64,000 nt of DNA from Nitrospirota bacterium (GCA_963840455.1 CAWIYV010000011.1:32001-96000); one strand, 5' to 3'. Positions 1-64,000 are shown, counted from the first letter of the stretch. Numbers and translations are program-made. Notes: generated from the letters alone by a model not told the origin.

Positions 1-10
1 CGGTACGGCC

Positions 11-1306
11 ATGGGCGCCACCCTGAACCTTGACCGGCTCCTCCGGATCATCCTCACGGCGGCCACGATGGGCGGCACCGGCCTCGGCTTCAACCGGGCC
101 ATCCTGCTCCTCACCAATGAACGCTCCAACGTGCTCCAGGGAATGATGGGCGTGGGCCCCTCTTCCTGGGACGAGGCCAACCGTGCTTGGACCGAGGTCG
201 CCCGGAAGCATAAGAGTCTCATGGAGTGGATCCAGACCGGCGAGCTCTTCGAATCGAAGGACACGGAGTTCAATGCCCTTGCCCGGAGCATCCGCGTGCC
301 CCTCGAGCCCGACGGCGGCATCCTGGCCCATACTGTCCTGGACAAGAAAGCATTCAACATCACGAACGCAGCCGCAGACACCCGCGTGCGGCAGGACAAG
401 ACCGAAATGCTCAAGGTCAACAGTTTCGCCACGGTCCCCCTCATAGCGAAGGGCCGAGTCATTGGAGCGATCCTCGTGGACAACCTGTTCACCCAGCGGC
501 CCATCACGGACCACGACATGCGGTTCCTCACCATGTTCGCCCACCAGGCAGCCCTGGCCATCGATAATGCGATCATCCACTCGAACATGGAGACCATGAA
601 CCGGGACATCCGGGCCATGCATGAGCAGGTGGCACAGTCCGAGAAGATGGCGGCCCTCGGCGCCATGATGGCCGAGATCACCCACGAGATCCGCAACCCC
701 CTGGTCTCCATCGGCGGCTTCACCCGGCGCTTGGCGCGCAAGGTGACGGACCTGGACGCGAAAAAGTACATCGACATCATCCTGAGCGAGGTAGGCCGAC
801 TTGAGGGCATTATCCATGACAACCTCGCCTTTATCAAGAACGTGAACCCGCAGTTCTCCCTGTCATCGCTCAACGCGGTCATCGCGGAGGTCCTCATGGT
901 CTATGAGGACGAGCTCCGCCAGCGCGGGATCCGGATCGAACGGAACCTGGCGGATGGACTGCCGGAGCTGGAGATGGACCCCCAGCAGGTGAAGCAGGCG
1001 ATCGTCAACCTCATAACGAACGCCATGGAGGCGATGGAGAAAGGCGGCGTTCTCACGGTCCGGACCTATCCGCTGGCTGACAGCCGGGAGGCCGCCATGG
1101 AGATCGGTGATTCTGGACCCGGCGTCTCGCCCGAGGCCATGCACAACCTGTTCAATCCCTACTACACTACGAAGGTGCGCGGGACAGGCCTCGGGCTTCC
1201 CATCACCCACCGCATCATCAAGACACACAAGGGAACCATCGTGTTTCGCAACAAGGAGGCCGGCGGTGCCTTGTTCACCATTCGCCTGCCCTGGCCGCAG
1301 GAATAA
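11..1306 (+). CDS. GAF-domain sensor histidine kinase (probably 5'-truncated by window edge)
   Basis: GAF-like segment (SFATVPLIAKGRVIGAILVDN), H-box EITHEIRNPL, N-box NLITNAMEAM, G-boxes DSGPG and GTGLGL. Confidence 0.9.
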   Translation: MGATLNLDRLLRIILTAATMGGTGLGFNRAILLLTNERSNVLQGMMGVGPSSWDEANRAWTEVARKHKSLMEWIQTGELFESKDTEFNALARSIRVPLEPDGGILAHTVLDKKAFNITNAAADTRVRQDKTEMLKVNSFATVPLIAKGRVIGAILVDNLFTQRPITDHDMRFLTMFAHQAALAIDNAIIHSNMETMNRDIRAMHEQVAQSEKMAALGAMMAEITHEIRNPLVSIGGFTRRLARKVTDLDAKKYIDIILSEVGRLEGIIHDNLAFIKNVNPQFSLSSLNAVIAEVLMVYEDELRQRGIRIERNLADGLPELEMDPQQVKQAIVNLITNAMEAMEKGGVLTVRTYPLADSREAAMEIGDSGPGVSPEAMHNLFNPYYTTKVRGTGLGLPITHRIIKTHKGTIVFRNKEAGGALFTIRLPWPQE

Positions 1307-1375
1307 AAGTAACAGCCGCCTTGACCGCAACGGCAATATGCTATACTAGGGTTGAAACCCGTACGGGAGGTCGAC

Positions 1376-1729
1376 ATGACGAAAAAGATCCTGGTAGTCG
1401 ATGATGAAGAGAACATCTGCAAGCTCTACAAGGAAGAGCTCGAGGAGATGGGTTTCGAGGTCACGACCGTGCTGGACGGGAGCAGCGCCCTCGCGGCGAT
1501 CGAAAAGTCCCGCTACGACCTCGTCACCCTGGACATGCGCATGAAAGGCATGGACGGCATCGAAACCCTCCGGAAGATGAAGGAACGGGACGCGAACCTC
1601 CCGATCATCATCTCGTCGGCGTACGAGGAATACAAGAACGACTTCGGCTCCTGGGCCTCGGACGCCTATATCGTCAAGTCCGCTGATACCGCCACCCTCC
1701 GCGACACCGTCAAGAAGATCCTCGGATGA
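1376..1729 (+). CDS. Single-domain response regulator (CheY-like)
   Basis: KILVVDDE, LVTLDMRM, YIVKS; GGAGG RBS before ATG 1376. Confidence 0.9.
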   Translation: MTKKILVVDDEENICKLYKEELEEMGFEVTTVLDGSSALAAIEKSRYDLVTLDMRMKGMDGIETLRKMKERDANLPIIISSAYEEYKNDFGSWASDAYIVKSADTATLRDTVKKILG

Positions 1730-1813
1730 TCCAGGAGCGAGCGCGCCCCCCGCAGCTTAGCGCGGGGTTAGCGAGCGATGAGGATAAATGACTTCCCTGA
1801 GGATCGAAGATTC
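1730..1813 (+). mobile_element. Truncated copy of the ~113-bp IS200/IS605-type non-autonomous element (lacks right hairpin)
   Basis: tccaggagcgagcgc-ccccgcagcttagcgcgggg-ttagcgagcgat...gaggatcgaagatt matches the reverse complement of the copies at 8690, 12024 and 14309. Confidence 0.75.
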
Positions 1814-3125
1814 ACAACCGCTGTCACCAGGAATCTTCAACGGGGCCCACGAGGTCCGCATCGAAAAACTGGTCTACGGCGGGGAAGGCCTCGGCCGGCT
1901 CGCCGCGGGCAAGGCCGTGTTCGTATCCGGTGCGCTTCCGGGCGAGCTCGTTCGCGCCAGGATCACGGGGAAGCGGAAGGGCGTCTTCCACGCGGTCGCC
2001 CAAGAGGTCCTCGAGCCCTCCCCTGACCGTGTCTCCCCGCCCTGCAGCGGCGAGAAGCAGTGCACTGGAGCGACCTGGCCGTTCATCGCCTACCCCGCGC
2101 AGCTTCGCTTGAAGGAAAAGATCCTCCTCGACACCATCCAGCGCACCGGCGGCATGGCCCCGAAGCAAGCCCTGCCCATCCTTCCTTCTCCGAAGACCGA
2201 CCATTACCGGCTGCGCACCCAGTTCAATGTCCGGACGGAAAAGGGCACACAGCGCCTCGGCTTCTTCCGGCAGGGCTCCTACAGCCTCGTCGAGGTCGAG
2301 GACGCCTTCCTCATCCATCCCCTCATCAACAGGACGCTCGCTGCCGTCAGGAAGCTCGTGGACCTTCTCCCGCCGCTCCTGGAGGTCCACATCAATGCAA
2401 GCCCCGCAGGAGAGGTCCACCTGCTGCTGTTCGGCGCTGAAGATGCGGTCAGGCCGCAGGATAAGTTCTTCGCAGGTCTTCAAAAGTCCGTGCCGCAGGT
2501 CATCGGCATAACAGGCTTCGCAAAGAAGAAGAAGGTCTTCTCCCTCGGCACGAACACCATGACGCTCGAGGTGGAAGGATTGACGCTGCACGCCACGGAA
2601 GGGAACTTCTTCCAGGTGAACTGGGACCAGAACCGGAACATGGTCAGGACCGTGCTGGACTTTGCCGGGCCAGCAGGCAACGAGACCGTTCTGGACCTCT
2701 ACTGCGGCATCGGGAACTTTTCGCTCCCCCTGGCAAAACAGGCCGGGAAGGTCATCGGCATCGAATCCGGCTATTCGGCCATCGAGGACGCAAGGAAGAA
2801 CGCACAGCTTAACAACATCACGAACGCCGAGTTCTTCGCCGACGACCTGCAGAGGGGACTCAAACCTTTGCTTGAGCGCAAGCTGAATGCCGAGGTGGTC
2901 GTGCTCGACCCGCCCCGGGCCGGCGCCACGCTCAAGACCCTGGAGCGCATTCTCGCTTTTGTCCCTCGGAAGATCGTCTACGTCTCGTGCAACCCATCCA
3001 CCCTCGCGCGGGACCTCAAGTTCTTCCACCTCTTCGGCTTCCGCCTCGACCGCCTGCAGCCCGTGGACATGTTCCCCTGGACCTATCATATCGAGTGCGT
3101 GGCGGAGATGGTGCGGGAAGGGTGA
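1788..3125 (+). CDS. rlmD: 23S rRNA m5U methyltransferase RlmD/RumA family
   Basis: TRAM domain (IEKLVYGGEG, LPGE), FFQVN, LDLYCGIG, LDPPRAG, YVSCNP, DMFPWTYHIE. Confidence 0.9.
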   Translation: MTSLRIEDSQPLSPGIFNGAHEVRIEKLVYGGEGLGRLAAGKAVFVSGALPGELVRARITGKRKGVFHAVAQEVLEPSPDRVSPPCSGEKQCTGATWPFIAYPAQLRLKEKILLDTIQRTGGMAPKQALPILPSPKTDHYRLRTQFNVRTEKGTQRLGFFRQGSYSLVEVEDAFLIHPLINRTLAAVRKLVDLLPPLLEVHINASPAGEVHLLLFGAEDAVRPQDKFFAGLQKSVPQVIGITGFAKKKKVFSLGTNTMTLEVEGLTLHATEGNFFQVNWDQNRNMVRTVLDFAGPAGNETVLDLYCGIGNFSLPLAKQAGKVIGIESGYSAIEDARKNAQLNNITNAEFFADDLQRGLKPLLERKLNAEVVVLDPPRAGATLKTLERILAFVPRKIVYVSCNPSTLARDLKFFHLFGFRLDRLQPVDMFPWTYHIECVAEMVREG

Positions 3126-3315
3126 AAAAAATTGCTAAAAGCGGTTTAGCTCCATGTTACGAGTAGCAGTTTTTCGATCCAAACCATCCTGATCGTTCTC
3201 ATCGCCTTGATGATCTGGGCCTTTACGCCCCGCAAGCCCCCCTGCAGAGGTTCAAACGCACGCTGGGATTCTGAACCGCCCCCTGCGCAAGAACAGGCTG
3301 TTCCCGATTTTCAGG

Positions 3316-3344
3316 TTGACACCTGCCGGGGAACAGGCTATTAT
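3316..3344 (+). promoter_or_regulatory. sigma70-type promoter for the ferritin-like gene
   Basis: TTGACA-17 nt-TATTAT. Confidence 0.6.
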
Positions 3345-3408
3345 TTTCGCGTTGTGTTTCGGCGATCCGGCGGCATACGATCATGACATCATTCGCAAGG
3401 GAGACCCT

Positions 3409-3876
3409 ATGAACAAGTACAATATCACCGAGATCATGGAAATGGCGGTCCAGACCGAGAGGCTCGGCTACCAGTTCTACACCTCCATTGCCGAGAAGTT
3501 CAAGAAGGACGCGGAGCTGGTCAAGCTCTTCACCACCCTTGCATCGAAGGAAAAGAACCATGAGAAGACCTTCGGCGAGCTCAAGGACATGGTGGCGAAA
3601 TCCGGCCCCGAACCGGTGGAGTGGGGCGAGGTCACCAACTACATGCGCGCCTTCGTGGAGTCCGAGTTCTTCCTCGGCAAAAGCAAGTCGCTCCCGTCCA
3701 TGGACCACCTGAAGTCCGTGAAGGACGCGGTGAAGTTCGCCCTGGGGTTCGAGAAGGAGACCTTGCTCTACTTCATGGAGATGAGGAAGATCGTGAAGGA
3801 AAAAGAGGTCATGGACGAGGTCATCAACGAGGAAAAGAGCCACATCATGTGGCTGGCGGCGTTCAAGAACGCATAA
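3409..3876 (+). CDS. Ferritin-like/rubrerythrin family di-iron protein
   Basis: E..GYQFY, EKNH, EKETLLY, EEKSH ligand pattern; AGGGAG RBS. Confidence 0.85.
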   Translation: MNKYNITEIMEMAVQTERLGYQFYTSIAEKFKKDAELVKLFTTLASKEKNHEKTFGELKDMVAKSGPEPVEWGEVTNYMRAFVESEFFLGKSKSLPSMDHLKSVKDAVKFALGFEKETLLYFMEMRKIVKEKEVMDEVINEEKSHIMWLAAFKNA

Positions 3877-3902
3877 CACGAAAAGCGGTAATCCAGAACA
3901 AT

Positions 3903-3936
3903 GAAAGGCCCGGAGCGATCCGGGCCTTTTCTTTTT
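3903..3936 (+). terminator. Rho-independent terminator (possibly bidirectional)
   Basis: aaaggcccgga-gcga-tccgggccttt followed by a T run, between convergent genes. Confidence 0.75.
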
Positions 3937-3961
3937 CAGGAAAACTGCGCCTCGAGCGGGT

Positions 3962-5794
3962 TCAGTTCACGACAGCCATCCGCTGCAGCTCCCGGCACGC
4001 TTCTCGCTCCCCGGCGGCGCAGGCGATACGGAAATCGGCTATCGCGCGATCCCTGTCACCTCTTCTTAGGTTCAGCCTCCCGCGGGACACATGGGACGAC
4101 CATGAGGACGGGTCCAATGCGATCACCCGGTCAAGGTCCCGCATCGCGTCGGGATATCTGCCCAGAGCGATGAATGCAAGCGCGCGATTGCTGTAGGCCG
4201 TCGTTACTGATGGGTCGAGAGCGATCGCCGCGGTAAAATCCTGCAGCGCCAAATCAATCCGGCCGAGACTTCCCCGCAGCGCCCCCCGGTTGATATAGAC
4301 CTGAGGAAACGACCGATCGAGTGCGATGGTCCGGTCATAGTCCGCCAGCGCCTGGGCGATCCGTCCCTCCTCGCGAAAGGCGTTCCCCCGCTTGAAGTAT
4401 GCCTCGGGGACGCGCTCCGGCTCCCGAGCGATGAGGCCCGTCCAGAGGTCGATGGTGCTCCTCCAGATTCCGATCTGCTGTACGGTCAGCAGGGCAAGAA
4501 GCGCTATGCCGGCGATACCGGCACCGGCAAGAAGACCGCGGGAGGCCCTTCTCCGGCCGCTGATCATCTCGGTCCTGGAGGCGATCCAGGCGGCTGCAAG
4601 GCCCGTGAGCAGAAAGGGGCCGAGGCTGGGAAGATAGGTGTAACGGTCGGCCATTGGCTGCAACCCGACCTGCACGATCCCGATGACCGGCAGCAGCGTT
4701 ACGAGGTAATACCCCCACACCGACAGCCACAGCCGATTTTTTTTCACGGCGACGATGCATGCCGCTGTCATACCGGCGACGAGCAGAACGGGGACCGCAA
4801 ACTCCGCAGACGCCAGCGACGCCTCGCGAGGATAGGGATAGAGCGGCAGGAGCTGTATGGGCAAGAGCATCTTCGCGAGATAGGCCGTGACGGCGTGGGC
4901 AGCGACCAGGAGCCTCGTCGCGGCCGGGGCAAGCGTCAAGGCTTCCGTAGCACCCCCGGATCGCTGCGCCGCCAGCGTGAGGACGGACGATAGCGCGCTC
5001 AACGCGAAGAATGGCAGTTTCTCGAGCAGGAGTGCCGGCAGCCGCTTCAGCGTGCCGATCCTTCCGAAGGGATGCCAGTCCAGGATCAGGAGCACGAAGG
5101 GGAGGCTGACCGCCATCGGTTTGCTCAGCAAGGCGAAGGCAAACAACAGGAGAGTAAGCGTGTGCCAGCGACCTGGGAATAGCACCGCCATCCCCGAACG
5201 GTCTTCCGCCCGCCCGGTCGCGCCCCGCACAAAGCGTGTATAGGCCAGAAGGCTGAGCAGAACGAACAGGCCGCACAGCACATCCTTCCGCTCGGCAATC
5301 CAGGCCACCGACTCCACGTGCAGGGGATGCACACCGAACAGGATCCCGGTCACGGCTCCGGCAAGCGCGATGCGGCTGCCCGTGAGGATGGTTGTCATGC
5401 CTGCTCGCTCCGCCCCCTCCCGATAGGTCTCCAGCAGCAGAACACTGACGAGCGCCACGAGAAAGGTGTTGACCGAGTGTACGAGAACGCTTGTCAGATG
5501 ATGCCCCCGTGGGTCGAGTCCCCAGACAGCATAGTCCAGCGCGTGAGACAGCCAGGTCAGCGGATGCCAGTTGCTCGCATGGAATGCGGTGGCCGCCCAT
5601 TGGAAGAACGATGGATCCAGGGAGCGGATATGCAGGTTGTTGACCACGTACAGGTCATCGTCCCAGAGGACAAAATCGTTCCGGAGCGCGGTAAGATAGA
5701 GTCCGAGCGTGATGAGCGACACAATCACCGCGGGAGCGTACCGTGTCCGGCGTTGGTACGTCACATCCGTCGTTCCTTGAGCTAATGCCATCAT
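3962..5794 (-). CDS. TMTC-like membrane glycosyltransferase with C-terminal TPRs
   Basis: FVLWDD, WHPLTWLS, HPLHVESVAWIAERKD, ADRYTYLP, multiple TM helices, TPR repeats. Confidence 0.8.
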   Translation of the reverse strand: MMALAQGTTDVTYQRRTRYAPAVIVSLITLGLYLTALRNDFVLWDDDLYVVNNLHIRSLDPSFFQWAATAFHASNWHPLTWLSHALDYAVWGLDPRGHHLTSVLVHSVNTFLVALVSVLLLETYREGAERAGMTTILTGSRIALAGAVTGILFGVHPLHVESVAWIAERKDVLCGLFVLLSLLAYTRFVRGATGRAEDRSGMAVLFPGRWHTLTLLLFAFALLSKPMAVSLPFVLLILDWHPFGRIGTLKRLPALLLEKLPFFALSALSSVLTLAAQRSGGATEALTLAPAATRLLVAAHAVTAYLAKMLLPIQLLPLYPYPREASLASAEFAVPVLLVAGMTAACIVAVKKNRLWLSVWGYYLVTLLPVIGIVQVGLQPMADRYTYLPSLGPFLLTGLAAAWIASRTEMISGRRRASRGLLAGAGIAGIALLALLTVQQIGIWRSTIDLWTGLIAREPERVPEAYFKRGNAFREEGRIAQALADYDRTIALDRSFPQVYINRGALRGSLGRIDLALQDFTAAIALDPSVTTAYSNRALAFIALGRYPDAMRDLDRVIALDPSSWSSHVSRGRLNLRRGDRDRAIADFRIACAAGEREACRELQRMAVVN

Positions 5795-5808
5795 TGTTTC
5801 CCTATTCC

Positions 5809-6657
5809 TCAGTATTCTTCTGTCGTTATCGATGTCGCCGCGCCGCTGCTGATCTCCGCGTCGCCTTTTCTCCCTGTCCCCTTGTCCCCTTGTCCCCTTG
5901 TCTCCCCATCCCCCTGTCCCCGCCTGTCCCCGGGCGATTTAGCCGGGGAGGTCCCCGCGTCGGTCTTTCTCAGCATCTCCCCCACCGTCACCAGTTCGAA
6001 TCCCTTTTCCCGGAGCTGCTTGATGACCTCAGGCAGGACCTCGGCGGTCCGGGCGCCATTCTTGTTCATGTGGAATACCACGATGCTGCCGCCCTTCGCC
6101 TCCCCGACGACGCCTCGGATGATCCTCTTCGCCGAAAGGCCCGGGTCCGGGTCGCCGGAGGCGATGTCGTACTGCACCGTGACCAGCCCGGCTTCTGCCG
6201 CGAGCCCCGCAAGACGCTCATCCACCTCGCCGAACGGAGGGCGGAAGTATTTTGGCCGCTTCCCCGTCACCTTCCCGATGATGTCCTGCGTCCGCTTGAG
6301 CTCGCGCAGGATGCGCTCATCGTCCTTCTCGAGCATATGGGGATGCCAGTAGGCATGGTTCGCGATCTCGAACTGCGGGTTCGCGGCAAGCACCTTCGCC
6401 ATATCCTTGTTCTTCTCGACCCACCGGCCGCTCATGAAGAGGGTTGCGCGCACCTTCTCCTGCACGAGGACGTCGACGACCTTCTCGTCGTACTCGTCCT
6501 CACGGCCCGTGGGACAGGCGTCGAAGGTCAGAGCGATCTTGTTTACATCGCGGGGGCCGTGCTCGATGACCTTCGGCTCAATGCCCGTGCCGCCATGCGT
6601 CGTGGCAGAGATCATGATGGCCGTACAAGCGAGAAGGAACGAGCAGGAGGTACGCAT
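5809..6657 (-). CDS. Polysaccharide deacetylase (NodB/CE4), secreted
   Basis: IALTFDA, NHAYWHPH, YFRPPFG, IVVFHM; signal peptide. Confidence 0.88.
   Translation of the reverse strand: MRTSCSFLLACTAIMISATTHGGTGIEPKVIEHGPRDVNKIALTFDACPTGREDEYDEKVVDVLVQEKVRATLFMSGRWVEKNKDMAKVLAANPQFEIANHAYWHPHMLEKDDERILRELKRTQDIIGKVTGKRPKYFRPPFGEVDERLAGLAAEAGLVTVQYDIASGDPDPGLSAKRIIRGVVGEAKGGSIVVFHMNKNGARTAEVLPEVIKQLREKGFELVTVGEMLRKTDAGTSPAKSPGDRRGQGDGETRGQGDKGTGRKGDAEISSGAATSITTEEY
5867..5932. repeat. Short tandem ~8-nt repeat (cttgtccc)n in the 3' end of the deacetylase gene
   Basis: tccctgtccccttgtccccttgtccccttgtctccccatccccctgtcccc. Confidence 0.6.
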
Positions 6658-6806
6658 GGAGGATTATAACATCAGGAAGGATAAAAAGGAACGGAGGGAT
6701 TCCGTCATCATAACCAGACATCCAGGAACGTGGCCTGCCGGACGTCCGATGTGCCTTCGGCAGGTTTTCTATTTTTTCTCCGGCTGAAATCCCTTATAAT
6801 GGTCCC

Positions 6807-7802
6807 ATGGAAATCCGCGACGTCCTAACAAAGAACCCCCTGGTCCTGGCGCCGATGGCCGGGATCACCGATTTCCCCTTCCGCATGATCTGCAAGGAAA
6901 TGGGCGCCGGCCTCGTGTTCTCCGAGATGCTGAGCGTCGAGGCCCTGGTGCGGGAGCACAAGCGCACCTTCGGCATGCTCCACACCGACCCCCGGGAGCG
7001 GCCCGTGGTGTTCCAGATATTCGGCTCCAAGCCCGAGTCCATGGCCGAGGCAGCGCAGATCGTGTCCCTGGGCGAGGTGGACTTCATCGATATCAACATG
7101 GGCTGCCCGGTGCCGAAGATCCTGCGGTCCGGCGCCGGCTCGGCACTCCTGCGCGACGTGGGCCTGGCAACGGAGATCATGGCCGCGGTCGTCGGCGCGT
7201 CATCGGTGCCGGTGACGGTCAAGATCCGGCTCGGCTGGGACGCGGAGAGCATCGTGGCCGTTGACCTGGCCCGCGCAGCGGAACGGACCGGCATCGTTGC
7301 CGTGACCGTCCACGCACGGACCAAGGCGCAGGGGTTCTCCGGCAAGGCTGACTGGAGCATGATCAAGGTGGTGAAGGATTCCGTCGGCATCCCGGTGATC
7401 GGGAACGGCGACGTCCGCTCCGCGCAGGACGCGAAACGAATGCGGGACGAGACTGGCTGCGACGGCATCATGATCGGCCGGGCCATCGAGGGGAATCCCT
7501 GGATCTTCCGCGAGGCGAAGCAGTATCTCGAGACCGGCATTGTCCCGCCCCCTCCCACGATCGAGGAACGGAGGTCAATCATGCTCCGGCACTTGAACGA
7601 CATGGTCCGGATCGCGGGTGAGGACATCGGCGTGCGCGAGATGCGCAAGCATCTCTCCTGGTATACGAAAGGCCTGCCGGGCGGTGCGGACTTCCGGGAA
7701 CGCGTCAATCATCTGTGGGGGGTGGGCAACGTGAAGCGGGAGGTCGCGGAGTATTTCGAAGGCCTGATTACCCGTACACCGGTCGTCCACCTGGAATCTT
7801 GA
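6807..7802 (+). CDS. dusB: tRNA-dihydrouridine synthase B
   Basis: LAPMAGITD, IDINMGCP, VTVKIRLGW, VHART, GNGDV, MIGR, MRKH. Confidence 0.92.
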   Translation: MEIRDVLTKNPLVLAPMAGITDFPFRMICKEMGAGLVFSEMLSVEALVREHKRTFGMLHTDPRERPVVFQIFGSKPESMAEAAQIVSLGEVDFIDINMGCPVPKILRSGAGSALLRDVGLATEIMAAVVGASSVPVTVKIRLGWDAESIVAVDLARAAERTGIVAVTVHARTKAQGFSGKADWSMIKVVKDSVGIPVIGNGDVRSAQDAKRMRDETGCDGIMIGRAIEGNPWIFREAKQYLETGIVPPPPTIEERRSIMLRHLNDMVRIAGEDIGVREMRKHLSWYTKGLPGGADFRERVNHLWGVGNVKREVAEYFEGLITRTPVVHLES

Positions 7803-7852
7803 AACGTGGGGAATCACCGGCGGCTCAGCCGTGGTGAGAATATGATCTGAAT

Positions 7853-8230
7853 ATGTCAACAAAGAGGACAGGACCCGATCAGCAGGAACAGCTCATCGCC
7901 GAAGCGCGGAAGAACCGCGAACTGCGGGAGCAGGGCTACCGCGAGCAGGCGTTGAAGCTCTTTCCCCATGTCTGCGGCCGGTGCGGCCGGGAATTCGAAG
8001 GCAGGAAGCTGCGCGAGCTCACGGTCCACCACAGGAACCACAACCACGACGACAATCCGCCCGACGGAAGCAACTGGGAGCTGCTCTGCGTTTATTGCCA
8101 CGACAACGAGCATCAGGAATACATGGATGAGGGTACGTTCGGAAAGACAACGCCAGAGGAGGAGAGGAAGCCATCAACAACCTACAAGCCCTTCGCCGGC
8201 CTCGACGACCTTCTGAAGAACAAGAAGTAG
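7853..8230 (+). CDS. yajD: YajD-family HNH nuclease
   Basis: YREQALKLFPHVCGRCGREF, HHRNHNHDDNPPDGSNWELLCVYCHDNEH. Confidence 0.85.
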   Translation: MSTKRTGPDQQEQLIAEARKNRELREQGYREQALKLFPHVCGRCGREFEGRKLRELTVHHRNHNHDDNPPDGSNWELLCVYCHDNEHQEYMDEGTFGKTTPEEERKPSTTYKPFAGLDDLLKNKK

Positions 8231-8313
8231 TGCCTGCTTCGTTTCGTTCGGCCCTGTTGATCGGGCGGTGAGCTACAGCCGGCCTGCGTTCTGCATATTA
8301 CGGAAGACCCTAT

Positions 8314-8646
8314 CTACTTATGATGGCAGTTCGCACAACTGAGGTAATCGGACGTTGAAAAAGCCTGGGTCCCATCATGACAGTGACCGCAGGACGCGCC
8401 CAGTTGCATTTTTCTCATGGACATTACATTAGCACCCTTCTTCATCTCGAAGAGCGCAGATGAAAATCCATGGACCTCATGACAAGTCGAACAAGTAAGA
8501 CCTTTCGAGGTATGGAGCGTTCCATCAAATATGACCTGTCCCGCTCCCCTCCCCTCGTAGATGATATTAGCCCCGCAACTCTCTGCACGCGCATTTCCGG
8601 CAAGTGAACAAAGAAGCATGCATATGATCAGCAATAGATAATTCAT
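8314..8646 (-). CDS. Periplasmic triheme cytochrome c7-like protein
   Basis: Signal peptide; CSTCH, CGHCH, CANCH; GASCGHCHDGTQAF motif; alternative start at 8676. Confidence 0.85.
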   Translation of the reverse strand: MNYLLLIICMLLCSLAGNARAESCGANIIYEGRGAGQVIFDGTLHTSKGLTCSTCHEVHGFSSALFEMKKGANVMSMRKMQLGASCGHCHDGTQAFSTSDYLSCANCHHK

Positions 8647-8689
8647 GACCGTCTCTTTCTCCCGAGGCAATCTCATTCTCCTGATAGCA

Positions 8690-8801
8690 TTGAAGCTCCC
8701 TGCAGAGAACTGCAGGGAATCTTCGATCCTCTGGATAATATATTTAGCCTAATCGCTCGCCAACCCCGCATCAAGCTGCGTGGAATGCGCTCGCTCCTGG
8801 A
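8690..8801 (-). mobile_element. Full-length copy of the ~113-bp IS200/IS605-type non-autonomous element
   Basis: ttgaagctccctgcagagaactgcagggaatcttcgatcctc...aatcgctcgccaaccccgcatcaagctgcgtggaatgcgctcgctcctgga followed by ttca. Confidence 0.85.
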
Positions 8802-8881
8802 TTCATCCCGCTCCCGAAATAATAATGTCACCGCTTCATCGTAAGATTTCAAGTTAACGGAATGTCATTGGCATGGATTTT

Positions 8882-8897
8882 AGCAACTAACATGCCA
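8882..8897 (-). promoter_or_regulatory. sigma54 -24/-12 promoter for the c7 cytochrome gene
   Basis: Minus strand reads TGGCAT-GTTAG-TTGCT. Confidence 0.65.
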
Positions 8898-9259
8898 ATC
8901 ATAAGAACTGATATAACAGGGCATTATTCAAGCTCTCTGAATCTAACATTGCTGAATCTGGTGTAATTACCATATTATCTTTGGGAATTCCCCAAACTGA
9001 TAGTTTTTGCTCTTTCGGCTCGGTTTTTTCATGCCCGGAAAAAAAGCATAAGCGAATGTTGGATCGATGCATGTGGGATTCCTTAGAGGAACAGACAACC
9101 GGGAAGTTCATTTCATAATTGTAATCATGAATTTATTGGACCATAATAACGACAAACTGCTTCCTCATGTACTGACGATCTCCTGATCGAGACGTAACTT
9201 TCATCTTGGCAATCTTAGTCAGCAGCCGGAAGCAAGTCCTGCATGCACATGAGGAGACA

Positions 9260-10045
9260 ATGGGTAAGCTTGACGGAAAAGTCGCAATCATAACCGGTGG
9301 AGGGCGAAGCATTGGCAGTGCCATTGCCGAAGGGTTCAGGAACGAAGGCGCCCGCGTTGTTGTGACCGCTGCACGAGAGCGGCAGGAGATCGATGCCTTT
9401 GTTTCCTCGGGCCGCCCGGATCGGGCGCTCGCACTGCTTGCCGATGTGACCGATCCCCGGGCATGCGAGCGCGTGGCGGCTGAAACAATCGCTCGCTTCG
9501 GCAAACTCGACGTGCTCGTGAACAATGCAGGCCGGGGCATGAAATATATCAGTCCGCGTTTCTTTACTGTGCCTACGCGCTTCTGGGAGGCCGACCCCGA
9601 AGCCTGGCGAATGGTGATCGACACGAACGTGAATGGTCCGTTTTATATGGCACGGGCCGCGGTGCTGCATATGAAGCGGGACCATCATCAAGGTGACCAT
9701 GAACTACGAGACCATGAAGCGCAAGGGCGTCTCTCCCTACGGCCCATCAAAGGCCGCGCTCGAGTCAGAGACCATCATCTGGACACAGTACCTTGAGGGT
9801 ACCGGCATCACGGTCAACGAGATCCTTCCCGGCGGAGCGACGGCAACAGGCATGATCCCGGACGGCCTGTCCGAGGAGCTTCGTTCCCGGCTGCTCAATC
9901 CGGAGATCATCGTTCCTCCGACAATCTTCCTGGCCTCCGCCGCAGGCTCACCGGCAGGCGACTTACGGCGACAGAATGGACGCCTCAGAACCCTGACGGC
10001 GTGCCGGCATCGATCGGTATTGGCGGAGAAGTCAACCCGAAGTAG
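9260..10045 (+). pseudogene. SDR-family oxidoreductase with two frameshifts
   Basis: TGGGRSIG and VNNAG in one frame, YGPSK in a second (shift near 9680), C-terminal LTGRRLTATEW in another (shift near 9940). Confidence 0.75.
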
Positions 10046-10304
10046 GGTCACAGAAGATGTTGATAAATGGAAATTGTATTGTCGTTATTTTGTTGACCAT
10101 AAATCTAATTCAGTCGTGTAATACGCAGCGCCATTTTTTTCCTGTATCCGGCGACAGTTGCACCTCCCGGAAACTGCATAATTCATCTCGAATCAACGTC
10201 ATTATGGTTATTTCGCCCATCCATTTCGGAAATTAACCCCTTCTCCCTTCACCCTCAAATCCGCACGTTGCCATAATCCTTTGATATGATAAAAATTGCA
10301 ACAA

Positions 10305-10320
10305 TGGCGACAAAATTGCA
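10305..10320 (+). promoter_or_regulatory. Possible sigma54 promoter upstream of the OmcS-like gene
   Basis: TGGCGA-CAAAA-TTGCA (GG-N10-GC); a second GG-N10-GC lies at 10362-10377. Confidence 0.5.
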
Positions 10321-10372
10321 TTTTTCTAAATTAAATTAGACCACTTTTTAAACTATTTTTTTGGTTTAGCCT

Positions 10373-11635
10373 ATGCAAATAATGAATTTAATCCTTTTTC
10401 TTGTCGCTGCAGTCGCCGTAGTGTTCGCGTTCAGCGGCACGAGCTTCGCGTTCCATTCCGGCGGCGTCGCCGAGTGTACGGGCTGCCACGAGATGCACGG
10501 CGCAACGGGCGCCAACTTTCTGCAGGGCACCGACCAGAGCTCGACCTGCCTGATCTGCCATGGCGAGCCTGGCCAGTCCAGCTACCATGTGTTGACCCCG
10601 GATTCACAGATGCCTGCTGGCGTCGCTCCCCTCAACATGGGCCCCGGCGGCGACTTCGGCTGGCTGAAGAAGGACTACTATTTCGTGATCCGCGGCTCGA
10701 ACAACACCGAGATGGGCCAGACCCATGGCCACAACATCATCGCTGTTGACGAGGGCCTCGTCGCTGACACCGACAACCCGACGGCCCCGGGCGGCACGTT
10801 CCCGGGCGGCCAGCTCTCCTGCGTAGCCTGCCATGACATGCACGGCAAAGCCCGCTACAACTTCGGCGGTACCGGCTATGCTCTGACCGGCCAGGCCATC
10901 TACACCTCCGGTTCCTACGGCGCGCAGCCGACGGCCGTGTCCCATGGCTCCTATGCAACCGGTGTGTACCGCCTGCTTAACGCTGGCAAAACCGTTGACG
11001 GCGTCACCTTCGGAGCACCGCCGGTCGCAGTGGTGAACAGCACCTACAACCGCTCGGAGTTCTTCACCCAGACCCGTACGGCCTACGGCTCCGGCATGGG
11101 CGACTGGTGCGGCACCTGCCATGCTGACATGCATTCGGGAAGCGGAAATAACAGTGGGATTATCAGGCATCCGGTGGACCGACGCCTGACGGGCGGGATT
11201 GCCAGAAATTACAACAATTACACGAAGAGCGGGGACATGACTGGCTCGGCAGCCACTTCCTACCTGTCTCTGGTTCCCTTCGAGGAAGGCGTTACGTACA
11301 GCACGGCGAACATCAACAGCCTCAAAAGCCATGCCCAGACCGATGATTCCTACCTGAACGGACCAATAACGACCGGCAATTCGGCATCGTCGCAAGTGAC
11401 GTGCCTTTCCTGCCACAGGGCCCACGCATCAGGGTTCATGTATATGACCAGATGGCAGAACAAGAGCAATTTCATCATCGCGGACGGCATGTATCCGGGC
11501 AGCGACAACGCCCAGTCAGCGCTCGCCCGCGGACACAGCAGCCAGGAGACCGCAGCCGCCTACTACAATAGGAACGTCACCAAGTTCAGCGGCTTCCAGC
11601 GCTCGCTCTGCAACAAGTGCCATGCGGAAGACTAA
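10373..11635 (+). CDS. omcS: OmcS-family extracellular hexaheme cytochrome c
   Basis: Mature N-terminus FHSGGVAECxGCHxMH, PGGDFGW, GHNI, TAPGG, YNRSE, YLSLVPFEEG, CLSCHRAHASGF, QRSLCNKCHAED; six CxxCH; matches recalled Geobacter OmcS/OmcT sequence; start uncertain. Confidence 0.88.
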   Translation: MQIMNLILFLVAAVAVVFAFSGTSFAFHSGGVAECTGCHEMHGATGANFLQGTDQSSTCLICHGEPGQSSYHVLTPDSQMPAGVAPLNMGPGGDFGWLKKDYYFVIRGSNNTEMGQTHGHNIIAVDEGLVADTDNPTAPGGTFPGGQLSCVACHDMHGKARYNFGGTGYALTGQAIYTSGSYGAQPTAVSHGSYATGVYRLLNAGKTVDGVTFGAPPVAVVNSTYNRSEFFTQTRTAYGSGMGDWCGTCHADMHSGSGNNSGIIRHPVDRRLTGGIARNYNNYTKSGDMTGSAATSYLSLVPFEEGVTYSTANINSLKSHAQTDDSYLNGPITTGNSASSQVTCLSCHRAHASGFMYMTRWQNKSNFIIADGMYPGSDNAQSALARGHSSQETAAAYYNRNVTKFSGFQRSLCNKCHAED

Positions 11636-11668
11636 TCTACACTTAGTTACAGCATGATGTTTATACTT

Positions 11669-11700
11669 AAAAAGGGCTGGAGAAATCCAGCCCTTTTTTT
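11669..11700 (+). terminator. Rho-independent terminator after the omcS-like gene
   Basis: aaaaagggctgga-gaaa-tccagcccttttttt. Confidence 0.85.
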
Positions 11701-11929
11701 AGACAAAAGGTCTCAAAATGAATATTAAGGGAACCTCTCGAATCATTTCTGGTATACACATTTCAAATCGAAATCGTTTCATTCGTACTGCTTTGAACCC
11801 TGTAGAGTCGTAGGTGAAGTGCGTAGAATCTGCGTTCTCTTCACCGCCCCTCCATTCCCCCTTCTCTCCTTGATCTTCCCTGCTGTTGTTTCCGGACGCA
11901 CTGTCCGGGTCAGGAGCCGTATCACGTGC

Positions 11930-12354
11930 GGTCCGCAGGCTGAGGCACGCCCGGCGCATGGGATGGTCCGGGAACAATCGGTAGAGGAGCTTCATGATGT
12001 ACCGCTGGTCCTCGGCCTCTCTGTTGAAGCTCCCTGCAGCAAGCTGCAGGGAATCTTCGATCCTCGAGGTAGTAATAGTGTGTTCTAATCGCCCGCTAAC
12101 CCTCAGCAAGCTGCGGTAAATGCACTCGCTCCTGGATTCAACACCTTGATCAGGACCTTCGATAGGGGCATGCTGTTGAAGTGGCCGAAATGTTCATGGA
12201 GGGACCGGATCACGAGCCAGTGGTGGCCGTCGAGGGCGAGGCCGTCGATGTCCGCGAGAAGGCGCGCAAAACCCTCGGACCAATCTCCGGCATCGACGAG
12301 ATGGCCATTCTCGTCGAGAGGGATGTGCTTCCCCTCGAAGGATACCAATACCAC
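11930..12354 (-). pseudogene. TusE/DsrC-family sulfur carrier gene interrupted by the 113-bp element
   Basis: N-half LDENGHLVDAGDWSE...HWLVI; C-half LLYRLFPDHPMRRAC; removing 12024-12136 joins them in frame; canonical C-terminal Cys tail not seen; 3' end approximate. Confidence 0.75.
12024..12136 (-). mobile_element. Full-length 113-bp IS200/IS605-type non-autonomous element inserted in the tusE-like gene
   Basis: Two subterminal hairpins; on the minus strand follows TGAA and ends in TCAA; no target duplication. Confidence 0.9.
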
Positions 12355-12376
12355 ATGGCGTCCTGACGGTTCAATC

Positions 12377-14275
12377 CTACCGCTTCAGCGCCTCAAGCTC
12401 CTCCCACCGTTTGAACGCCTCGGCAAGCTCCCGTTCCACGTTCTCCAGCCGGGCCGTGGTCGACGCAACCTTATTGCCGCTCTCGCGGTAGAATGCCGGG
12501 TCCGCCATCGTCGCATGGAGCATCTGCTGCTCAGCCTCAAGTTCTTCGAGGCGCTTCGGCAGTTCATCGAGCTCCTTCTGCTCCTTGAAGGAGAGCTTGC
12601 GTGACTTTGCCGATGCTGGTCGTGGCGCATCCTTCTTCTCTTCAACCCTTGCAGGAACAACGGGAGGCTCTTCCTTCAGCCTCTTGCTCTGGCGCAGCCA
12701 GTCATCATAGCCGCCCACGTATTCGTTCACCCTGCCTTCATCCTCGAACACCAGGGTGCTGGTGACCACGTTGTTGATGAACGCGCGGTCGTGGCTCACA
12801 AGCAGCACGGTCCCCGCGTACTCCATCAGAAGCTCCTCGAGAAGGTCCAGCGTCTCAATGTCCAGGTCGTTCGTGGGTTCATCCAGCACCAGCACGTTCG
12901 AGGGCTTCGTAAACAGCTTAGCGAGCAGAAGACGGTTCCGTTCGCCGCCGGACAGCACTTTCACGGGGCTGCGTGCCCGGGCCGGGGCGAAGAGGAAATC
13001 CTGGAGATAGCCGATGATGTGGCGATTCGCGCCATTGATGGTCACATAGTTGCTGCCGTAGGCCACGTTGTCCTGCACGGTCTTCTCGTCGTCGAGCTGG
13101 GCCCGGTGCTGGTCCAGGTAGGCCACTTCGATGTTGGTGCCGAGCCTGATCGTTCCCTCCTGGGGCTTCAAGTCCCCGAGCAGGAGCTTCAGCAGCGTGG
13201 TCTTGCCTGACCCGTTCGGCCCGATGATGCCGATCTTGTCCCCGCGGATGATGGTCGTGGACAGTCCCTGTATGACCGTCCTGCCCGCGTAGCCGAAGCT
13301 CACATCCTTTGCTTCGATCACGAGCTTGCCCGTGCGTTCGGACTCCTGCATCTGGATGTTCGCAGTCCCGATCTTCTCGCGCCGCTCGCTCCTGACCCGG
13401 CGAAGCTCCTTGAGCGCACGCACGCGGCCCTCATTCCGCGTCCGGCGCGCTTTCACTCCCTGGCGGATCCAGACCTCCTCGGCTGCAAGCTTCTTGTCAA
13501 ATTTCGCGTTCTCGACCGACTCGGCGTCCAATGCCGCCTGTTTGAGCTCGAGGTAGGACCGGTAGCTTCCCGGCCAGCTCGTGAGCCTCCCCCGGTCGAG
13601 GTCGATGATCCGCGTGGCAAGCTTCTGAAGCAGCGCCCGGTCATGGGTCACGAACAGGAGGGTCCCGCCGTAGGTAAGCAGGAACTCCTCGAGCCAGGCG
13701 ATGGACACGATGTCGAGATGGTTCGTTGGCTCATCGAGGAGCAACAGGTCCGGCTGGCCGGCCAGCGCCTTCGCGAGCAGCACCCGCCGCTTCAGACCGC
13801 CCGAGAGCTCGGAGAACTCGGTATCTTCGGGAAGCTTCAGCCGCGTCAGGATCTCATCGACCTTCTGCTGCATCTGCCATCCGCCGGCTGCCTCGAACCG
13901 GTGCTGTACGTCCTCGAGCTCTGCCATCAGCTTCTCGCTGTGGTCGTGGCTGAGCCGCCCGCTGATATGGTGATAGTCGGCGAGCAGCCGCCCCTGTTCG
14001 CCGAAGGCGCCCGATACGACGTCGAACACGCTGCCGCGTATGTCGTTCGGCACTTCCTGGGTGAGGAGGGTCGTGCGCAGCCCCTGCTGGAACACGACCA
14101 CGCCTCTGTCGGGCTTCACCTCGCCGGTGATGACCCGCATGATCGTGGACTTGCCGGTCCCGTTGCGGCCGACCAGGCAGACACGCTCGCCCGGCTCGAT
14201 CTGAAGGTCGATGTTCTCGAGCAAAGGCGGACCGCCGAACCCTACACTGATGTTCTGCAGGCTGAACAATGGCAT
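12377..14275 (-). CDS. uup: ABC-F ATPase Uup
   Basis: Two ABC domains (GRNGTGKS, LSGG, DEPTNHLD; GPNGSGKT, DEPTNDLD), WIRQGVKARRTRNEGRVRAL linker, C-terminal RWEELE. Confidence 0.92.
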   Translation of the reverse strand: MPLFSLQNISVGFGGPPLLENIDLQIEPGERVCLVGRNGTGKSTIMRVITGEVKPDRGVVVFQQGLRTTLLTQEVPNDIRGSVFDVVSGAFGEQGRLLADYHHISGRLSHDHSEKLMAELEDVQHRFEAAGGWQMQQKVDEILTRLKLPEDTEFSELSGGLKRRVLLAKALAGQPDLLLLDEPTNHLDIVSIAWLEEFLLTYGGTLLFVTHDRALLQKLATRIIDLDRGRLTSWPGSYRSYLELKQAALDAESVENAKFDKKLAAEEVWIRQGVKARRTRNEGRVRALKELRRVRSERREKIGTANIQMQESERTGKLVIEAKDVSFGYAGRTVIQGLSTTIIRGDKIGIIGPNGSGKTTLLKLLLGDLKPQEGTIRLGTNIEVAYLDQHRAQLDDEKTVQDNVAYGSNYVTINGANRHIIGYLQDFLFAPARARSPVKVLSGGERNRLLLAKLFTKPSNVLVLDEPTNDLDIETLDLLEELLMEYAGTVLLVSHDRAFINNVVTSTLVFEDEGRVNEYVGGYDDWLRQSKRLKEEPPVVPARVEEKKDAPRPASAKSRKLSFKEQKELDELPKRLEELEAEQQMLHATMADPAFYRESGNKVASTTARLENVERELAEAFKRWEELEALKR

Positions 14276-14308
14276 ACGAAATCTCACGAGCACATAGTGA
14301 ATCAAGGA

Positions 14309-14421
14309 TTGAAGCTCCCTGCAGCAAGCTGCAGGGAATCTTCGATCCTCAAGGTAGTTTTAGTTATCCAAATCGCTCGCTAACCCCGTAGCAAGCTACG
14401 GGGAATGCGCTCGCTCCTGAA
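14309..14421 (-). mobile_element. Full-length 113-bp element with perfect hairpins
   Basis: ccctgcagc-aa-gctgcaggg and ccccgtagc-aa-gctacgggg; bounded by ttgaa and followed by ttca. Confidence 0.9.
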
Positions 14422-14989
14422 TTCACGATATTCTCGTCATGCCCTCTCTTTTCTCAGGCTGTAAAATCCATGGCAAACACATTGATGTATCATTTGAAAA
14501 TTTAACTGATATTCCATTTTCAAGCTCTCTGTCCAGCGTCTAATGTCATAGCATCTCCACAACAGTTAAGATCTTTTCTGTGAATAAGTCACAGGACTTT
14601 TTCACAAATTAGCAATAATAAAAGAGCACTATAAACGACAGAAGGGATAATAGCACTTATCAAATTATGTTATGAATTATATAGTTAAGAAACTACTAAT
14701 TTAAGAATTATTTATTAAATAATAAAAAAATATATATTGACTGTCTGTACAAGTGGTGCTATTTAATGATGCACCTATAATACAACGTAAGATGTATGTC
14801 GTTTCTAAATGAATTAACACTAAACTCAACCAGGATATCCCATCTCCGCCTGAGATGTATCGTAGTCCGGTATTACGTTGCTTATTATAATATTTACTTC
14901 GACAATATACCATAACCAAGTCCTGGTGAACTGTTCTTACGATAACTATTAATCCAGTGTATCTTACTGATTCTTCGGGAGGGAGTGCC

Positions 14990-16030
14990 ATGAAAACAAG
15001 CGCTGCACGAGAAAGAGTCTTGTTCCGTACCATCCTGTCTCTGTCAGTTCTTTCTTTTTTTCTCGCAACGGGTCTGTATCCGGTAAACGCTGCGGATATG
15101 GTGAATGTAGGAAAGATAACACCCGATCCTTCCCGATTATGGAGCCCGGGCAGGTTGGCAGTGGACAACGAGGGCACGGTATACGTGGTGGACAGTTACA
15201 AGAACCGTGTCCAGAAATTTGACGGTAAGGGGAACCCTCTCGGGTCGATCCCGGTCTCGCGACCTTCGGCCATAGCCGCTTCGCCTAACGGGAACGTGTA
15301 CATCGGATCCAATGACGCGTACGCTGTGGCGATCTATAAGCGGGGAGAAATAACAGGATACCTCGGTGCCGGCAAGAACGAGTTCGGATCGATCAGCGAT
15401 ATCGCCGTTGACAAAAGCACGGACGATATCTATGTCGTTGACCTAAAGAAGCATGTCGTCAAGATCTATGATGCGAGAGGGTCGGCAAAGGGAATGCGGG
15501 ACGGTTTCACTGCCCCCGCTGCAGTAGCGGTTACGGACACGGTGGTCGTTGTCCTGGATGCGCCCGCGGTCCCCTGCCCCACCACCATCATGGTCAAAGG
15601 GGAAGTGATCCCCTGTCCCGAGTGCACCGGCCCGTGCAGCGGGTCGAGGATCTCGGTACTTGACAAGGCGGGCAATCTCATGCAGAGCATTACGGAATCG
15701 GACGCGAAAAAAGACAACATGGTACGGCCCGTCGCCCTGGCAGCTGACACCCAGGGGAATATCTATGTCGCCGATGCCCTGAGGAAAAACATCCTCGTCT
15801 ATAACCTGCAATGCAAGTTCATCGGCGAGCTGGTGAGCGCCCAGGACGATCTCCATGGGCCGGTGTCCCTCGCGCTTTCCCGTGACAACAGTCTCTATGT
15901 GTCGTCGAGCGAGACACGGAGCATCGTGGAGATCGGGCTTGCCGGCAGGCTGAATGCAGCTTCGACGGGATCACTGAAATTTCAATCAAAGCAAGGCGCC
16001 GGGATATCCCTCGGCGCCCTGGGATATTAG
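14990..16030 (+). CDS. Secreted NHL-repeat beta-propeller protein
   Basis: Repeats such as PGRLAVDNEGTVYVVDSYKNRVQKFD and PVALAADTQGNIYVAD; signal peptide. Confidence 0.85.
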   Translation: MKTSAARERVLFRTILSLSVLSFFLATGLYPVNAADMVNVGKITPDPSRLWSPGRLAVDNEGTVYVVDSYKNRVQKFDGKGNPLGSIPVSRPSAIAASPNGNVYIGSNDAYAVAIYKRGEITGYLGAGKNEFGSISDIAVDKSTDDIYVVDLKKHVVKIYDARGSAKGMRDGFTAPAAVAVTDTVVVVLDAPAVPCPTTIMVKGEVIPCPECTGPCSGSRISVLDKAGNLMQSITESDAKKDNMVRPVALAADTQGNIYVADALRKNILVYNLQCKFIGELVSAQDDLHGPVSLALSRDNSLYVSSSETRSIVEIGLAGRLNAASTGSLKFQSKQGAGISLGALGY

Positions 16031-16042
16031 GAGGGGCTGAAC

Positions 16043-19000
16043 ATGAAGAACATGCTGATCGTCGTGATGCTTCTGACAGGATTCTTTATCGTTCCCGTTG
16101 CTTCGGCACAGATCGTTGATGCCCCTCACAATGCAAGTGTCAGCATGTCGTGCAGCGACTGCCACATCGATCCCTATTCATTCATCTATACCGATGACAT
16201 GTGTCTGTCGTGCCACAATAACACCACGGGCGGCGGGTACAGTCTTCGGAGCGCGCCAAAAGTGCTCGCTCACTCAAGCGGGAACACGAGCAGCAAGTAT
16301 GGGAATTGGTCAACGCAGTGCCTTGACTGCCACAGCAAGCACACTTGGGAGCAACGTGCTGTCTATCAGTCGGGAATCTTCCTTGTAACAGGAACGATTA
16401 CGTCCATTACCGACAATGGGGACGGCACGACCACTTTTGGCTACAGTAACCTTGTAGAACAGAAGCCCGGCTGGGCGGATTACACGAAGTGGAACAGGAA
16501 ATCATCCGGCAATTTTTTCGGCGGCAATGAGCGGGGGCTTATTCTCTATCCCAATACGACCACATATCAGAATCAAAGTTCAGCGAATTTTGAAATGTCC
16601 TCGGCAACCGCAACGACCATGACGGTGAAGGGATCAATAAATATAGCATTTCCAACGGCGATTTCATCCGGACTGGTTGCAGTTGGTAAGCCCTTTGCAC
16701 TCGCCTATGGCCAGTTCGTTAACAGCACCCTCATTACTCCTTCCAACCTCTGGAAGCCTAGCCACTTCATTGAAAATAGTGGTATTTTTTCATTTGCCTA
16801 CAGCACTGCCATACCACCGAGCACCAAGGACCCAAGTGTCGACAGCATCTGCCAGGTATGCCACACCCAGACGCTTCACTGGAGGGCGGACGGCACTCTT
16901 GCGGACCACTACAACAGCCAAGACTGCGCCACCTGCCACAAGCACGAGGAAGGATTCAAGGTCAGCTGCGACGTCTGCCATCTGGCGCCGCCGACGACAG
17001 GAAAGCACATGGCTCACTTTGATGCGGGATTGGCCGATTACGGGTCCACAACGATCCAGTCATCGCCTGCCGCTTACGGCTTCAGCTGCGGGATCTGTCA
17101 TGACGGGACACATCTCAATACGACGGCGAACCCGCGCAGCGTCGAAGTGGTCTTTGCTGGCGTGGCCAGGCAGGGCAGTGCCACGAGCGCGTCCTATGCG
17201 CCTTCGACCTTCTCCGTTGACGACCCCGGCAGGGGGTATACGTTCAACTACAGCAACGGCGCCTGCTCCAATGTGTATTGCCACGGGAATTATCCCGGGA
17301 GCGGCAAGAACGCTTCGGTGACGTTCAACACCGGCACCGCCCCTTGCGGTTCATGCCACAACGCGTCGAACACGGCACCGCCTGCGAGCGGATCCCATGT
17401 CGCGCATGCATCGAACACGCGGTACAATCTGAGCTGTTCCTTATGCCATGCCGGTGAGATCAGCGGGGCCGGTCCTGCTTCTTATACGATAGCCGACAAG
17501 CAGAAGCATGTCAGCGGCAATGTCGACTGGGCCTTTGATACGGGCGACACCCGCGTATCGCTGTCTTCCGGCTACAGCATCCCATCGGGCGCGGCCATGC
17601 CTTCCAACGGCACGGTCCCGAGGCCTTACGGGACCTGTTCCACCACCTATTGCCATAGCGACGGCACCTCCGTTGCCGCGCTGAACCTCCAGCCGAACGT
17701 CTCTCCGGTTTGGGGCTCGGGGTCACTAGACTGCACCGCCTGCCACGGCATGCCGCCGTCATATCCGAACGGATCACCCAAGGCGAATGGCCACACTGCC
17801 CATGCAGAGAACGCCTGCAACACCTGTCATGCTGTCACGACATCAGACGGGATCACGATCACCTCTTTTGCAAACCATGTGAACAAGGCCTATGATGTCA
17901 ACCCCAATGTCGCGTCAGGCGCGACCTTCACCTACACCTTTGGGGCCACCGGCGGGTCGTGTACGAACATCTCCTGCCATGGCGGCAACACGGCGACGTG
18001 GGGAGGTCCCCCACTTAAATGTTCTAACTGCCATCTCGGACCGCAGGACGCAGATGATTATGCGTTCGGCAACGGCGTCATCGCGATGGCGAGTGCAAGC
18101 CAGTGGTCGTCGACCGGCCACGGGCGGCCTGCAACAGCGGGCAATTACCTGCAATCGGGCAATCCCGCGGCAGGTTTCGACGCTGCTGCCGGGACCGGCG
18201 ACTCCTGTCTCTACTGCCATGATAACACGGTAGGGCACAATGTTGGGCCAAATCCCTTCAGGCTCAGATGGACCATCGGTCCCGATGGCCAGAACGGTAA
18301 TTGCCAGAAGTGCCACAAGCCGGGTTCGACCGGATACGTGAGCGGCGTCGACGGCACGCTCCCGAGCATGAATGCCAGCGCAGCAACGAAGATGGAAGAC
18401 TATCACTGGCTTATGGCGCCCGGCGGCAAGCATACCAATGTCCGCAACGGCGGTAGGTTCTGCTGGGACTGCCATGACCCCCATGGCGATATGAACGTTG
18501 CTATGATACAGAATGCAGTCGCAAAACGGAACGATTGGAACGGTACGACCGGCTTCGGGCTCCCGACGCTCACTGTTGCGACCAGCTTTACGACCATGAA
18601 CACCTGGGGGAGCTATGTCAATCCGTCGGGTACCGGTGTCTGCCAGGTCTGTCACGAGATTACGTCACACTTTACCGGCTCTACGAACTACAATACGAAC
18701 CACAATCCCGGCGCATCCTGCACCGGTTGCCATTCACATCTCGGATCCGCCTCGGTGAGTGGCGATGCCTTCCCCGGCGCCGAGTCGAGCGGAGGTGTGG
18801 TCTGCAGCGGATGCCACAACGACCTGTATACGGGTATGAACAGCGCGGCAAACTCAACGTATCATCACCTGATGACGTCGGACGCGCCGACCTATACGAG
18901 CGGGACCTGTCTCCAGTGCCATGTGGATCACAATATCTTCCGGCCGGATGTGAACACGGCCAACACCGTGGGACGGTCCGCTAATCTCAGGACGAACATC

Positions 19001-20461
19001 AACACTGCGGTGCCATCACAGCCGACGACGGTAGGGTATACCAACACCGACTTCCTCTCCGCCGATACAGACGGCGGCATCTGCCTCAGCTGCCACAAAG
19101 CGCAGCTGGCCAAGGGTTATCCCCAGCCTGATGCCACGACCGCAACGCCTGCCGTTGGCAAGGCGGACTATCAGGCGAGCGGCCACCAGTATGTTGCCGC
19201 CTCAACGTTCGGAACAGGAGGTTCGACGTTCAACGCCAACTGCTCCAAGTGCCATAACGACACGCTGAATCCCAAGAGCTCCTTCAATGCCCAGAGCAGC
19301 GCGAACAAGTTCGGCAATCACTCGTCCACCCTCAGGAGGGTCCTTGCAGCCCTTGGCATCGCTTCACCTGCGGATCCGCTCGAGGAGCAATTCTGCTACC
19401 AATGCCACAGCGGCGCGGGGCCGAACGATTACTACGGCGTGAAGGCGATGTCCGCGGCATCCAGGGACATTCAGACCGTGTTCGGCAAGACATACAAGCA
19501 CAATGTTGCCGGGTATAGCGGCCGGCACAGGTCCTCAACGACCGATGAAACCCTGGGCTACATCAGCGCCAACAAACATGTAGAATGCGAAGACTGCCAT
19601 AATCCGCATGCAGCGCAGCCGGGAACGCACACCCGGGGCAGCGCCGCACTTGCGAACGTCCTGAAGGGCGTCGACGGAGCAATTGCCAGCTATCCGTCGA
19701 ATACGAACTGGCCTGCGACCGGCACGCCGCCGCGGTCGAACTTCACCTATGCCGCAACACAGACCTCGACCGCAGAGTACCAGATCTGCTTCAAGTGTCA
19801 TTCCTACGCAAATACGAATGTCCTGACCTGGGGCGGGACCGGCGCTGCTGCCTGGACCGATGTGGGGCTCGAGTTCGATCCCAACAACCAGTCCTACCAT
19901 CCGGTGGTCCAGGCTTTGCCTGCAACCGATCCGAACGCGAACTACGGATCGAATCGGCTGGCATCGGCGCAGCTATCGGGCGGATGGACGCCGGGCCAGG
20001 TCATGACCTGCTCCGACTGCCATGATTCCGATTCCGCCGCATCGACGGGACCCCACGGCTCAGCGGTAAAATGGATGCTCGGCGGCACGAACAAGTCTTG
20101 GCCCTATCAGGGAACAGCCGGCAACGGGACATCCTCGGGGACATTCTGGACCCTGAGCAACAGAACGGCCAGCAACGGTACGGCGAACGGGCTGTTCTGC
20201 CTGAACTGTCATACTTTGAACGCTTCCGGCCACATCCATTTCGAAGAGACCGATCATCAGAGGATCGCCTGCGTCGGTTGTCATGTCAGGGTCCCGCATG
20301 GATATCGGGAATCGCGATTGATCGCAGCAGGTACGGTTCCCGCGCGTTACTACCCGAACGGCAACGGAGGCGGTACGAAGTACATCAACAGATTCACCAA
20401 AGCATCGAATTACAGTAATTACAGCGAAAGCAATTGCTCTACGGTCAGCGGCTGCCATTAA
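16043..20461 (+). CDS. Very large multiheme cytochrome c (about 27 CxxCH, 3 CxxxxCH and a terminal Cx5CH)
   Basis: Signal peptide; motifs counted by eye; Geobacter-type CxxxxCH...CxxCH repeats; GGAGG RBS. Confidence 0.9.
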   Translation: MKNMLIVVMLLTGFFIVPVASAQIVDAPHNASVSMSCSDCHIDPYSFIYTDDMCLSCHNNTTGGGYSLRSAPKVLAHSSGNTSSKYGNWSTQCLDCHSKHTWEQRAVYQSGIFLVTGTITSITDNGDGTTTFGYSNLVEQKPGWADYTKWNRKSSGNFFGGNERGLILYPNTTTYQNQSSANFEMSSATATTMTVKGSINIAFPTAISSGLVAVGKPFALAYGQFVNSTLITPSNLWKPSHFIENSGIFSFAYSTAIPPSTKDPSVDSICQVCHTQTLHWRADGTLADHYNSQDCATCHKHEEGFKVSCDVCHLAPPTTGKHMAHFDAGLADYGSTTIQSSPAAYGFSCGICHDGTHLNTTANPRSVEVVFAGVARQGSATSASYAPSTFSVDDPGRGYTFNYSNGACSNVYCHGNYPGSGKNASVTFNTGTAPCGSCHNASNTAPPASGSHVAHASNTRYNLSCSLCHAGEISGAGPASYTIADKQKHVSGNVDWAFDTGDTRVSLSSGYSIPSGAAMPSNGTVPRPYGTCSTTYCHSDGTSVAALNLQPNVSPVWGSGSLDCTACHGMPPSYPNGSPKANGHTAHAENACNTCHAVTTSDGITITSFANHVNKAYDVNPNVASGATFTYTFGATGGSCTNISCHGGNTATWGGPPLKCSNCHLGPQDADDYAFGNGVIAMASASQWSSTGHGRPATAGNYLQSGNPAAGFDAAAGTGDSCLYCHDNTVGHNVGPNPFRLRWTIGPDGQNGNCQKCHKPGSTGYVSGVDGTLPSMNASAATKMEDYHWLMAPGGKHTNVRNGGRFCWDCHDPHGDMNVAMIQNAVAKRNDWNGTTGFGLPTLTVATSFTTMNTWGSYVNPSGTGVCQVCHEITSHFTGSTNYNTNHNPGASCTGCHSHLGSASVSGDAFPGAESSGGVVCSGCHNDLYTGMNSAANSTYHHLMTSDAPTYTSGTCLQCHVDHNIFRPDVNTANTVGRSANLRTNINTAVPSQPTTVGYTNTDFLSADTDGGICLSCHKAQLAKGYPQPDATTATPAVGKADYQASGHQYVAASTFGTGGSTFNANCSKCHNDTLNPKSSFNAQSSANKFGNHSSTLRRVLAALGIASPADPLEEQFCYQCHSGAGPNDYYGVKAMSAASRDIQTVFGKTYKHNVAGYSGRHRSSTTDETLGYISANKHVECEDCHNPHAAQPGTHTRGSAALANVLKGVDGAIASYPSNTNWPATGTPPRSNFTYAATQTSTAEYQICFKCHSYANTNVLTWGGTGAAAWTDVGLEFDPNNQSYHPVVQALPATDPNANYGSNRLASAQLSGGWTPGQVMTCSDCHDSDSAASTGPHGSAVKWMLGGTNKSWPYQGTAGNGTSSGTFWTLSNRTASNGTANGLFCLNCHTLNASGHIHFEETDHQRIACVGCHVRVPHGYRESRLIAAGTVPARYYPNGNGGGTKYINRFTKASNYSNYSESNCSTVSGCH

Positions 20462-20487
20462 GCCACGATAAGGGCAGGCAATTCTGG

Positions 20488-20530
20488 AATACCGGCCGAA
20501 TGTCCCTGTGATATTCGGCCGGTAGTTTTC
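20488..20530 (+). terminator. Terminator after the large cytochrome
   Basis: taccggccgaat...attcggccggta followed by gtttt. Confidence 0.65.
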
Positions 20531-20797
20531 TCCCCTCATGAGGGGTGCCATTATCAGACAGTGATCTAGTGACGCACCAGACATTCCTAAGACCGGACCT
20601 TGTGCACATCGGGGAGACCCTTTACCAGGCAATTGCCGTGTATCACAGTCGAGCTCAGCCCGGCGATAATCTTTCTATCAGAAATACTCATTCCCTGGAA
20701 CAATGGTGTATGCAGGTTTTCGGCCTTTGTTCTGGTTGCGCCACCACCCTTGTTCACAACTCCCTTGATCCGATCTTTGTCCATTCGAGGCTTAACG

Positions 20798-21284
20798 ATG
20801 AAAAAGTCCCTATCGCTTGCACTGTTGATTTTCTTTGTGGTGTGTGGTTGCCGCACCAGTCCTGATACGAACATGCAGGCGGTCAAAGATACGGTCCTGA
20901 GGTACAATCAACTCCTTGCCGAGGCATACGCTAGCATGAACATGAACCCCCTTCGGGAAGTGGCGATAGCTGATCAGGCAGCAAAGGAATACCGTCATAT
21001 GGCTGCCCTGGGCGAAGCGAAGATCCGGATGGAGTCCACGTTAAAGAGCATTGAGTTCAACGGGATCACCTTTCCTGGCCGTGATGAGGCGGCGGTGATC
21101 ACTAGAGAGACATGGGATTACACGCACATCGATACAGGGACTCGTGCGACCGGTTAAAGTACAAAAGAACGTTTCCTACACACTTAAATACGCATTGAAA
21201 AAAGAGAACGCACGATGGTATGTCGTGTCCATTGAGGCTGTCGACGAGAAATATTCAAAGGCATTGCGAAGGCGAAGGGAGTAA
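20798..21284 (+). pseudogene. Lipoprotein with a single frameshift near 21149
   Basis: Lipoprotein-like signal MKKSLSLALLIFFVVCGC; ETWDY; coding continues in another frame as VKVQKNVSYTLKYALKKENARWYV. Confidence 0.6.
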
Positions 21285-21405
21285 TAACGGGAAATGAGCT
21301 TGGTGAGTATTAGCAACGATGTCTCCCTCTCTGGGAACACCTGGTGGCTGCCATGCACGATCTTGTGGCAATACTGCTTTCAGTACCGTGATATCCAGAT
21401 AAAAG

Positions 21406-21438
21406 AAAAAGGGGATGATGGTCTGGCCATCATCCCCT
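21406..21438 (-). terminator. Terminator of the ahbD-like gene
   Basis: aggggatgatgg-tctgg-ccatcatcccct preceded by an A run. Confidence 0.65.
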
Positions 21439-21458
21439 GGAGCGTCCGATCTCTTCCG

Positions 21459-22574
21459 TTATTTCTTCTTCACCGGCTCGTAGGTGCAGAACGGCTCGGG
21501 GCCCAGGTAGTCCCCGGACATCGCGAAGGAACGGGCGCGGCAGCCGCCGCACACCTTCCGGTATTCACAGATGCCGCATTTGCCGTGGTAGTGGTCGAGG
21601 TCGCGCATCTCCAGGAAGAGTTTCGAGGTCTGCCAGATCTTCGAGAAGGGCTCCTTCTTGATGTCGCCCGCCTCCTCCTCGAGAAAGCCGCAGATCTGCA
21701 CCTTGCCCACATGGGACACGAAGGCGAAGCTCTGGCCGCCCATGCAGCCCTTGGTCATGGCATCGAAGCCGTGCGACTCGGGCGTGACGGTCTTCCCCTT
21801 TTCCTTCTCGCCCTGGCGGAAGATGCGGTAGTAATGGGGCGCGCAGGTGGGCTTGAACTGGATCGGCACCTTGTCCCTCATTTCATAGAACCACTTGAGC
21901 GTGCTCTCGTACTCCGCCGGCGGGATCTCCTGGTCGATCAGCTCCTTGCCCCTACCGGTGGGCACCAGCAGGAACGGGTGGTACGCCACGGCGCCGAGCT
22001 TGATGACCATGTCGAGGAGCGCCGGGAGGTCCTTCACGTTGTGCTTCGTGATGGTCGTGTTGACCTGGAACTCCATGCCGACCTTTTTGAAGTTCTCGAT
22101 GGCCTTCATCACGCTCTCGAAGGCCCCTTCTACGCGCCGGAAGTTGTTGTGCTGCACCGCGGTCAGGCCGTCGATGGACAGCGACACGCGCATGATGCCC
22201 GAGTCCTTCATCTTCTGCGCCAGCTCCTCGGTGACCAGCAGGCCGCAGGGCGCCATGACCATGCGCAGGCCAAGCTGGGTGCCGTGCTTGGCGATGTCGT
22301 AGATGTCGGCGCGCATCATGGGCTCGCCGCCAGTCAGGATGATGATGGGATCGCTGAAGGACTTGACATCGTCGAGGAACCGGAACGCGTCCTCGGTCGA
22401 AAGCTCGCCCGGATAGGGGCCGTACCGCGCCGCTGCCCTGCAGTGGACGCAGTTCAGGACGCAGCTCCGGGTCACCTCCCAGGCGATGAGCCGGGGGAGA
22501 TATTTCTTTTCCGCGCCCGCGCCTGCGGGATGACCGTGACCGTGTGGCGCTTTCGTTGCATGGGGATGGGACAT
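21459..22574 (-). CDS. ahbD: Radical SAM/SPASM heme b synthase (alternative heme pathway)
   Basis: PRLIAWEVTRSCVLNCVHCRA, LLVPTGRG, KPTCAPHYYRI, SPASM GKCGICEYRKVCGGCRAR; GAAGGAG RBS. Confidence 0.8.
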   Translation of the reverse strand: MSHPHATKAPHGHGHPAGAGAEKKYLPRLIAWEVTRSCVLNCVHCRAAARYGPYPGELSTEDAFRFLDDVKSFSDPIIILTGGEPMMRADIYDIAKHGTQLGLRMVMAPCGLLVTEELAQKMKDSGIMRVSLSIDGLTAVQHNNFRRVEGAFESVMKAIENFKKVGMEFQVNTTITKHNVKDLPALLDMVIKLGAVAYHPFLLVPTGRGKELIDQEIPPAEYESTLKWFYEMRDKVPIQFKPTCAPHYYRIFRQGEKEKGKTVTPESHGFDAMTKGCMGGQSFAFVSHVGKVQICGFLEEEAGDIKKEPFSKIWQTSKLFLEMRDLDHYHGKCGICEYRKVCGGCRARSFAMSGDYLGPEPFCTYEPVKKK

Positions 22575-22592
22575 GAGTGCTCCTTCGGGATA

Positions 22593-22673
22593 TTGAAGCA
22601 CCCTGCAGCAAGCTGCAGGGAACATTCGATCCTCACAGGGTGGTATTATTTCTTCTGATCGTTCGTTTCTGGA
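22593..22673 (-). mobile_element. Internally deleted copy of the 113-bp element upstream of ahbD
   Basis: ttgaagcaccctgcagcaagctgcagggaacattcgatcctc...ctgga followed by ttca; one hairpin missing. Confidence 0.8.
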
Positions 22674-22833
22674 TTCAACTTCTTCCACGGGGCCACGGAG
22701 GCACGGAGAAGGACATGATGTGCTTTAGACACGACTCAGCGGCCTGTGGCAGATATTGATCGTCCGGTATATTAACCAATTGCCTTCAATTAGTAAAGGC
22801 CAAATTCAGGCAGAACCGGCCCCGTTTCCGCGC

Positions 22834-23481
22834 TTATGCGGCAGTGAAAAGCGTCTTCAGCTCCGGGAACGCATGGATGACATGGTCAGGCCCTGCAGCG
22901 CGGAGCTCCGCCTCGGAGCGGAAGCCGTAGGTCACCGCGCAGGTCGTGATGCCCGCGGCCCTGCCCGCCAGCACATCCGTTGTCCCGTCGCCCACCACCA
23001 CGGCATATTCCTTCGCGATGCCGAGGCCCTTCATGATCCTCTGGAATGCGTCCGGCGCCGGTTTGAGCGGCAGTCCTGCGTCGGCGCCGATGACCATGCC
23101 GAAATAGGGCCTGATGCCGAGCTTTTCCAGGAGCGGCTCCGAGAATTCCAGCGTTTTGTTGGTCACCACCGCCATGGGAAGGGACCGGAAATGCTCAAGC
23201 GTTTGCTTGACGCCGGGATAGAGGTGCGAACGGACCACCAGGTTCCGGCTCTGATGGACCGTATAGATCCCGATCGCCTCCTCGAGGAGGTCGGTGTGCT
23301 TGTCGAGGGCCCGGGTGAGCAGCATCGTCATGCCGTCGCCCACGTACTGACGCACCGTGTCCAGGTGGAGCAAGGGCCTGCCGAGGCGGCCCAGCATGAA
23401 ATTGACCGAGTGGGTGATGTCCTCCAGGGTGTCCACGAGGGTGCCGTCGAGGTCGAAGATGAGGAGGCGGATGGGTTTCAT
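22834..23481 (-). CDS. HAD-family phosphatase (Gph/MupP-like)
   Basis: FDLDGTLVD, VVTNK, KPAP, VGDGTTD. Confidence 0.85.
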   Translation of the reverse strand: MKPIRLLIFDLDGTLVDTLEDITHSVNFMLGRLGRPLLHLDTVRQYVGDGMTMLLTRALDKHTDLLEEAIGIYTVHQSRNLVVRSHLYPGVKQTLEHFRSLPMAVVTNKTLEFSEPLLEKLGIRPYFGMVIGADAGLPLKPAPDAFQRIMKGLGIAKEYAVVVGDGTTDVLAGRAAGITTCAVTYGFRSEAELRAAGPDHVIHAFPELKTLFTAA

Positions 23482-23566
23482 ACACAGACGCATGACAGCG
23501 GAGACAGGAGAGGCTCTTTCAATCGTATTGCTCTTACTCCTGAACCCTGGCTCCTGGCTCCTGCCA

Positions 23567-24439
23567 TTATATATCCCCTATTCCCAGGTACCGCTTGGGA
23601 TTCTCCGAGGCGAACTGCAGTGCCCACTCCTGGTGGACGCCGAGGTCGACCAGGTTCTTCATGCAGTCCATCAGGCTGACACCGCTACCCTGCAGAACGC
23701 CGCCGGGCCCGCGGATGGCCCCCTTGCCCCAGCCCGGCCCTTTCACCGAGTCCGAAACGAGGATGATCCGCTCCGGGGACTTCATGTCCAGCACCATCCT
23801 GAGGCTCTGGGGATGGAGATGCGCCAGGTCGGCGATGACCTCCACGTACAAGTCATCGTCCATGAGCCCGAAGCCGGCGAGGCCCGGCTCCCGGTGGTGG
23901 AAGCCGCGCATGGCGTTGAAGAGGTGCGTGATTCCCGTTGCGCCGGCCTGCTTGCCCTCCTCGGCCTGCTCGAAGGTCGCGTCGCTGTGGCCCATCTGGA
24001 CCAGGAACCCCTTCTTGCGGCAGGTCTCGATCAGCTTGAGTGCTCCGGGGAGCTCGGGAGCGATGGTGATGATCCGGATGACGTCCTCGAAGCCATCGAT
24101 CAGGCTGCTGAGCCGCTTCGGCGACGGTTCCTGAAAGCTCTTCCCGTCCAGGCATCCGGCCCGTTCCGCGTTCAGGAACGGCCCCTCCAGGTGGATGCCG
24201 AGGATCGACGCACCGGCCCGCTGGGACGACATGGCTTTTCGGATGGCAGTCATGTTCTCCCGCATGGACTCGATGGCGCCGGGATAGACCGTAGGCACGA
24301 TGGCGCCGGTCCCCCGCTGGCCGTGGATCTCGGCAATGCTCAGGATGTCGTCCTGCCGGCGCGTTGCGGTGTCGTGGGTCCGCGCGCCGTGCACGTGGAT
24401 GTCGATCAGCTGCGATATCGTTCTTACTGCGTAGGCCAT
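23567..24439 (-). CDS. nagA: N-acetylglucosamine-6-phosphate deacetylase (short form)
   Basis: IDIHVHG, GIHLEGPF, TIAPE, GHSDAT, THLFNAM, IADLAH. Confidence 0.85.
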   Translation of the reverse strand: MAYAVRTISQLIDIHVHGARTHDTATRRQDDILSIAEIHGQRGTGAIVPTVYPGAIESMRENMTAIRKAMSSQRAGASILGIHLEGPFLNAERAGCLDGKSFQEPSPKRLSSLIDGFEDVIRIITIAPELPGALKLIETCRKKGFLVQMGHSDATFEQAEEGKQAGATGITHLFNAMRGFHHREPGLAGFGLMDDDLYVEVIADLAHLHPQSLRMVLDMKSPERIILVSDSVKGPGWGKGAIRGPGGVLQGSGVSLMDCMKNLVDLGVHQEWALQFASENPKRYLGIGDI

Positions 24440-24530
24440 AGGTTTAATAAATATTCAAGATTCAAGATTTAAAATCATCAGAGCTGTTCTTCGTCATATG
24501 GATCTTCCTTCTTGAATATTGAATATGACG

Positions 24531-24776
24531 TTACGTTATCATCCCCCGGCGCGAGAAGAACTCGCTCAAGGCGAGCCGCACCACAGCGCCCCGGTCCCAG
24601 GGTTGCTTCAGGTCCCTGGTGAGCTCGGCAGCCACGGCGTCCAGGGCCGGGATGTGCTCGTCCTCAAGCTCGATGGTCACCTCGACCAGTCCGTGTTCGT
24701 GCTCCCCGTGCTCATCATGCTCGTGGCCGTGATGCTCGTGGCCGCAATGTTCGTCGTGTACGTGTTTGTCTGCCAT
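24531..24776 (-). CDS. Small His-rich protein with a possible ribbon-helix-helix domain
   Basis: HVHDEHCGHEHHGHEHDEHGEHEH followed by VEVTIELE...RGAVVRLALSEF; AAGGA RBS. Confidence 0.65.
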   Translation of the reverse strand: MADKHVHDEHCGHEHHGHEHDEHGEHEHGLVEVTIELEDEHIPALDAVAAELTRDLKQPWDRGAVVRLALSEFFSRRGMIT

Positions 24777-24961
24777 GATTATATCCTTCTGATACAACAA
24801 TCAATAGAGGGATCTGAAAGCATCAAAACGGTCTCTCACAAAGCCGCAAAGGACGCGAAGGGAACTGCCAGATTCAGGATACAACACATTGCTTTCTTGC
24901 CGTCCCCCGTGTCTCCGCCCGTCCCTGAGAGGTTCGGTCGGGGATGCCTCTGTGGTAATCA

Positions 24962-25867
24962 TCAGAACAATATCTTCATCATCATCGGCAGCGTGAAGAA
25001 GGATGCCACCGTGGACACCGCAATGCATGTGGCCGCAAGCGGCACGTCCAGCTCGAACTCGTCGGCAAGCACGAGCGAGAGCACCATCACGGGCATGGCC
25101 CCCTCGATCACGACGGCCCGCAGGACATCGCCGCTCATCCCGGCCAGCCGGGCAAAGGCCCACGCGAGGACCGGAGCGAGGAGGAGTTTCACCGCCAGGG
25201 CCGGAAGCGTCACCGGCAGCCGTTTGATGTCCCGAAAGTCCAGGGCGAGCCCGACGGTGAAGATCATGACAGGGATAACCGCCCTGCCCATGAGCTGGGC
25301 GGCGTCGAGCACCGTCTTCGGCACCGGGACCGCATGCGCCGCGACGCCGAGGGCGACGCCCCAGAGCGGCGGGAGCATTAGCACCCGCCTGAGGGACGCC
25401 GCAAGGGATACGGTCCCGCCGCTGCCGAACCGAGCCGCTGTCAGCATGCCGACCGTCAGCAGGACCGGCGTCGTGGCGAGCAGGTCGTACAGGATGGCGA
25501 TGTACCCGTACCGCGAACCGAGGATCTCCGTTATCACCGGGAGCCCCAGGTACGTCACGTTCCCGAAAGCCGCCGACAGCAAGAGGACGCCTATTGCAGG
25601 CCGCGGCGTCGCCCGGAACCATGGCAGACCGAGGTAGAGGGCCGCCCCGGCCGCTAGGCAGAGCAGCGTGACCGCTGCTGCGGTCAGCGGCACGGCGAGA
25701 AAGGTCCGGTCCACCTTCGCCGTGGCCACCAGGCCGAAGGCCAGGGCAGGCAGGAAGAAGTGGAGGACCGTCATGTTCAGCGCGTGTCGGACGCGATGCC
25801 GGTCGAGGCCGCCGGGCTCGAAGAACCGCCACAGATACCCCGCGGCTACGATCAAACCGAATGACAT
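24962..25867 (-). CDS. AEC (auxin efflux carrier) family transporter
   Basis: FFLPALAF, FGNVTYLGLP, KLLLAP, AMPVMV; about 10 TM helices. Confidence 0.85.
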   Translation of the reverse strand: MSFGLIVAAGYLWRFFEPGGLDRHRVRHALNMTVLHFFLPALAFGLVATAKVDRTFLAVPLTAAAVTLLCLAAGAALYLGLPWFRATPRPAIGVLLLSAAFGNVTYLGLPVITEILGSRYGYIAILYDLLATTPVLLTVGMLTAARFGSGGTVSLAASLRRVLMLPPLWGVALGVAAHAVPVPKTVLDAAQLMGRAVIPVMIFTVGLALDFRDIKRLPVTLPALAVKLLLAPVLAWAFARLAGMSGDVLRAVVIEGAMPVMVLSLVLADEFELDVPLAATCIAVSTVASFFTLPMMMKILF

Positions 25868-25954
25868 GAGGACTTTGGTGATGGTGTTCTCCTTTGATAA
25901 AGCATTATACCAGTCCGGCCAGGGGGGTTAAAGGGATATTTTCCCCCGCACCTT

Positions 25955-25983
25955 TTGACATTTCACCGCGCTTTCCTTATAAT
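25955..25983 (+). promoter_or_regulatory. Perfect-consensus sigma70 promoter
   Basis: TTGACA-17 nt-TATAAT. Confidence 0.75.
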
Positions 25984-26014
25984 GGCCGGAAATTATTCCA
26001 CGCAGGAGGGTACC

Positions 26015-26266
26015 ATGGGCTGGAGAGTCACGGTTGAGATACTTGCGGTGCTGATCATGCTGGGCGGGGTCGGCGGAATATTCTACGGCGTGTTCAAAGG
26101 GACCATCGCTCTGAGCGTCAGAACGCTCCAGTTCCTGGCCATCGCCTTTGTCGTACCGGCAGTCCTCATCCTGTCGCTCGAGCGGAGCATCGGCAGCGAG
26201 TCGACCGCGGCTTTGTACGGGACCATTGTGGGGTATGTCCTGGCCGGAGGCGTGAAAAGCGAGTAG
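26015..26266 (+). CDS. Small three-helix membrane protein
   Basis: AGGAGG RBS, consensus promoter, hydrophobic segments. Confidence 0.7.
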   Translation: MGWRVTVEILAVLIMLGGVGGIFYGVFKGTIALSVRTLQFLAIAFVVPAVLILSLERSIGSESTAALYGTIVGYVLAGGVKSE

Positions 26267-26306
26267 CAGGCAATCACAGGGGTATGGCAATGAACGGACG
26301 GCGGGA

Positions 26307-27569
26307 TCATTCCCGCCGTTCTCTTTTCGGCAGGAACGGGATGGTCAGCATGCCGGGGATGGTCAGGAAGCAGACGATAATGAAGAATGTTGTGTAGCCC
26401 ACTTGCTGCTGCAGCCAGCCGGAGAGGAAGCCCGGCAGCATCATGCCCAGCGCCATGATGCCGGTGGAGATGGCATAGTGCGAGGTCTTGAACTTCCCCT
26501 CGGCGGAATACATGAGGTAGACCGTGAAGACCGTGAAGCCCATGCCGTAGCCGAACTGCTCCATCGCCACAAGAGGATAGACGAGATTGAGGGACGGCTG
26601 CTGCCAGGACATGTACACAAAGAACAGGTCCGGCAGGTGCATGGCGACCACCAGCGGCCAGACACAGCGGCGAAGCCCGAACCGGGCGATGAGCCAGCCG
26701 CCCAGAACACCGCCGACCACGAGCGACAGGATGCCGACGGTCCCGTAGACTATCCCCACCTGTGACGTGGTGAGCCCGAGCCCGCCAACCGAACGGCCGT
26801 CAAGCAGGAAGGGAGAGACAAGCTTGAGCAGCATTGCCTCGCCGAGACGGTAAAGCAGAATGAACGCCACGAGCACACCGATCTTCTCCTGCTGGAAGTA
26901 GGCTGTGATGATCTCGCGGAATGAGGTGCCATGCCTCTCGTCTCTTGTCTCTCGTCGCTCGTCCTCCTTCGGAAATGGCAGAAGGACATAATGATAGACA
27001 AAGAGCATGGCGAAGATCCCGCCGGCGGCACCCATGACCAGGGTCCAGCTCTGCGAGATGTTCCCTGCTGCGACCTCGAAGCTTCCTGCAAGGTAGACGA
27101 GCAGCCCCGAGCCGAAGATCATGGCCAGCCGGTAGAACCCCGAGCGAAGGCCAACGAAGAACGCCTGTTCCTTCTCCGTGAGGGCCAGCATGTAGAAGCC
27201 GTCGGTGGCGATATCATAGGTGGCGGAGATGAACGCGCCGGCCACGAATGCGGCGAGGGAGAGAAAGAAGAACGCCGTAGTCGTGAGAGACCAGGCGGTG
27301 AAGAGCATGCAGACGGCCATGGCTGCTTGCGTGGCAATGACCCAGTTCCGCTTTGTGGAGTTCATGTCCACCAGCGGCCCCCAGAGCATCTTGATGACCC
27401 AGGGCAGATAGAGCCAGCTCGTCCAGAAGGCGATGGAGGCGTTGTCCACGCCCATCTTCTTATAGAGGATGACCGAGACCGTGTTGATCAGGATGTAAGG
27501 AAGGCCCTCGCCGAAATAGAGCGAGGGCACGAAGGCCCAAGGGGTGCGGGAAGCGGGTTTGTCAGCCAT
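26307..27569 (-). CDS. AmpG-family MFS muropeptide permease
   Basis: SLYFGEGLP, LPWVIKMLWGPLVD, SATYDIATDGFY. Confidence 0.85.
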   Translation of the reverse strand: MADKPASRTPWAFVPSLYFGEGLPYILINTVSVILYKKMGVDNASIAFWTSWLYLPWVIKMLWGPLVDMNSTKRNWVIATQAAMAVCMLFTAWSLTTTAFFFLSLAAFVAGAFISATYDIATDGFYMLALTEKEQAFFVGLRSGFYRLAMIFGSGLLVYLAGSFEVAAGNISQSWTLVMGAAGGIFAMLFVYHYVLLPFPKEDERRETRDERHGTSFREIITAYFQQEKIGVLVAFILLYRLGEAMLLKLVSPFLLDGRSVGGLGLTTSQVGIVYGTVGILSLVVGGVLGGWLIARFGLRRCVWPLVVAMHLPDLFFVYMSWQQPSLNLVYPLVAMEQFGYGMGFTVFTVYLMYSAEGKFKTSHYAISTGIMALGMMLPGFLSGWLQQQVGYTTFFIIVCFLTIPGMLTIPFLPKRERRE

Positions 27570-27747
27570 GAGGCAAAGAGTAGCAAATCAGGGGGGAACC
27601 GTCCAGAAAAAACGACACGGGACAAAGGGACAGTGGGCACGGAGAACCGGCTAAAGAGACTTTACTTCAAAGAAGAAGCGGAGCGAAGGCATCCATATCA
27701 ATCCTTGATGCACTCCTCGTTTCTGCATCAGGGGGTCAGCGCGTCCG

Positions 27748-28227
27748 CTATTTTGTCTCAGCTTTCGTCTCTGTCCTCGTATCAGCCTTCGGCTCCGGTC
27801 TCGGCTCTGCCTTTGCCTCGGTCTTCAGCAGGCCCAGGCTCTTGTTGGCATCGGGGATAAGCGCGCTGTCGGGGTACTGCTTCATGAACTCGTCCAGCTC
27901 CTTGATCGCGGCCGTGGTATCGCCCTTTTCCGCGAACGCCATCCACTCCTTGAACTCCTTCAGTTCCTCCTCGGTAACCGGCTCTTCGGCCTTCTTTCCC
28001 TTCCAGTAGAGCTTGCTCCTGCCGCTGTCATCCTTTGCTCCGCGCACCCCAGCCACGTCGGTGCTCACCGGCAGCCTCTTCCGGGGCGCGATGACGTCGA
28101 TCTTCTTCTGCAGCTCCTTGAACCATGCGCTGAGACCCGTTTCCCTGGCTGCCGGCCGCTCCTCGGCATAAGCCGTGCCGTACGCTACAGCGATAATGAC
28201 CATCAACCCCAGACATCGTTTGAGCAT
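27748..28227 (-). CDS. Secreted protein with a TPR-like segment
   Basis: Signal peptide, VAGVRGA, AIKELDEFMKQYPDSAL; AGGAGG RBS. Confidence 0.7.
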   Translation of the reverse strand: MLKRCLGLMVIIAVAYGTAYAEERPAARETGLSAWFKELQKKIDVIAPRKRLPVSTDVAGVRGAKDDSGRSKLYWKGKKAEEPVTEEELKEFKEWMAFAEKGDTTAAIKELDEFMKQYPDSALIPDANKSLGLLKTEAKAEPRPEPKADTRTETKAETK

Positions 28228-28319
28228 ATAACCTCCTTATACCGGTTCGACGAAGAAGAAGATCAACCGAAGATGATGCCCTGTCTCCTGTCTCCTGTCT
28301 CCTGTCCTGACCCCCTGCT

Positions 28320-31300
28320 TTATTTCGTGACTCCCAACTCTGCCGCGAGGTCGCCGTACCGGCGCAGGACCCGCGGGTCCTCGGCGACTGCGTCCCTGAA
28401 CACCTTTCTGGCCTCGTCCTTCCTGCCGGCGCGTAAGTGGACCCGGGCAAGGTTCACCATGGTACCCGTGTCACGCGGCTCGGCCTTGAGCGATGCCTCG
28501 TAGGCCTGGCGCGCATCGTCGAGGCGCTCCTGCAGAAGATAGATGTTCCCGATGTTGTTCAGCGCCATGGCGTTCTGCTTGTCCACGGCGAGCAGTTTCT
28601 GGAACTGTTCGAGGGCCTCGGCATACATGCCGTTCTCCCCGTAGAGGATGCCGAGCTGGGCAAGGGCCGTGGCGTCATCCGGCGTCTTCCTGAGCGCAGC
28701 GAGGTAGCCCGCCGAAAGGTTCGTCAGCCGCTGGCGGCCCAGCGTCTCGAGCTCGTCCTTGAACTTCGCCTCGATATCCTCCTGCTTGATCTTGATCTGC
28801 CGCATGTCGGTGGGCGGGAGCGTCACGGGACTGAACTGCTCCCATGCCTTCTGGACCTCGATGATGTCGGTCTTCCCCTTCGCCAGCCAGTCGCGGTATT
28901 CTTCGGCACCTTTCTGCCACGCACGGGTGAAGGTCGAGCCCACCATGGTCATTTCCACCGGCACCCAGACCGTTCCCCGGTGGATGATGAGCAGGGAGTC
29001 GGGGAAGCCCAGGGACTGCTTGTCCGCTTCCGCCAAGCCGGTGTTGAACATGATGAACACATGCCCCGGCACGTCCACCAGCGCGGTGCCGATGCCGATG
29101 TTCTCGAGCGCGGCCAGGAACAGGATCGAGAGGTCGTCGCAGTCGCCGCTCTTTCGCGCCAGCGTGTCGCGGGGGTACTGGACATAGTCCACGGCCCCGG
29201 CTTTCTCAGAGAACTCCTGGAAGGGGCTCGTGGGATCGACGATGTACGACAGGCCGTATACGCCGAGGGCCGCGTAGAGCGTCCTGGCATACACCAGGGA
29301 CGGGTGCAGGTTCGGGTAGGCGTCCACGTAAGGCTGGATCACGCTGCGAGCGAAGTCGGCCACCGGCGGGTCCTTGGGCGTCACGAATGCCCCGATCCTT
29401 ATCTTCTGGTCCCAGGTCATGGCGTGCCGCTCATAGAGCGTGACCGGGAAGCTCCGTTTCACGGTCTTCGCTTCGCCGGCGATGTAGAAGGTCAGGGCGG
29501 CCTCGCTCTGGAGCGGTGTGTTCTCCGTGACCTCGAGGATCCTGTTATTGAATACCGGCTTGATCAGGAGATCCGCTTCCTGCTTCGGGCCGACCTCGAG
29601 CACCGCGATCTCCGTCGGGAAGTCCATGTAGTCCTTGATGGAAAAAGTGAGCATCGCCGCCGGGAAGGGGTTGTCCGTGTTGTTCCTCAGCACGACCTTG
29701 CCCAGGGGGTGGGACTCGTAGTGCTTGTACGCAGACGCGAATATCTCGCGCATTTCGATCCTGACGATCTCCACCGGCGGCGCGGTGAGTGACGCCCGGG
29801 GCGTGGTGGCGAACACCACTTCGCCGGGCGGACTCTCATCGCCTTCCTTGCCCACGGCCGTGACCTGGTAGTAGTACAGCGCCTCGTCAGTAAGCGCCCC
29901 GTCAACGAACAACGGGCGGTCGATCTTGCCGACCTGCTCGAATCCGGTACCGAGCTGCCGCGTCCGGTACACCCGGTAATGGTCCACGAAGGGCTCCAGG
30001 TTCGGTATCCACGAGAGCGTGATCTGCTTCTCCGCCGCGTCGATCCGCATCTTCTTCGGTGAGGTCGGGACGAGCCGCGGCGTGACTGCCGAGACCGTCT
30101 TTGACGGCGCGCTCTCGTTCCCCTCCCTTGCCTGGCCGCTCACCCGGTAGTGGTAGGCCCGGTTGCTCGGAAGCCCGCGGTCCACGAAGAACGGCTCCGC
30201 CGTGGAGGCGAGGAACCTGAACTCGGCGTTCGGCGCGTCGGCACGATAGATCTTGTAGTGCTCCAGGACGCTTTCAGGATTCGGCTTCCAGCTTAGCTGG
30301 ACCTCGTTCATCTTCGGCTGGGCTGCAACATCCGCCGGGACCGACGGTGTCAGCAGGAGCGTGAAGACCTGGACACGGTTGTTGCCGCGGTCTCCCACAT
30401 ACAGCCGCGTACCGCCCTCCAGGGCGAGCCCCGCGGGCGACCGGAACTCGCCGGGGCCCTTCCCTTCATTTCCGAACTTGCGCAGGAACTTGCCTTCCCG
30501 GTCAAAGACCTGGACACGGGCGTTGCCCCCGTCAAGGACGTAGACCTCTCCATCAGGCGAGAGCACGATGCCTTCCGGGTCCTTGAACTCCCCGTCCAGC
30601 CTGCCCGCCTTCCCCGCCTCCCACTGGAGCGCGCCGGAATGGTCGTACTTGGCGATGCGGTTGTTCCCGCGGTCGACGACGTAGATGTTCTCGCTCCCGT
30701 CCACGGCGAGCGCCACCGGCTCGGCGAATTGCCCCTTCTGGCCGCCCGGTCTGCCAAAGGCGCCGAGGAAGAGGCCCTTGGCGCTGAAGACCTGGACCCG
30801 CCGGTTCCCGGTATCGGCGCAAACGATGTTCCCCTTGAGCGTCAGCGCGACAGCGGAAGGCGAGTTGAACTCGCCTTCCTTCGAACCGCTCCTGCCGATC
30901 ACCTGCAGGAGGCTCCCCTCGCGGTTGAACTTCTGTAGCCGGTCGTTGCCCGTGTCGGCGACCCAGAAATTGCCGCTTATGTCCACCGCGATCCCGCGCG
31001 GGTTCTTGAGCATGCCCGGCTCGCTGCCGCGCGCGCCGATCTTCCTGCCGCCGGCAACATTGATTGCGGCAACGGAGTCGCCGGAGATCCCCCAGAGACG
31101 CTTGTCCACCGCGAGGGCGACAACCTCTCCGGGTATTTCCTTGGTGAGCGCAACGGATGCCAACGGAGAGACCGGCCCGAGCGGCTCACCCGCGCCTTTC
31201 TCGCTGGTGAAGACCTGGAGCGTATGCTTGCCGCTGTCCAGGAGGTGGATCCTTGCCTCGCGGTCCACCTTGATTCCCGACGGCTTTATGAACTGTCCCG

Positions 31301-32135
31301 GACCGAGGCCCTCAGAACCCACGGAACCCAGCAGCTTTCCCTGGGGATCGAACTTCTTGATTTTTAGATTTCCGGTGTCGGCGACATAGATGTTTCCATA
31401 GTCGTCAACGGCCAGCCCCCGGGGCCTGTCGAACCCTTCGGCCCCTTTCCCGCTGCTGCCGAAGGACAGGACCTGTTCCCCACGCGCGTCGAAGACGCGC
31501 ACCTTGTTGGCGCCTGCGTCCAGAACCATGATCCTGCCCTGGCTGTCCACGGCCACGTCCACCGGCGACCTCATCGGGTCCTTCTTGTCGGACAAGGTGA
31601 TCTGTCCCAGGAAGATGCCGCCCGTGGTCAGGACCTGTACGCGTTCGTTCCCGGCATCGGCGATGTAGACCAGTCCTCTGGCGATGCTGATGCCGCCCGG
31701 ATCGCTGAACTGCTTCGGCCCCGAGCCGCGGGAGCCGAAGCTCCGGAGGAAGACGCCCTTCCCGTCGAACACCTGGATCCGTCCGTTATCGCCGTCGACA
31801 ACGTACACGCTCCCCTGCTCGTCCAGGGCGATGCCCGACGGGTACTTAAACTGGCCTTCCTGGTCGCCCTTCTTGCCCCAGCTCTGGATGACCTGGCCGG
31901 ACAAGTCGAGGACGACAACTCGGTGCGCGTCGGAGTCGGCGATGTAAATCCGATCGACGGCAAGGGCAAGGGCACGGGGCTCGTTCAGGAGACGCTGGGG
32001 GGCCTTCTTCCCGGCCTCGCCCATTTCGCGCACGAACTCGAACTGCTGGTAGGCGAAGGCTGGAGCAGCGAGGGAGAAGTTGAAGAGGACAAGAAACGAG
32101 ATTGCACAGCCTATACGGGAGCGGTCAATAACCAT
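28320..32135 (-). CDS. Large secreted NHL-repeat + Fn3 + transglutaminase-like + TPR protein
   Basis: Two sets of NHL repeats, two Fn3 domains (LSW...YRVYR...YYYQVTAV), YVQYPRDTL..SGDCDD..PGHVF..PVE, C-terminal TPRs. Confidence 0.85.
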   Translation of the reverse strand: MVIDRSRIGCAISFLVLFNFSLAAPAFAYQQFEFVREMGEAGKKAPQRLLNEPRALALAVDRIYIADSDAHRVVVLDLSGQVIQSWGKKGDQEGQFKYPSGIALDEQGSVYVVDGDNGRIQVFDGKGVFLRSFGSRGSGPKQFSDPGGISIARGLVYIADAGNERVQVLTTGGIFLGQITLSDKKDPMRSPVDVAVDSQGRIMVLDAGANKVRVFDARGEQVLSFGSSGKGAEGFDRPRGLAVDDYGNIYVADTGNLKIKKFDPQGKLLGSVGSEGLGPGQFIKPSGIKVDREARIHLLDSGKHTLQVFTSEKGAGEPLGPVSPLASVALTKEIPGEVVALAVDKRLWGISGDSVAAINVAGGRKIGARGSEPGMLKNPRGIAVDISGNFWVADTGNDRLQKFNREGSLLQVIGRSGSKEGEFNSPSAVALTLKGNIVCADTGNRRVQVFSAKGLFLGAFGRPGGQKGQFAEPVALAVDGSENIYVVDRGNNRIAKYDHSGALQWEAGKAGRLDGEFKDPEGIVLSPDGEVYVLDGGNARVQVFDREGKFLRKFGNEGKGPGEFRSPAGLALEGGTRLYVGDRGNNRVQVFTLLLTPSVPADVAAQPKMNEVQLSWKPNPESVLEHYKIYRADAPNAEFRFLASTAEPFFVDRGLPSNRAYHYRVSGQAREGNESAPSKTVSAVTPRLVPTSPKKMRIDAAEKQITLSWIPNLEPFVDHYRVYRTRQLGTGFEQVGKIDRPLFVDGALTDEALYYYQVTAVGKEGDESPPGEVVFATTPRASLTAPPVEIVRIEMREIFASAYKHYESHPLGKVVLRNNTDNPFPAAMLTFSIKDYMDFPTEIAVLEVGPKQEADLLIKPVFNNRILEVTENTPLQSEAALTFYIAGEAKTVKRSFPVTLYERHAMTWDQKIRIGAFVTPKDPPVADFARSVIQPYVDAYPNLHPSLVYARTLYAALGVYGLSYIVDPTSPFQEFSEKAGAVDYVQYPRDTLARKSGDCDDLSILFLAALENIGIGTALVDVPGHVFIMFNTGLAEADKQSLGFPDSLLIIHRGTVWVPVEMTMVGSTFTRAWQKGAEEYRDWLAKGKTDIIEVQKAWEQFSPVTLPPTDMRQIKIKQEDIEAKFKDELETLGRQRLTNLSAGYLAALRKTPDDATALAQLGILYGENGMYAEALEQFQKLLAVDKQNAMALNNIGNIYLLQERLDDARQAYEASLKAEPRDTGTMVNLARVHLRAGRKDEARKVFRDAVAEDPRVLRRYGDLAAELGVTK

Positions 32136-32380
32136 GGAACCCTCCAGGCATGATCGGCGTTGTTCGGCATGGCAGACCTCTGAACCGGCGCTTATCGGAT
32201 GATCCTATTTGCGGATGAAGGAAGCAGCGAACGGCCTACGGTCCTATCATGGTGACTTCTACGGCTATAGTATAGCACAATGCAGTCGTAAAACAAAATA
32301 GAAAAGTTATACCCAATAATTATTGCTATACCGTCGGAATCCCCTTGTTCGCGTCCGTACGGACTGATCCGGTTATTCAT

Positions 32381-32409
32381 TTGACATTCAGTCCTTAATT
32401 AGGTATTTT
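32381..32409 (+). promoter_or_regulatory. sigma70-type promoter
   Basis: TTGACA-17 nt-TATTTT. Confidence 0.55.
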
Positions 32410-32432
32410 TTAGTGGATTATTCATTTACCTC

Positions 32433-34335
32433 ATGAAAACAAACCTTCCCATATGTATGCTCGCTGCGCTCAGTCCCCTGCTCCTTTTATTCACGTCAAA
32501 TACGGCTTCAGCAACAATAACGCGCGTCGTTGTCACGACCAGCGCCCAATGTCCCGCCGACACGGTCACGACGCCGTGCTATACCAATCTGCAGACCGCC
32601 ATGGATAATACTGAGGACGGCGATACCATTCTGGTCAAACCGGGCACCTACGTGGGGAATTTTTCCTTGAACAACAGGAGTGTCACGCTTGCCGGTCTCG
32701 AAACTGCGAGCACATTTCTCTCCGGCGGCGGAGCGGGTACGGTCCTGACTATCAACGCTTCCACGACCTTAGCCACGACCGTCAGGAATCTAACCTTCAT
32801 TAATGCCGCGGCGGGATTCGTAGTCCGGAACTCCACATCGGCGGTCAATATCGCGAACAACATCTTTGAGGTCGGGACCGGCAGCACGGCAGTCCAAACT
32901 CAGGCATCTCAAGCGACAACGATCCAGAACAACATGTTCTATCTGAATGGGAATGGCATAATATCCGATACGAACACCCTCAGCATCATCAACAACGTCT
33001 TCATCCAGGACAGCAATGGCCTTGCGATCAGACCAACCACCATAAGCCTCGCATCCATCCAGAACAACCTTTTTAATGGCGGCACGATCGGCATTCCGAA
33101 CATCGTCTTGAACTCCACGGACCTGACCAACCCGGACAATAAACTGAATCTGGCGAATGTCGATCCCCTGTTCGTCAATCCCGACAATACGGACATCACC
33201 CAGAGGGATTTTCATTTGAAGAGCGGCAGTCCCTGTCAGGATGCGGGTAATGCGCTAGCCGGGGTAGACAGCGTTGATAGTACCAAACCGGACATCGGCG
33301 TCTATGGTGGTCAGTCTTCCGACACGATCCCAAAATCCATCACGGTCCTTTCCTCTGCCGCGACTGCATCTGCCCCCTTCGACATCACCCTCACCTGGTC
33401 GGCCAATCCGGCTTATACGGTCAAGGGCTACAAGGTCTACTACGGTTACCAGCCGGGTACGTACAACGGGAATGACGCCCTGTCAACGAGCGGAACAGGG
33501 ACCGTAAACTCGCCGATCGATGCAATGAACGTGACCATCTTCACGCTCAATGGTCTCAGCCCGTCGTCGGTCGTACCGGCCACTCCGACGCTGTTCACGC
33601 CCGGTGAACGCAATCAGAGCCTGTCCCTCTCGTGGTCTCCGGTCGCCAATGCCACAAGTTACACTGTCTATTCCGGCATTACGTCAACGTCGGAGATCGT
33701 CATACCGGGCATCACCACCCCGGGATACACCCTCACAGGGCTGACGAACGGCCAGTTGTATATGGTCCAGGTCTCCGCGAGTCTTCCAGGCAAAGTACTA
33801 CCTTGCCGTCACGGCCTACGATGTCAATGGTCAATCCGGCGGAGTCCCTGGTAGTTCCCATGAAAGCGCCTATTCATCCCCCGAAGAGGCCGTGCCGGTA
33901 GGCCCGGTGAGCGAAAGCGGCCTTTCGAACGTCATGACCGGCATACCACAGATGATCAATCCTTACCCCAACCTTCCGAACAACGGATGCTTCATCGCCA
34001 CGGCGGCGTACGGATCGCCGAACAATCGCGCCGTGATGGTGCTCCGGGAGTTCCGTGACCGCCATCTCGTAACGAATGCGCCGGGCAGGGCCTTCGTCAG
34101 GTGGTACTACGCGAATTCACCCGCTGCGGCACGGTTCATCAACGACCATCCTGCGCTGAGGCCAATCGCACGGATCGTCCTTGCCCCTGCTGTTGCCATT
34201 GCCCTGTTGCTTACCCGCACATCCCCGGCTGCACAGGCGGCAGTCCTGGTCATGCTGACCGCTCTCGCGTCCGTCCTATTCCGCAGGCATCGAACGCAGC
34301 GATCCCGCGCGCTTATAAAGGAAACCTCCGAATAG
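32433..34335 (+). pseudogene. Surface protein (beta-helix + Fn3 + CFI-box-CTERM) split by one frameshift near 33780
   Basis: GDTILVKPGTY, FHLKSGSPCQDAG, Fn3; second frame [13 protein letters not shown] runs into [11 protein letters not shown]...LREFRD and a TM tail. Confidence 0.75.
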
Positions 34336-34337
34336 CC

Positions 34338-34988
34338 ATGCGAAACACCTTTTTCCTCACCATCCTTATCCTGGCGCTCCCCGCAGCTGCACTTGCCGCG
34401 TCACCATCCGTCGACCGGCCGCACTGGTCCCTTGAGGTTAAGGGCGGGTACTTCTATCCGGACATCGATAACTGGAAGAACTACTATGGTGACGACAAGA
34501 CCTGGCACTACGCGGGATCACTGGCCTACAAACTGGTCAGGCAGGTGGATGTCGGGGTCGAGGCGGGATACATCAAGGACCGTGGCCAGGGGAAAGGTGC
34601 TATCAGCGGTGTGATCGCCGGGAACGTGACCTACGAGCTTGCGCCGCTCAATGTGTTCGTCCTGTTCCGAGGAAAGTTCAGCGAGACACAATGGCTCGTC
34701 CCCTACGCAGGCGGCGGGTGGACGAGGATGTTCTATAAGGAGAAGATCGAGGCCCAGAGCACGGTGAGAGGTCATGCCGACGGATACCACGGCCGTGCGG
34801 GACTGCAGTTCCTCCTTGACGATGCCGACGGCACCGCCTCCCGGAACCTATACACCGATTACAGCATATACCATACGTACTTCTTCCTCGAAACCCAGTA
34901 CAGCCGCGTGATGATAAACGACCTCACCGGCACATCCGTCAACCTCGGAGGGACCAGCTACCTCGTGGGTCTTCTGTTCGAGTTCTAG
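34338..34988 (+). CDS. Outer-membrane beta-barrel protein (MXAN_2562-like)
   Basis: Signal peptide, QWLVPYAGGG, GLQFLLD, amphipathic strands, C-terminal LLFEF. Confidence 0.75.
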   Translation: MRNTFFLTILILALPAAALAASPSVDRPHWSLEVKGGYFYPDIDNWKNYYGDDKTWHYAGSLAYKLVRQVDVGVEAGYIKDRGQGKGAISGVIAGNVTYELAPLNVFVLFRGKFSETQWLVPYAGGGWTRMFYKEKIEAQSTVRGHADGYHGRAGLQFLLDDADGTASRNLYTDYSIYHTYFFLETQYSRVMINDLTGTSVNLGGTSYLVGLLFEF

Positions 34989-35120
34989 GAACACTGCGGA
35001 TACGTCAAAGATACGGCAGCAAGTAAATCACCAACGAAGAACACCTTATGAGATTAATCCTTTTTCCCGTTGGGTTGCTCTTATTTCCTTGCCCTCCCTG
35101 TTGACCCTCAGGCTCAACAG

Positions 35121-35210
35121 GCATACTGCGTCAAGTGTCATGGAAAATTGGTACAAGGCAAGCACGTCCATGGTGTCATGGAATCTCCCACCGGATGCAT
35201 TGTCGGCCAT
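35121..35210 (+). pseudogene. Remnant of a multiheme cytochrome c gene
   Basis: YCVKCHGKLVQGKHVHG...GCIVGH; second CxxCH degenerate, no intact start. Confidence 0.45.
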
Positions 35211-35309
35211 CTTCGCGTATCAGCTCATCCTATTGGATGCTCAAATAATAAAAGCCGCGAAATGATCCCTTCACGGCTTATGCTTTTCCGTTGAACCGTC
35301 CGGTGTGGG

Positions 35310-35978
35310 TTACCCGACCACCTGCCCGTCACGGATCTCGATGGTCCTTCCCGCCCGCTTCGCATTGTCCTTGTTGTGCGTCACCATCACGATGGTATGG
35401 CCTTCCCTGTGCAGGTCCTGCAGCATGTCGAGGACATGGTCGCCGGTCCTGGTATCGAGGTTGCCCGTGGGTTCGTCGGCGAGGATCACCGGGGGCTTGT
35501 TCACGATGGCCCGGGCGATGGCGACCCGCTCCTGCTCGCCGCCCGAGAGCTGGGACGGCAGACGGTGCGCCTTGGCGTCGAGCCCCACCTTCCGGAGCGC
35601 TTCCTGCGCTGCGTCCTTCGCCGTTCCGTTCATCCCCGGCTGCACCGTGAGCGGCAGCATGACATTCTCGACAGCAGTGAGGTACGGGATCAGGTAGAAG
35701 GATTGGAACACGAAGCCCAGGTACTCTCGCCGGAAGTCCGAGAGCTTGTTCGGACCCAGAGCGCCCAGGTCGATCCCATCCACTGAGACGACGCCTGAAG
35801 TCGGATGGCTCAGGCCCCCCACGAGGGACAGGAGCGTGCTCTTCCCGGAGCCCGACGGCCCCATGACGGCGACGAACTCGCCGCTCTCAATGCCGAGCGA
35901 TACGCCCCGAACAGCAGGATACTCTTCCTCGCCGGCATGGAATGCCTTGGTCACGTTCTGGAGATCTATGAATGCCAT
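35310..35978 (-). CDS. ABC ATPase, LolD/MacB family
   Basis: [39 protein letters not shown]. Confidence 0.92.
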
Positions 35979-36139
35979 GTCTTCTCCTACTTCTTAAATA
36001 CGTTAGTCCGTGCTTTCACCGCAGAGCACGCGGAGAACGCAGAGAACTTCAAATATTCCTTGCTTCAAACTAATACATCAAAGACTCTACCTTCCTGTTT
36101 TCCTCAGCGACCTCTGCGATCTCTGCGGTAAAAAGTTGT

Positions 36140-37303
36140 TTACAATGTTCTTAAGGCCTCGATCGGGTCCAGCCGTCCGGCGCGCACCGCCGGATAGATG
36201 CTTGCCGCGAGCCCCACGATGACCGATGCGATGACCGCGCCCACGGCCATGGCCGGGTCAAAGACGAACTTCAGGTTATAGGCGCTCATGAGGTACGGCG
36301 CGATGAGACGCGGACTGAGCGTGCCGACCGCGTACCCCGATATCCCGGCAAGCAGGCTCACAAAGAACGCCTCGATCAGCAGCACCTGGATGATGTGGCC
36401 GGTCCGGAAGCCGATGGCCCGAAACAAGCCGATCTCCTGCACCCGCTCCTTCACCGACGCCGTCATGGCAAAGAAGATGATCATGCCCGCCACGATCAGC
36501 AGCAGCAGGGAGATGCCGAGCGAGAAGCGATGGAAGTAGTGCATTGCCTGCATCTTGAGCTCCACTGTCTCCTTCACCGCCACGGCCCGCGCCCCGGGGA
36601 GCACGCTGTTCACCTGCGCGACCATGTCCTCGATGGGGCACCCGCTGCAGAGGGCCGCAAGCTCGATGAGGCTGACCGCGTTCCCCTTCTTGAACTGCGC
36701 CTGGACCGTCTTCAGGTCGGCAAAGATCAGCGCATCGTCCTGGGACCCGGTGTTATCCAGCACGCCGGACACGCGGAACGTCCCTCCTCCGAGGATCACC
36801 GTGTCTCCGGGCGCAAGGCCCAGTTTCGCGGCAGCGTCCTTCCCGGCGAGCACCCCGGAAGGGCCGTCGGGCTTCATGCCCGCAGCAACGCGCCACCACT
36901 TCTTCAGTTTGAACTCCGCAGGCAGCTCCGCGCCCGCCACCATCACCTTGGTCCCCTTCACCTCGGTGACGACCAGGAGCTTCGGCGCCACGGTGCTGAT
37001 GTTCTCGTGGTTCTTGATGGTCTTGATCTTCCGGGCGTCCTCCAGGGTCAGCGACCGGCCGCCGGTGTTGATGGCCGAAACGGTCATCCCGCCGTAGGAC
37101 AGCGGCAGGTCCTCCGTGGCCGGGAGCACCAGGATGTTCGCGCCGAACTCGTCGAGCGTGTGCATCACCTCGCGGTTCATGGCGTCACCCACCGAAGTGA
37201 GTGCGACGGCGGCGGCGATCCCCAGGGCCAGGCCCGAGACCAGGAAGAAGGTCCGCCCCTTCTTCCGGCGCAGATTGTTGACGGCGATATCGATGAGTTT
37301 CAT
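36140..37303 (-). CDS. ABC permease, FtsX/MacB family
   Basis: NNLRRKKGRT, ERVQEIGLFRAIG, YPAVRAGRLDPIEAL; periplasmic ALCSGCP. Confidence 0.88.
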   Translation of the reverse strand: MKLIDIAVNNLRRKKGRTFFLVSGLALGIAAAVALTSVGDAMNREVMHTLDEFGANILVLPATEDLPLSYGGMTVSAINTGGRSLTLEDARKIKTIKNHENISTVAPKLLVVTEVKGTKVMVAGAELPAEFKLKKWWRVAAGMKPDGPSGVLAGKDAAAKLGLAPGDTVILGGGTFRVSGVLDNTGSQDDALIFADLKTVQAQFKKGNAVSLIELAALCSGCPIEDMVAQVNSVLPGARAVAVKETVELKMQAMHYFHRFSLGISLLLLIVAGMIIFFAMTASVKERVQEIGLFRAIGFRTGHIIQVLLIEAFFVSLLAGISGYAVGTLSPRLIAPYLMSAYNLKFVFDPAMAVGAVIASVIVGLAASIYPAVRAGRLDPIEALRTL

Positions 37304-37346
37304 GTTCTCTTCCTTGCTTGCCGGCTTGTCAGCTTGCAAGCTGTCG

Positions 37347-37970
37347 TTAGAAGTACTTCGCGCCCTCTTCCAGGTCCTTCGCCTTCACGACCAGCGTCTT
37401 CCCGTCCTGGCTGTTCTTGAGCGGGATCGGGCTGCAGCCGCCGGTGATGTGACCCACATCGGTGGACTTGAAGCTCATGCCGCAGTTATTGCAAACCATG
37501 GTCTCGCCGTTCTGCCGGTAGCCAAGCTTGGCATGGTAGCAGCTCGTGCAGGAGTCCAGCGCCACCCGGACCGTCCCGTCGGACGCCCTGAGCGCGAAGA
37601 ACTTGATGTCAATGCCATTTGCGTTGTATACGAAATAGCTCGCCTCGCTCCCCTTGAGCGCGTCCAGGGGAACTTTCACATCGCCGTTCTCGGCCTTAAG
37701 CGCGGTGTACTGCACATTCCTGTTGCCTTCCCGCGACGCCTGACCCGACATAGGCCGGTCCATGGACCGCGCCCGTGAGGTATTGCTGTAGACCAGCCAT
37801 CCCGCCACGACGAGCGTGATCGCGGCGCCGATGATGATGGACGTCTTCGGGCTCTTCCTTTCGCCGGCGAGGACCCTCGCCTTTTTCTCATCATGCATAC
37901 CGGCACCGCAGGCCTTGCAGAACCTCGCTTCACCCTTCAATTCCACGCCACACTTCGTGCAAACCGCCAT
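37347..37970 (-). CDS. DUF2318 (FtrD/FetA-like Cys-motif) membrane protein with N-terminal zinc ribbon
   Basis: CTKC...FCKACG, TM helix, DSCTSCY, GYRQ, VCNNCG, GGCSPIPL. Confidence 0.8.
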   Translation of the reverse strand: MAVCTKCGVELKGEARFCKACGAGMHDEKKARVLAGERKSPKTSIIIGAAITLVVAGWLVYSNTSRARSMDRPMSGQASREGNRNVQYTALKAENGDVKVPLDALKGSEASYFVYNANGIDIKFFALRASDGTVRVALDSCTSCYHAKLGYRQNGETMVCNNCGMSFKSTDVGHITGGCSPIPLKNSQDGKTLVVKAKDLEEGAKYF

Positions 37971-38152
37971 GACTGCCTCCTTGTATTCACAAAAACAAAG
38001 TAAAAATATTTTCAACAATGTGGAAAAAATTCAACGCTGATGAAGATCGGAAAAAATATGACATCGCTGTTACATCTCTCAGGTCTTACGGCGTAAATCA
38101 TAAGTCTTCATATCTTATCCGCGTTCAATTCCACTTCTCTGGATCTGTCTTG

Positions 38153-39088
38153 CTACATCTCCGTGATCGTTCCATTCTGGTATCGGAGCGATTTTGCGAT
38201 CCTGTTGTTCGACATGATATCCACCTGGATGTGGCAGCCGAAATCGGTCACCTTTGTCTCCACGGGCCCGTTGCCATTCTGCTTGCGCCAGTAAGCGAGC
38301 GCAGCGTCGCGCGCCACGGACCCCTGGCCAGACACCTGCTTGCCGCCTGCCTGGGGAGCACATCCCCGCTTCGATGCACCCTTCGCCGGATCACAGCCCT
38401 GTTTCGCGGCGCCCGGTCCGCCTCCGCCGCAGCAGCCGCAGCCCGATGCCGGAAGTTGTTCCGCCAGGGACACCCTCACCGCTGCCCTCGCCGTCGAATC
38501 CTGCAGCCACTGGTTCAGCCGCATATTGGCATCGGCAGGGCCAGAGGCCCCGGCCGTGACCTTCTCGTCAATGAACTTCCGTATGGCAAGGCGCCGCTCC
38601 AGCCCCTTTCGGAATGCGCCCATGCTCCCGTACTGCTCGTTGATTCTGGCCGCAAAGTCATTCTCGTTAAGACCCGAAGCGGCCCGCATGTCCTGGACCG
38701 CGGCCTGCACCTCCTCGCTCGACACCTGCACTCCCGCCTTCCTGGCCTCCTGCAACGCGATCCGCTCGGTGATGAGCTCAGAAAGCGCCGCATATCGCAT
38801 CCGTCCGAGCGTCTCGGCCGGTACACCGGCGCTGTTCCCGTCAGGCCGGACAAGATCGTCCAGTTCGGCCAGCATGATCTCTTCGCCGTTCACCACGGCA
38901 GCCACGCCACTCGGCAGGATGAACTTGTAATACCCGGCGCCTGCCACAACAAGAATGACCGGAAGGAGCAGCAGCGCGTAGAGGTAGGTCCGACGCTTCC
39001 TCCGGGGGACCGCCATCAAGGTGCTGCCGCAGTTCGCGCAGAAGGCGGCGTCGTTGTCGTTCATGGTATTGCACTTCCCGCAGTTCAT
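38153..39088 (-). CDS. Zinc ribbon + TM + SurA N-terminal-like domain + Cys-rich domain protein
   Basis: CGKC...FCANCG, AVVNGEEI, QEARKAGVQVSSEEV, GCGCCGG, DFGCH. Confidence 0.75.
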   Translation of the reverse strand: MNCGKCNTMNDNDAAFCANCGSTLMAVPRRKRRTYLYALLLLPVILVVAGAGYYKFILPSGVAAVVNGEEIMLAELDDLVRPDGNSAGVPAETLGRMRYAALSELITERIALQEARKAGVQVSSEEVQAAVQDMRAASGLNENDFAARINEQYGSMGAFRKGLERRLAIRKFIDEKVTAGASGPADANMRLNQWLQDSTARAAVRVSLAEQLPASGCGCCGGGGPGAAKQGCDPAKGASKRGCAPQAGGKQVSGQGSVARDAALAYWRKQNGNGPVETKVTDFGCHIQVDIMSNNRIAKSLRYQNGTITEM

Positions 39089-39106
39089 GCTTGATACCTC
39101 CTTGAA

Positions 39107-39152
39107 TCCAAGTGCGAGCGCATTCCCCCGCAGCTTGCTGGGGGAGTTTCAA
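39107..39152 (+). mobile_element. Collapsed single-hairpin derivative of the 113-bp element
   Basis: TGAA then tccaagtgcgagcgcatt-cccccgcagcttgctggggg-agtttcaa; both ends kept, middle lost. Confidence 0.75.
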
Positions 39153-39174
39153 TGTCAATGTCGGATAAAGATAA

Positions 39175-39190
39175 AGCAAAACCATTGCCA
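39175..39190 (-). promoter_or_regulatory. sigma54 promoter for the SurA-like/DUF2318/ABC operon
   Basis: Minus strand reads TGGCAA-TGGTT-TTGCT. Confidence 0.6.
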
Positions 39191-39357
39191 TCAGACGGAC
39201 TCTGAAAAATCAACAAGATAGCTGCTTAGGTGTGCTGATTCAATGCCGCGGGTGTGGGATTTGATACAGTGAGTTGATGAGAACGTACAGTATTGATGGA
39301 TTTCTGCGGCGGGGGGAACGCGCTCACCTGCAATATCTTAGGGAAGGAGAAAGGGAG

Positions 39358-39390
39358 AAAAAGGCCGGACAAAAAAATGTCCGGCCTTTC
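39358..39390 (-). terminator. Terminator of the tusA-like gene
   Basis: aaaggccggaca-aaaaaa-tgtccggccttt. Confidence 0.7.
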
Positions 39391-39444
39391 AGAATAGATC
39401 TGCTCCGCATCCGGTCTGAACCGGTGGGACGATACGCACAGGTC

Positions 39445-39693
39445 TTACGGCTTCTTGATGAAGAGCTCCCACATCCCCTTGTCCTCGATCTTTACAGACT
39501 CAAAGGTAAAGCCGCTCTTCTCGCAGTAGCGAGGGATGCTGTCCTCGGCAGATGCCGGGGCATCGCACAGGACCTTCAGGATCTGGCCGCTGCTAAGTTT
39601 CTCGACCGCTTTCTTGGTCAACAGAAGCGGGTAGGGACATACCCTGCCCAGGGTGTCCAGAGTTTGTGCCGGCGTTTCGGTCTTCAGTGACAT
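39445..39693 (-). CDS. TusA-family sulfur carrier
   Basis: LDTLGRVCPYPLLLTKKA; GAGGAGG RBS. Confidence 0.9.
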   Translation of the reverse strand: MSLKTETPAQTLDTLGRVCPYPLLLTKKAVEKLSSGQILKVLCDAPASAEDSIPRYCEKSGFTFESVKIEDKGMWELFIKKP

Positions 39694-40114
39694 TAGCGTT
39701 TCCTCCTCATACGAGTTTCAAATTCAGGCCGTTCGATCTGCCCGTTTGTTCAAGGTCGGAAATTCGATGCTCGCGGTCACAGCGGAAAAATATCCGCGAA
39801 TGACTTCGCGGGATCGATCCTCCGTATAAAGTATAGTACCTTAACAAAAACCTTAGGTCGTGTCAATACTCGTTTTCCTCCTATTAAAAAAACAAATACC
39901 GAAATACCGCAAGCACGGCTGAGCGCCTATTAAAAAGATTCATCGCTTCATAATGAGACTTTATAAGATACTAGACGGTCTCTTCTTGCATTTTATTTTT
40001 TTTTATATTATCGTTCACGCATCCACAACACTCCATTGCACTATGCAACAAAATTGCGGATTATAGAAGACGATAACATTCTATACCCTGCAACTATGTG
40101 ATAGAAGCCCTAAT

Positions 40115-40141
40115 CCCGTAGCTTGCTGCAGAGAGCTTCAA
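40115..40141 (+). mobile_element. Right-end remnant of the 113-bp element
   Basis: cccgtagcttgctgcagagagcttcaa. Confidence 0.6.
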
Positions 40142-40251
40142 TGCCGATTCCTCAGGAACGGTACCCACGGCAATATTGGCTCTATTCTGTCAATAAATTA
40201 AAAAATTAAAACCGTTGAGCTTGCGGCAACATTGACCAAAGGAGGATACCA

Positions 40252-40524
40252 ATGGGTAAGAAGATCGCGGTACTGGTCCGGGACCGTCAAGGCGAGGCTT
40301 TGCGGATGTCGGTGGGCCTCACCCTGATGGACGACACCATCGACGTATATGTGCTGGACAGGAAGGTGGAGAAAAACGACGACAATGACCTGAACCTTGA
40401 GACCATCAAGGACATGGACATGAAGATCGCCACGAACACGAAAGAGAACGCTGGCATGGATTATATTTCCACCGAGGACCTGGCGAAAAAGCTCCTGGAA
40501 TACGACCACATCGTACCGTTCTAA
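40252..40524 (+). CDS. Short DsrF/TusC-like protein
   Basis: EALRMSVGL, C-terminal LLEYDHIVPF; GGAGG RBS. Confidence 0.7.
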   Translation: MGKKIAVLVRDRQGEALRMSVGLTLMDDTIDVYVLDRKVEKNDDNDLNLETIKDMDMKIATNTKENAGMDYISTEDLAKKLLEYDHIVPF

Positions 40525-40553
40525 GCCAATAAACCATAACGAGGTGATACCCG

Positions 40554-40721
40554 ATGAAAATTCTATACATACTCAAACAGGCGCCTGATGTCACGCTCAA
40601 GACGATCATGGACGTACACAAGAAGAGCAATGAGATCACGGTCGTGGATATCAGGGAGAACAAGGACTACGGCAAGATCGTCGACCTGATCTTCTCCCAT
40701 GACAAGGTCATCTCCTGGTAG
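40554..40721 (+). CDS. 55-aa minimal DsrH/TusB-like protein (not in ORF track)
   Basis: GAGGTG RBS; MKILYILKQ...DYGKIVDLIFSHDKVISW, a DsrH-like C-terminus. Confidence 0.7.
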   Translation: MKILYILKQAPDVTLKTIMDVHKKSNEITVVDIRENKDYGKIVDLIFSHDKVISW

Positions 40722-40800
40722 GCGGGCTGTCGACAACACCGGCAGGAACCGCGCGAACGGCAGCATTCTCCATGGATAACTTCGAGAGGAGGCAGCAATC

Positions 40801-41103
40801 ATGAAGCTCGGCATTTTCGTGAATACTGATAAGAACCTGGACGCCGTACAGGGTATAACCAAAGCGGCCCTGGCAAAAGGGCATGAGGTCATTCTCTTCA
40901 ACATGGATACTGGCACAAAACTGGTCAATAATCCCATTTACGCTGAATTGTCCAAAACAAAAGGGGTCTCCGTAAGTTTTTGCGATCACAGTGCAAAACA
41001 TCTGGGGGTCACCGGAGAGGGCCTTCCCAAGGAGATCGTCTCAGGAAGCCAGTACAACAATGCGGTGATGCAGCACGATGCGGACAAGGTGATCGTTCTG
41101 TAA
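40801..41103 (+). CDS. DsrE-family sulfurtransferase
   Basis: KGHEVILFNMDTG, SFCDHSA (candidate active Cys), GSQY, ADKVIVL. Confidence 0.8.
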   Translation: MKLGIFVNTDKNLDAVQGITKAALAKGHEVILFNMDTGTKLVNNPIYAELSKTKGVSVSFCDHSAKHLGVTGEGLPKEIVSGSQYNNAVMQHDADKVIVL

Positions 41104-41176
41104 CGTCGAGCGACGGCGCACAGGCGGTCTGGCAACCCTGTCGAGGAAATAAAGAACATTCCGTACAAAGGGGGAA

Positions 41177-41674
41177 ATGACAATGAAGAAGGTACTGGTC
41201 ATGCTGTGGGTCGTGGTTATCGCGCTTTCCGTTGCCGTGCCGGGTGCTTCTGCGGCGGACGACCTGGCCGCTAAGATGAACGCAATCATGGCAAAAAGCA
41301 CGGAAGTAAGGTTCTGGCAGTTCTCGGCCGAAGAAGTAAACGCGATGATCAAGGAGAAAAAGACAGATTTTCTGGTAGTTGATACGCGTCCCAGGACGAC
41401 AGAATTCGCGGAAGGGCATATCCCGGGCGCCATCCATATCATGACGCAGGACATCTTCAAGCCCGAAAGCCTCAAGAAACTCCCGAAGAACAAAAAGATC
41501 ATTCTCTACTGCGCGACCGGACAGCTCCAGAACCTGCCGATCATTGGTCTGCGTATGCTCGGCTACGATACCTATACTCTGTGGGGCGGGTACGCCACAT
41601 GGGCGAAGGGCTCTACCGGCGGAGCGAAGATGCAGGATGCCGTCAAGGCTGCGAATTATCCGGTCGTAAAATAG
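41177..41674 (+). CDS. Exported single-domain rhodanese
   Basis: Signal peptide, VDTR, FAEGHIPGA, ILYCATG, LWGGYATW. Confidence 0.88.
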   Translation: MTMKKVLVMLWVVVIALSVAVPGASAADDLAAKMNAIMAKSTEVRFWQFSAEEVNAMIKEKKTDFLVVDTRPRTTEFAEGHIPGAIHIMTQDIFKPESLKKLPKNKKIILYCATGQLQNLPIIGLRMLGYDTYTLWGGYATWAKGSTGGAKMQDAVKAANYPVVK

Positions 41675-42361
41675 ATTGGCTCCCGGGAGGCATCTAAGAT
41701 GCTTCCCGGGTATCACCCTATCCATTATGGCACTCTTCCGTCCATGGATATCCGGGCGAGTCGGCTATCATGAGGGCGCCGCCCGCGTCGTTGCATCCTG
41801 CGGTCAGGTTCTTTCCCGGAGATGCGCAGGGTACCGCGGCTTTTGTCATGTATCATGCGTAGCATCCCGCAGCATCTTCGTGAAGGGATTGTATATTGTC
41901 CTCGCGATCATCCTGCTCCATGACCTCTTCGCCCCTCACCCGTTCGCATCACCCCTGATCCTGTTCGATGGCAATCGATCGATCGAGGCTCTTGACGAGG
42001 GGCATCCATCCGCCGGAGAATTTGTCGAGGACGATGAAAATACCGCCGTGCCCAACCGGCGCGGGACACTGCTGCCTATTCTTTCCGTCAAGCTCAATGA
42101 CCAGCGGCATCCTTCTTTTCACCCGCTTCTTATGATCGCTGCAAACGAGCGCCCTCCTAAAGTATAATTCTTCCTTTTTCCCTTTCACGACAGGACGGAT
42201 ACCGACCGTGCCAAATCGGCATTGCGCAAGAACGGGATCTCCTGTCGCTTGCATGGTCACCGAACGGTCGTCATTCGGGCCGCAAGTCCTTGATGATGTC
42301 GTTATCAGGGGAACACTCTTTAACGTACGCATACAACCATACCATTGAGGAGGTCACGAGC

Positions 42362-43141
42362 ATGAAATCCATAAAGATCCTTGACAAGGAATTGAGCAGA
42401 AGAGACCTGTTGATCGGCGCGGGGATCACCGCGATCGCGGCCGCGGCGCCGGGATTTGTATCAAAAGCTGAAGCCCTCGGCGGGCCAACGGAAAAATGGC
42501 CGTGGCCGTATGTGAAACTGGATCCGCAGAAGACGGCAGAGATCGCGTACGAAGAGTGGTACCGGGTGTTCTGCGGGGCTGCCGTCATCAACAGCATATT
42601 CAGCCAGCTTCGGGAGAAGGTCGGTGAGCCTTACAAATCATTCCCGGTCGATGCGTTCATCTTCCTCGAAGGCGGCGTATCGGGCTGGGGCACGATATGC
42701 GGCTGCAATTCAGGGGCAAATATCGTGACGAACCTCGTTATCGGCCCGCGGACATCCGGGACCGAGGACGGAATGCTGATGGGCAGCGAACTGATGCAAT
42801 ATTATTCGGATACGTCAATGCCGAACTTCACGCCAGCGAAAGCGAAGATCCAGGCGAATATCCCGAAGACCATCGCAGGATCGCCGCTCTGCCACGTGTC
42901 CGTGGGTAAGTGGATGAAGGCAGCGAACAAGGACCTGGGGAGCCCCGAACGGAAGGACCGGTGCGCCCGGTTGACAGGTGCCATGGCGTTCCAGACCGTC
43001 ACGCTCCTGAACCAGTGGAAGGACGGAAAGTACAAGACCAAGGGCGTCATCCCGGCCAAGGGATACGGCATTCAGTCGCAGCATAACTGCACGGACTGTC
43101 ACGGCGACAAGGTCCCGTCGCCTCCCGCAAAGAAAGTATAG
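42362..43141 (+). CDS. Tat-exported C-GCAxxG-C-C family protein with C-terminal heme (split-Soret cytochrome c-like)
   Basis: SRRDLL Tat motif, FCGAAV, GWGTICG, SPLCHVSVGKW, ERKDRCARL, CTDCH. Confidence 0.75.
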   Translation: MKSIKILDKELSRRDLLIGAGITAIAAAAPGFVSKAEALGGPTEKWPWPYVKLDPQKTAEIAYEEWYRVFCGAAVINSIFSQLREKVGEPYKSFPVDAFIFLEGGVSGWGTICGCNSGANIVTNLVIGPRTSGTEDGMLMGSELMQYYSDTSMPNFTPAKAKIQANIPKTIAGSPLCHVSVGKWMKAANKDLGSPERKDRCARLTGAMAFQTVTLLNQWKDGKYKTKGVIPAKGYGIQSQHNCTDCHGDKVPSPPAKKV

Positions 43142-43258
43142 CGATAGCGTCTGTCCGGAAGGGCGGGAGCGCTTCTCGCCCTTCCGGCATATTCTCTGCC
43201 TGTCTGATTCACCAGGCATTCTTTTATAACGTACAGTCCGTCTCCTTCATCCATACCT

Positions 43259-44956
43259 ATGCGGCTGCATCTCTGGCACAGAATCATGCTTCTCCTCATC
43301 ACGCCCGTCCTGGCGGCGTCGTTTATCGTTTTTTTCGAGTTCCGGAACCTGAGCACGATCTACAACAAGATCTCCGTCATCGAGATCATCGATGACATCA
43401 ACCTGACCATTCTGGAGCTCAGACGGTACGAAAAAAACATCCTGTTGTTCAACGAGGAGCAGAACATCAGGCTGTTCCATGAGTACGTTGCCGCCCTTAG
43501 GAAAAGCATCAAGAGGATGGAAAGCGAGATCGTCTCGGATATCAGCAAGGTCCGGTATCGGACCCTTCAGGAGAACATCGATCACTACGACAAGCATGTC
43601 GCCACGCTCATTGCATGCGTCAAAGAGGAGCAGCGCATCATTGAGGCCATCCGGCCGCTGGGGCGGGCCATCGAGGACATCCCTGATGCAAAACTGGCGC
43701 TCGACCTGAGACGGTACGAGAAGAACTATATCATCTATAAGGAAGCGGCAGCGGTCCATAACGTTAACAGCCTCTCAAAGAAGATCGTCACTCAACACCC
43801 CGCGCTGAAGGGCCCTGTTGCAAGATACCTCGAGGCGTTCCGCAAGATGGTCGGCAACGAGCACGCAAAGGAAGTCTCCAGCGAGCGCATCCGGCATTAT
43901 GGCCGGGAGATCCAGCAGACCGCCGCGGAACTGTCGAAGAAAAAACGGACGGACATCAATGAGATCATTGCGCAGGCCAAGAAGGCGTTTATTGCGTCCT
44001 TCCTCCTCCTGGTCGTCGCGACGGCGATCGCGGGCTTCATCATATCCACGAAGATCCTCAGGACCGTGCGGAACGTGAGCAGTGCCGTCAAGAACATGTC
44101 CAAAGGCGACTTCACCTATATTCTTGATGCGTCCGCGCCGAAGGAGATCATCGCTTTCAACCGGGACTTCAACTGCACGGTCCGAAAACTGGAAGAGGCG
44201 AAGGTGGAGCTCGACCTCACTATGGAGAAGCTGGAGGATACCAACCGGGCGCTCGTTGAGCGCCAGGAAGAGCTCCTGGAACGGCGCAAACTCACGGCGA
44301 TGCGATTGCTCGCCTCCGAGATCGCTCACGAAGTAAGCAATCCCCTGTCCTCGGTCATCATCTATCTTGGCATGCTCCGGGAATCGCTGTCCGCTGACGA
44401 TCCGAAGAAAGAGGACCTGTCGTTCATGCTGAACGAGTCGATGCGATGCCAGGCGCTGCTCCGGGAGCTGGTGGACTTCGCGCGGAAGGAGCCGCTGCAC
44501 CTGAAAGCGGCGGCCCCTGCAACGATCATCGATGACGCGCTCGAAAGCGCACGCAAGCAGAATAACGGGAAACAGGTCCTGGTCAGGGCGTCCCTGGAAG
44601 GACTTCCGGACCGCGCCGTGATCGATCCGGTCCTCATGTACCAGGTGTTCTTCAACCTGCTCATGAACGCCTATCAGCATACGTCCGACGGCGATACCAT
44701 CGAGGTCCAGGGGAGCACCATCGACGCGGCAATGCACATACAGGTGCGCGATACCGGCACGGGGATCCCCGAGGATATCCTTCCGTCTATTTTTGATCCG
44801 TTCTTTTCGACGCGCAAGGAGTCCGGAGGGAGCGGTTTGGGTCTTGCGATCACCAAGAAGATCATCGAGCGGCATCGGGGCTCGATCCAGGTCGCGAGCA
44901 GGACAGGCGAAGGAACGGTCTTTCAGATCGTCCTTCCCCTGCAGCAGGCGGGATGA
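43259..44956 (+). CDS. Membrane sensor histidine kinase with HAMP
   Basis: Two TMs, duplicated LRRYEKN helical domain, IAHEVSNPL, DTGTG, GSGLGL. Confidence 0.9.
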   Translation: MRLHLWHRIMLLLITPVLAASFIVFFEFRNLSTIYNKISVIEIIDDINLTILELRRYEKNILLFNEEQNIRLFHEYVAALRKSIKRMESEIVSDISKVRYRTLQENIDHYDKHVATLIACVKEEQRIIEAIRPLGRAIEDIPDAKLALDLRRYEKNYIIYKEAAAVHNVNSLSKKIVTQHPALKGPVARYLEAFRKMVGNEHAKEVSSERIRHYGREIQQTAAELSKKKRTDINEIIAQAKKAFIASFLLLVVATAIAGFIISTKILRTVRNVSSAVKNMSKGDFTYILDASAPKEIIAFNRDFNCTVRKLEEAKVELDLTMEKLEDTNRALVERQEELLERRKLTAMRLLASEIAHEVSNPLSSVIIYLGMLRESLSADDPKKEDLSFMLNESMRCQALLRELVDFARKEPLHLKAAAPATIIDDALESARKQNNGKQVLVRASLEGLPDRAVIDPVLMYQVFFNLLMNAYQHTSDGDTIEVQGSTIDAAMHIQVRDTGTGIPEDILPSIFDPFFSTRKESGGSGLGLAITKKIIERHRGSIQVASRTGEGTVFQIVLPLQQAG

Positions 44957-46332
44957 ACATGGTGAGAACACTGGTCATCGACGACGACATCGGGGTCTGC
45001 AGGTCGCTGGAAGCGTTCCTCACCCAGGAAGGCCACGAGGTGACGACGGGCCACCGGGCTGACACGGCCTTTGCGCGCATCGCAGAGAAGGAATTCGACA
45101 TCGTCATCACCGATCTGCGGCTTCCCGATGCGAGCGGCCTCGATATCCTCACCTGCGCGAAGAACAAGAACGCCTCAACGCAGGTCATCGTCATCACCGG
45201 GTTCGCGACGATCGAGACCGCCGTGGAAGCCATCAAACGCGGGGCCTACGACTACCTGACCAAGCCTCTTTCCACCGACAAGGTGCGGATCATCACGAAG
45301 CGGGCGCTCGAGAAGATCGCCATGGCCGAGGAGATCGCCCACCTCCGGCAGGAGCTTTCGCAGTGCTTCGGATTCGAGAACCTCATCGGGAAGAGCCCGA
45401 AGATGCAGGAGGTCTTCAAGATCATCCGCCAGACGGCCGAGAGCGACAGCAGCGTCCTGATCACCGGGGAGTCAGGAACGGGCAAGGAGCTGGTGGCGCG
45501 GGCGATCCATTACAATTCGCAGCGCAAGAACGGACGGTTCGTCCCGGTGAACTGTGGTGCGATCGCCCGGGAGCTCATCGAGGCAGAGCTTTTCGGGTAC
45601 GTGAAAGGGGCCTTCACGGGCGCCAACCGGGACAAGACCGGATTCCTGGAACTTGCGTCTGGCGGGAGCCTCTTCCTGGACGAGATCGGTGAAACGACGC
45701 CTGATTTTCAGGTGAAGCTGCTCCGCGTCATCCAGGAAGGCGAGTTCAACAAGGTGGGGTCGCCCCATCTGTCGAAGATCAATATCCGGGTTATCGCCGC
45801 ATCGAACCGGAACATCGAGAAGGCCATCGCCGACGGGGGCTTCCGCGAGGACCTGTACTACCGCTTGAACGTCATCTCCATTAAGATCCCGCCACTCCGG
45901 CAGAGGCGCGAAGACACCCCGATCCTGGTCCTGCATTTCCTCGATAAGTACTCGAAGAAGCGTCCGGACAGGAAGCAGAAAGAGATCACGCCGCAGGCGC
46001 TGGAAGCCTTGATGAACCATGATTATCCGGGGAATGTGCGGGAGCTCGAGAACGCCATCGAATACGCGGTCGCCTTTTCGCGCGGCAATGAGATCACGCA
46101 GAACGACTTGCCTGCGGCCTTCCGGAAGGAGATCGCCCCCACCGTACACCTCAAGCCGCTCAAGGCAGCCAGGTTGGAGTTCGAGCGCAGCCTTGTCGCG
46201 GCGGCGCTCCAGGAGTGCGGGGGCAATGTCTCTCGGACCGCACGGCTCCTCGACATGCACCGGCAAAGCCTGCAGCAGAAGATCAAAGAGCTCGGGATCA
46301 ACACCGATGACCTCAAGGATAGTGAACCATGA
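44953..46332 (+). CDS. NtrC-family sigma54-dependent response regulator
   Basis: Receiver domain, GESGTGKE, GAFTGA, LFLDEIG, FREDLYYRL, Fis-type HTH. Confidence 0.93.
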   Translation: MNMVRTLVIDDDIGVCRSLEAFLTQEGHEVTTGHRADTAFARIAEKEFDIVITDLRLPDASGLDILTCAKNKNASTQVIVITGFATIETAVEAIKRGAYDYLTKPLSTDKVRIITKRALEKIAMAEEIAHLRQELSQCFGFENLIGKSPKMQEVFKIIRQTAESDSSVLITGESGTGKELVARAIHYNSQRKNGRFVPVNCGAIARELIEAELFGYVKGAFTGANRDKTGFLELASGGSLFLDEIGETTPDFQVKLLRVIQEGEFNKVGSPHLSKINIRVIAASNRNIEKAIADGGFREDLYYRLNVISIKIPPLRQRREDTPILVLHFLDKYSKKRPDRKQKEITPQALEALMNHDYPGNVRELENAIEYAVAFSRGNEITQNDLPAAFRKEIAPTVHLKPLKAARLEFERSLVAAALQECGGNVSRTARLLDMHRQSLQQKIKELGINTDDLKDSEP

Positions 46333-47204
46333 AGATAGTCGTGGCGGTGGACGGGTCTGAGGCCGCGTTCAATGCGCTCCGGTCCGCCTGTATGCTGGCG
46401 GGAAAGCTTGCGGCAACCATCATAGCGATCTATGTGAACAAGGGAGAAGAGTATACTCCCGATGAGACCGGATCGCTTTCCCTCGGGGTGCGGATCACGG
46501 AAGAGCTGGAAACACGGGGGCAGGAGGCCATCCGGGAGTCCCTTGCCATCGGACGGACGTTTGACATAGCTGTCGAAGGGGTGATGTCCTACGGCATTCC
46601 TTCTGACGAGATCCTGAACTTTGTCGAAGCCCGTGGCATCATCAAGCTGATCGCCATGGCGCACAGCAGCATGGGACGTAGTGCGCAGGAGTTCGTTGAA
46701 AGCCCGACCCGGTCGGTGGTCACCCGATCACGAAATCCTGTACTTATCACCGACACCGCAGTCGAGATCAGGCGCATCCTGATCGCTGTCGATAACTCGG
46801 ACCTGACAAAGCAGGTTGCGCTCTTTGGCGGCAAGCTCGCGCGGTCCCTTGGCGCCGAACTCGGGATCATCGCTTTTGTTCCCGATGCCGAAGCGATGAT
46901 CGATGAATACCGGCTCATCGCCGATGTGCCGAACATCGACCGGTACATCGAGGCCTCAGAAAAGGACCTGAAAAGGATCCTGGACCAGGCGATTGCCAAG
47001 GCCCGGGGGGTGCTCGATCCCCTGGCCGTCAACGTTTCAGTTGTCATCAAGAAAGGGCATGCTGATGAACTCATCGCCGAAGTGGGGCCCCATGACGCGC
47101 TTGTGTTCGGCCTGAAAAAAAACACTTCTTCGCACGCTTTGCTAAGCGCGACCACGAACAAACTGCTGTCCTCTCATACCGTGAACGTCTTCTTTGTGCA
47201 ATGA
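46329..47204 (+). CDS. Tandem universal stress protein
   Basis: KIVVAVDGS and RILIAVDNS domains. Confidence 0.85.
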   Translation: MKIVVAVDGSEAAFNALRSACMLAGKLAATIIAIYVNKGEEYTPDETGSLSLGVRITEELETRGQEAIRESLAIGRTFDIAVEGVMSYGIPSDEILNFVEARGIIKLIAMAHSSMGRSAQEFVESPTRSVVTRSRNPVLITDTAVEIRRILIAVDNSDLTKQVALFGGKLARSLGAELGIIAFVPDAEAMIDEYRLIADVPNIDRYIEASEKDLKRILDQAIAKARGVLDPLAVNVSVVIKKGHADELIAEVGPHDALVFGLKKNTSSHALLSATTNKLLSSHTVNVFFVQ

Positions 47205-47388
47205 TCCCTTGCATGCCGGATAAATCGACACTGCGCACACCTTCGCCGCTCGTTCGTCTAACCGCCTGATCTTCTGATCTTTCCTGTTCTGCCTGGCCCT
47301 GCTCTCATCCCGTTGGTGCAGGAAATACCTTGCACCCCTTCGCAGCGCACTTCATGCCATCTCTTTGATTCACAAACCAAATCCGCAA

Positions 47389-47404
47389 CGGCACAGGCAT
47401 TGCT
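47389..47404 (+). promoter_or_regulatory. sigma54 promoter for the gntR-tauE operon
   Basis: CGGCAC-AGGCA-TTGCT. Confidence 0.7.
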
Positions 47405-47454
47405 ATGTCCTAATGTGTGAATGAAGTGATCTTCGCAACACGCATGAGGCTGCT

Positions 47455-48195
47455 ATGCACGTGAACTCCATCGACCGGACGAATCCGCAGAAGCTCTACT
47501 TCCAGCTCCTGGAAATACTCAGGGGGCAGATCGAGCAGGACACCTGGAAGGTGGGTTCTCAGATCCCGACCGAGGACCAGCTGTGCGGTCAATACAACGT
47601 AAGCAAGGCGACGGTGAGGTTGGCGATAGCAGAGCTCGTCTCGCTCGGTTATCTCAAGAAATTCCAGGGCAAGGGTACGTTCGTCCGCAGAAAGAAGCCG
47701 GGCGACCGGATCCCGATGCTACTGAACCTCGGCGAGGACCACCACCCCGCGAGCATTGTCCGCGTGCTCGACAGCAAGACCCTGCTGCCCGACGATGCCG
47801 TGAGGGAGACGCTCAATATCGACGACGGAAGCCCCTGTTCCTTCACCGTGCGGCTCGTGCTGGTTGAAGGCATGCCGATGGTGCTCCAAAAACTTTACAT
47901 CGTCTCCGGGATCTTGCCGGACGATCTGACCGTCGGGGCAATCGGAAGCACGCCTCTTCACGCATTCCTCGAATCCCGCTGCGGCGTCAGGATCCAGCGG
48001 GTCAAGGATATGACCGATGTGGCGCTGATCGACGAAGCCGCCGCAGGCGCGCTGGAACTCGCTGCCGGGACGCCTATCCTCAGGGTCCGGCGCATCAGCA
48101 GCATCCACGGCGACGAGCCGGTAAGTTTTCTGGAAGCATTATGCCGCACGGATATCTACGCACGGACGCTTGAACTGGAACGATTGAGAATATGA
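47455..48195 (+). CDS. GntR/HutC family regulator with UTRA domain
   Basis: LYFQL, IPTEDQL, VSKATVRLA, QGKGTFV. Confidence 0.88.
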   Translation: MHVNSIDRTNPQKLYFQLLEILRGQIEQDTWKVGSQIPTEDQLCGQYNVSKATVRLAIAELVSLGYLKKFQGKGTFVRRKKPGDRIPMLLNLGEDHHPASIVRVLDSKTLLPDDAVRETLNIDDGSPCSFTVRLVLVEGMPMVLQKLYIVSGILPDDLTVGAIGSTPLHAFLESRCGVRIQRVKDMTDVALIDEAAAGALELAAGTPILRVRRISSIHGDEPVSFLEALCRTDIYARTLELERLRI

Positions 48196-48220
48196 CCACA
48201 CGGCGAAGGGGGGTGAGAGC

Positions 48221-48391
48221 ATGGAAAGCATCAATCAATGGCTTGTGGACCTGAATAAGAACCATCATGCATGGTTTGGGATCGTTACCGTCATAACCAT
48301 GTCGGGAATGGGTGTATTGATCGCGGTTGTGGTAGAGGTATTTTTCAAGATACTGGGAGTAAAAGGCAAAAGGATCGAGATCCACCACTGA
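48221..48391 (+). CDS. 56-aa membrane protein, DVU0150-like (not in ORF track)
   Basis: MESINQWLVDLNKNHHAWFGIVTVITMSGMGVLIAVVVEVFFKILGVKGKRIEIHH; G-rich RBS. Confidence 0.65.
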   Translation: MESINQWLVDLNKNHHAWFGIVTVITMSGMGVLIAVVVEVFFKILGVKGKRIEIHH

Positions 48392-48409
48392 TACCATAAG
48401 GGGGGTCCA

Positions 48410-48547
48410 ATGGCATCTATTGTGTCTTCGCTCGTACCGCTCCTGATCACAGCCACCATCCTTGCGGCAATGATGCTGTTTACGATGGGGATCGGCTGGG
48501 TATCAGGAAAGCTTCTGAAAAGATTACTGGGAATAGGAGGGAAATAA
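48410..48547 (+). CDS. 45-aa membrane protein (not in ORF track)
   Basis: MASIVSSLVPLLITATILAAMMLFTMGIGWVSGKLLKRLLGIGGK; RBS; stop lies 2 nt before the tauE start. Confidence 0.55.
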   Translation: MASIVSSLVPLLITATILAAMMLFTMGIGWVSGKLLKRLLGIGGK

Positions 48548-48549
48548 CA

Positions 48550-49782
48550 ATGGAAATATTCTTGCCAATATCAGGCGTGGAGATCATGGCCTGGAAGCTC
48601 GTTCTGCTGGGATTTACCGTAGGGGTCATCGGCGGATTCTTCGGCGTCGGCGGCGCCTTTATGGTCACGCCCGCGCTCAATGTGTTCGGTTTTCCCATGG
48701 CCTATGCCATCGGAACGGACATGGCGCATATCGCCGGGAAATCGGTCGTCGCCACGGCAAAGCACAGGAAGTACGGAAACGTGGATATGCGGCTCGGCGT
48801 CCTGATGATCGTCGGAACGGCGATCGGGATCGAGGGCGGAGCCACCACGATCATGTGGCTTGAAAAGGTTGGGCGAGTGGATTATGTCGTGAGGATCACC
48901 TATATGGTCCTGCTCTTCGGTCTCAGCAGTTATATGTTCTATGAGTATTATTCGCTCACCAAAGGGACGGCCTCGTCCTCTAAACCTGTCGCCGATGCAG
49001 GCACGTCGGGCCTGGCGTTAAAGATGCAGAAGCTGCACATCCCGCCGATGATACACCTTAAAGTTTCCGGATTTACCATATCGGTCTGGGTGATCCTCAT
49101 CGTTTCGGCATTCACCGGTTTTCTCGCGGGTTTCCTGGGGGTCGGCGGCGGCTTCATCAGAATGCCTTCCCTTATGTACGTCATCGGCTGCCCGACACGG
49201 GTGGCGGTGGGGACCGACCTGTTCGAGATCGTTATTACCGGGGCCTATGGCGCATTTACCTATGCCTTGAAGCAGCGGGTCGAGCTTATCGCGGCGGCGG
49301 TGATGCTCATCGGGGCCGCGGTCGGCGCGCAGTTCGGGACCCTTGCCACCCAGTATGTCAAGGGCCTGAAGATCCGCCTCTATTTTGCGTCCACCATGGG
49401 GCTTGCGGGAGTTGCCGTTATCTTCAAGCATATCGCGGGAGATTACAAGACGGTCTATTCATCTGCCCTCAATGCATGGGTGAAAGACAATCCCGCCTTT
49501 CTCGAATGGGCCAGAACGGAAGGCGCTATACTCGGGTCCGCCAAGCTGCAAGTTCGGGACTGGATACTGCTCAACAAGGACGCCGTAAAGGGCTGGTTCG
49601 TCCAGCAGTCCGAGGCCTTCCAGCATGCCAGGGCGATGGAAACGATGTGGAATGCTTACTCAGGTTATCTCATGCTCGGCGCCGCAGTCGGCCTCAGCAT
49701 CCTGATCATCCAGAAAATGCTGCAGGGCGTGGCGCATGAAAGAAGACTTGCACAGACCGGCAGCGTCACGGCGGAAGAGTAG
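48550..49782 (+). CDS. TauE/SafE sulfite exporter family protein
   Basis: GGFFGVGGAFMVTP, AIGTD, GFLGVGGGFIRMP, AVGTDLF. Confidence 0.88.
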   Translation: MEIFLPISGVEIMAWKLVLLGFTVGVIGGFFGVGGAFMVTPALNVFGFPMAYAIGTDMAHIAGKSVVATAKHRKYGNVDMRLGVLMIVGTAIGIEGGATTIMWLEKVGRVDYVVRITYMVLLFGLSSYMFYEYYSLTKGTASSSKPVADAGTSGLALKMQKLHIPPMIHLKVSGFTISVWVILIVSAFTGFLAGFLGVGGGFIRMPSLMYVIGCPTRVAVGTDLFEIVITGAYGAFTYALKQRVELIAAAVMLIGAAVGAQFGTLATQYVKGLKIRLYFASTMGLAGVAVIFKHIAGDYKTVYSSALNAWVKDNPAFLEWARTEGAILGSAKLQVRDWILLNKDAVKGWFVQQSEAFQHARAMETMWNAYSGYLMLGAAVGLSILIIQKMLQGVAHERRLAQTGSVTAEE

Positions 49783-49825
49783 GTCCGGTTACCACAAGGC
49801 CGGTCAACCAAAAGGAGGCAGTACC

Positions 49826-50293
49826 ATGGAAAAGAAAGTGGTGGTCCTCGTCAGAGCTGGAGTCCCCTATAAGAACACGATCATCTACGGAAGGCAGCGC
49901 GCACGCGACATGGGCGCGAAGCTTGTCCTCGCCGGCATCGTCCCGGCCCTCGGGACGGGCCGAAGGATCGCACTGGCCGCGTATGAGATCGCGCCGTACG
50001 ACACACTGGAAAAGATGAATGAGATGGAAGCCGCCGGATATCTTGAACGGGTGGTGCAGTTCTGCCTGGACAACGGCATTACCGCCGAAACGCAGATCGT
50101 CAGCGGCGGGATGGAGACCGCCATCAGGCAGTTCGGCAAGGACACAAACGTCAAACTGGTCGTAGTGCCGACGCCGACGAAAAAAGAGCACCATTCGGAG
50201 TTTTTCGATGTTCTCGAAGCGTTCAAGCATTTTACCCAGGATGTGCTCGAACCGCAGCTCTGCTGCCCGGTGGTTTCCGTAGTAGCTGCGTGA
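49826..50293 (+). CDS. Divergent universal stress protein
   Basis: USP-like fold, C-terminal CCPVVSV; GGAGG RBS. Confidence 0.65.
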   Translation: MEKKVVVLVRAGVPYKNTIIYGRQRARDMGAKLVLAGIVPALGTGRRIALAAYEIAPYDTLEKMNEMEAAGYLERVVQFCLDNGITAETQIVSGGMETAIRQFGKDTNVKLVVVPTPTKKEHHSEFFDVLEAFKHFTQDVLEPQLCCPVVSVVAA

Positions 50294-50475
50294 GCAACAT
50301 CGTTTTTTGTTCAGCATATGTACCAGCACCATTTGAACGGCGCTACCGATGCCTGCACGCACTGGACCAGCGGGCAGGGTAGCGCCGATAATTATCCTGC
50401 CCGACGGAAAATGCGGGTGTGGACCAGCTCCGCATCCCATTTGTGTTCATCTGGCCGCGATGCTATAATGCCGCC

Positions 50476-52185
50476 ATGCAGAAGAGACAGGTCCACGTCA
50501 TCGCTGCCGCAGCGCTCTTTCTCCTCGCCTTCGTCCTGAACTTCTCCTTCCGTGCTTACGATGACAACAGCCTGTTCAGCTGGCAGTGGCTGTTCGTTCA
50601 CGTGGATGCGTCCGCCATCTACCTGCTGGTGATGGCGTCACTGACGGCAGCCTACTTCGTCTCGCATATCCCCCTGCAGAAAGAACGCGAATCGACGGTC
50701 CTCGCAGTGCTATCCTTCATCGCGGTCGTCCCGTTCTGGAGCGAGCCGGAGATCATCGTCGATGCCTCCCGGTATTTCACGCAGGCAAAGCAGCTGGCTC
50801 AGTATGGCTTCGGCTTCTTTCTCAAGGAGTGGGGAAAGAGCGTCTTTGCCTGGACCGACCTTCCGCTGGTCCCCTTCTGCTATGGCATCCTGTTCAAGCT
50901 CTTCGGTGAGAACAGGACGGTCATCCAGGCGTTCACCTCGCTGCTGTTCTCGCTCACCGTGGTCCTGACCTACCGCATCGGACGGAAGCTCTGGGATCGG
51001 GATACCGGGTTTGCCGCCGGGCTCCTGCTGCTCGGCATCCCCTACCTGCTGACCCAGGTCCCGCTCATGCTGGTGGATGTAGCGACGATGTTCTTCGTCA
51101 CCCTATCGCTTTTTGCCTTCCTTGAAGCGCTGGACCGCGGCAGCCCCGCATGGACCGCGCTTTCCATCGCTTCTATTGTTTTAACCGTCCTCTCAAAATA
51201 TTCCGCCTGGTTCATTCTCTCCGTCCTTGTGGTCGCCCTCTTCGTTCATTCCCGCCGGGATCCTGGCCCCGGAAACCGTCCCGGGCTTCGAAGGGGTATA
51301 TTCATCCTGCTTGTCGGAGCAGTGCTCTCCGGTGCGGTCCTGCTTATGATGTTCGATGTGGTCCATGAGCAGATCGCCCTGCTTCGCGAGTATCAGCGTC
51401 CCGGGCTTTCCCGGTGGCGGGAAAGCTTCCTTTCGACCTTTCTCTTCCAGACACACCCCCTCATCACGATGTTTGCCCTTGCATCTGTCGTGGTCGCGCT
51501 CCGGAAGCGCGACCTGCCGTATCTGATCGTCTTCTGGCTTGTCCTGCTTGTCGCGGTCTTTTCCATCGGACGGATCCGCTACCTCCTGCCGCTGTTCCCC
51601 ATGATCACCCTCATGGCGGCGTACGGGCTCACGGTCGTCACGCGGCACGACCTCCGTCGGTTCCTCGTGTTCGGGACGATCGCCTCATCGCTGGTCATCG
51701 CGTTCTTCGTCTACCTCCCCTTCGCCAGGAGCATGAGCGCTGTCAACCTCCAGCAGGCCGGCAGGTTTCTGGACACGCTGCCGGAGGATGAGGTCGAGGT
51801 CATCACGCTCCCACCGGCCGACCCTGTGGTCAATCCCGCAGTATCCGTCCCCCTGCTCGACCTTTTTACGGACAAATGCATCCGGTACCGGGAGCGTGGC
51901 GGCGTTACTACGCGTCGGGATAAGATCGGGCGGTCGTCCCTCAGGTTCACCTGGGAATTCCGGAACCCGGCGTATTACGCGGTCTCAAATGCTCCGGCGC
52001 CGGACATCCCCGTCATCGTGTTATCGAATGTCTCTCAAGGTCCTCTGCCGCCGGATGTGGCGGTCCGGCTTGACGGCTACCTATTGACGCGATCATACCA
52101 GATGACCGAAGATCTTTTCCGGTATAATGTCGGTGTCCGTGTGTACCTGAAAAGTCGGTCCCTTCCTGAACGACCGCGCGATTAG
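50476..52185 (+). CDS. ArnT/PMT-like (GT-C) membrane glycosyltransferase
   Basis: Many TMs, VDASRYF, TDLPLVP, LMLVDV, LSKYS, RIRYLLP. Confidence 0.7.
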   Translation: MQKRQVHVIAAAALFLLAFVLNFSFRAYDDNSLFSWQWLFVHVDASAIYLLVMASLTAAYFVSHIPLQKERESTVLAVLSFIAVVPFWSEPEIIVDASRYFTQAKQLAQYGFGFFLKEWGKSVFAWTDLPLVPFCYGILFKLFGENRTVIQAFTSLLFSLTVVLTYRIGRKLWDRDTGFAAGLLLLGIPYLLTQVPLMLVDVATMFFVTLSLFAFLEALDRGSPAWTALSIASIVLTVLSKYSAWFILSVLVVALFVHSRRDPGPGNRPGLRRGIFILLVGAVLSGAVLLMMFDVVHEQIALLREYQRPGLSRWRESFLSTFLFQTHPLITMFALASVVVALRKRDLPYLIVFWLVLLVAVFSIGRIRYLLPLFPMITLMAAYGLTVVTRHDLRRFLVFGTIASSLVIAFFVYLPFARSMSAVNLQQAGRFLDTLPEDEVEVITLPPADPVVNPAVSVPLLDLFTDKCIRYRERGGVTTRRDKIGRSSLRFTWEFRNPAYYAVSNAPAPDIPVIVLSNVSQGPLPPDVAVRLDGYLLTRSYQMTEDLFRYNVGVRVYLKSRSLPERPRD

Positions 52186-52509
52186 ATCTTGCGGGGCTCC
52201 CTATGATATCCGTTCTTCGCCATTTTTGTTGCAAATTGCAGCCACTTTTGTTCATCAATATGAAGTGTTTCACAATCAATAGATTATGCAACATAATGCT
52301 CAAAATAGCGCTTGATTTTTCATTTGATTGACACTATAAATACACATGTCGGATGCAATTCCTTTCATAAACTTACCTTCTTATCCCATTAAGAATACTT
52401 ATGGGCTTTTCCGTACGATCTCGCAAAATGAAAGGGGGGAGGCTGTCTCTTCATAAAACCGCACCGATACTCTCATCTTTCAACGCTATGTAAGGGGGGG
52501 AATAGTATT

Positions 52510-53928
52510 ATGGAAGAGAAAAAAAATCAGATCTGGGCCTTCGTAATAACAGGCTTGCTCGTTTTGATCAGCCTGATCTATTACAAGGCAAATGTATACT
52601 ATATGTACCTGGTAGTGTACATCTGGTTCGGCGTCGCGTACGGCATGATGCTTCAGTACGGCAGGTTCTGCTTCGCATCGGCGTCGCGCGACCTCTTTGC
52701 CGCCGGTGTCCCGCGCATGGCCGTCGGCATCCTCGTTGCGCTCATCTTCTTCAGCGTCATCCAGGCGACCCTCGCGGCGACCAATATGAGCACGTTCCAT
52801 CCCGCCCCGTTCGGGATTCACACGCTGATCTCGGGAGTCATCTTCGGCGTGGGCATGGTGCTTGCCGGGGGATGCGCTTCGGGCTCCCTGTACAAGATCG
52901 GCGAAGGCAACGGCACGTCGATCCTTTCCATTCTCGGCATCTCTTTCGGCCAGGCGATGTTCGTCGATGTCGGCGGCCCTTTCCTGAAGCTCGTACCGGA
53001 AGCGTGGAAGGTATCTACCGCGGCGAAGAACCTGCCTCCCGAGAAGGTCACGTCGTGGTTCGACTACTACCTCGCCGGCTACGTCTGGGACCAGCCCTCG
53101 ATCCAGCTCTCGCACACCAAGGTCATCGGCGGCGCCCTCCCAGGCGCGTCAAAGTACTTCATCGGAGACGCGCTCATCAGCGCGATCATTCCCGCCCTCG
53201 TGCTGATCGTGGTCATCTACGCCTTCTACATCCGAAAAGGCTTTTTGAAGAAGCTCTCAAAGCAGACGGGCAAACCGACCACCTTCGCTGACGAATTCTA
53301 CGGGATGTGGAGCATGCTGACCGCTTCCAAGCGGACCACCCTTATGGGCGTCATTATCGGCATCACTGCAGGCCTCCACATTTTCGTCATGAAGGGCATG
53401 CAGATCAAGTTCGGCGTCACGAATTTCGGAACGCTCCTTACCAAGATGGGCCATGCCGCGGACACCAGCATCCGGGGAACGGTCTTCGACCCGGGCTACT
53501 GGTATATCACGACCCAGGAAGGGCAGTTCGGCGGCTGGGTCCTGGACAAACTGGGATGGAACATGCGCGACAACGTGTTCTTCGGCGTCAACAACGGCAT
53601 ACCCGAACTCTGGCGCAACCCGGCGCTCTGGATGTCCATCGGCATCATCTTCGGCGCCATGATCATGTCACTCATGAGCAAGGAGTTCAAGTTCAAACTG
53701 CCCAAGGGCGAGTTGATCGTCTGGGGCCTCCTCGGAGGCACGCTGATGGGCCTGGGCTCCCGTCCAGCGCTCGGATGCAATATCGGCGCGTTTTTCATCC
53801 GCGTGGCGGGTGGCGACCCGAGCGGCTGGTTGTACGGCATCGGCATGGTAACGGGCGCCTTTGCCGGCGTCAAGTTCTTCAACTGGTGGTCAGAACGGAA
53901 AATGGCGGCGGAAATGGCGGATTTTTAA
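52510..53928 (+). CDS. YeeE/YedE thiosulfate/sulfur transporter (long form)
   Basis: QYGRFCFAS, LAGGCASGSLYK, ALGCNIG. Confidence 0.9.
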   Translation: MEEKKNQIWAFVITGLLVLISLIYYKANVYYMYLVVYIWFGVAYGMMLQYGRFCFASASRDLFAAGVPRMAVGILVALIFFSVIQATLAATNMSTFHPAPFGIHTLISGVIFGVGMVLAGGCASGSLYKIGEGNGTSILSILGISFGQAMFVDVGGPFLKLVPEAWKVSTAAKNLPPEKVTSWFDYYLAGYVWDQPSIQLSHTKVIGGALPGASKYFIGDALISAIIPALVLIVVIYAFYIRKGFLKKLSKQTGKPTTFADEFYGMWSMLTASKRTTLMGVIIGITAGLHIFVMKGMQIKFGVTNFGTLLTKMGHAADTSIRGTVFDPGYWYITTQEGQFGGWVLDKLGWNMRDNVFFGVNNGIPELWRNPALWMSIGIIFGAMIMSLMSKEFKFKLPKGELIVWGLLGGTLMGLGSRPALGCNIGAFFIRVAGGDPSGWLYGIGMVTGAFAGVKFFNWWSERKMAAEMADF

Positions 53929-53976
53929 CGGCGCCAGACCAATGACTAGATAACTATCCCAAGGAGGAAATGTATC

Positions 53977-54228
53977 ATGGCCATGAAATTCGAAAAAAAA
54001 GGTGAGGGGGTCTATTTGCTTGATGTGTGCGGCTACGTGTGTCCCCATCCGCAGATCTACTGCAAGAAGTCCCTGGAGAAGATCGGCGAGGGCGAGATAC
54101 TCGAGATGACCTTCGACAACCCATCGTCGGCGGAAACGATTCTGCAGATGCTCGACCAGGCGGGACACGAGCTGGTGGAAAAGAAGAACGAAGGCGGAAA
54201 AATCGTCTTCAAGATCAAGAAAGCCTGA
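53977..54228 (+). CDS. TusA/YeeD-family sulfur carrier
   Basis: LDVCGYVCPHP, FDNPSS. Confidence 0.9.
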   Translation: MAMKFEKKGEGVYLLDVCGYVCPHPQIYCKKSLEKIGEGEILEMTFDNPSSAETILQMLDQAGHELVEKKNEGGKIVFKIKKA

Positions 54229-54260
54229 TCAGCTCCGTTATCCATTTCAGAGGAGGATAC

Positions 54261-54581
54261 ATGAAAGCACCTCTCATCATTCTCATCGCGATCATGGTCT
54301 GCATCATCGGCTTTCTGGTGGTCTACAGCCAGCAGCACGATACGATCGCGAAAGCTCCGCAGGGCCAGGCCGCCGCTGGCGGATACGGCACGGCACCTGC
54401 TTCAGGAGGGTACGGGACTGCCCCGGCGGCAGGCGGCTATGGATCTGCCCCGGCGGCAGGCGGCTATGGATCCGCTCCGGCAGCAGGGGGGTACGGTTCT
54501 GCTCCTGCTGCGGGTGGATACGGTTCGCCGGCCCCTAAGGCGGGCGGATACGGGGCTCCGGTTGCAGGTGTTCACAAGTAG
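54261..54581 (+). CDS. Membrane-anchored or exported GGYG-repeat protein
   Basis: GAGGAGG RBS, hydrophobic N-terminus, seven GGYG-based ~9-aa repeats. Confidence 0.8.
   Translation: MKAPLIILIAIMVCIIGFLVVYSQQHDTIAKAPQGQAAAGGYGTAPASGGYGTAPAAGGYGSAPAAGGYGSAPAAGGYGSAPAAGGYGSPAPKAGGYGAPVAGVHK
54378..54560 (+). repeat. Degenerate 27-bp coding tandem repeat (7 units)
   Basis: Encodes GGYG(S/T)APA(A/S); third codon positions vary between units. Confidence 0.85.
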
Positions 54582-54757
54582 TGCTCCGATGGCCGACACG
54601 GAACTGCTCTCGGAACATCAATCGTGGTACATCGATCATGTGGGGTCACCTCAGGCGACCCGCCATGGCGGGATTTGATAACGAGACACCCCATCCTGCC
54701 CGAGTTCCGGACGGCCGTTAGGTCAGTTCGGGGTCGGCGGCGACATTTGGAGAGACC

Positions 54758-55219
54758 ATGAACAGGATACTCATCGCGATAGACGATACGAAAGGTACGA
54801 AAAAGGCATTTTCAACGTACAGTAATTTTTGCGCCTGCATGCAACCGAAATCCATTGTGCTGGTCTATGTTGAAAAGTTCGAAGGTAAATCCTTGATCGA
54901 CGAAATGCTTGGCGACGCTGAACTGTCCACCCTCAGAGACGTACTCAAGGGCAGTGAGTATCAGCAGGCATTGGACAAAAAGGCAAAGGCGATCCTCACC
55001 TATTACCAGAAGGCGCTTGCGAAGAAAGGCCTGACGGGTATCAAGACCATCATCAGGAAGGGACACCCTGCCGAAGAAATCCTGAATGCGGCAAAAGACG
55101 TAAAGGCCGATCTGATCGTGATCGGGTCCCGTGGTAAAAGGACAACGCACCTCTTCATGGGGAGCGTCAGCAGAGAGGTCGTCGACGGCGCCGAGATCCC
55201 TGTCCTGATCGTGAAGTAG
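54758..55219 (+). CDS. Universal stress protein
   Basis: RILIAIDD, GHPAEEIL, IVIGSRG, MGSVS. Confidence 0.9.
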   Translation: MNRILIAIDDTKGTKKAFSTYSNFCACMQPKSIVLVYVEKFEGKSLIDEMLGDAELSTLRDVLKGSEYQQALDKKAKAILTYYQKALAKKGLTGIKTIIRKGHPAEEILNAAKDVKADLIVIGSRGKRTTHLFMGSVSREVVDGAEIPVLIVK

Positions 55220-55421
55220 CGCCGAGTTAACTCTGAATAAGCGCTGAATGCCTCTCCGCAGCAGCCGGGCTTGGCCCGGTGCTGCGGAGAGCAAGTACCG
55301 GCCGTCTGGGGAGGCGGTCGCCGCCGGTGTTCTTGTTGTTGGTTCTTTCCCGCAGGTGCAGGATACACCCATCGGCAGGCCCCCCGCATGTCCCTTTCCA
55401 TCAACATCTTCGGGTGATCGA

Positions 55422-56840
55422 TTGAGCAGATCAGCAAAAGATATTATCATATTGGGCGGGGGGCTTGCGGGTCTCTCTGCGGGACAGGCCCTGACGAATG
55501 CGGGATTCGGCGTTCAGGTGTTCGAACGCGATGCCGTTGTAGGGGGCCTCTCGAAGACCATTGAGCGGAACGGTTTTCGTTTCGACCTTGGCGGCCATCG
55601 TTTTTTCACGACCGATGCGGTGGTTGACGGATGCGTCAGGGATCTTCTGGGGGACGAGCTCGTAACCGTCGCCCGCAGCAGCAAGATCCACATGCGGGGC
55701 AAGTTTTTTGACTATCCGCTGAAGCCACTCAACGCCATGTTCGGCCTCGGCGTATCCACCACGGCGAGGATCATCGCCGACTATCTGAGCGAGTCGGCCA
55801 GGCGGACGGTCCGAAAGGACGAGATCAATTCGCTCGAGGACTGGGTGGTCGTCAATTTCGGCCGGACCATGTTCGACATCTATTTCAAGGAGTACAGTGA
55901 GAAGGTCTGGGGCATCGGGTGCGACCGTATCAGCGCTGCGTGGGTCGCCCAGCGCATCAAGGGGCTCTCTCTGGGAAAGGCGATCCAGAATGCCTTCTTC
56001 AAGTTCAGCGGCCGCGGCCTCGCCACCCTCACGGACACGTTCCTCTATCCGTCACTCGGCATCGGCAGGATCGCCGACCGGCTGCGCGAAGAGATCGAGG
56101 TCCGGAACGATGTCGTGACAGACGCCGATGTACTGCACGTCAACCATGCCGGTGGGCGCATCACGGACATCCGCATCAGGCACCGGGGAAGGGTCCGGCG
56201 GATCGCCGGCGACGAATTCGTTTCCAGCATCCCGCTCACCAGGCTGGTCAACCTCCTCCATCCGGAGCCGCCGTTCGCCGTGCGCGAGGCAGCGGCACAG
56301 CTCAAGTTCCGGGACTTGGTCGTCGTTGCGGTCATGGTGGACCGGGAGCAGGTCACTGATCAGACCTGGATCTATATCCCGGAGCGGCATATCCCGTTCG
56401 GCAGGATACACGAACCGACGAACTGGAGCCGGGCGATGGCGCCTGCCGGCAAATCGCTCCTCGTCATGGAGTATTTCAGTTACCGCGGTGATGCTGTCTG
56501 GTCCATGGACGAGCAGGTGCTCGCGGACCTCACGATCGATCATTTAGCGAAACTCGGCTTCCTGAGCCGGGAGGAAGTGATCGATACCATGGTTGTCCGC
56601 GTTCCCAAGGCTTACCCGCTGTTCGAGATCGGCTATCGGGACCGTGTCGAGGCCCTGCTGTCCTTTTTTGACGAGTTCGAGAACCTCGAGATAACGGGCC
56701 GGAGCGGTATGTTCCGCTACTATAACATGGACGCGGCACTGCGGTCGGGCATGGACGCGGCCGAGCGTATCGTCCGGAAGACCGCGCATGCCGTTGCCAT
56801 CGACGAGAAAGAACCGGTCCTCGCGGAAATAATCTCCTGA
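55422..56840 (+). CDS. FAD-dependent oxidoreductase (protoporphyrinogen oxidase/UDP-galactopyranose mutase-like)
   Basis: GGGLAG, FDLGGHRFF, GRSGMFRYYNMD; start uncertain (TTG 55422 assumed). Confidence 0.8.
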   Translation: MSRSAKDIIILGGGLAGLSAGQALTNAGFGVQVFERDAVVGGLSKTIERNGFRFDLGGHRFFTTDAVVDGCVRDLLGDELVTVARSSKIHMRGKFFDYPLKPLNAMFGLGVSTTARIIADYLSESARRTVRKDEINSLEDWVVVNFGRTMFDIYFKEYSEKVWGIGCDRISAAWVAQRIKGLSLGKAIQNAFFKFSGRGLATLTDTFLYPSLGIGRIADRLREEIEVRNDVVTDADVLHVNHAGGRITDIRIRHRGRVRRIAGDEFVSSIPLTRLVNLLHPEPPFAVREAAAQLKFRDLVVVAVMVDREQVTDQTWIYIPERHIPFGRIHEPTNWSRAMAPAGKSLLVMEYFSYRGDAVWSMDEQVLADLTIDHLAKLGFLSREEVIDTMVVRVPKAYPLFEIGYRDRVEALLSFFDEFENLEITGRSGMFRYYNMDAALRSGMDAAERIVRKTAHAVAIDEKEPVLAEIIS

Positions 56841-56841
56841 T

Positions 56842-58302
56842 ATGAAGTGCGCCCTCATTATTCCTTCCTGGGTCCCCGACGAGATCTTTTCTTCCCGAAC
56901 AGCAGGCTCCCAGATCAACTACTGGCAGCCAGTCGGCACCCTATCCGTTGCAGCCGTGCTTCGGAGGGCCGGCCATGATGTCCGGTTCATCAACGGAGCG
57001 TTCCTGACCCACGAACAGGTGCTCGACGAGGTGCGGCGGTTCCAGCCGCGCTTGATCGGTCTTTATGCAACAACGTTCGGCTGGGACAAGGCGAAAAAGA
57101 CCGCCGCAGACCTCAGGTCGATGTGCCGCCGGGACTGTTTCATCTGCGCAGGAGGCCCCTATCCCATCGCGGTGCAGGACCAGTGCCTGTCCGATGCCGG
57201 CACCGACATCGATGCCATCGTCACCGGGGAGGGTGAATACACGGTGCTCGAGATCGTCGAGCGTCTGGAGGCGGGTAGGGGCCTGCAGGGGGTGCAGGGG
57301 ACCGTGTACCGCGACAGCGGCCGGATCGTCGCCAATCCACCGCGGCCGCTCATCACGGACCTCGACGCGCTTCCGTTTCCTGCGCGCGAGCTCCTGGGGG
57401 ATGCGGACCGGTACATCCCCCCTCCGGGCACCTACCGAAGGCGGCCGGTCGCGGTCATGATCACCTCGCGCGGGTGCAACCGTCACTGCATCTATTGCTT
57501 CCAGCTGGACAAGACGAGAAAGAGCGGGATCCGGTACCGGAGCGTTGAGAACGTCCTTGAGGAGATCGAGCTCCTGGTCAGGCAGGGGTACCGGGAGATC
57601 AAGTTCCTCGATGACACCTTTGCCGCTGATTACGGACGGGCAATGCGGATCGCCGAGGAGATGAAGCGCAGGCGTCTTCCTGTGGTTTGGTTCGCATCGG
57701 CATGCGTCAATCAGGTGGACCGGCCCCTTCTCAAGGCCTTCCATGAAGCGGGATGCTGGGCAGTACTGTTCGGTGCGGAGAGCGGAGTACAGAGGAACCT
57801 CGATACGATAAGAAAAGGGATCACGCTGGAGCAGGTCCGGAGCGCCGTTCATACCGCTCAGGACGTCGGCCTCAAGGTCAGCACGCCGTTCCTGTTCGGG
57901 ATCCCGGGCGAGACGTTCGAAGAGGGCCTTAAGACCATCGAGTTCGCAGTCAGGCTCAACCCCGACATGGCGAACTTTCACGCCATTACTCCCTTTCCCG
58001 GCACCTTTCTCTACGACAATCTGGAGCAGTACGGGACCATCTCCGAGGACCTGTCGGACTTCACCTATCAGGGGGCTGCGTTCATTCCGAGGACCATGAG
58101 CCGTGACGATATCCAGAGGCTCCGGCAGATCGCTTTCCGGAGATTTTATCTCAGGCCGTCCTTCATGATCAGGAAGCTGCTTGATCTGCATTCTCTGAAT
58201 GATGTCAAGGTCGCGATGAAAAGCGCGAAAAGCATTTTCTGGCTCGCGCTCAAACTGGACCTCTTCAGCAGACACCGGAGGCATCTGCCCATATCCCGGT
58301 AG
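56842..58302 (+). CDS. B12-binding radical SAM protein (class B methyltransferase-like)
   Basis: AGGPY, GEGE, TSRGCNRHCIYC, DDTF, GAESG, PFPGT. Confidence 0.88.
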   Translation: MKCALIIPSWVPDEIFSSRTAGSQINYWQPVGTLSVAAVLRRAGHDVRFINGAFLTHEQVLDEVRRFQPRLIGLYATTFGWDKAKKTAADLRSMCRRDCFICAGGPYPIAVQDQCLSDAGTDIDAIVTGEGEYTVLEIVERLEAGRGLQGVQGTVYRDSGRIVANPPRPLITDLDALPFPARELLGDADRYIPPPGTYRRRPVAVMITSRGCNRHCIYCFQLDKTRKSGIRYRSVENVLEEIELLVRQGYREIKFLDDTFAADYGRAMRIAEEMKRRRLPVVWFASACVNQVDRPLLKAFHEAGCWAVLFGAESGVQRNLDTIRKGITLEQVRSAVHTAQDVGLKVSTPFLFGIPGETFEEGLKTIEFAVRLNPDMANFHAITPFPGTFLYDNLEQYGTISEDLSDFTYQGAAFIPRTMSRDDIQRLRQIAFRRFYLRPSFMIRKLLDLHSLNDVKVAMKSAKSIFWLALKLDLFSRHRRHLPISR

Positions 58303-58614
58303 CCTGTGGCCCACTCTACCGGTACCTTTCCCGTCTCTCGGTCCGCTCGGCAAGGGAGAACACTCCTCCGGTCAGTGCAGCGAGCGGCGCGAAGATTTCC
58401 CAGTGACTGACGCCTAAAAGACTTTGCGGCGTGGCCGCTCCCCGATCCGAGACGGTATCAAATACCTCAAGGTCCATGATCACGCACCGCAAACAGGAGC
58501 GAACCCGCGACTATGCCGAGCATCATTATTTCAGCCTTGTCAAGCTACCTGTTGATGTATTATAGTTACACTACCCTGGGTCATCCGAGCGGCTCCGGGA
58601 ATTACGGTGATCCT

Positions 58615-59061
58615 ATGAATTCAGACAGCGATAAGACGATTCCCCTGAAGAGGTTTTTTTTCGCCGTGATTCGGCGGCCCCTCTTCTTCATAGTCATAAA
58701 CTTTTTTCTCGTAAATACGCTTTTCTCCCTCCTGCCCTACGATCTCGGGGATATCGTCTATACGACCGGCAGGATCGCCATTATCTTCTATGCGGGGTGG
58801 CTCGTTATCAGGAGGAATATCGGCGGTCTCTGGCAGTCGGCTCTGGTCGGAATGGCCATGTACTTTGTCGATCATGTGGCATTGAAAGGGGGCGTTTTTC
58901 TCCTGAATTATATCTTCAATCCCGAGGGAATGGGACTTGCGGCGTTCGGCAGCGTCATCTTCTCCTTCATCCTGTTCATCCCCCTGGCGATGCTTGTCGG
59001 GGCAACAGGCGGTCTCGCCGCACGTTCCCGGGGCAGAAAATCGGCATTTGATGATCGATGA
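58615..59061 (+). CDS. Hypothetical four-TM membrane protein
   Basis: Hydrophobic segments only. Confidence 0.6.
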   Translation: MNSDSDKTIPLKRFFFAVIRRPLFFIVINFFLVNTLFSLLPYDLGDIVYTTGRIAIIFYAGWLVIRRNIGGLWQSALVGMAMYFVDHVALKGGVFLLNYIFNPEGMGLAAFGSVIFSFILFIPLAMLVGATGGLAARSRGRKSAFDDR

Positions 59062-59325
59062 GGATTTCGCTGGCCAGGCGTGGCGAAGCAGTGAAATTGG
59101 CGGGCGTGGGCAGGACCGGAATGAGCCCATGGGCAGGCGAAGAACGGATAAAGCGCATTGACCCGAGACCGCAGGGCCTCGATCGCGATGGGCCTTACCG
59201 TGAACCGTGGATATGCGTTCCGCTGTCGCCACGACGCGGACAGCATGCGCTCCCTGGTCGATTGCTGAGGCACCGGTTCGGACCGGGCGGCAAAAAGCGG
59301 TAGCATCCGGGGTATCGCCGGATGA

Positions 59326-59952
59326 ATGGAGAGGAGGAACGGCAGTATGAAGCAGCACGACACCAGGGGCAAGGTCGGACACGATGGAACGGTCACCCCT
59401 ATGCCGGAACAGAGCGTCATGCCTGCGTTCCTCTCTCAGCGCCCCTTGCACGGTGACCAGCCGCTGTTCATCCACTTCAGTTCTACGCCCCTCTTCAGGC
59501 TCGAAAATGCTCCCGCTACCTATGCCCATCTTCTGAGAAAAAAGGACCTGATACACATCGGCCCGATCGTCAACTACTTTATCAGCGGTTCAGGCCATGT
59601 TGTATATCTGGGGGGTGAGGCCGTCAAAAATCTCTATTTTTACGGCAAACGGAAATACAAATCGCTCAACATGCTGGCCATTTTGACCGTCAGGGATGTC
59701 GAGAGATATTCGTGCATCCTGAACAACATCATTTCTTCGAATGACGGCGCTTTCTCGATGGGATGGAAATTCCTGGTCAGGAAGAACAGGAGCGATGGAT
59801 GCTTCAAGGACATTGCTGATGCGCGTTATATCATAGAAGCGAGGCTGGAGGGTCCGGAGAAACTTCTGTATCCTTTCCGGCCGGCCGCGATCGAACTGGA
59901 CCTCACGACCGAGCATCGGTTTTTACACGCCTTTGGTGTTGAAATACCATAG
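59326..59952 (+). CDS. Hypothetical protein
   Basis: Open frame of 208 codons with globular composition; start uncertain. Confidence 0.5.
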   Translation: MERRNGSMKQHDTRGKVGHDGTVTPMPEQSVMPAFLSQRPLHGDQPLFIHFSSTPLFRLENAPATYAHLLRKKDLIHIGPIVNYFISGSGHVVYLGGEAVKNLYFYGKRKYKSLNMLAILTVRDVERYSCILNNIISSNDGAFSMGWKFLVRKNRSDGCFKDIADARYIIEARLEGPEKLLYPFRPAAIELDLTTEHRFLHAFGVEIP

Positions 59953-59993
59953 CGGCCCGCTGCCTGACCGACCACAACGGAAGAAGGACGAAA

Positions 59994-60031
59994 AAAGGAC
60001 GGCTCCTTGCTGCTGCGGGAGCCGTCCCTCT
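59994..60031. terminator. Hairpin terminator between convergent genes
   Basis: aggacggctcc...ggagccgtccct preceded by an A run. Confidence 0.6.
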
Positions 60032-60049
60032 TATTGGGGGCTGGAGCAA

Positions 60050-61147
60050 TTAATCCTGCATCGGCCTGATCAGTTTGAAGTAGACCATCGTCCAGTTGCC
60101 GAGGATGATGGACGTGATCGCCACGAGGCTCGATACAGCCATTGTGGACATGCCGGTGACGCCGTGGCCGAGGTTGCAGCCGCCGGCGATGACCGCGCCG
60201 ATGCCCATTAGGATGCTGCCGAAGAACACCGTCAGGAACTCCGCCGCCGGTGGGATCTTCCACTTGAACTCCTTGAGGGCCACCGCGCTCAACCAAGCGC
60301 CGAACGGCACGGAGAGGATGAAGAACATGCCCCATGATCCGCGGAAGATGCCGAGGAAGCTGAACTCAGGAAAGTTCGAGTGCGTGCTCTTGGTCAGGAG
60401 CACGCTGAAGAACTCCCGGATCGGCCCGCTAACAGCCATGCCCCGCGGCGCTCCGCCGAAATAGGATGAGACCCACCACGATGCGATGGTCAGTACACCG
60501 ATCAAGATGCCCGTTGTGCCCCAGGCAAAGCCCTTCGATTTCGACTTGAACTCCGGCTTGCCTGCGAACACAAAGGTCAGTACGCCGACGGCGAAGATCG
60601 CGATCGTGAGCCATTTGAGCGCTGGGCCTCCTCCAAAGAGGTCCCAGATGGCGGGGCTCGAGGTGCCGTTGATCTCGACCTTGAAACCCTTGAGATAATT
60701 ATTGATCGGGCTCAGCAGACCGTCCGCGGTCATCACGGCGCCGAAGAAGAACCCGAGGATGGCGATAAGGGCGGACAGCTGGCCCTCGCCGATACGATAG
60801 ACGATGCCGCTGGCGCACCCTCCGGCGAGAACGATCCCGAGGCCGAAGAGAAACCCGCCGAAGATGTTCGCCACCGGAACAAAGCTCTGACGAAGGAGCG
60901 CCACGGTCTCAAGGTTCCCAGTATCGGGATTGATCACCTGGAGAAGACCCATGTCCTCTAACAGGTTTGATCCGATGATTGCCACGACCAGGGCGAAGAG
61001 ATAGGAGCGGAAGAGCGTCAGGTCCTTCATGAAGATGATGTCGCGGAACGCAGAGTTCAGACAAAAACGACCCCTCTGCAGAATATAGCCGAGGGCAAGA
61101 CCGGCCAAAATTGCGGTCCCAAAAGAGATGATGCTACTATGCAGCAT
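60050..61147 (-). CDS. YeeE/YedE thiosulfate/sulfur transporter
   Basis: QRGRFCLNS, LAGGCASG, IAGGCNLGHG. Confidence 0.9.
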   Translation of the reverse strand: MLHSSIISFGTAILAGLALGYILQRGRFCLNSAFRDIIFMKDLTLFRSYLFALVVAIIGSNLLEDMGLLQVINPDTGNLETVALLRQSFVPVANIFGGFLFGLGIVLAGGCASGIVYRIGEGQLSALIAILGFFFGAVMTADGLLSPINNYLKGFKVEINGTSSPAIWDLFGGGPALKWLTIAIFAVGVLTFVFAGKPEFKSKSKGFAWGTTGILIGVLTIASWWVSSYFGGAPRGMAVSGPIREFFSVLLTKSTHSNFPEFSFLGIFRGSWGMFFILSVPFGAWLSAVALKEFKWKIPPAAEFLTVFFGSILMGIGAVIAGGCNLGHGVTGMSTMAVSSLVAITSIILGNWTMVYFKLIRPMQD

Positions 61148-61625
61148 AAGTTTTTCTCTCCTTCCAGTCTACTGTGTGGGATTTTTCACTTCTCGATCTC
61201 TTCGCGACAAGAACGGGCACGCTCGTGCTCCGCTCGACTGCCTTGAAAACGCAACCCCTTACGAACGGTCGAAACAGGGAAAAACCGTCGTCGGCAATGA
61301 TGATCAGATCCACCCTTTCTTCCCGGGCGAGGTTCAGTATCTCCTCGGACGGATCACCCTCCCTGAGGACGGTCTTGACCTTCACCGTGCCGGCTTTCTC
61401 AAGTTCCTTCTCGTAGAAACCAAGGATCCGGTCGGACCCCTCGTCCCGCGCTTGATCACGCCCGGGATGCCGCTGCTCACTCACGTCTCGTAATGCTGTC
61501 CTGTCCGCGGGCCGCCGTACGTGGACCAATACAACGCTCTCCGGTTCCCGAACCATGGCCCTGTGCACGGAAAGAACGGATTTCGCCCCTCCTGTCTCGT
61601 CCACAACCATGAGGACCTTCTTCAT
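61137..61625 (-). CDS. Universal stress protein
   Basis: KKVLMVVDE, EGDPSEEIL, VPVLVAK. Confidence 0.85.
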   Translation of the reverse strand: MKKVLMVVDETGGAKSVLSVHRAMVREPESVVLVHVRRPADRTALRDVSEQRHPGRDQARDEGSDRILGFYEKELEKAGTVKVKTVLREGDPSEEILNLAREERVDLIIIADDGFSLFRPFVRGCVFKAVERSTSVPVLVAKRSRSEKSHTVDWKERKTYAA

Positions 61626-61712
61626 CCCCCCTCCTGAAGAAAAAAGTACTATGACGGGCGAGATAACATACCTCGCCCGTCATAGGAACGACTCAAAAAA
61701 CTGCCGAATTGA

Positions 61713-62228
61713 TTACTTCAAACCCACGGCCGCTGCCGCAGTCCAGGCAAATTTCTCTTCCGAAGAGGGATCCTTCGCAACGAGGACCGGGACCGGGGCA
61801 TACTTCTCGATATCCTTGCTGATGGATCCGGTAACCATTCTCTGCATGAAGGTTTTTCCGTTGTACCCTGTAACAATAAGGTCCACACCCTCTTCCTGGG
61901 CGACCTTCAGGATTTCCTCGGAGGTAATGCCGTCCCTGATGATTGCCTTCACACTGACCAGCCCGCCGTTCTCCAGCTCCTTCCGGTAGAAGTTCAGTAT
62001 CTTTTCCGATTTCCGGTCCAGGCTCTCTTTATATTCCGTTCCCTTCAAAGCTTCGCGAAGCGTGTTCAGCTCAGCCTCTCCGAGCATGTCGATCATCATG
62101 GACTTCCCCTCGAGCTGCTGCACATGGACCAGCACCACGCTCTCCGGAGGACGCACCATGTTCTGGAATACCGACAGAACCGCTTTTGAACCCTCTGTCT
62201 CGTCTACTGCGATCAAAACCTTCTTCAT
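61713..62228 (-). CDS. Universal stress protein
   Basis: KKVLIAVDE, DLIVTG, GSIS, VPVLVAK. Confidence 0.88.
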   Translation of the reverse strand: MKKVLIAVDETEGSKAVLSVFQNMVRPPESVVLVHVQQLEGKSMMIDMLGEAELNTLREALKGTEYKESLDRKSEKILNFYRKELENGGLVSVKAIIRDGITSEEILKVAQEEGVDLIVTGYNGKTFMQRMVTGSISKDIEKYAPVPVLVAKDPSSEEKFAWTAAAAVGLK

Positions 62229-62270
62229 AACTACCTCCTTGTTTGTGGGGCGATTAACCCGTATAATATG

Positions 62271-62855
62271 TTAATGGATAACTGTTACCTTCTGGAGGAT
62301 GAATCCCAGAATGAACAGAGCGAATACGACTGCCGATGTGACGGACACAGCGGCCCATGCATCCCTTTTCGTGAACGGCTCTTCGCACATGAGCGGCCGG
62401 CGTGCTACCATGACTGGGACCTTGGCGTTCTTTTCCACGTGCTGGGCGACCTTTCCGGTGATGAACCGGTCGAAGCCTTTCCGTCCGCTCTGGCCGAGGA
62501 TGATGAGGTCCGCGCCGACCTCATCGGCAGCCTGAAGGATCTCTTCGGTCGGGATGCCTTCCCTCCTCATGGTACGAATTGTTACCTGACCGTCATTCTT
62601 AAGCTCTCTGGAGTAAAAGGCAAGGATCTTCTCCGACCTGGCCTCCACCGCCTCTATATGATCGGTGCCGCGGAGCATTTCCTTGAGCGTGGACCTCTCT
62701 GCATCGCCCAGCATGTCGATCATCAGGGAGCGACCTTCTAGCCTCTCTACATGAAGGAGGATGACCTCGACCGGCAACTGTACAAAGTTATGGAATACTG
62801 ACAATACGTTCTGAGAGCCTTTCGTATCATCTACAGCGATCAAGATCTTTTTCAT
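62271..62855 (-). CDS. Universal stress protein with C-terminal TM helix
   Basis: KKILIAVDD, DLIILGQSG; tail AWAAVSVTSAVVFALFILGFIL. Confidence 0.85.
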   Translation of the reverse strand: MKKILIAVDDTKGSQNVLSVFHNFVQLPVEVILLHVERLEGRSLMIDMLGDAERSTLKEMLRGTDHIEAVEARSEKILAFYSRELKNDGQVTIRTMRREGIPTEEILQAADEVGADLIILGQSGRKGFDRFITGKVAQHVEKNAKVPVMVARRPLMCEEPFTKRDAWAAVSVTSAVVFALFILGFILQKVTVIH

Positions 62856-62905
62856 GTAACCTCCAAAGCCGTTAGACCACTTTGTTTCGTATCTGACTTA
62901 TTAAT

Positions 62906-62921
62906 AGCAAATCTAATGCCA
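62906..62921 (-). promoter_or_regulatory. sigma54 promoter for the usp-usp-usp-yeeE operon
   Basis: Minus strand reads TGGCAT-TAGAT-TTGCT; divergent from a sigma54 activator gene. Confidence 0.72.
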
Positions 62922-63092
62922 TATTTTGTTTATTTACAAGCATCAACTTATCAATGAGTTACATGTCATTATAACAATATAATTGACATTTCTTTGTTAA
63001 AATGTTAGTTAACGTTAATTGTGTTAAGTTAACAATTAACATATTGCTAATTAACACATTACATTTTACAACGCTAGTTACCAAGGTGCCCA

Positions 63093-64000
63093 ATGCCTAA
63101 CATCGAACAATTATGCAAAGAGCCGAACTTCCTGATCAATGTCTTCGAGACCATGCGAGATGGTCTCATGATCGTCGACAAGGATGGCAACATCATTTTT
63201 TTTAACGCTGCCGCCGAACGGATCACCGGCTACCGCAAGGAAGAGGTCGTCGGACAGCAGTGCACCATTCTTGACAGCGATACCTGCGTCATCCTGACCG
63301 ACGAAGGCCGCCAGAAGGACTGCGGCATATTCAAGACGGGAGCCTCCATCAATAACAAGAAGTGCCGGATCCGCGCGAGCGACGGAAGGGCTGTCTACCT
63401 TCTGAAGAACGCAACGATCCTGAAGAACGAAAAAGGCGAGATGATCGGTGCCGTGGAATCCATGACGGACATCACCTCTCTCTATATGAAGGAAATGGAG
63501 CTCGAAGAGCTGAAGCATGAGTTGCGGCAGGAATACTGGTTCATGGGTCTCCTCGGGAAGAGCGAACCGATGCAGCATCTGTTCGAGCAGATCCGGAACG
63601 CCGCCGGCAGCGAGGCCCCCGTGCTCGTCAGCGGCGAAAGCGGCACCGGCAAGAACCTCGTGGCCCAGGCCATTCACGGGCTCAGCAGGCGCAAGGAAGG
63701 CCCCTTCGTCGCGTTGAACTGCGGGTCGCTCAATGACTATCTTCTCGAGAGCGAGCTCTTCGGCCACAAGAAAGGCTCCTTCACCGGGGCCATGAGCGAC
63801 CGCATGGGCAGGTTCGAGGCCGCCCATAACGGGAGCATCTTCCTCGACGAGATTGGTGATATGCCAAAGGTCATGCAGGTGAAGCTGCTGCGGGTCCTCG
63901 AAGAGAAGGTGGTAGAGCGCGTGGGAGACCACCGGCCGGTGCCGGTCAACGTTCGGTTGATCTCCGCGACGAACAAGGACCTGAATTCCCTCGTCAATTC
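63093..64000 (+). CDS. PAS-domain sigma54-dependent activator (runs off window; not in ORF track)
   Basis: DGLMIVDKDGNIIFFNAAAERITGY (PAS), GESGTGK, ESELFGHKKGSFTGA, IFLDEIG. Confidence 0.9.
   Translation, partial: MPNIEQLCKEPNFLINVFETMRDGLMIVDKDGNIIFFNAAAERITGYRKEEVVGQQCTILDSDTCVILTDEGRQKDCGIFKTGASINNKKCRIRASDGRAVYLLKNATILKNEKGEMIGAVESMTDITSLYMKEMELEELKHELRQEYWFMGLLGKSEPMQHLFEQIRNAAGSEAPVLVSGESGTGKNLVAQAIHGLSRRKEGPFVALNCGSLNDYLLESELFGHKKGSFTGAMSDRMGRFEAAHNGSIFLDEIGDMPKVMQVKLLRVLEEKVVERVGDHRPVPVNVRLISATNKDLNSLVN

Follow-up and report, generated by a model that had tools for sequence, protein, structure and literature searches.

A family of repeats of about 113 nt is densely distributed in the genome of this Nitrospirota bacterium, and its members are most probably gene-less derivatives of an IS200/IS605-type single-strand insertion sequence, or PATEs (palindrome-associated transposable elements, as defined in Table 4 of PMC3119063). 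The original prediction had put forward a PATE-like, non-autonomous IS200/IS605 family, and every structural feature examined (the target, the absence of a duplication, the hairpins, the guides and the orientation) agrees with that reading. Because the cognate Y1 transposase was not found, we file the repeat as a non-autonomous derivative.

Copies in the window and across the genome

In the window, that is, the whole stretch of 64,000 nt analysed, the family is represented by four full copies together with a short variant, a 46-nt mini copy and a solo right-end hairpin (Table 1). The features described in the original prediction are present at all seven positions, although those at 22593 and 39107 proved to be complete elements shortened by deletion and not remnants. 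Counts of short motifs are weak evidence when taken alone (20 matches to a 14-mer with up to three mismatches against 11.9 expected, and 11 matches to a 10-mer with up to one mismatch against 8.0 expected); the full-length similarity among the window copies is far above chance. The solo hairpin at 40115 is unreported by nhmmer at E ≤ 1e-3 and is revealed only by the inverted-repeat match.

Table 1. Members of the repeat family in the 64,000-nt window
Position	Strand	Description	Target or end	Match
1730..1840	+	full copy (111 nt), right hairpin decayed		nhmmer E 1.5e-31
8690..8801	-	full copy (112 nt)	TGAA 8802-8805	nhmmer E 4.7e-36
12024..12136	-	full copy (113 nt)	TGAA 12137-12140	nhmmer E 7.5e-33
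14309..14421	-	full copy (113 nt), near family consensus	TGAA 14422-14425	nhmmer E 2.3e-36
22593..22673	-	complete short variant (81 nt), lacking the left hairpin	TGAA 22674-22677	
39107..39152	+	complete one-hairpin mini element (46 nt)	TGAA 39103-39106; TCAA end	
40115..40141	+	remnant: solo right-end hairpin, no left end	AGCT-TCAA after the hairpin	inverted-repeat match

As single-stranded DNA, the copy at 14309 is predicted to fold into two hairpins. The fold of a full copy contains both predicted hairpins at -26.7 kcal/mol (z -4.0), and none of 200 shuffled sequences folded as well. The copy at 1730 is preceded by ATGA, the TGA of which is the stop codon of the ORF at 1352..1729. Across the congeneric genomes this site is filled in four, holds a remnant in G001 and is empty in G004; G003 has two copies there, and the copies of G002 and G005 carry a long internal insert. 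A deletion like that of the short variant at 22593, lying between two AGCGAGCG direct repeats, distinguishes orthologous copies of the window's genome (G000) and G003. The mini element at 39107 consists of a 14-nt left linker, CATT, a single hairpin, AGTT and TCAA, and the same fused one-hairpin form terminates several arrays elsewhere in the genome.

The genome-wide consensus search that the original prediction proposed was run as an nhmmer search (E ≤ 1e-3) of the 4,029,776-base genome with a profile of the four full window copies. The family proved to be dense, with 335 matches covering 0.80% of the bases; the predicted density of about one copy per 9 kb holds for the window, while the genome-wide value is one per 12.0 kb. 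Near end-to-end matches to the model number 216 of the 335, and 172 of these are 108-120 nt long. The modal match length is 114-117 nt, the full window copies measure 111-113 nt, and variants range from 46 to about 160 nt. The matches define 269 loci, comprising 224 single elements and 45 head-to-tail arrays of two to four units. The arrays are built from a second right-end type, and their commonest unit-unit junction is TAAA.

The copies are old, with a median identity to the consensus of 87.5% and an identity of at least 95% in only 19 of 172, and most of them are now decaying. Past mobility is recorded by two G000 copies that G003 lacks, between flanks of 92-94% identity. Elsewhere, orthologous copies have lost a whole hairpin or acquired an insertion sequence, as in the G003 orthologue of the copy at 8690, which is interrupted by a 1.6-kb DDE-type element.

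Ends, guides and strand orientation

The left end of the element, TCCAGG, directly follows TGAA or, less often, CGAA, and the last four bases of the whole element are TCAA. Among 163 anchored left ends, the four bases ahead of TCCAGG are T in 139, G in 132, A in 157 and A in 162, and further upstream no base exceeds 64 of 163. The full tetranucleotide is TGAA in 108 of these ends, TAAA in 19 and CGAA in 12. At 122 anchored right ends, the base after CAA is T in 90, C in 26, A in three and G in three, and unconserved sequence follows. These sharp boundaries, together with the presence of TGAA and CGAA in empty sites, bear out the predicted TGAA target and TCAA end.

Empty sites, which the original prediction proposed to seek in relatives, were found in both paralogous and orthologous positions. 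Two exact paralogous sites lie within a host repeat of about 200 nt, CCTGAA|TGAATTTCC and GGGCGAA|CGCGCATG, and the interrupted copies of this repeat carry TCC...CAA exactly at the position of the bar. Three orthologous empty sites (in G004, G003:C424 and G003:C242) have the length expected without duplication; the last has CGAA at the insertion point. A point against the IS200/IS605 reading is that in all three comparisons the base just 3' of the insertion point differs between filled and empty sites. The five sites thus agree with the predicted absence of a target duplication, with the proviso that a 2-bp duplication of AA would look identical, since target and element both end in AA and sequence alone cannot separate the two cases.

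The same ambiguity leaves room for an ordinary MITE with the boundaries TCC...TTC, mobilised by a DDE transposase and flanked by a duplicated AA dinucleotide. AA does flank every well-preserved copy on both sides (the last A before the boundary is present in 162/163 left and 119/122 right ends), so that empty sites cannot distinguish this reading from the IS200/IS605 one. We consider it extremely improbable on other grounds. No terminal inverted repeats are present in the 172-copy consensus, in which TCCAGGAGCG, at the left end, shares only scattered bases with the reverse-complemented right end, TTGAAGCTCC. The guides at the hairpin feet predict the conserved T-G before the left AA and the conserved T-C before the right one, and neither the replication strand bias nor the spacing and hairpin core shared with IS200 elements, both described below, has a place in a DDE model.

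In place of terminal repeats, the consensus has two similar near-terminal palindromes in the same orientation: CCCCGCAGCTTGCTGCGGGG, separated by 18 nt from the left terminus, and CCCTGCAGCTTGCTGCAGGG, separated by 8 nt from the right one. In IS608, a four-base guide 5' of the hairpin foot pairs as C1-G2, C2-G1 and C4-G4, the third base being free (as described in PMC3201880 and PMC5934647). The proposed pairs CATT/TGAA and GATT/TCAA fit this rule, which we confirmed from the account in PMC5934647 and from tnpA-bearing IS200 elements. When the 172 copies were parsed by pattern, TGAA plus CATT was found in 72 of 126 parsed left ends, and GATT, AGCT and TCAA in 60 of 86 parsed right ends.

The validation set consisted of 25 distinct IS200 right ends from tnpA-bearing loci of related genomes; in 54 of the 80 IS200 loci examined, tnpA lies between two like hairpins. 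With a 4-nt linker, all three predicted pairs are present in 17 of the 25 right ends, compared with none at linkers of 0-3 nt and three at 5 nt. Permutation gave a mean of 6.7, and 17 was reached in 0 of 5000 trials. The guide-site pairs at these right ends are AATG-TTAC, GATG-TCAC, AAAG-TTAC, GAAG-TCAC and GAAC-TCAG, with CAAG-TGAC from an earlier parse; at the left ends they are AATA-TTAT and GATA-TCAT, with linkers of 13-15 nt. The linkers of the repeat, 4 nt on the right and 14 nt on the left, match those of these IS200 elements.

The IS200/IS605 family transposes into the lagging-strand template (described in PMC5027513). Of the 269 loci, 184 have the element's top strand on the G-rich strand (odds ratio 4.6, p 2.8e-9), replication direction and hence the lagging-strand template being assigned from GC skew only. 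Called genes lie on the G-rich strand in 2160 of 3548 cases, as expected for the leading strand. The bias is present in every class of flanking-gene orientation (30/50, 35/49, 35/53 and 61/87). The orientation of the family is thus biased to the lagging-strand template, as the IS200/IS605 reading predicts.

These distributions also bear on the proposal that the repeat is a structured non-coding RNA or a regulatory DNA (a terminator, an mRNA stabiliser or a protein-binding site) kept for its function, with mobility secondary. Two stable hairpins would suit such a role, as would the 174 of 269 loci that overlap called ORFs by at most 20% and the compensated stem changes, which are modestly more frequent among copies than expected (24 against 13.5 and 11 against 5.0). 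Stem decay, however, has proceeded mostly through uncompensated mismatches, 29 of the 269 loci lie wholly within a called ORF, and no Rfam family reaches threshold in the window. Intergenic loci are co-directional, convergent or divergent in 137, 55 and 47 cases, a spread similar to that of the genome (2150, 693 and 691), and orientation tracks replication and not the neighbouring genes. The orthologous copies that have lost a whole hairpin or received an insertion sequence further count against a functional element, and we judge this proposal very improbable.

Candidate transposases and the related IS200 clade

The window's genome is 100% complete by markers, in 14 contigs. It yields only three Y1_Tnp matches, all with stop codons and none adjoining a copy of the repeat, and no match to the TnpB zinc-ribbon; no pair of left and right ends in it encloses a transposase. 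Neither end of the repeat is present at any of 155 Y1 loci (75 from G000 and its relatives and 80 IS200 loci from a named collection), where the best matches to the ends are of hairpin length only, with E of 0.016 or weaker. Filing the family as an autonomous IS200/IS605 member was accordingly rejected: G000 has no intact Y1 gene and none of the 155 loci has the repeat's ends. Where the family is most abundant (G000-G005, G016, G018 and G041), no intact IS200 of the matching clade was seen, and this holds for the six genomes of the window's genus. The short IS200-type genes of G000 (broken) and G004 have an end hairpin that differs from that of the repeat, and the other Y1 matches in the family-rich genomes are long Y1 proteins.

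REP/BIME sequences of enterobacteria and pseudomonads are intergenic hairpins of high copy number and the presumed substrates of a Y1 HUH enzyme, which would recognise them by a tetranucleotide at the hairpin foot. REPs are single palindromes of 20-40 nt, often in inverted pairs, and are grouped around a single-copy RAYT (TnpA-REP) gene. The repeat could be such a population, its hairpins processed in trans by a domesticated long Y1 enzyme with a DnaA-C-like helix-turn-helix, in the manner proposed for RAYT and REPs, and it is likewise intergenic, high-copy and hairpin-based. The congeners have many long Y1 genes (about 290-345 aa), with 17 matches in G005 and 12 in G004, and G000 has a truncated one. 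One long Y1 protein matches Y1_Tnp with 58 bits and Bac_DnaA_C with 26.5 bits, below the Pfam cut-off of 31.5. Among NCBIfam models, this protein scores highest against the REP-associated tyrosine transposase (65.8 bits; cut-off 80). RAYT genes are flanked by their REPs (as described in PMC3333891 and PMC8266576), whereas neither the repeat nor its 12-nt hairpin core lies within 1.5 kb of any long Y1 locus examined. Copy number is highest in G000, which has no intact long Y1 gene. The repeat moreover is not a single REP palindrome but a two-ended, oriented unit with no adjoining Y1 gene: its ends differ and each has its own guide, its target lies in the flank, and its spacing is that of IS200. 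We therefore regard a REP/BIME-like origin as quite unlikely.

The IS200/IS605 reading has a counterpart in G049, a genome of the same bacterial family, where eight IS200 copies encode an intact 140-aa TnpA flanked by CCCAGCAGCTTGCTGCTGGG and CCTCGCAGCTTGCTGCGGGG. A 12-nt core, GCAGCTTGCTGC, is common to the hairpins of these copies and those of the repeat. No copy of the repeat lies within 1.5 kb of any Y1 locus examined, and within that distance the core occurs only at the G049 IS200. The wider clade (loci L004 and L118-L197, from Nitrospirota and other phyla) has the same geometry as the repeat: cleavage site, 13-15 nt, guide and hairpin on the left, and guide, hairpin, 4 nt and cleavage site on the right. 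Its hairpins likewise have the form CC..GCAGC-TT-GCTGC..GG. The clade differs in encoding the intact 140-aa TnpA where the repeat is gene-less, in using the pairs TTAT/AATA and TTAC/AATG (or TCAT/GATA and TCAC/GATG) and never TGAA/CATT and TCAA/GATT, and in having linkers and interiors with no sequence relation to those of the repeat.

G049 also contains a sister gene-less family (33 matches) with the right end GATA-hairpin-AGGT-TCAT. The pairing rule is obeyed in 10 of 15 parsed right ends of this family, and GATA/TCAT differs from the GATT/TCAA of the window family by a change of position 4 on both sides. Against the reading, the rule is obeyed in only 2 of 14 cases at the left end of the sister family (TTAA, CAAT and a 4-nt linker).

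The search for a Y1 transposase with matching ends thus returned none from the genome, five congeners or the other Y1 loci, and the part of the expectation that stood is the same-family IS200 clade with a shared hairpin core and spacing. Since that clade shares only core and spacing and none of the Y1 loci examined has the exact ends, mobilisation of the family in trans is something that we infer.

Comparison with known elements and a proposed mechanism

The Haloquadratum walsbyi PATEs described in PMC3119063 offer several parallels. Deletion from palindrome to palindrome gives a terminal-only mini element there of 52 bp, compared with 46 nt at 39107, and strains differ in insertions although the IS200-type transposases present are pseudogenes. 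The repeat belongs to another domain and phylum and has no sequence relation to these PATEs. It forms one homogeneous family of 335 matches, whereas Haloquadratum has 177-194 PATEs in six families, and it differs from them in forming head-to-tail arrays with a second right-end type. The Haloquadratum PATEs are linked by sequence to IS605/IS1341-type transposons (PMC3119063), while the repeat is tied to its IS200 clade by hairpin core and spacing only.

IS608 of Helicobacter pylori, as described in PMC3201880 and PMC5934647, similarly keeps its target tetranucleotide at the left flank, has TCAA as its last four bases and inserts into the lagging-strand template. It carries tnpA and tnpB, of which the repeat has neither; its target is TTAC and not TGAA, and its right guide GAAT and not GATT. 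IS608 is cleaved 19 nt 5' of its left palindrome and 10 nt 3' of its right palindrome (PMC3201880, PMC5934647). In the repeat, 18 nt separate TGAA from the left hairpin (14 nt of linker, then the guide), and the linker between the right hairpin and TCAA measures 4 nt. The perfect 8-9-bp stems of the repeat are a further difference.

Starting from the observed anatomy, target, lack of duplication, pairing rule and strand bias, a mechanism can be proposed in which the enzyme and the circle are the presumed parts. When the top strand is exposed in single-stranded form at the replication fork, a Y1 (HUH) transposase dimer would bind both of its near-terminal hairpins. On the left, the hairpin-foot guide CATT would pair with TGAA in the flank, 14 nt upstream; on the right, the guide GATT would pair with the TCAA that closes the element, 4 nt downstream. 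Cleavage on the 3' side of each cleavage-site tetranucleotide would release the element as a single-stranded circle, with resealing of the donor, and the circle would be pasted 3' of another TGAA or, less often, CGAA. The likeliest source of the transposase would be an IS200 of the clade that shares the hairpin core, which would have acted in trans at an earlier time or been supplied from outside.

It is unlikely, in our view, that the family is still mobile in a genus with no intact matching IS200 in residence, its enzyme being encoded away from its ends and its (B)n-A arrays being composite elements. The enzyme could then be one of the abundant long Y1 proteins with a DnaA-C-like tail or a visiting transposase on transient DNA. 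If this were so, the internal right ends of the arrays would lack guide and hairpin, and several units would travel as one.

As gene-less IS200/IS605 derivatives, the repeats form a previously undescribed and very dense member of the PATE class, elements of this kind being already known from other microbes, and the family is now orphaned or served from elsewhere.

Copies of the repeat in the window and in the genome

The seven sites in the window belong to one repeat family, as the original prediction held, and membership was confirmed at all of them. They had been described as copies or remnants; the second term fits the lone hairpin at 40115, and the sites at 22593 and 39107 are complete short forms. 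The consensus of 172 copies reads TCCAGGAGCGAGCG-CATT-CCCCGCAGCTTGCTGCGGGG-TTAGCGAGCGATTAG-(variable)-GAGGATCGAA-GATT-CCCTGCAGCTTGCTGCAGGG-AGCT-TCAA, and both hairpins are predicted to form when the element is folded as single-stranded DNA (z -4.0). No Rfam family matches the window at gathering thresholds.

Coordinates of repeat copies and of other features encountered in the analysis
Feature	Location	Strand	Remarks
Full copy	window 1730-1840	+	one of four full copies, 111-113 nt
Full copy	window 8690-8801	-	one of four full copies, 111-113 nt
Full copy	window 12024-12136	-	one of four full copies, 111-113 nt
Full copy	window 14309-14421	-	one of four full copies, 111-113 nt
Short form	window 22593-22673	-	complete, without left hairpin
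46-nt form	window 39107-39152	+	complete; left linker and guide lead into one hairpin, then AGTT-TCAA
Lone hairpin	window 40115-40141	+	right end
Small gene	window 39445-39693	-	82 aa, CPYP motif; presumably TusA/SirA-like
ORF	window 28320..32135	-	1271 aa; probably a repeat-domain protein
29-nt motif	window 30364-31796		six occurrences inside the 1271-aa ORF, spaced by multiples of ~141 nt
Insertion in ortholog of the 8690 copy	L065 (G003:C142:12700-15400), about 735-2348		1.6 kb, closest relative
IS200-type gene	L001 (G000:C10:392228-395587), ~1440-2060		single in-frame TAG in tnpA
~200-nt host repeat	G000:C9:196182-196408		outside the window
~200-nt host repeat	G000:C11:233082-233290		outside the window
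Intergenic inverted repeat	G000:C7:566433-566679		outside the window
Intergenic inverted repeat	G000:C14:381362-381658		outside the window

The left end at 39107 and the right end at 40115 were considered as a single 1-kb composite. This was rejected, since a TusA-like gene on the opposite strand lies between them and the site at 39107 is a complete mini copy.

Searching the 4,029,776 bases of the window's own genome (G000) with a profile of the four full copies (threshold E<=1e-3) gives 335 matches, amounting to 0.80% of the sequence, with near end-to-end coverage of the model in 216. The density of about one copy per 9 kb proposed from the window becomes one per 12.0 kb genome-wide. The matches group into 269 loci, and 45 of these consist of a head-to-tail array. 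Every one of the five congeners has the family, as do 15 of 31 genomes in a first sample of relatives. A sample of 301 genomes from the phylum has it in 27, including 19 of the 63 from the same bacterial family and single genomes of several other families.

The copies are not young: identity to the consensus has a median of 87.5%, and a value of 95% is reached by 19 of 172. Deletion between internal repeats gives rise to the variants. In one orthologous pair, full in G000 and short in the closest relative (G003), the left hairpin has been lost between two AGCGAGCG repeats. In the one-hairpin minis the two hairpins have been fused, and a 158-nt form carries an additional hairpin after the first one. 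The one-hairpin and deletion forms parallel the 52-bp terminal-only palindrome-associated transposable elements (PATEs) of Haloquadratum.

Internal units of the arrays bear a second type of right end, GAAGCTCCATGC...AGGGAGCTT(A/C)AA, without GATT and the canonical stem. Another unit directly follows 54 of 83 ends of this type, compared with 4 of 188 canonical ends, and in the arrays examined the final unit is either canonical or a one-hairpin mini. A two-unit array occupies a site in G003 where G000 has a single unit. We infer that the arrays are composites with uncuttable internal right ends, and that their unit number is altered by recombination between units. The ortholog of the 8690 copy in G003 is split by an insertion, which was rejected as cargo of the element: it is an unrelated DDE-type insertion sequence, encoding a transposase that is broken into three ORFs and whose N-terminus we take to be IS1182/IS5-like.

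Boundaries, target sites and genomic placement

At 163 left ends, the four bases preceding TCCAGG are T (139), G (132), A (157), and A (162). Conservation sets in abruptly, with no base above 64/163 upstream of this tetranucleotide. On the other side, the base after the final CAA is T in 90 and C in 26 of 122 right ends, and the sequence beyond it is unconserved. The best evidence that TGAA is the target and not a part of the element comes from empty and filled copies of a ~200-nt host repeat. Intact copies of this repeat read CCTGAA|TGAATTTCC and GGGCGAA|CGCGCATG (the bar marks the insertion point), and interrupted copies contain TCC...CAA precisely at the bar, with nothing gained or lost.

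The host repeat starts with TTTTTTGCATATCCCCTTCGCGTCC and has about 20 copies in addition to the two listed in the table; the 113-nt element has landed in it at two fixed positions. Its CGAA site holds an insert in three different copies, and the composite of repeat and insert therefore seems to have been copied itself. Many intergenic regions of G000 also contain inverted repeats made of 9-nt units resembling CGCGAAGG, for which 12-19 similar copies exist.

Empty sites in orthologous positions tell the same story as the paralogous ones, in line with the predicted lack of a target duplication: in three comparisons the lengths agree with no duplication. The site at 1730 is empty in the congener G004, filled in four congeners, and occupied by a remnant in G001. 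Two sites filled in G000 are empty in G003, with flank identities of 92-94%, and one empty site in G003 reads CGAA, the commonest alternative target. Since AA is the last dinucleotide of both the target and the element, a 2-bp duplication of AA would give an identical appearance. In each of the three orthologous pairs, filled and empty sites have different bases immediately 3' of the insertion point. The upstream gene uses the target's TGA as its stop codon in 13 of 170 copies, including the one at 1730, versus 217 of 18,198 for TGAA in general.

Overlap with ORFs is at most 20% at 174 of the 269 loci, and 29 loci lie wholly within a called ORF. Among intergenic classes, the copy load is roughly proportional to class number. 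The contigs of G000 show long runs of a single GC-skew sign, and the G-rich strand carries 2160 of 3548 roughly called genes, as expected of a leading strand. With replication direction taken from the skew alone, the top strand of the element lies on the G-rich strand at 184/269 loci (odds ratio 4.6, p 2.8e-9). Sorted by neighboring genes, the excess is 61/87 where both are on the G-rich strand, 30/50 where both are on the other strand, and 35/49 and 35/53 where there is one on each. The G-rich strand is the template for lagging-strand synthesis. According to a published account, the lagging-strand template is the insertion site of IS608, ISDra2, and other members of the family (PMC5027513).

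Guide–site pairing in the repeat and in IS200 elements

According to two studies of IS608, its cleavage sites are read not by the enzyme but by a tetranucleotide located 5' to the foot of each hairpin; target base 1 pairs with guide base 2, target base 2 with guide base 1, and base 3 of the cleavage site stays unpaired (PMC3201880, PMC5934647). Pairing of the fourth base with the fourth is how we interpret the sequences of site and guide given there for IS608, and it is borne out by the covariation described below.

An intact IS200 element in G049, whose genome belongs to the same bacterial family as the window's, is present in eight copies with identical ends among twelve Y1 transposase loci examined. 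Its hairpins, CCCAGCAGCTTGCTGCTGGG and CCTCGCAGCTTGCTGCGGGG, have a 12-nt core, GCAGCTTGCTGC, that also occurs in the two hairpins of the repeat. Of the first 59 Y1 loci examined, the G049 IS200 is the only one in which this core flanks tnpA. Starting from this element, we assembled the loci of 80 TnpA relatives from a named genome collection, which come from Nitrospirota and several other phyla. Like hairpins flank tnpA on both sides in 54 of the 80.

All three predicted pairs are found at a hairpin-to-site spacing of 4 nt in 17 of 25 distinct right ends, compared with 0/25 at 0-3 nt and 3/25 at 5 nt. Shuffling of guides and sites gives a mean of 6.7, and 17 was reached in none of 5000 trials. 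The eight misses are due in part to stems lengthened by a chance pair in parsing. These counts come from a parse that defined stems more strictly and chose the most similar pair of hairpins across tnpA; a first automatic parse (14 of 36 right ends passing) was dropped, as stems extended through a mismatch blurred it. Guide and site covary at the right end (AATG-TTAC, GATG-TCAC, AAAG-TTAC, GAAG-TCAC, and GAAC-TCAG, with CAAG-TGAC from an earlier, looser parse). Left-end pairs are AATA-TTAT and GATA-TCAT, at a site-to-guide distance of 13-15 nt.

The repeat reads TGAA, 14 nt, CATT, hairpin on its left and GATT, hairpin, 4 nt, TCAA on its right. Its architecture is exactly that of these IS200 elements, with both guide–site pairs obeying the rule. 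The proposal that CATT reads TGAA and GATT reads TCAA thus holds at both ends and is supported by the IS200 right ends. Guide and site occur together in full at 72 of the 126 left ends and 60 of the 86 right ends that were parsed.

G049 contains a second gene-less family of 128 nt with the same hairpin type (33 matches; at the center of each of the loci L198-L227). Its right end, GATA-hairpin-AGGT-TCAT, follows the rule in 10 of 15 parsed cases and, relative to GATT/TCAA of the window's family, is altered in position 4 on both sides. At the left end (TTAA, 4 nt, CAAT) the rule passes in just 2 of 14, so either this boundary has been misjudged or the left geometry is different. One subfamily terminates in TATT-GATT. 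A single hairpin scaffold is combined with at least six guide/cleavage combinations in tnpA-bearing elements and two more in gene-less families.

The search for a transposase and relation to known elements

The Y1_Tnp domain was searched in G000, 61 genomes of its family, the five congeners, and five repeat-carrying genomes of other families. G000, which is 100% complete by marker genes and comprises 14 contigs, has three matches, each containing stop codons. The first (L001) is an IS200-type gene immediately downstream of a tRNA gene; its end hairpin, CCCCCGGC...GCCGGGGG, is unlike that of the repeat, and it has an intact relative in G004 (L023). The second is a truncated long Y1 gene, and the third falls below threshold. 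The TnpB zinc ribbon has no match in G000. The sole intact short IS200-type gene in the congeners is in G004, and its end hairpin is unlike the repeat's. In the congeners, the other matches are mostly long proteins whose tail weakly resembles DnaA-C. Such proteins in relatives (loci L025-L059 and L243-L257) have ~290-345 aa, combining Y1_Tnp with a weak DnaA-C-like helix-turn-helix; there are up to 17 of their genes per genome, at times two or three adjacent.

The original prediction called for a tnpA element with the same ends. In a profile scan, none of the 75 Y1 loci from G000 and its relatives, nor any of the 80 IS200 loci, has the ends of the repeat, and matches are of hairpin length only. 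Pairing of left and right ends in G000 gives 283 pairs, 267 within 200 nt and five at 201-3000 nt, and none was found to enclose a transposase. The two largest of these five (1.4 and 2.3 kb) were rejected as autonomous elements, since they enclose ordinary genes. A degenerate right-end pattern has no match in viral contigs. A metagenome scan for a CATT-guided hairpin plus the box found after the left hairpin in the IS200 clade returned ten stretches, none of which adjoins a Y1 gene. Nine of them appear to be due to chance, and the tenth is another gene-less relative.

Because no transposase with the repeat's ends was found, we infer rather than observe mobilization in trans by an IS200 of the hairpin-sharing clade, which is the best-supported reading. 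The enzyme may have been lost from the genus, be missing from the fragmented assemblies of relatives, or be supplied from outside.

The sequence strings of the element are absent from the full-text literature within our scope (journals other than subscription titles, main texts), and a literature search combining Thermodesulfovibrio with IS200 and repeat found nothing related. By the published definition of PATEs (PMC3119063), the kind of element is already known, and the family in the window is a new and unusually dense member. The family breaks short-read assembly at many sites and, unless recognized, will be mistaken for regulatory RNA or gene fragments. The question posed by the PATEs of Haloquadratum recurs here: by what route insertion differences arise between strains without an intact cognate transposase. 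The family also provides a clean natural example of the programmable guide–target rule of single-strand transposons.
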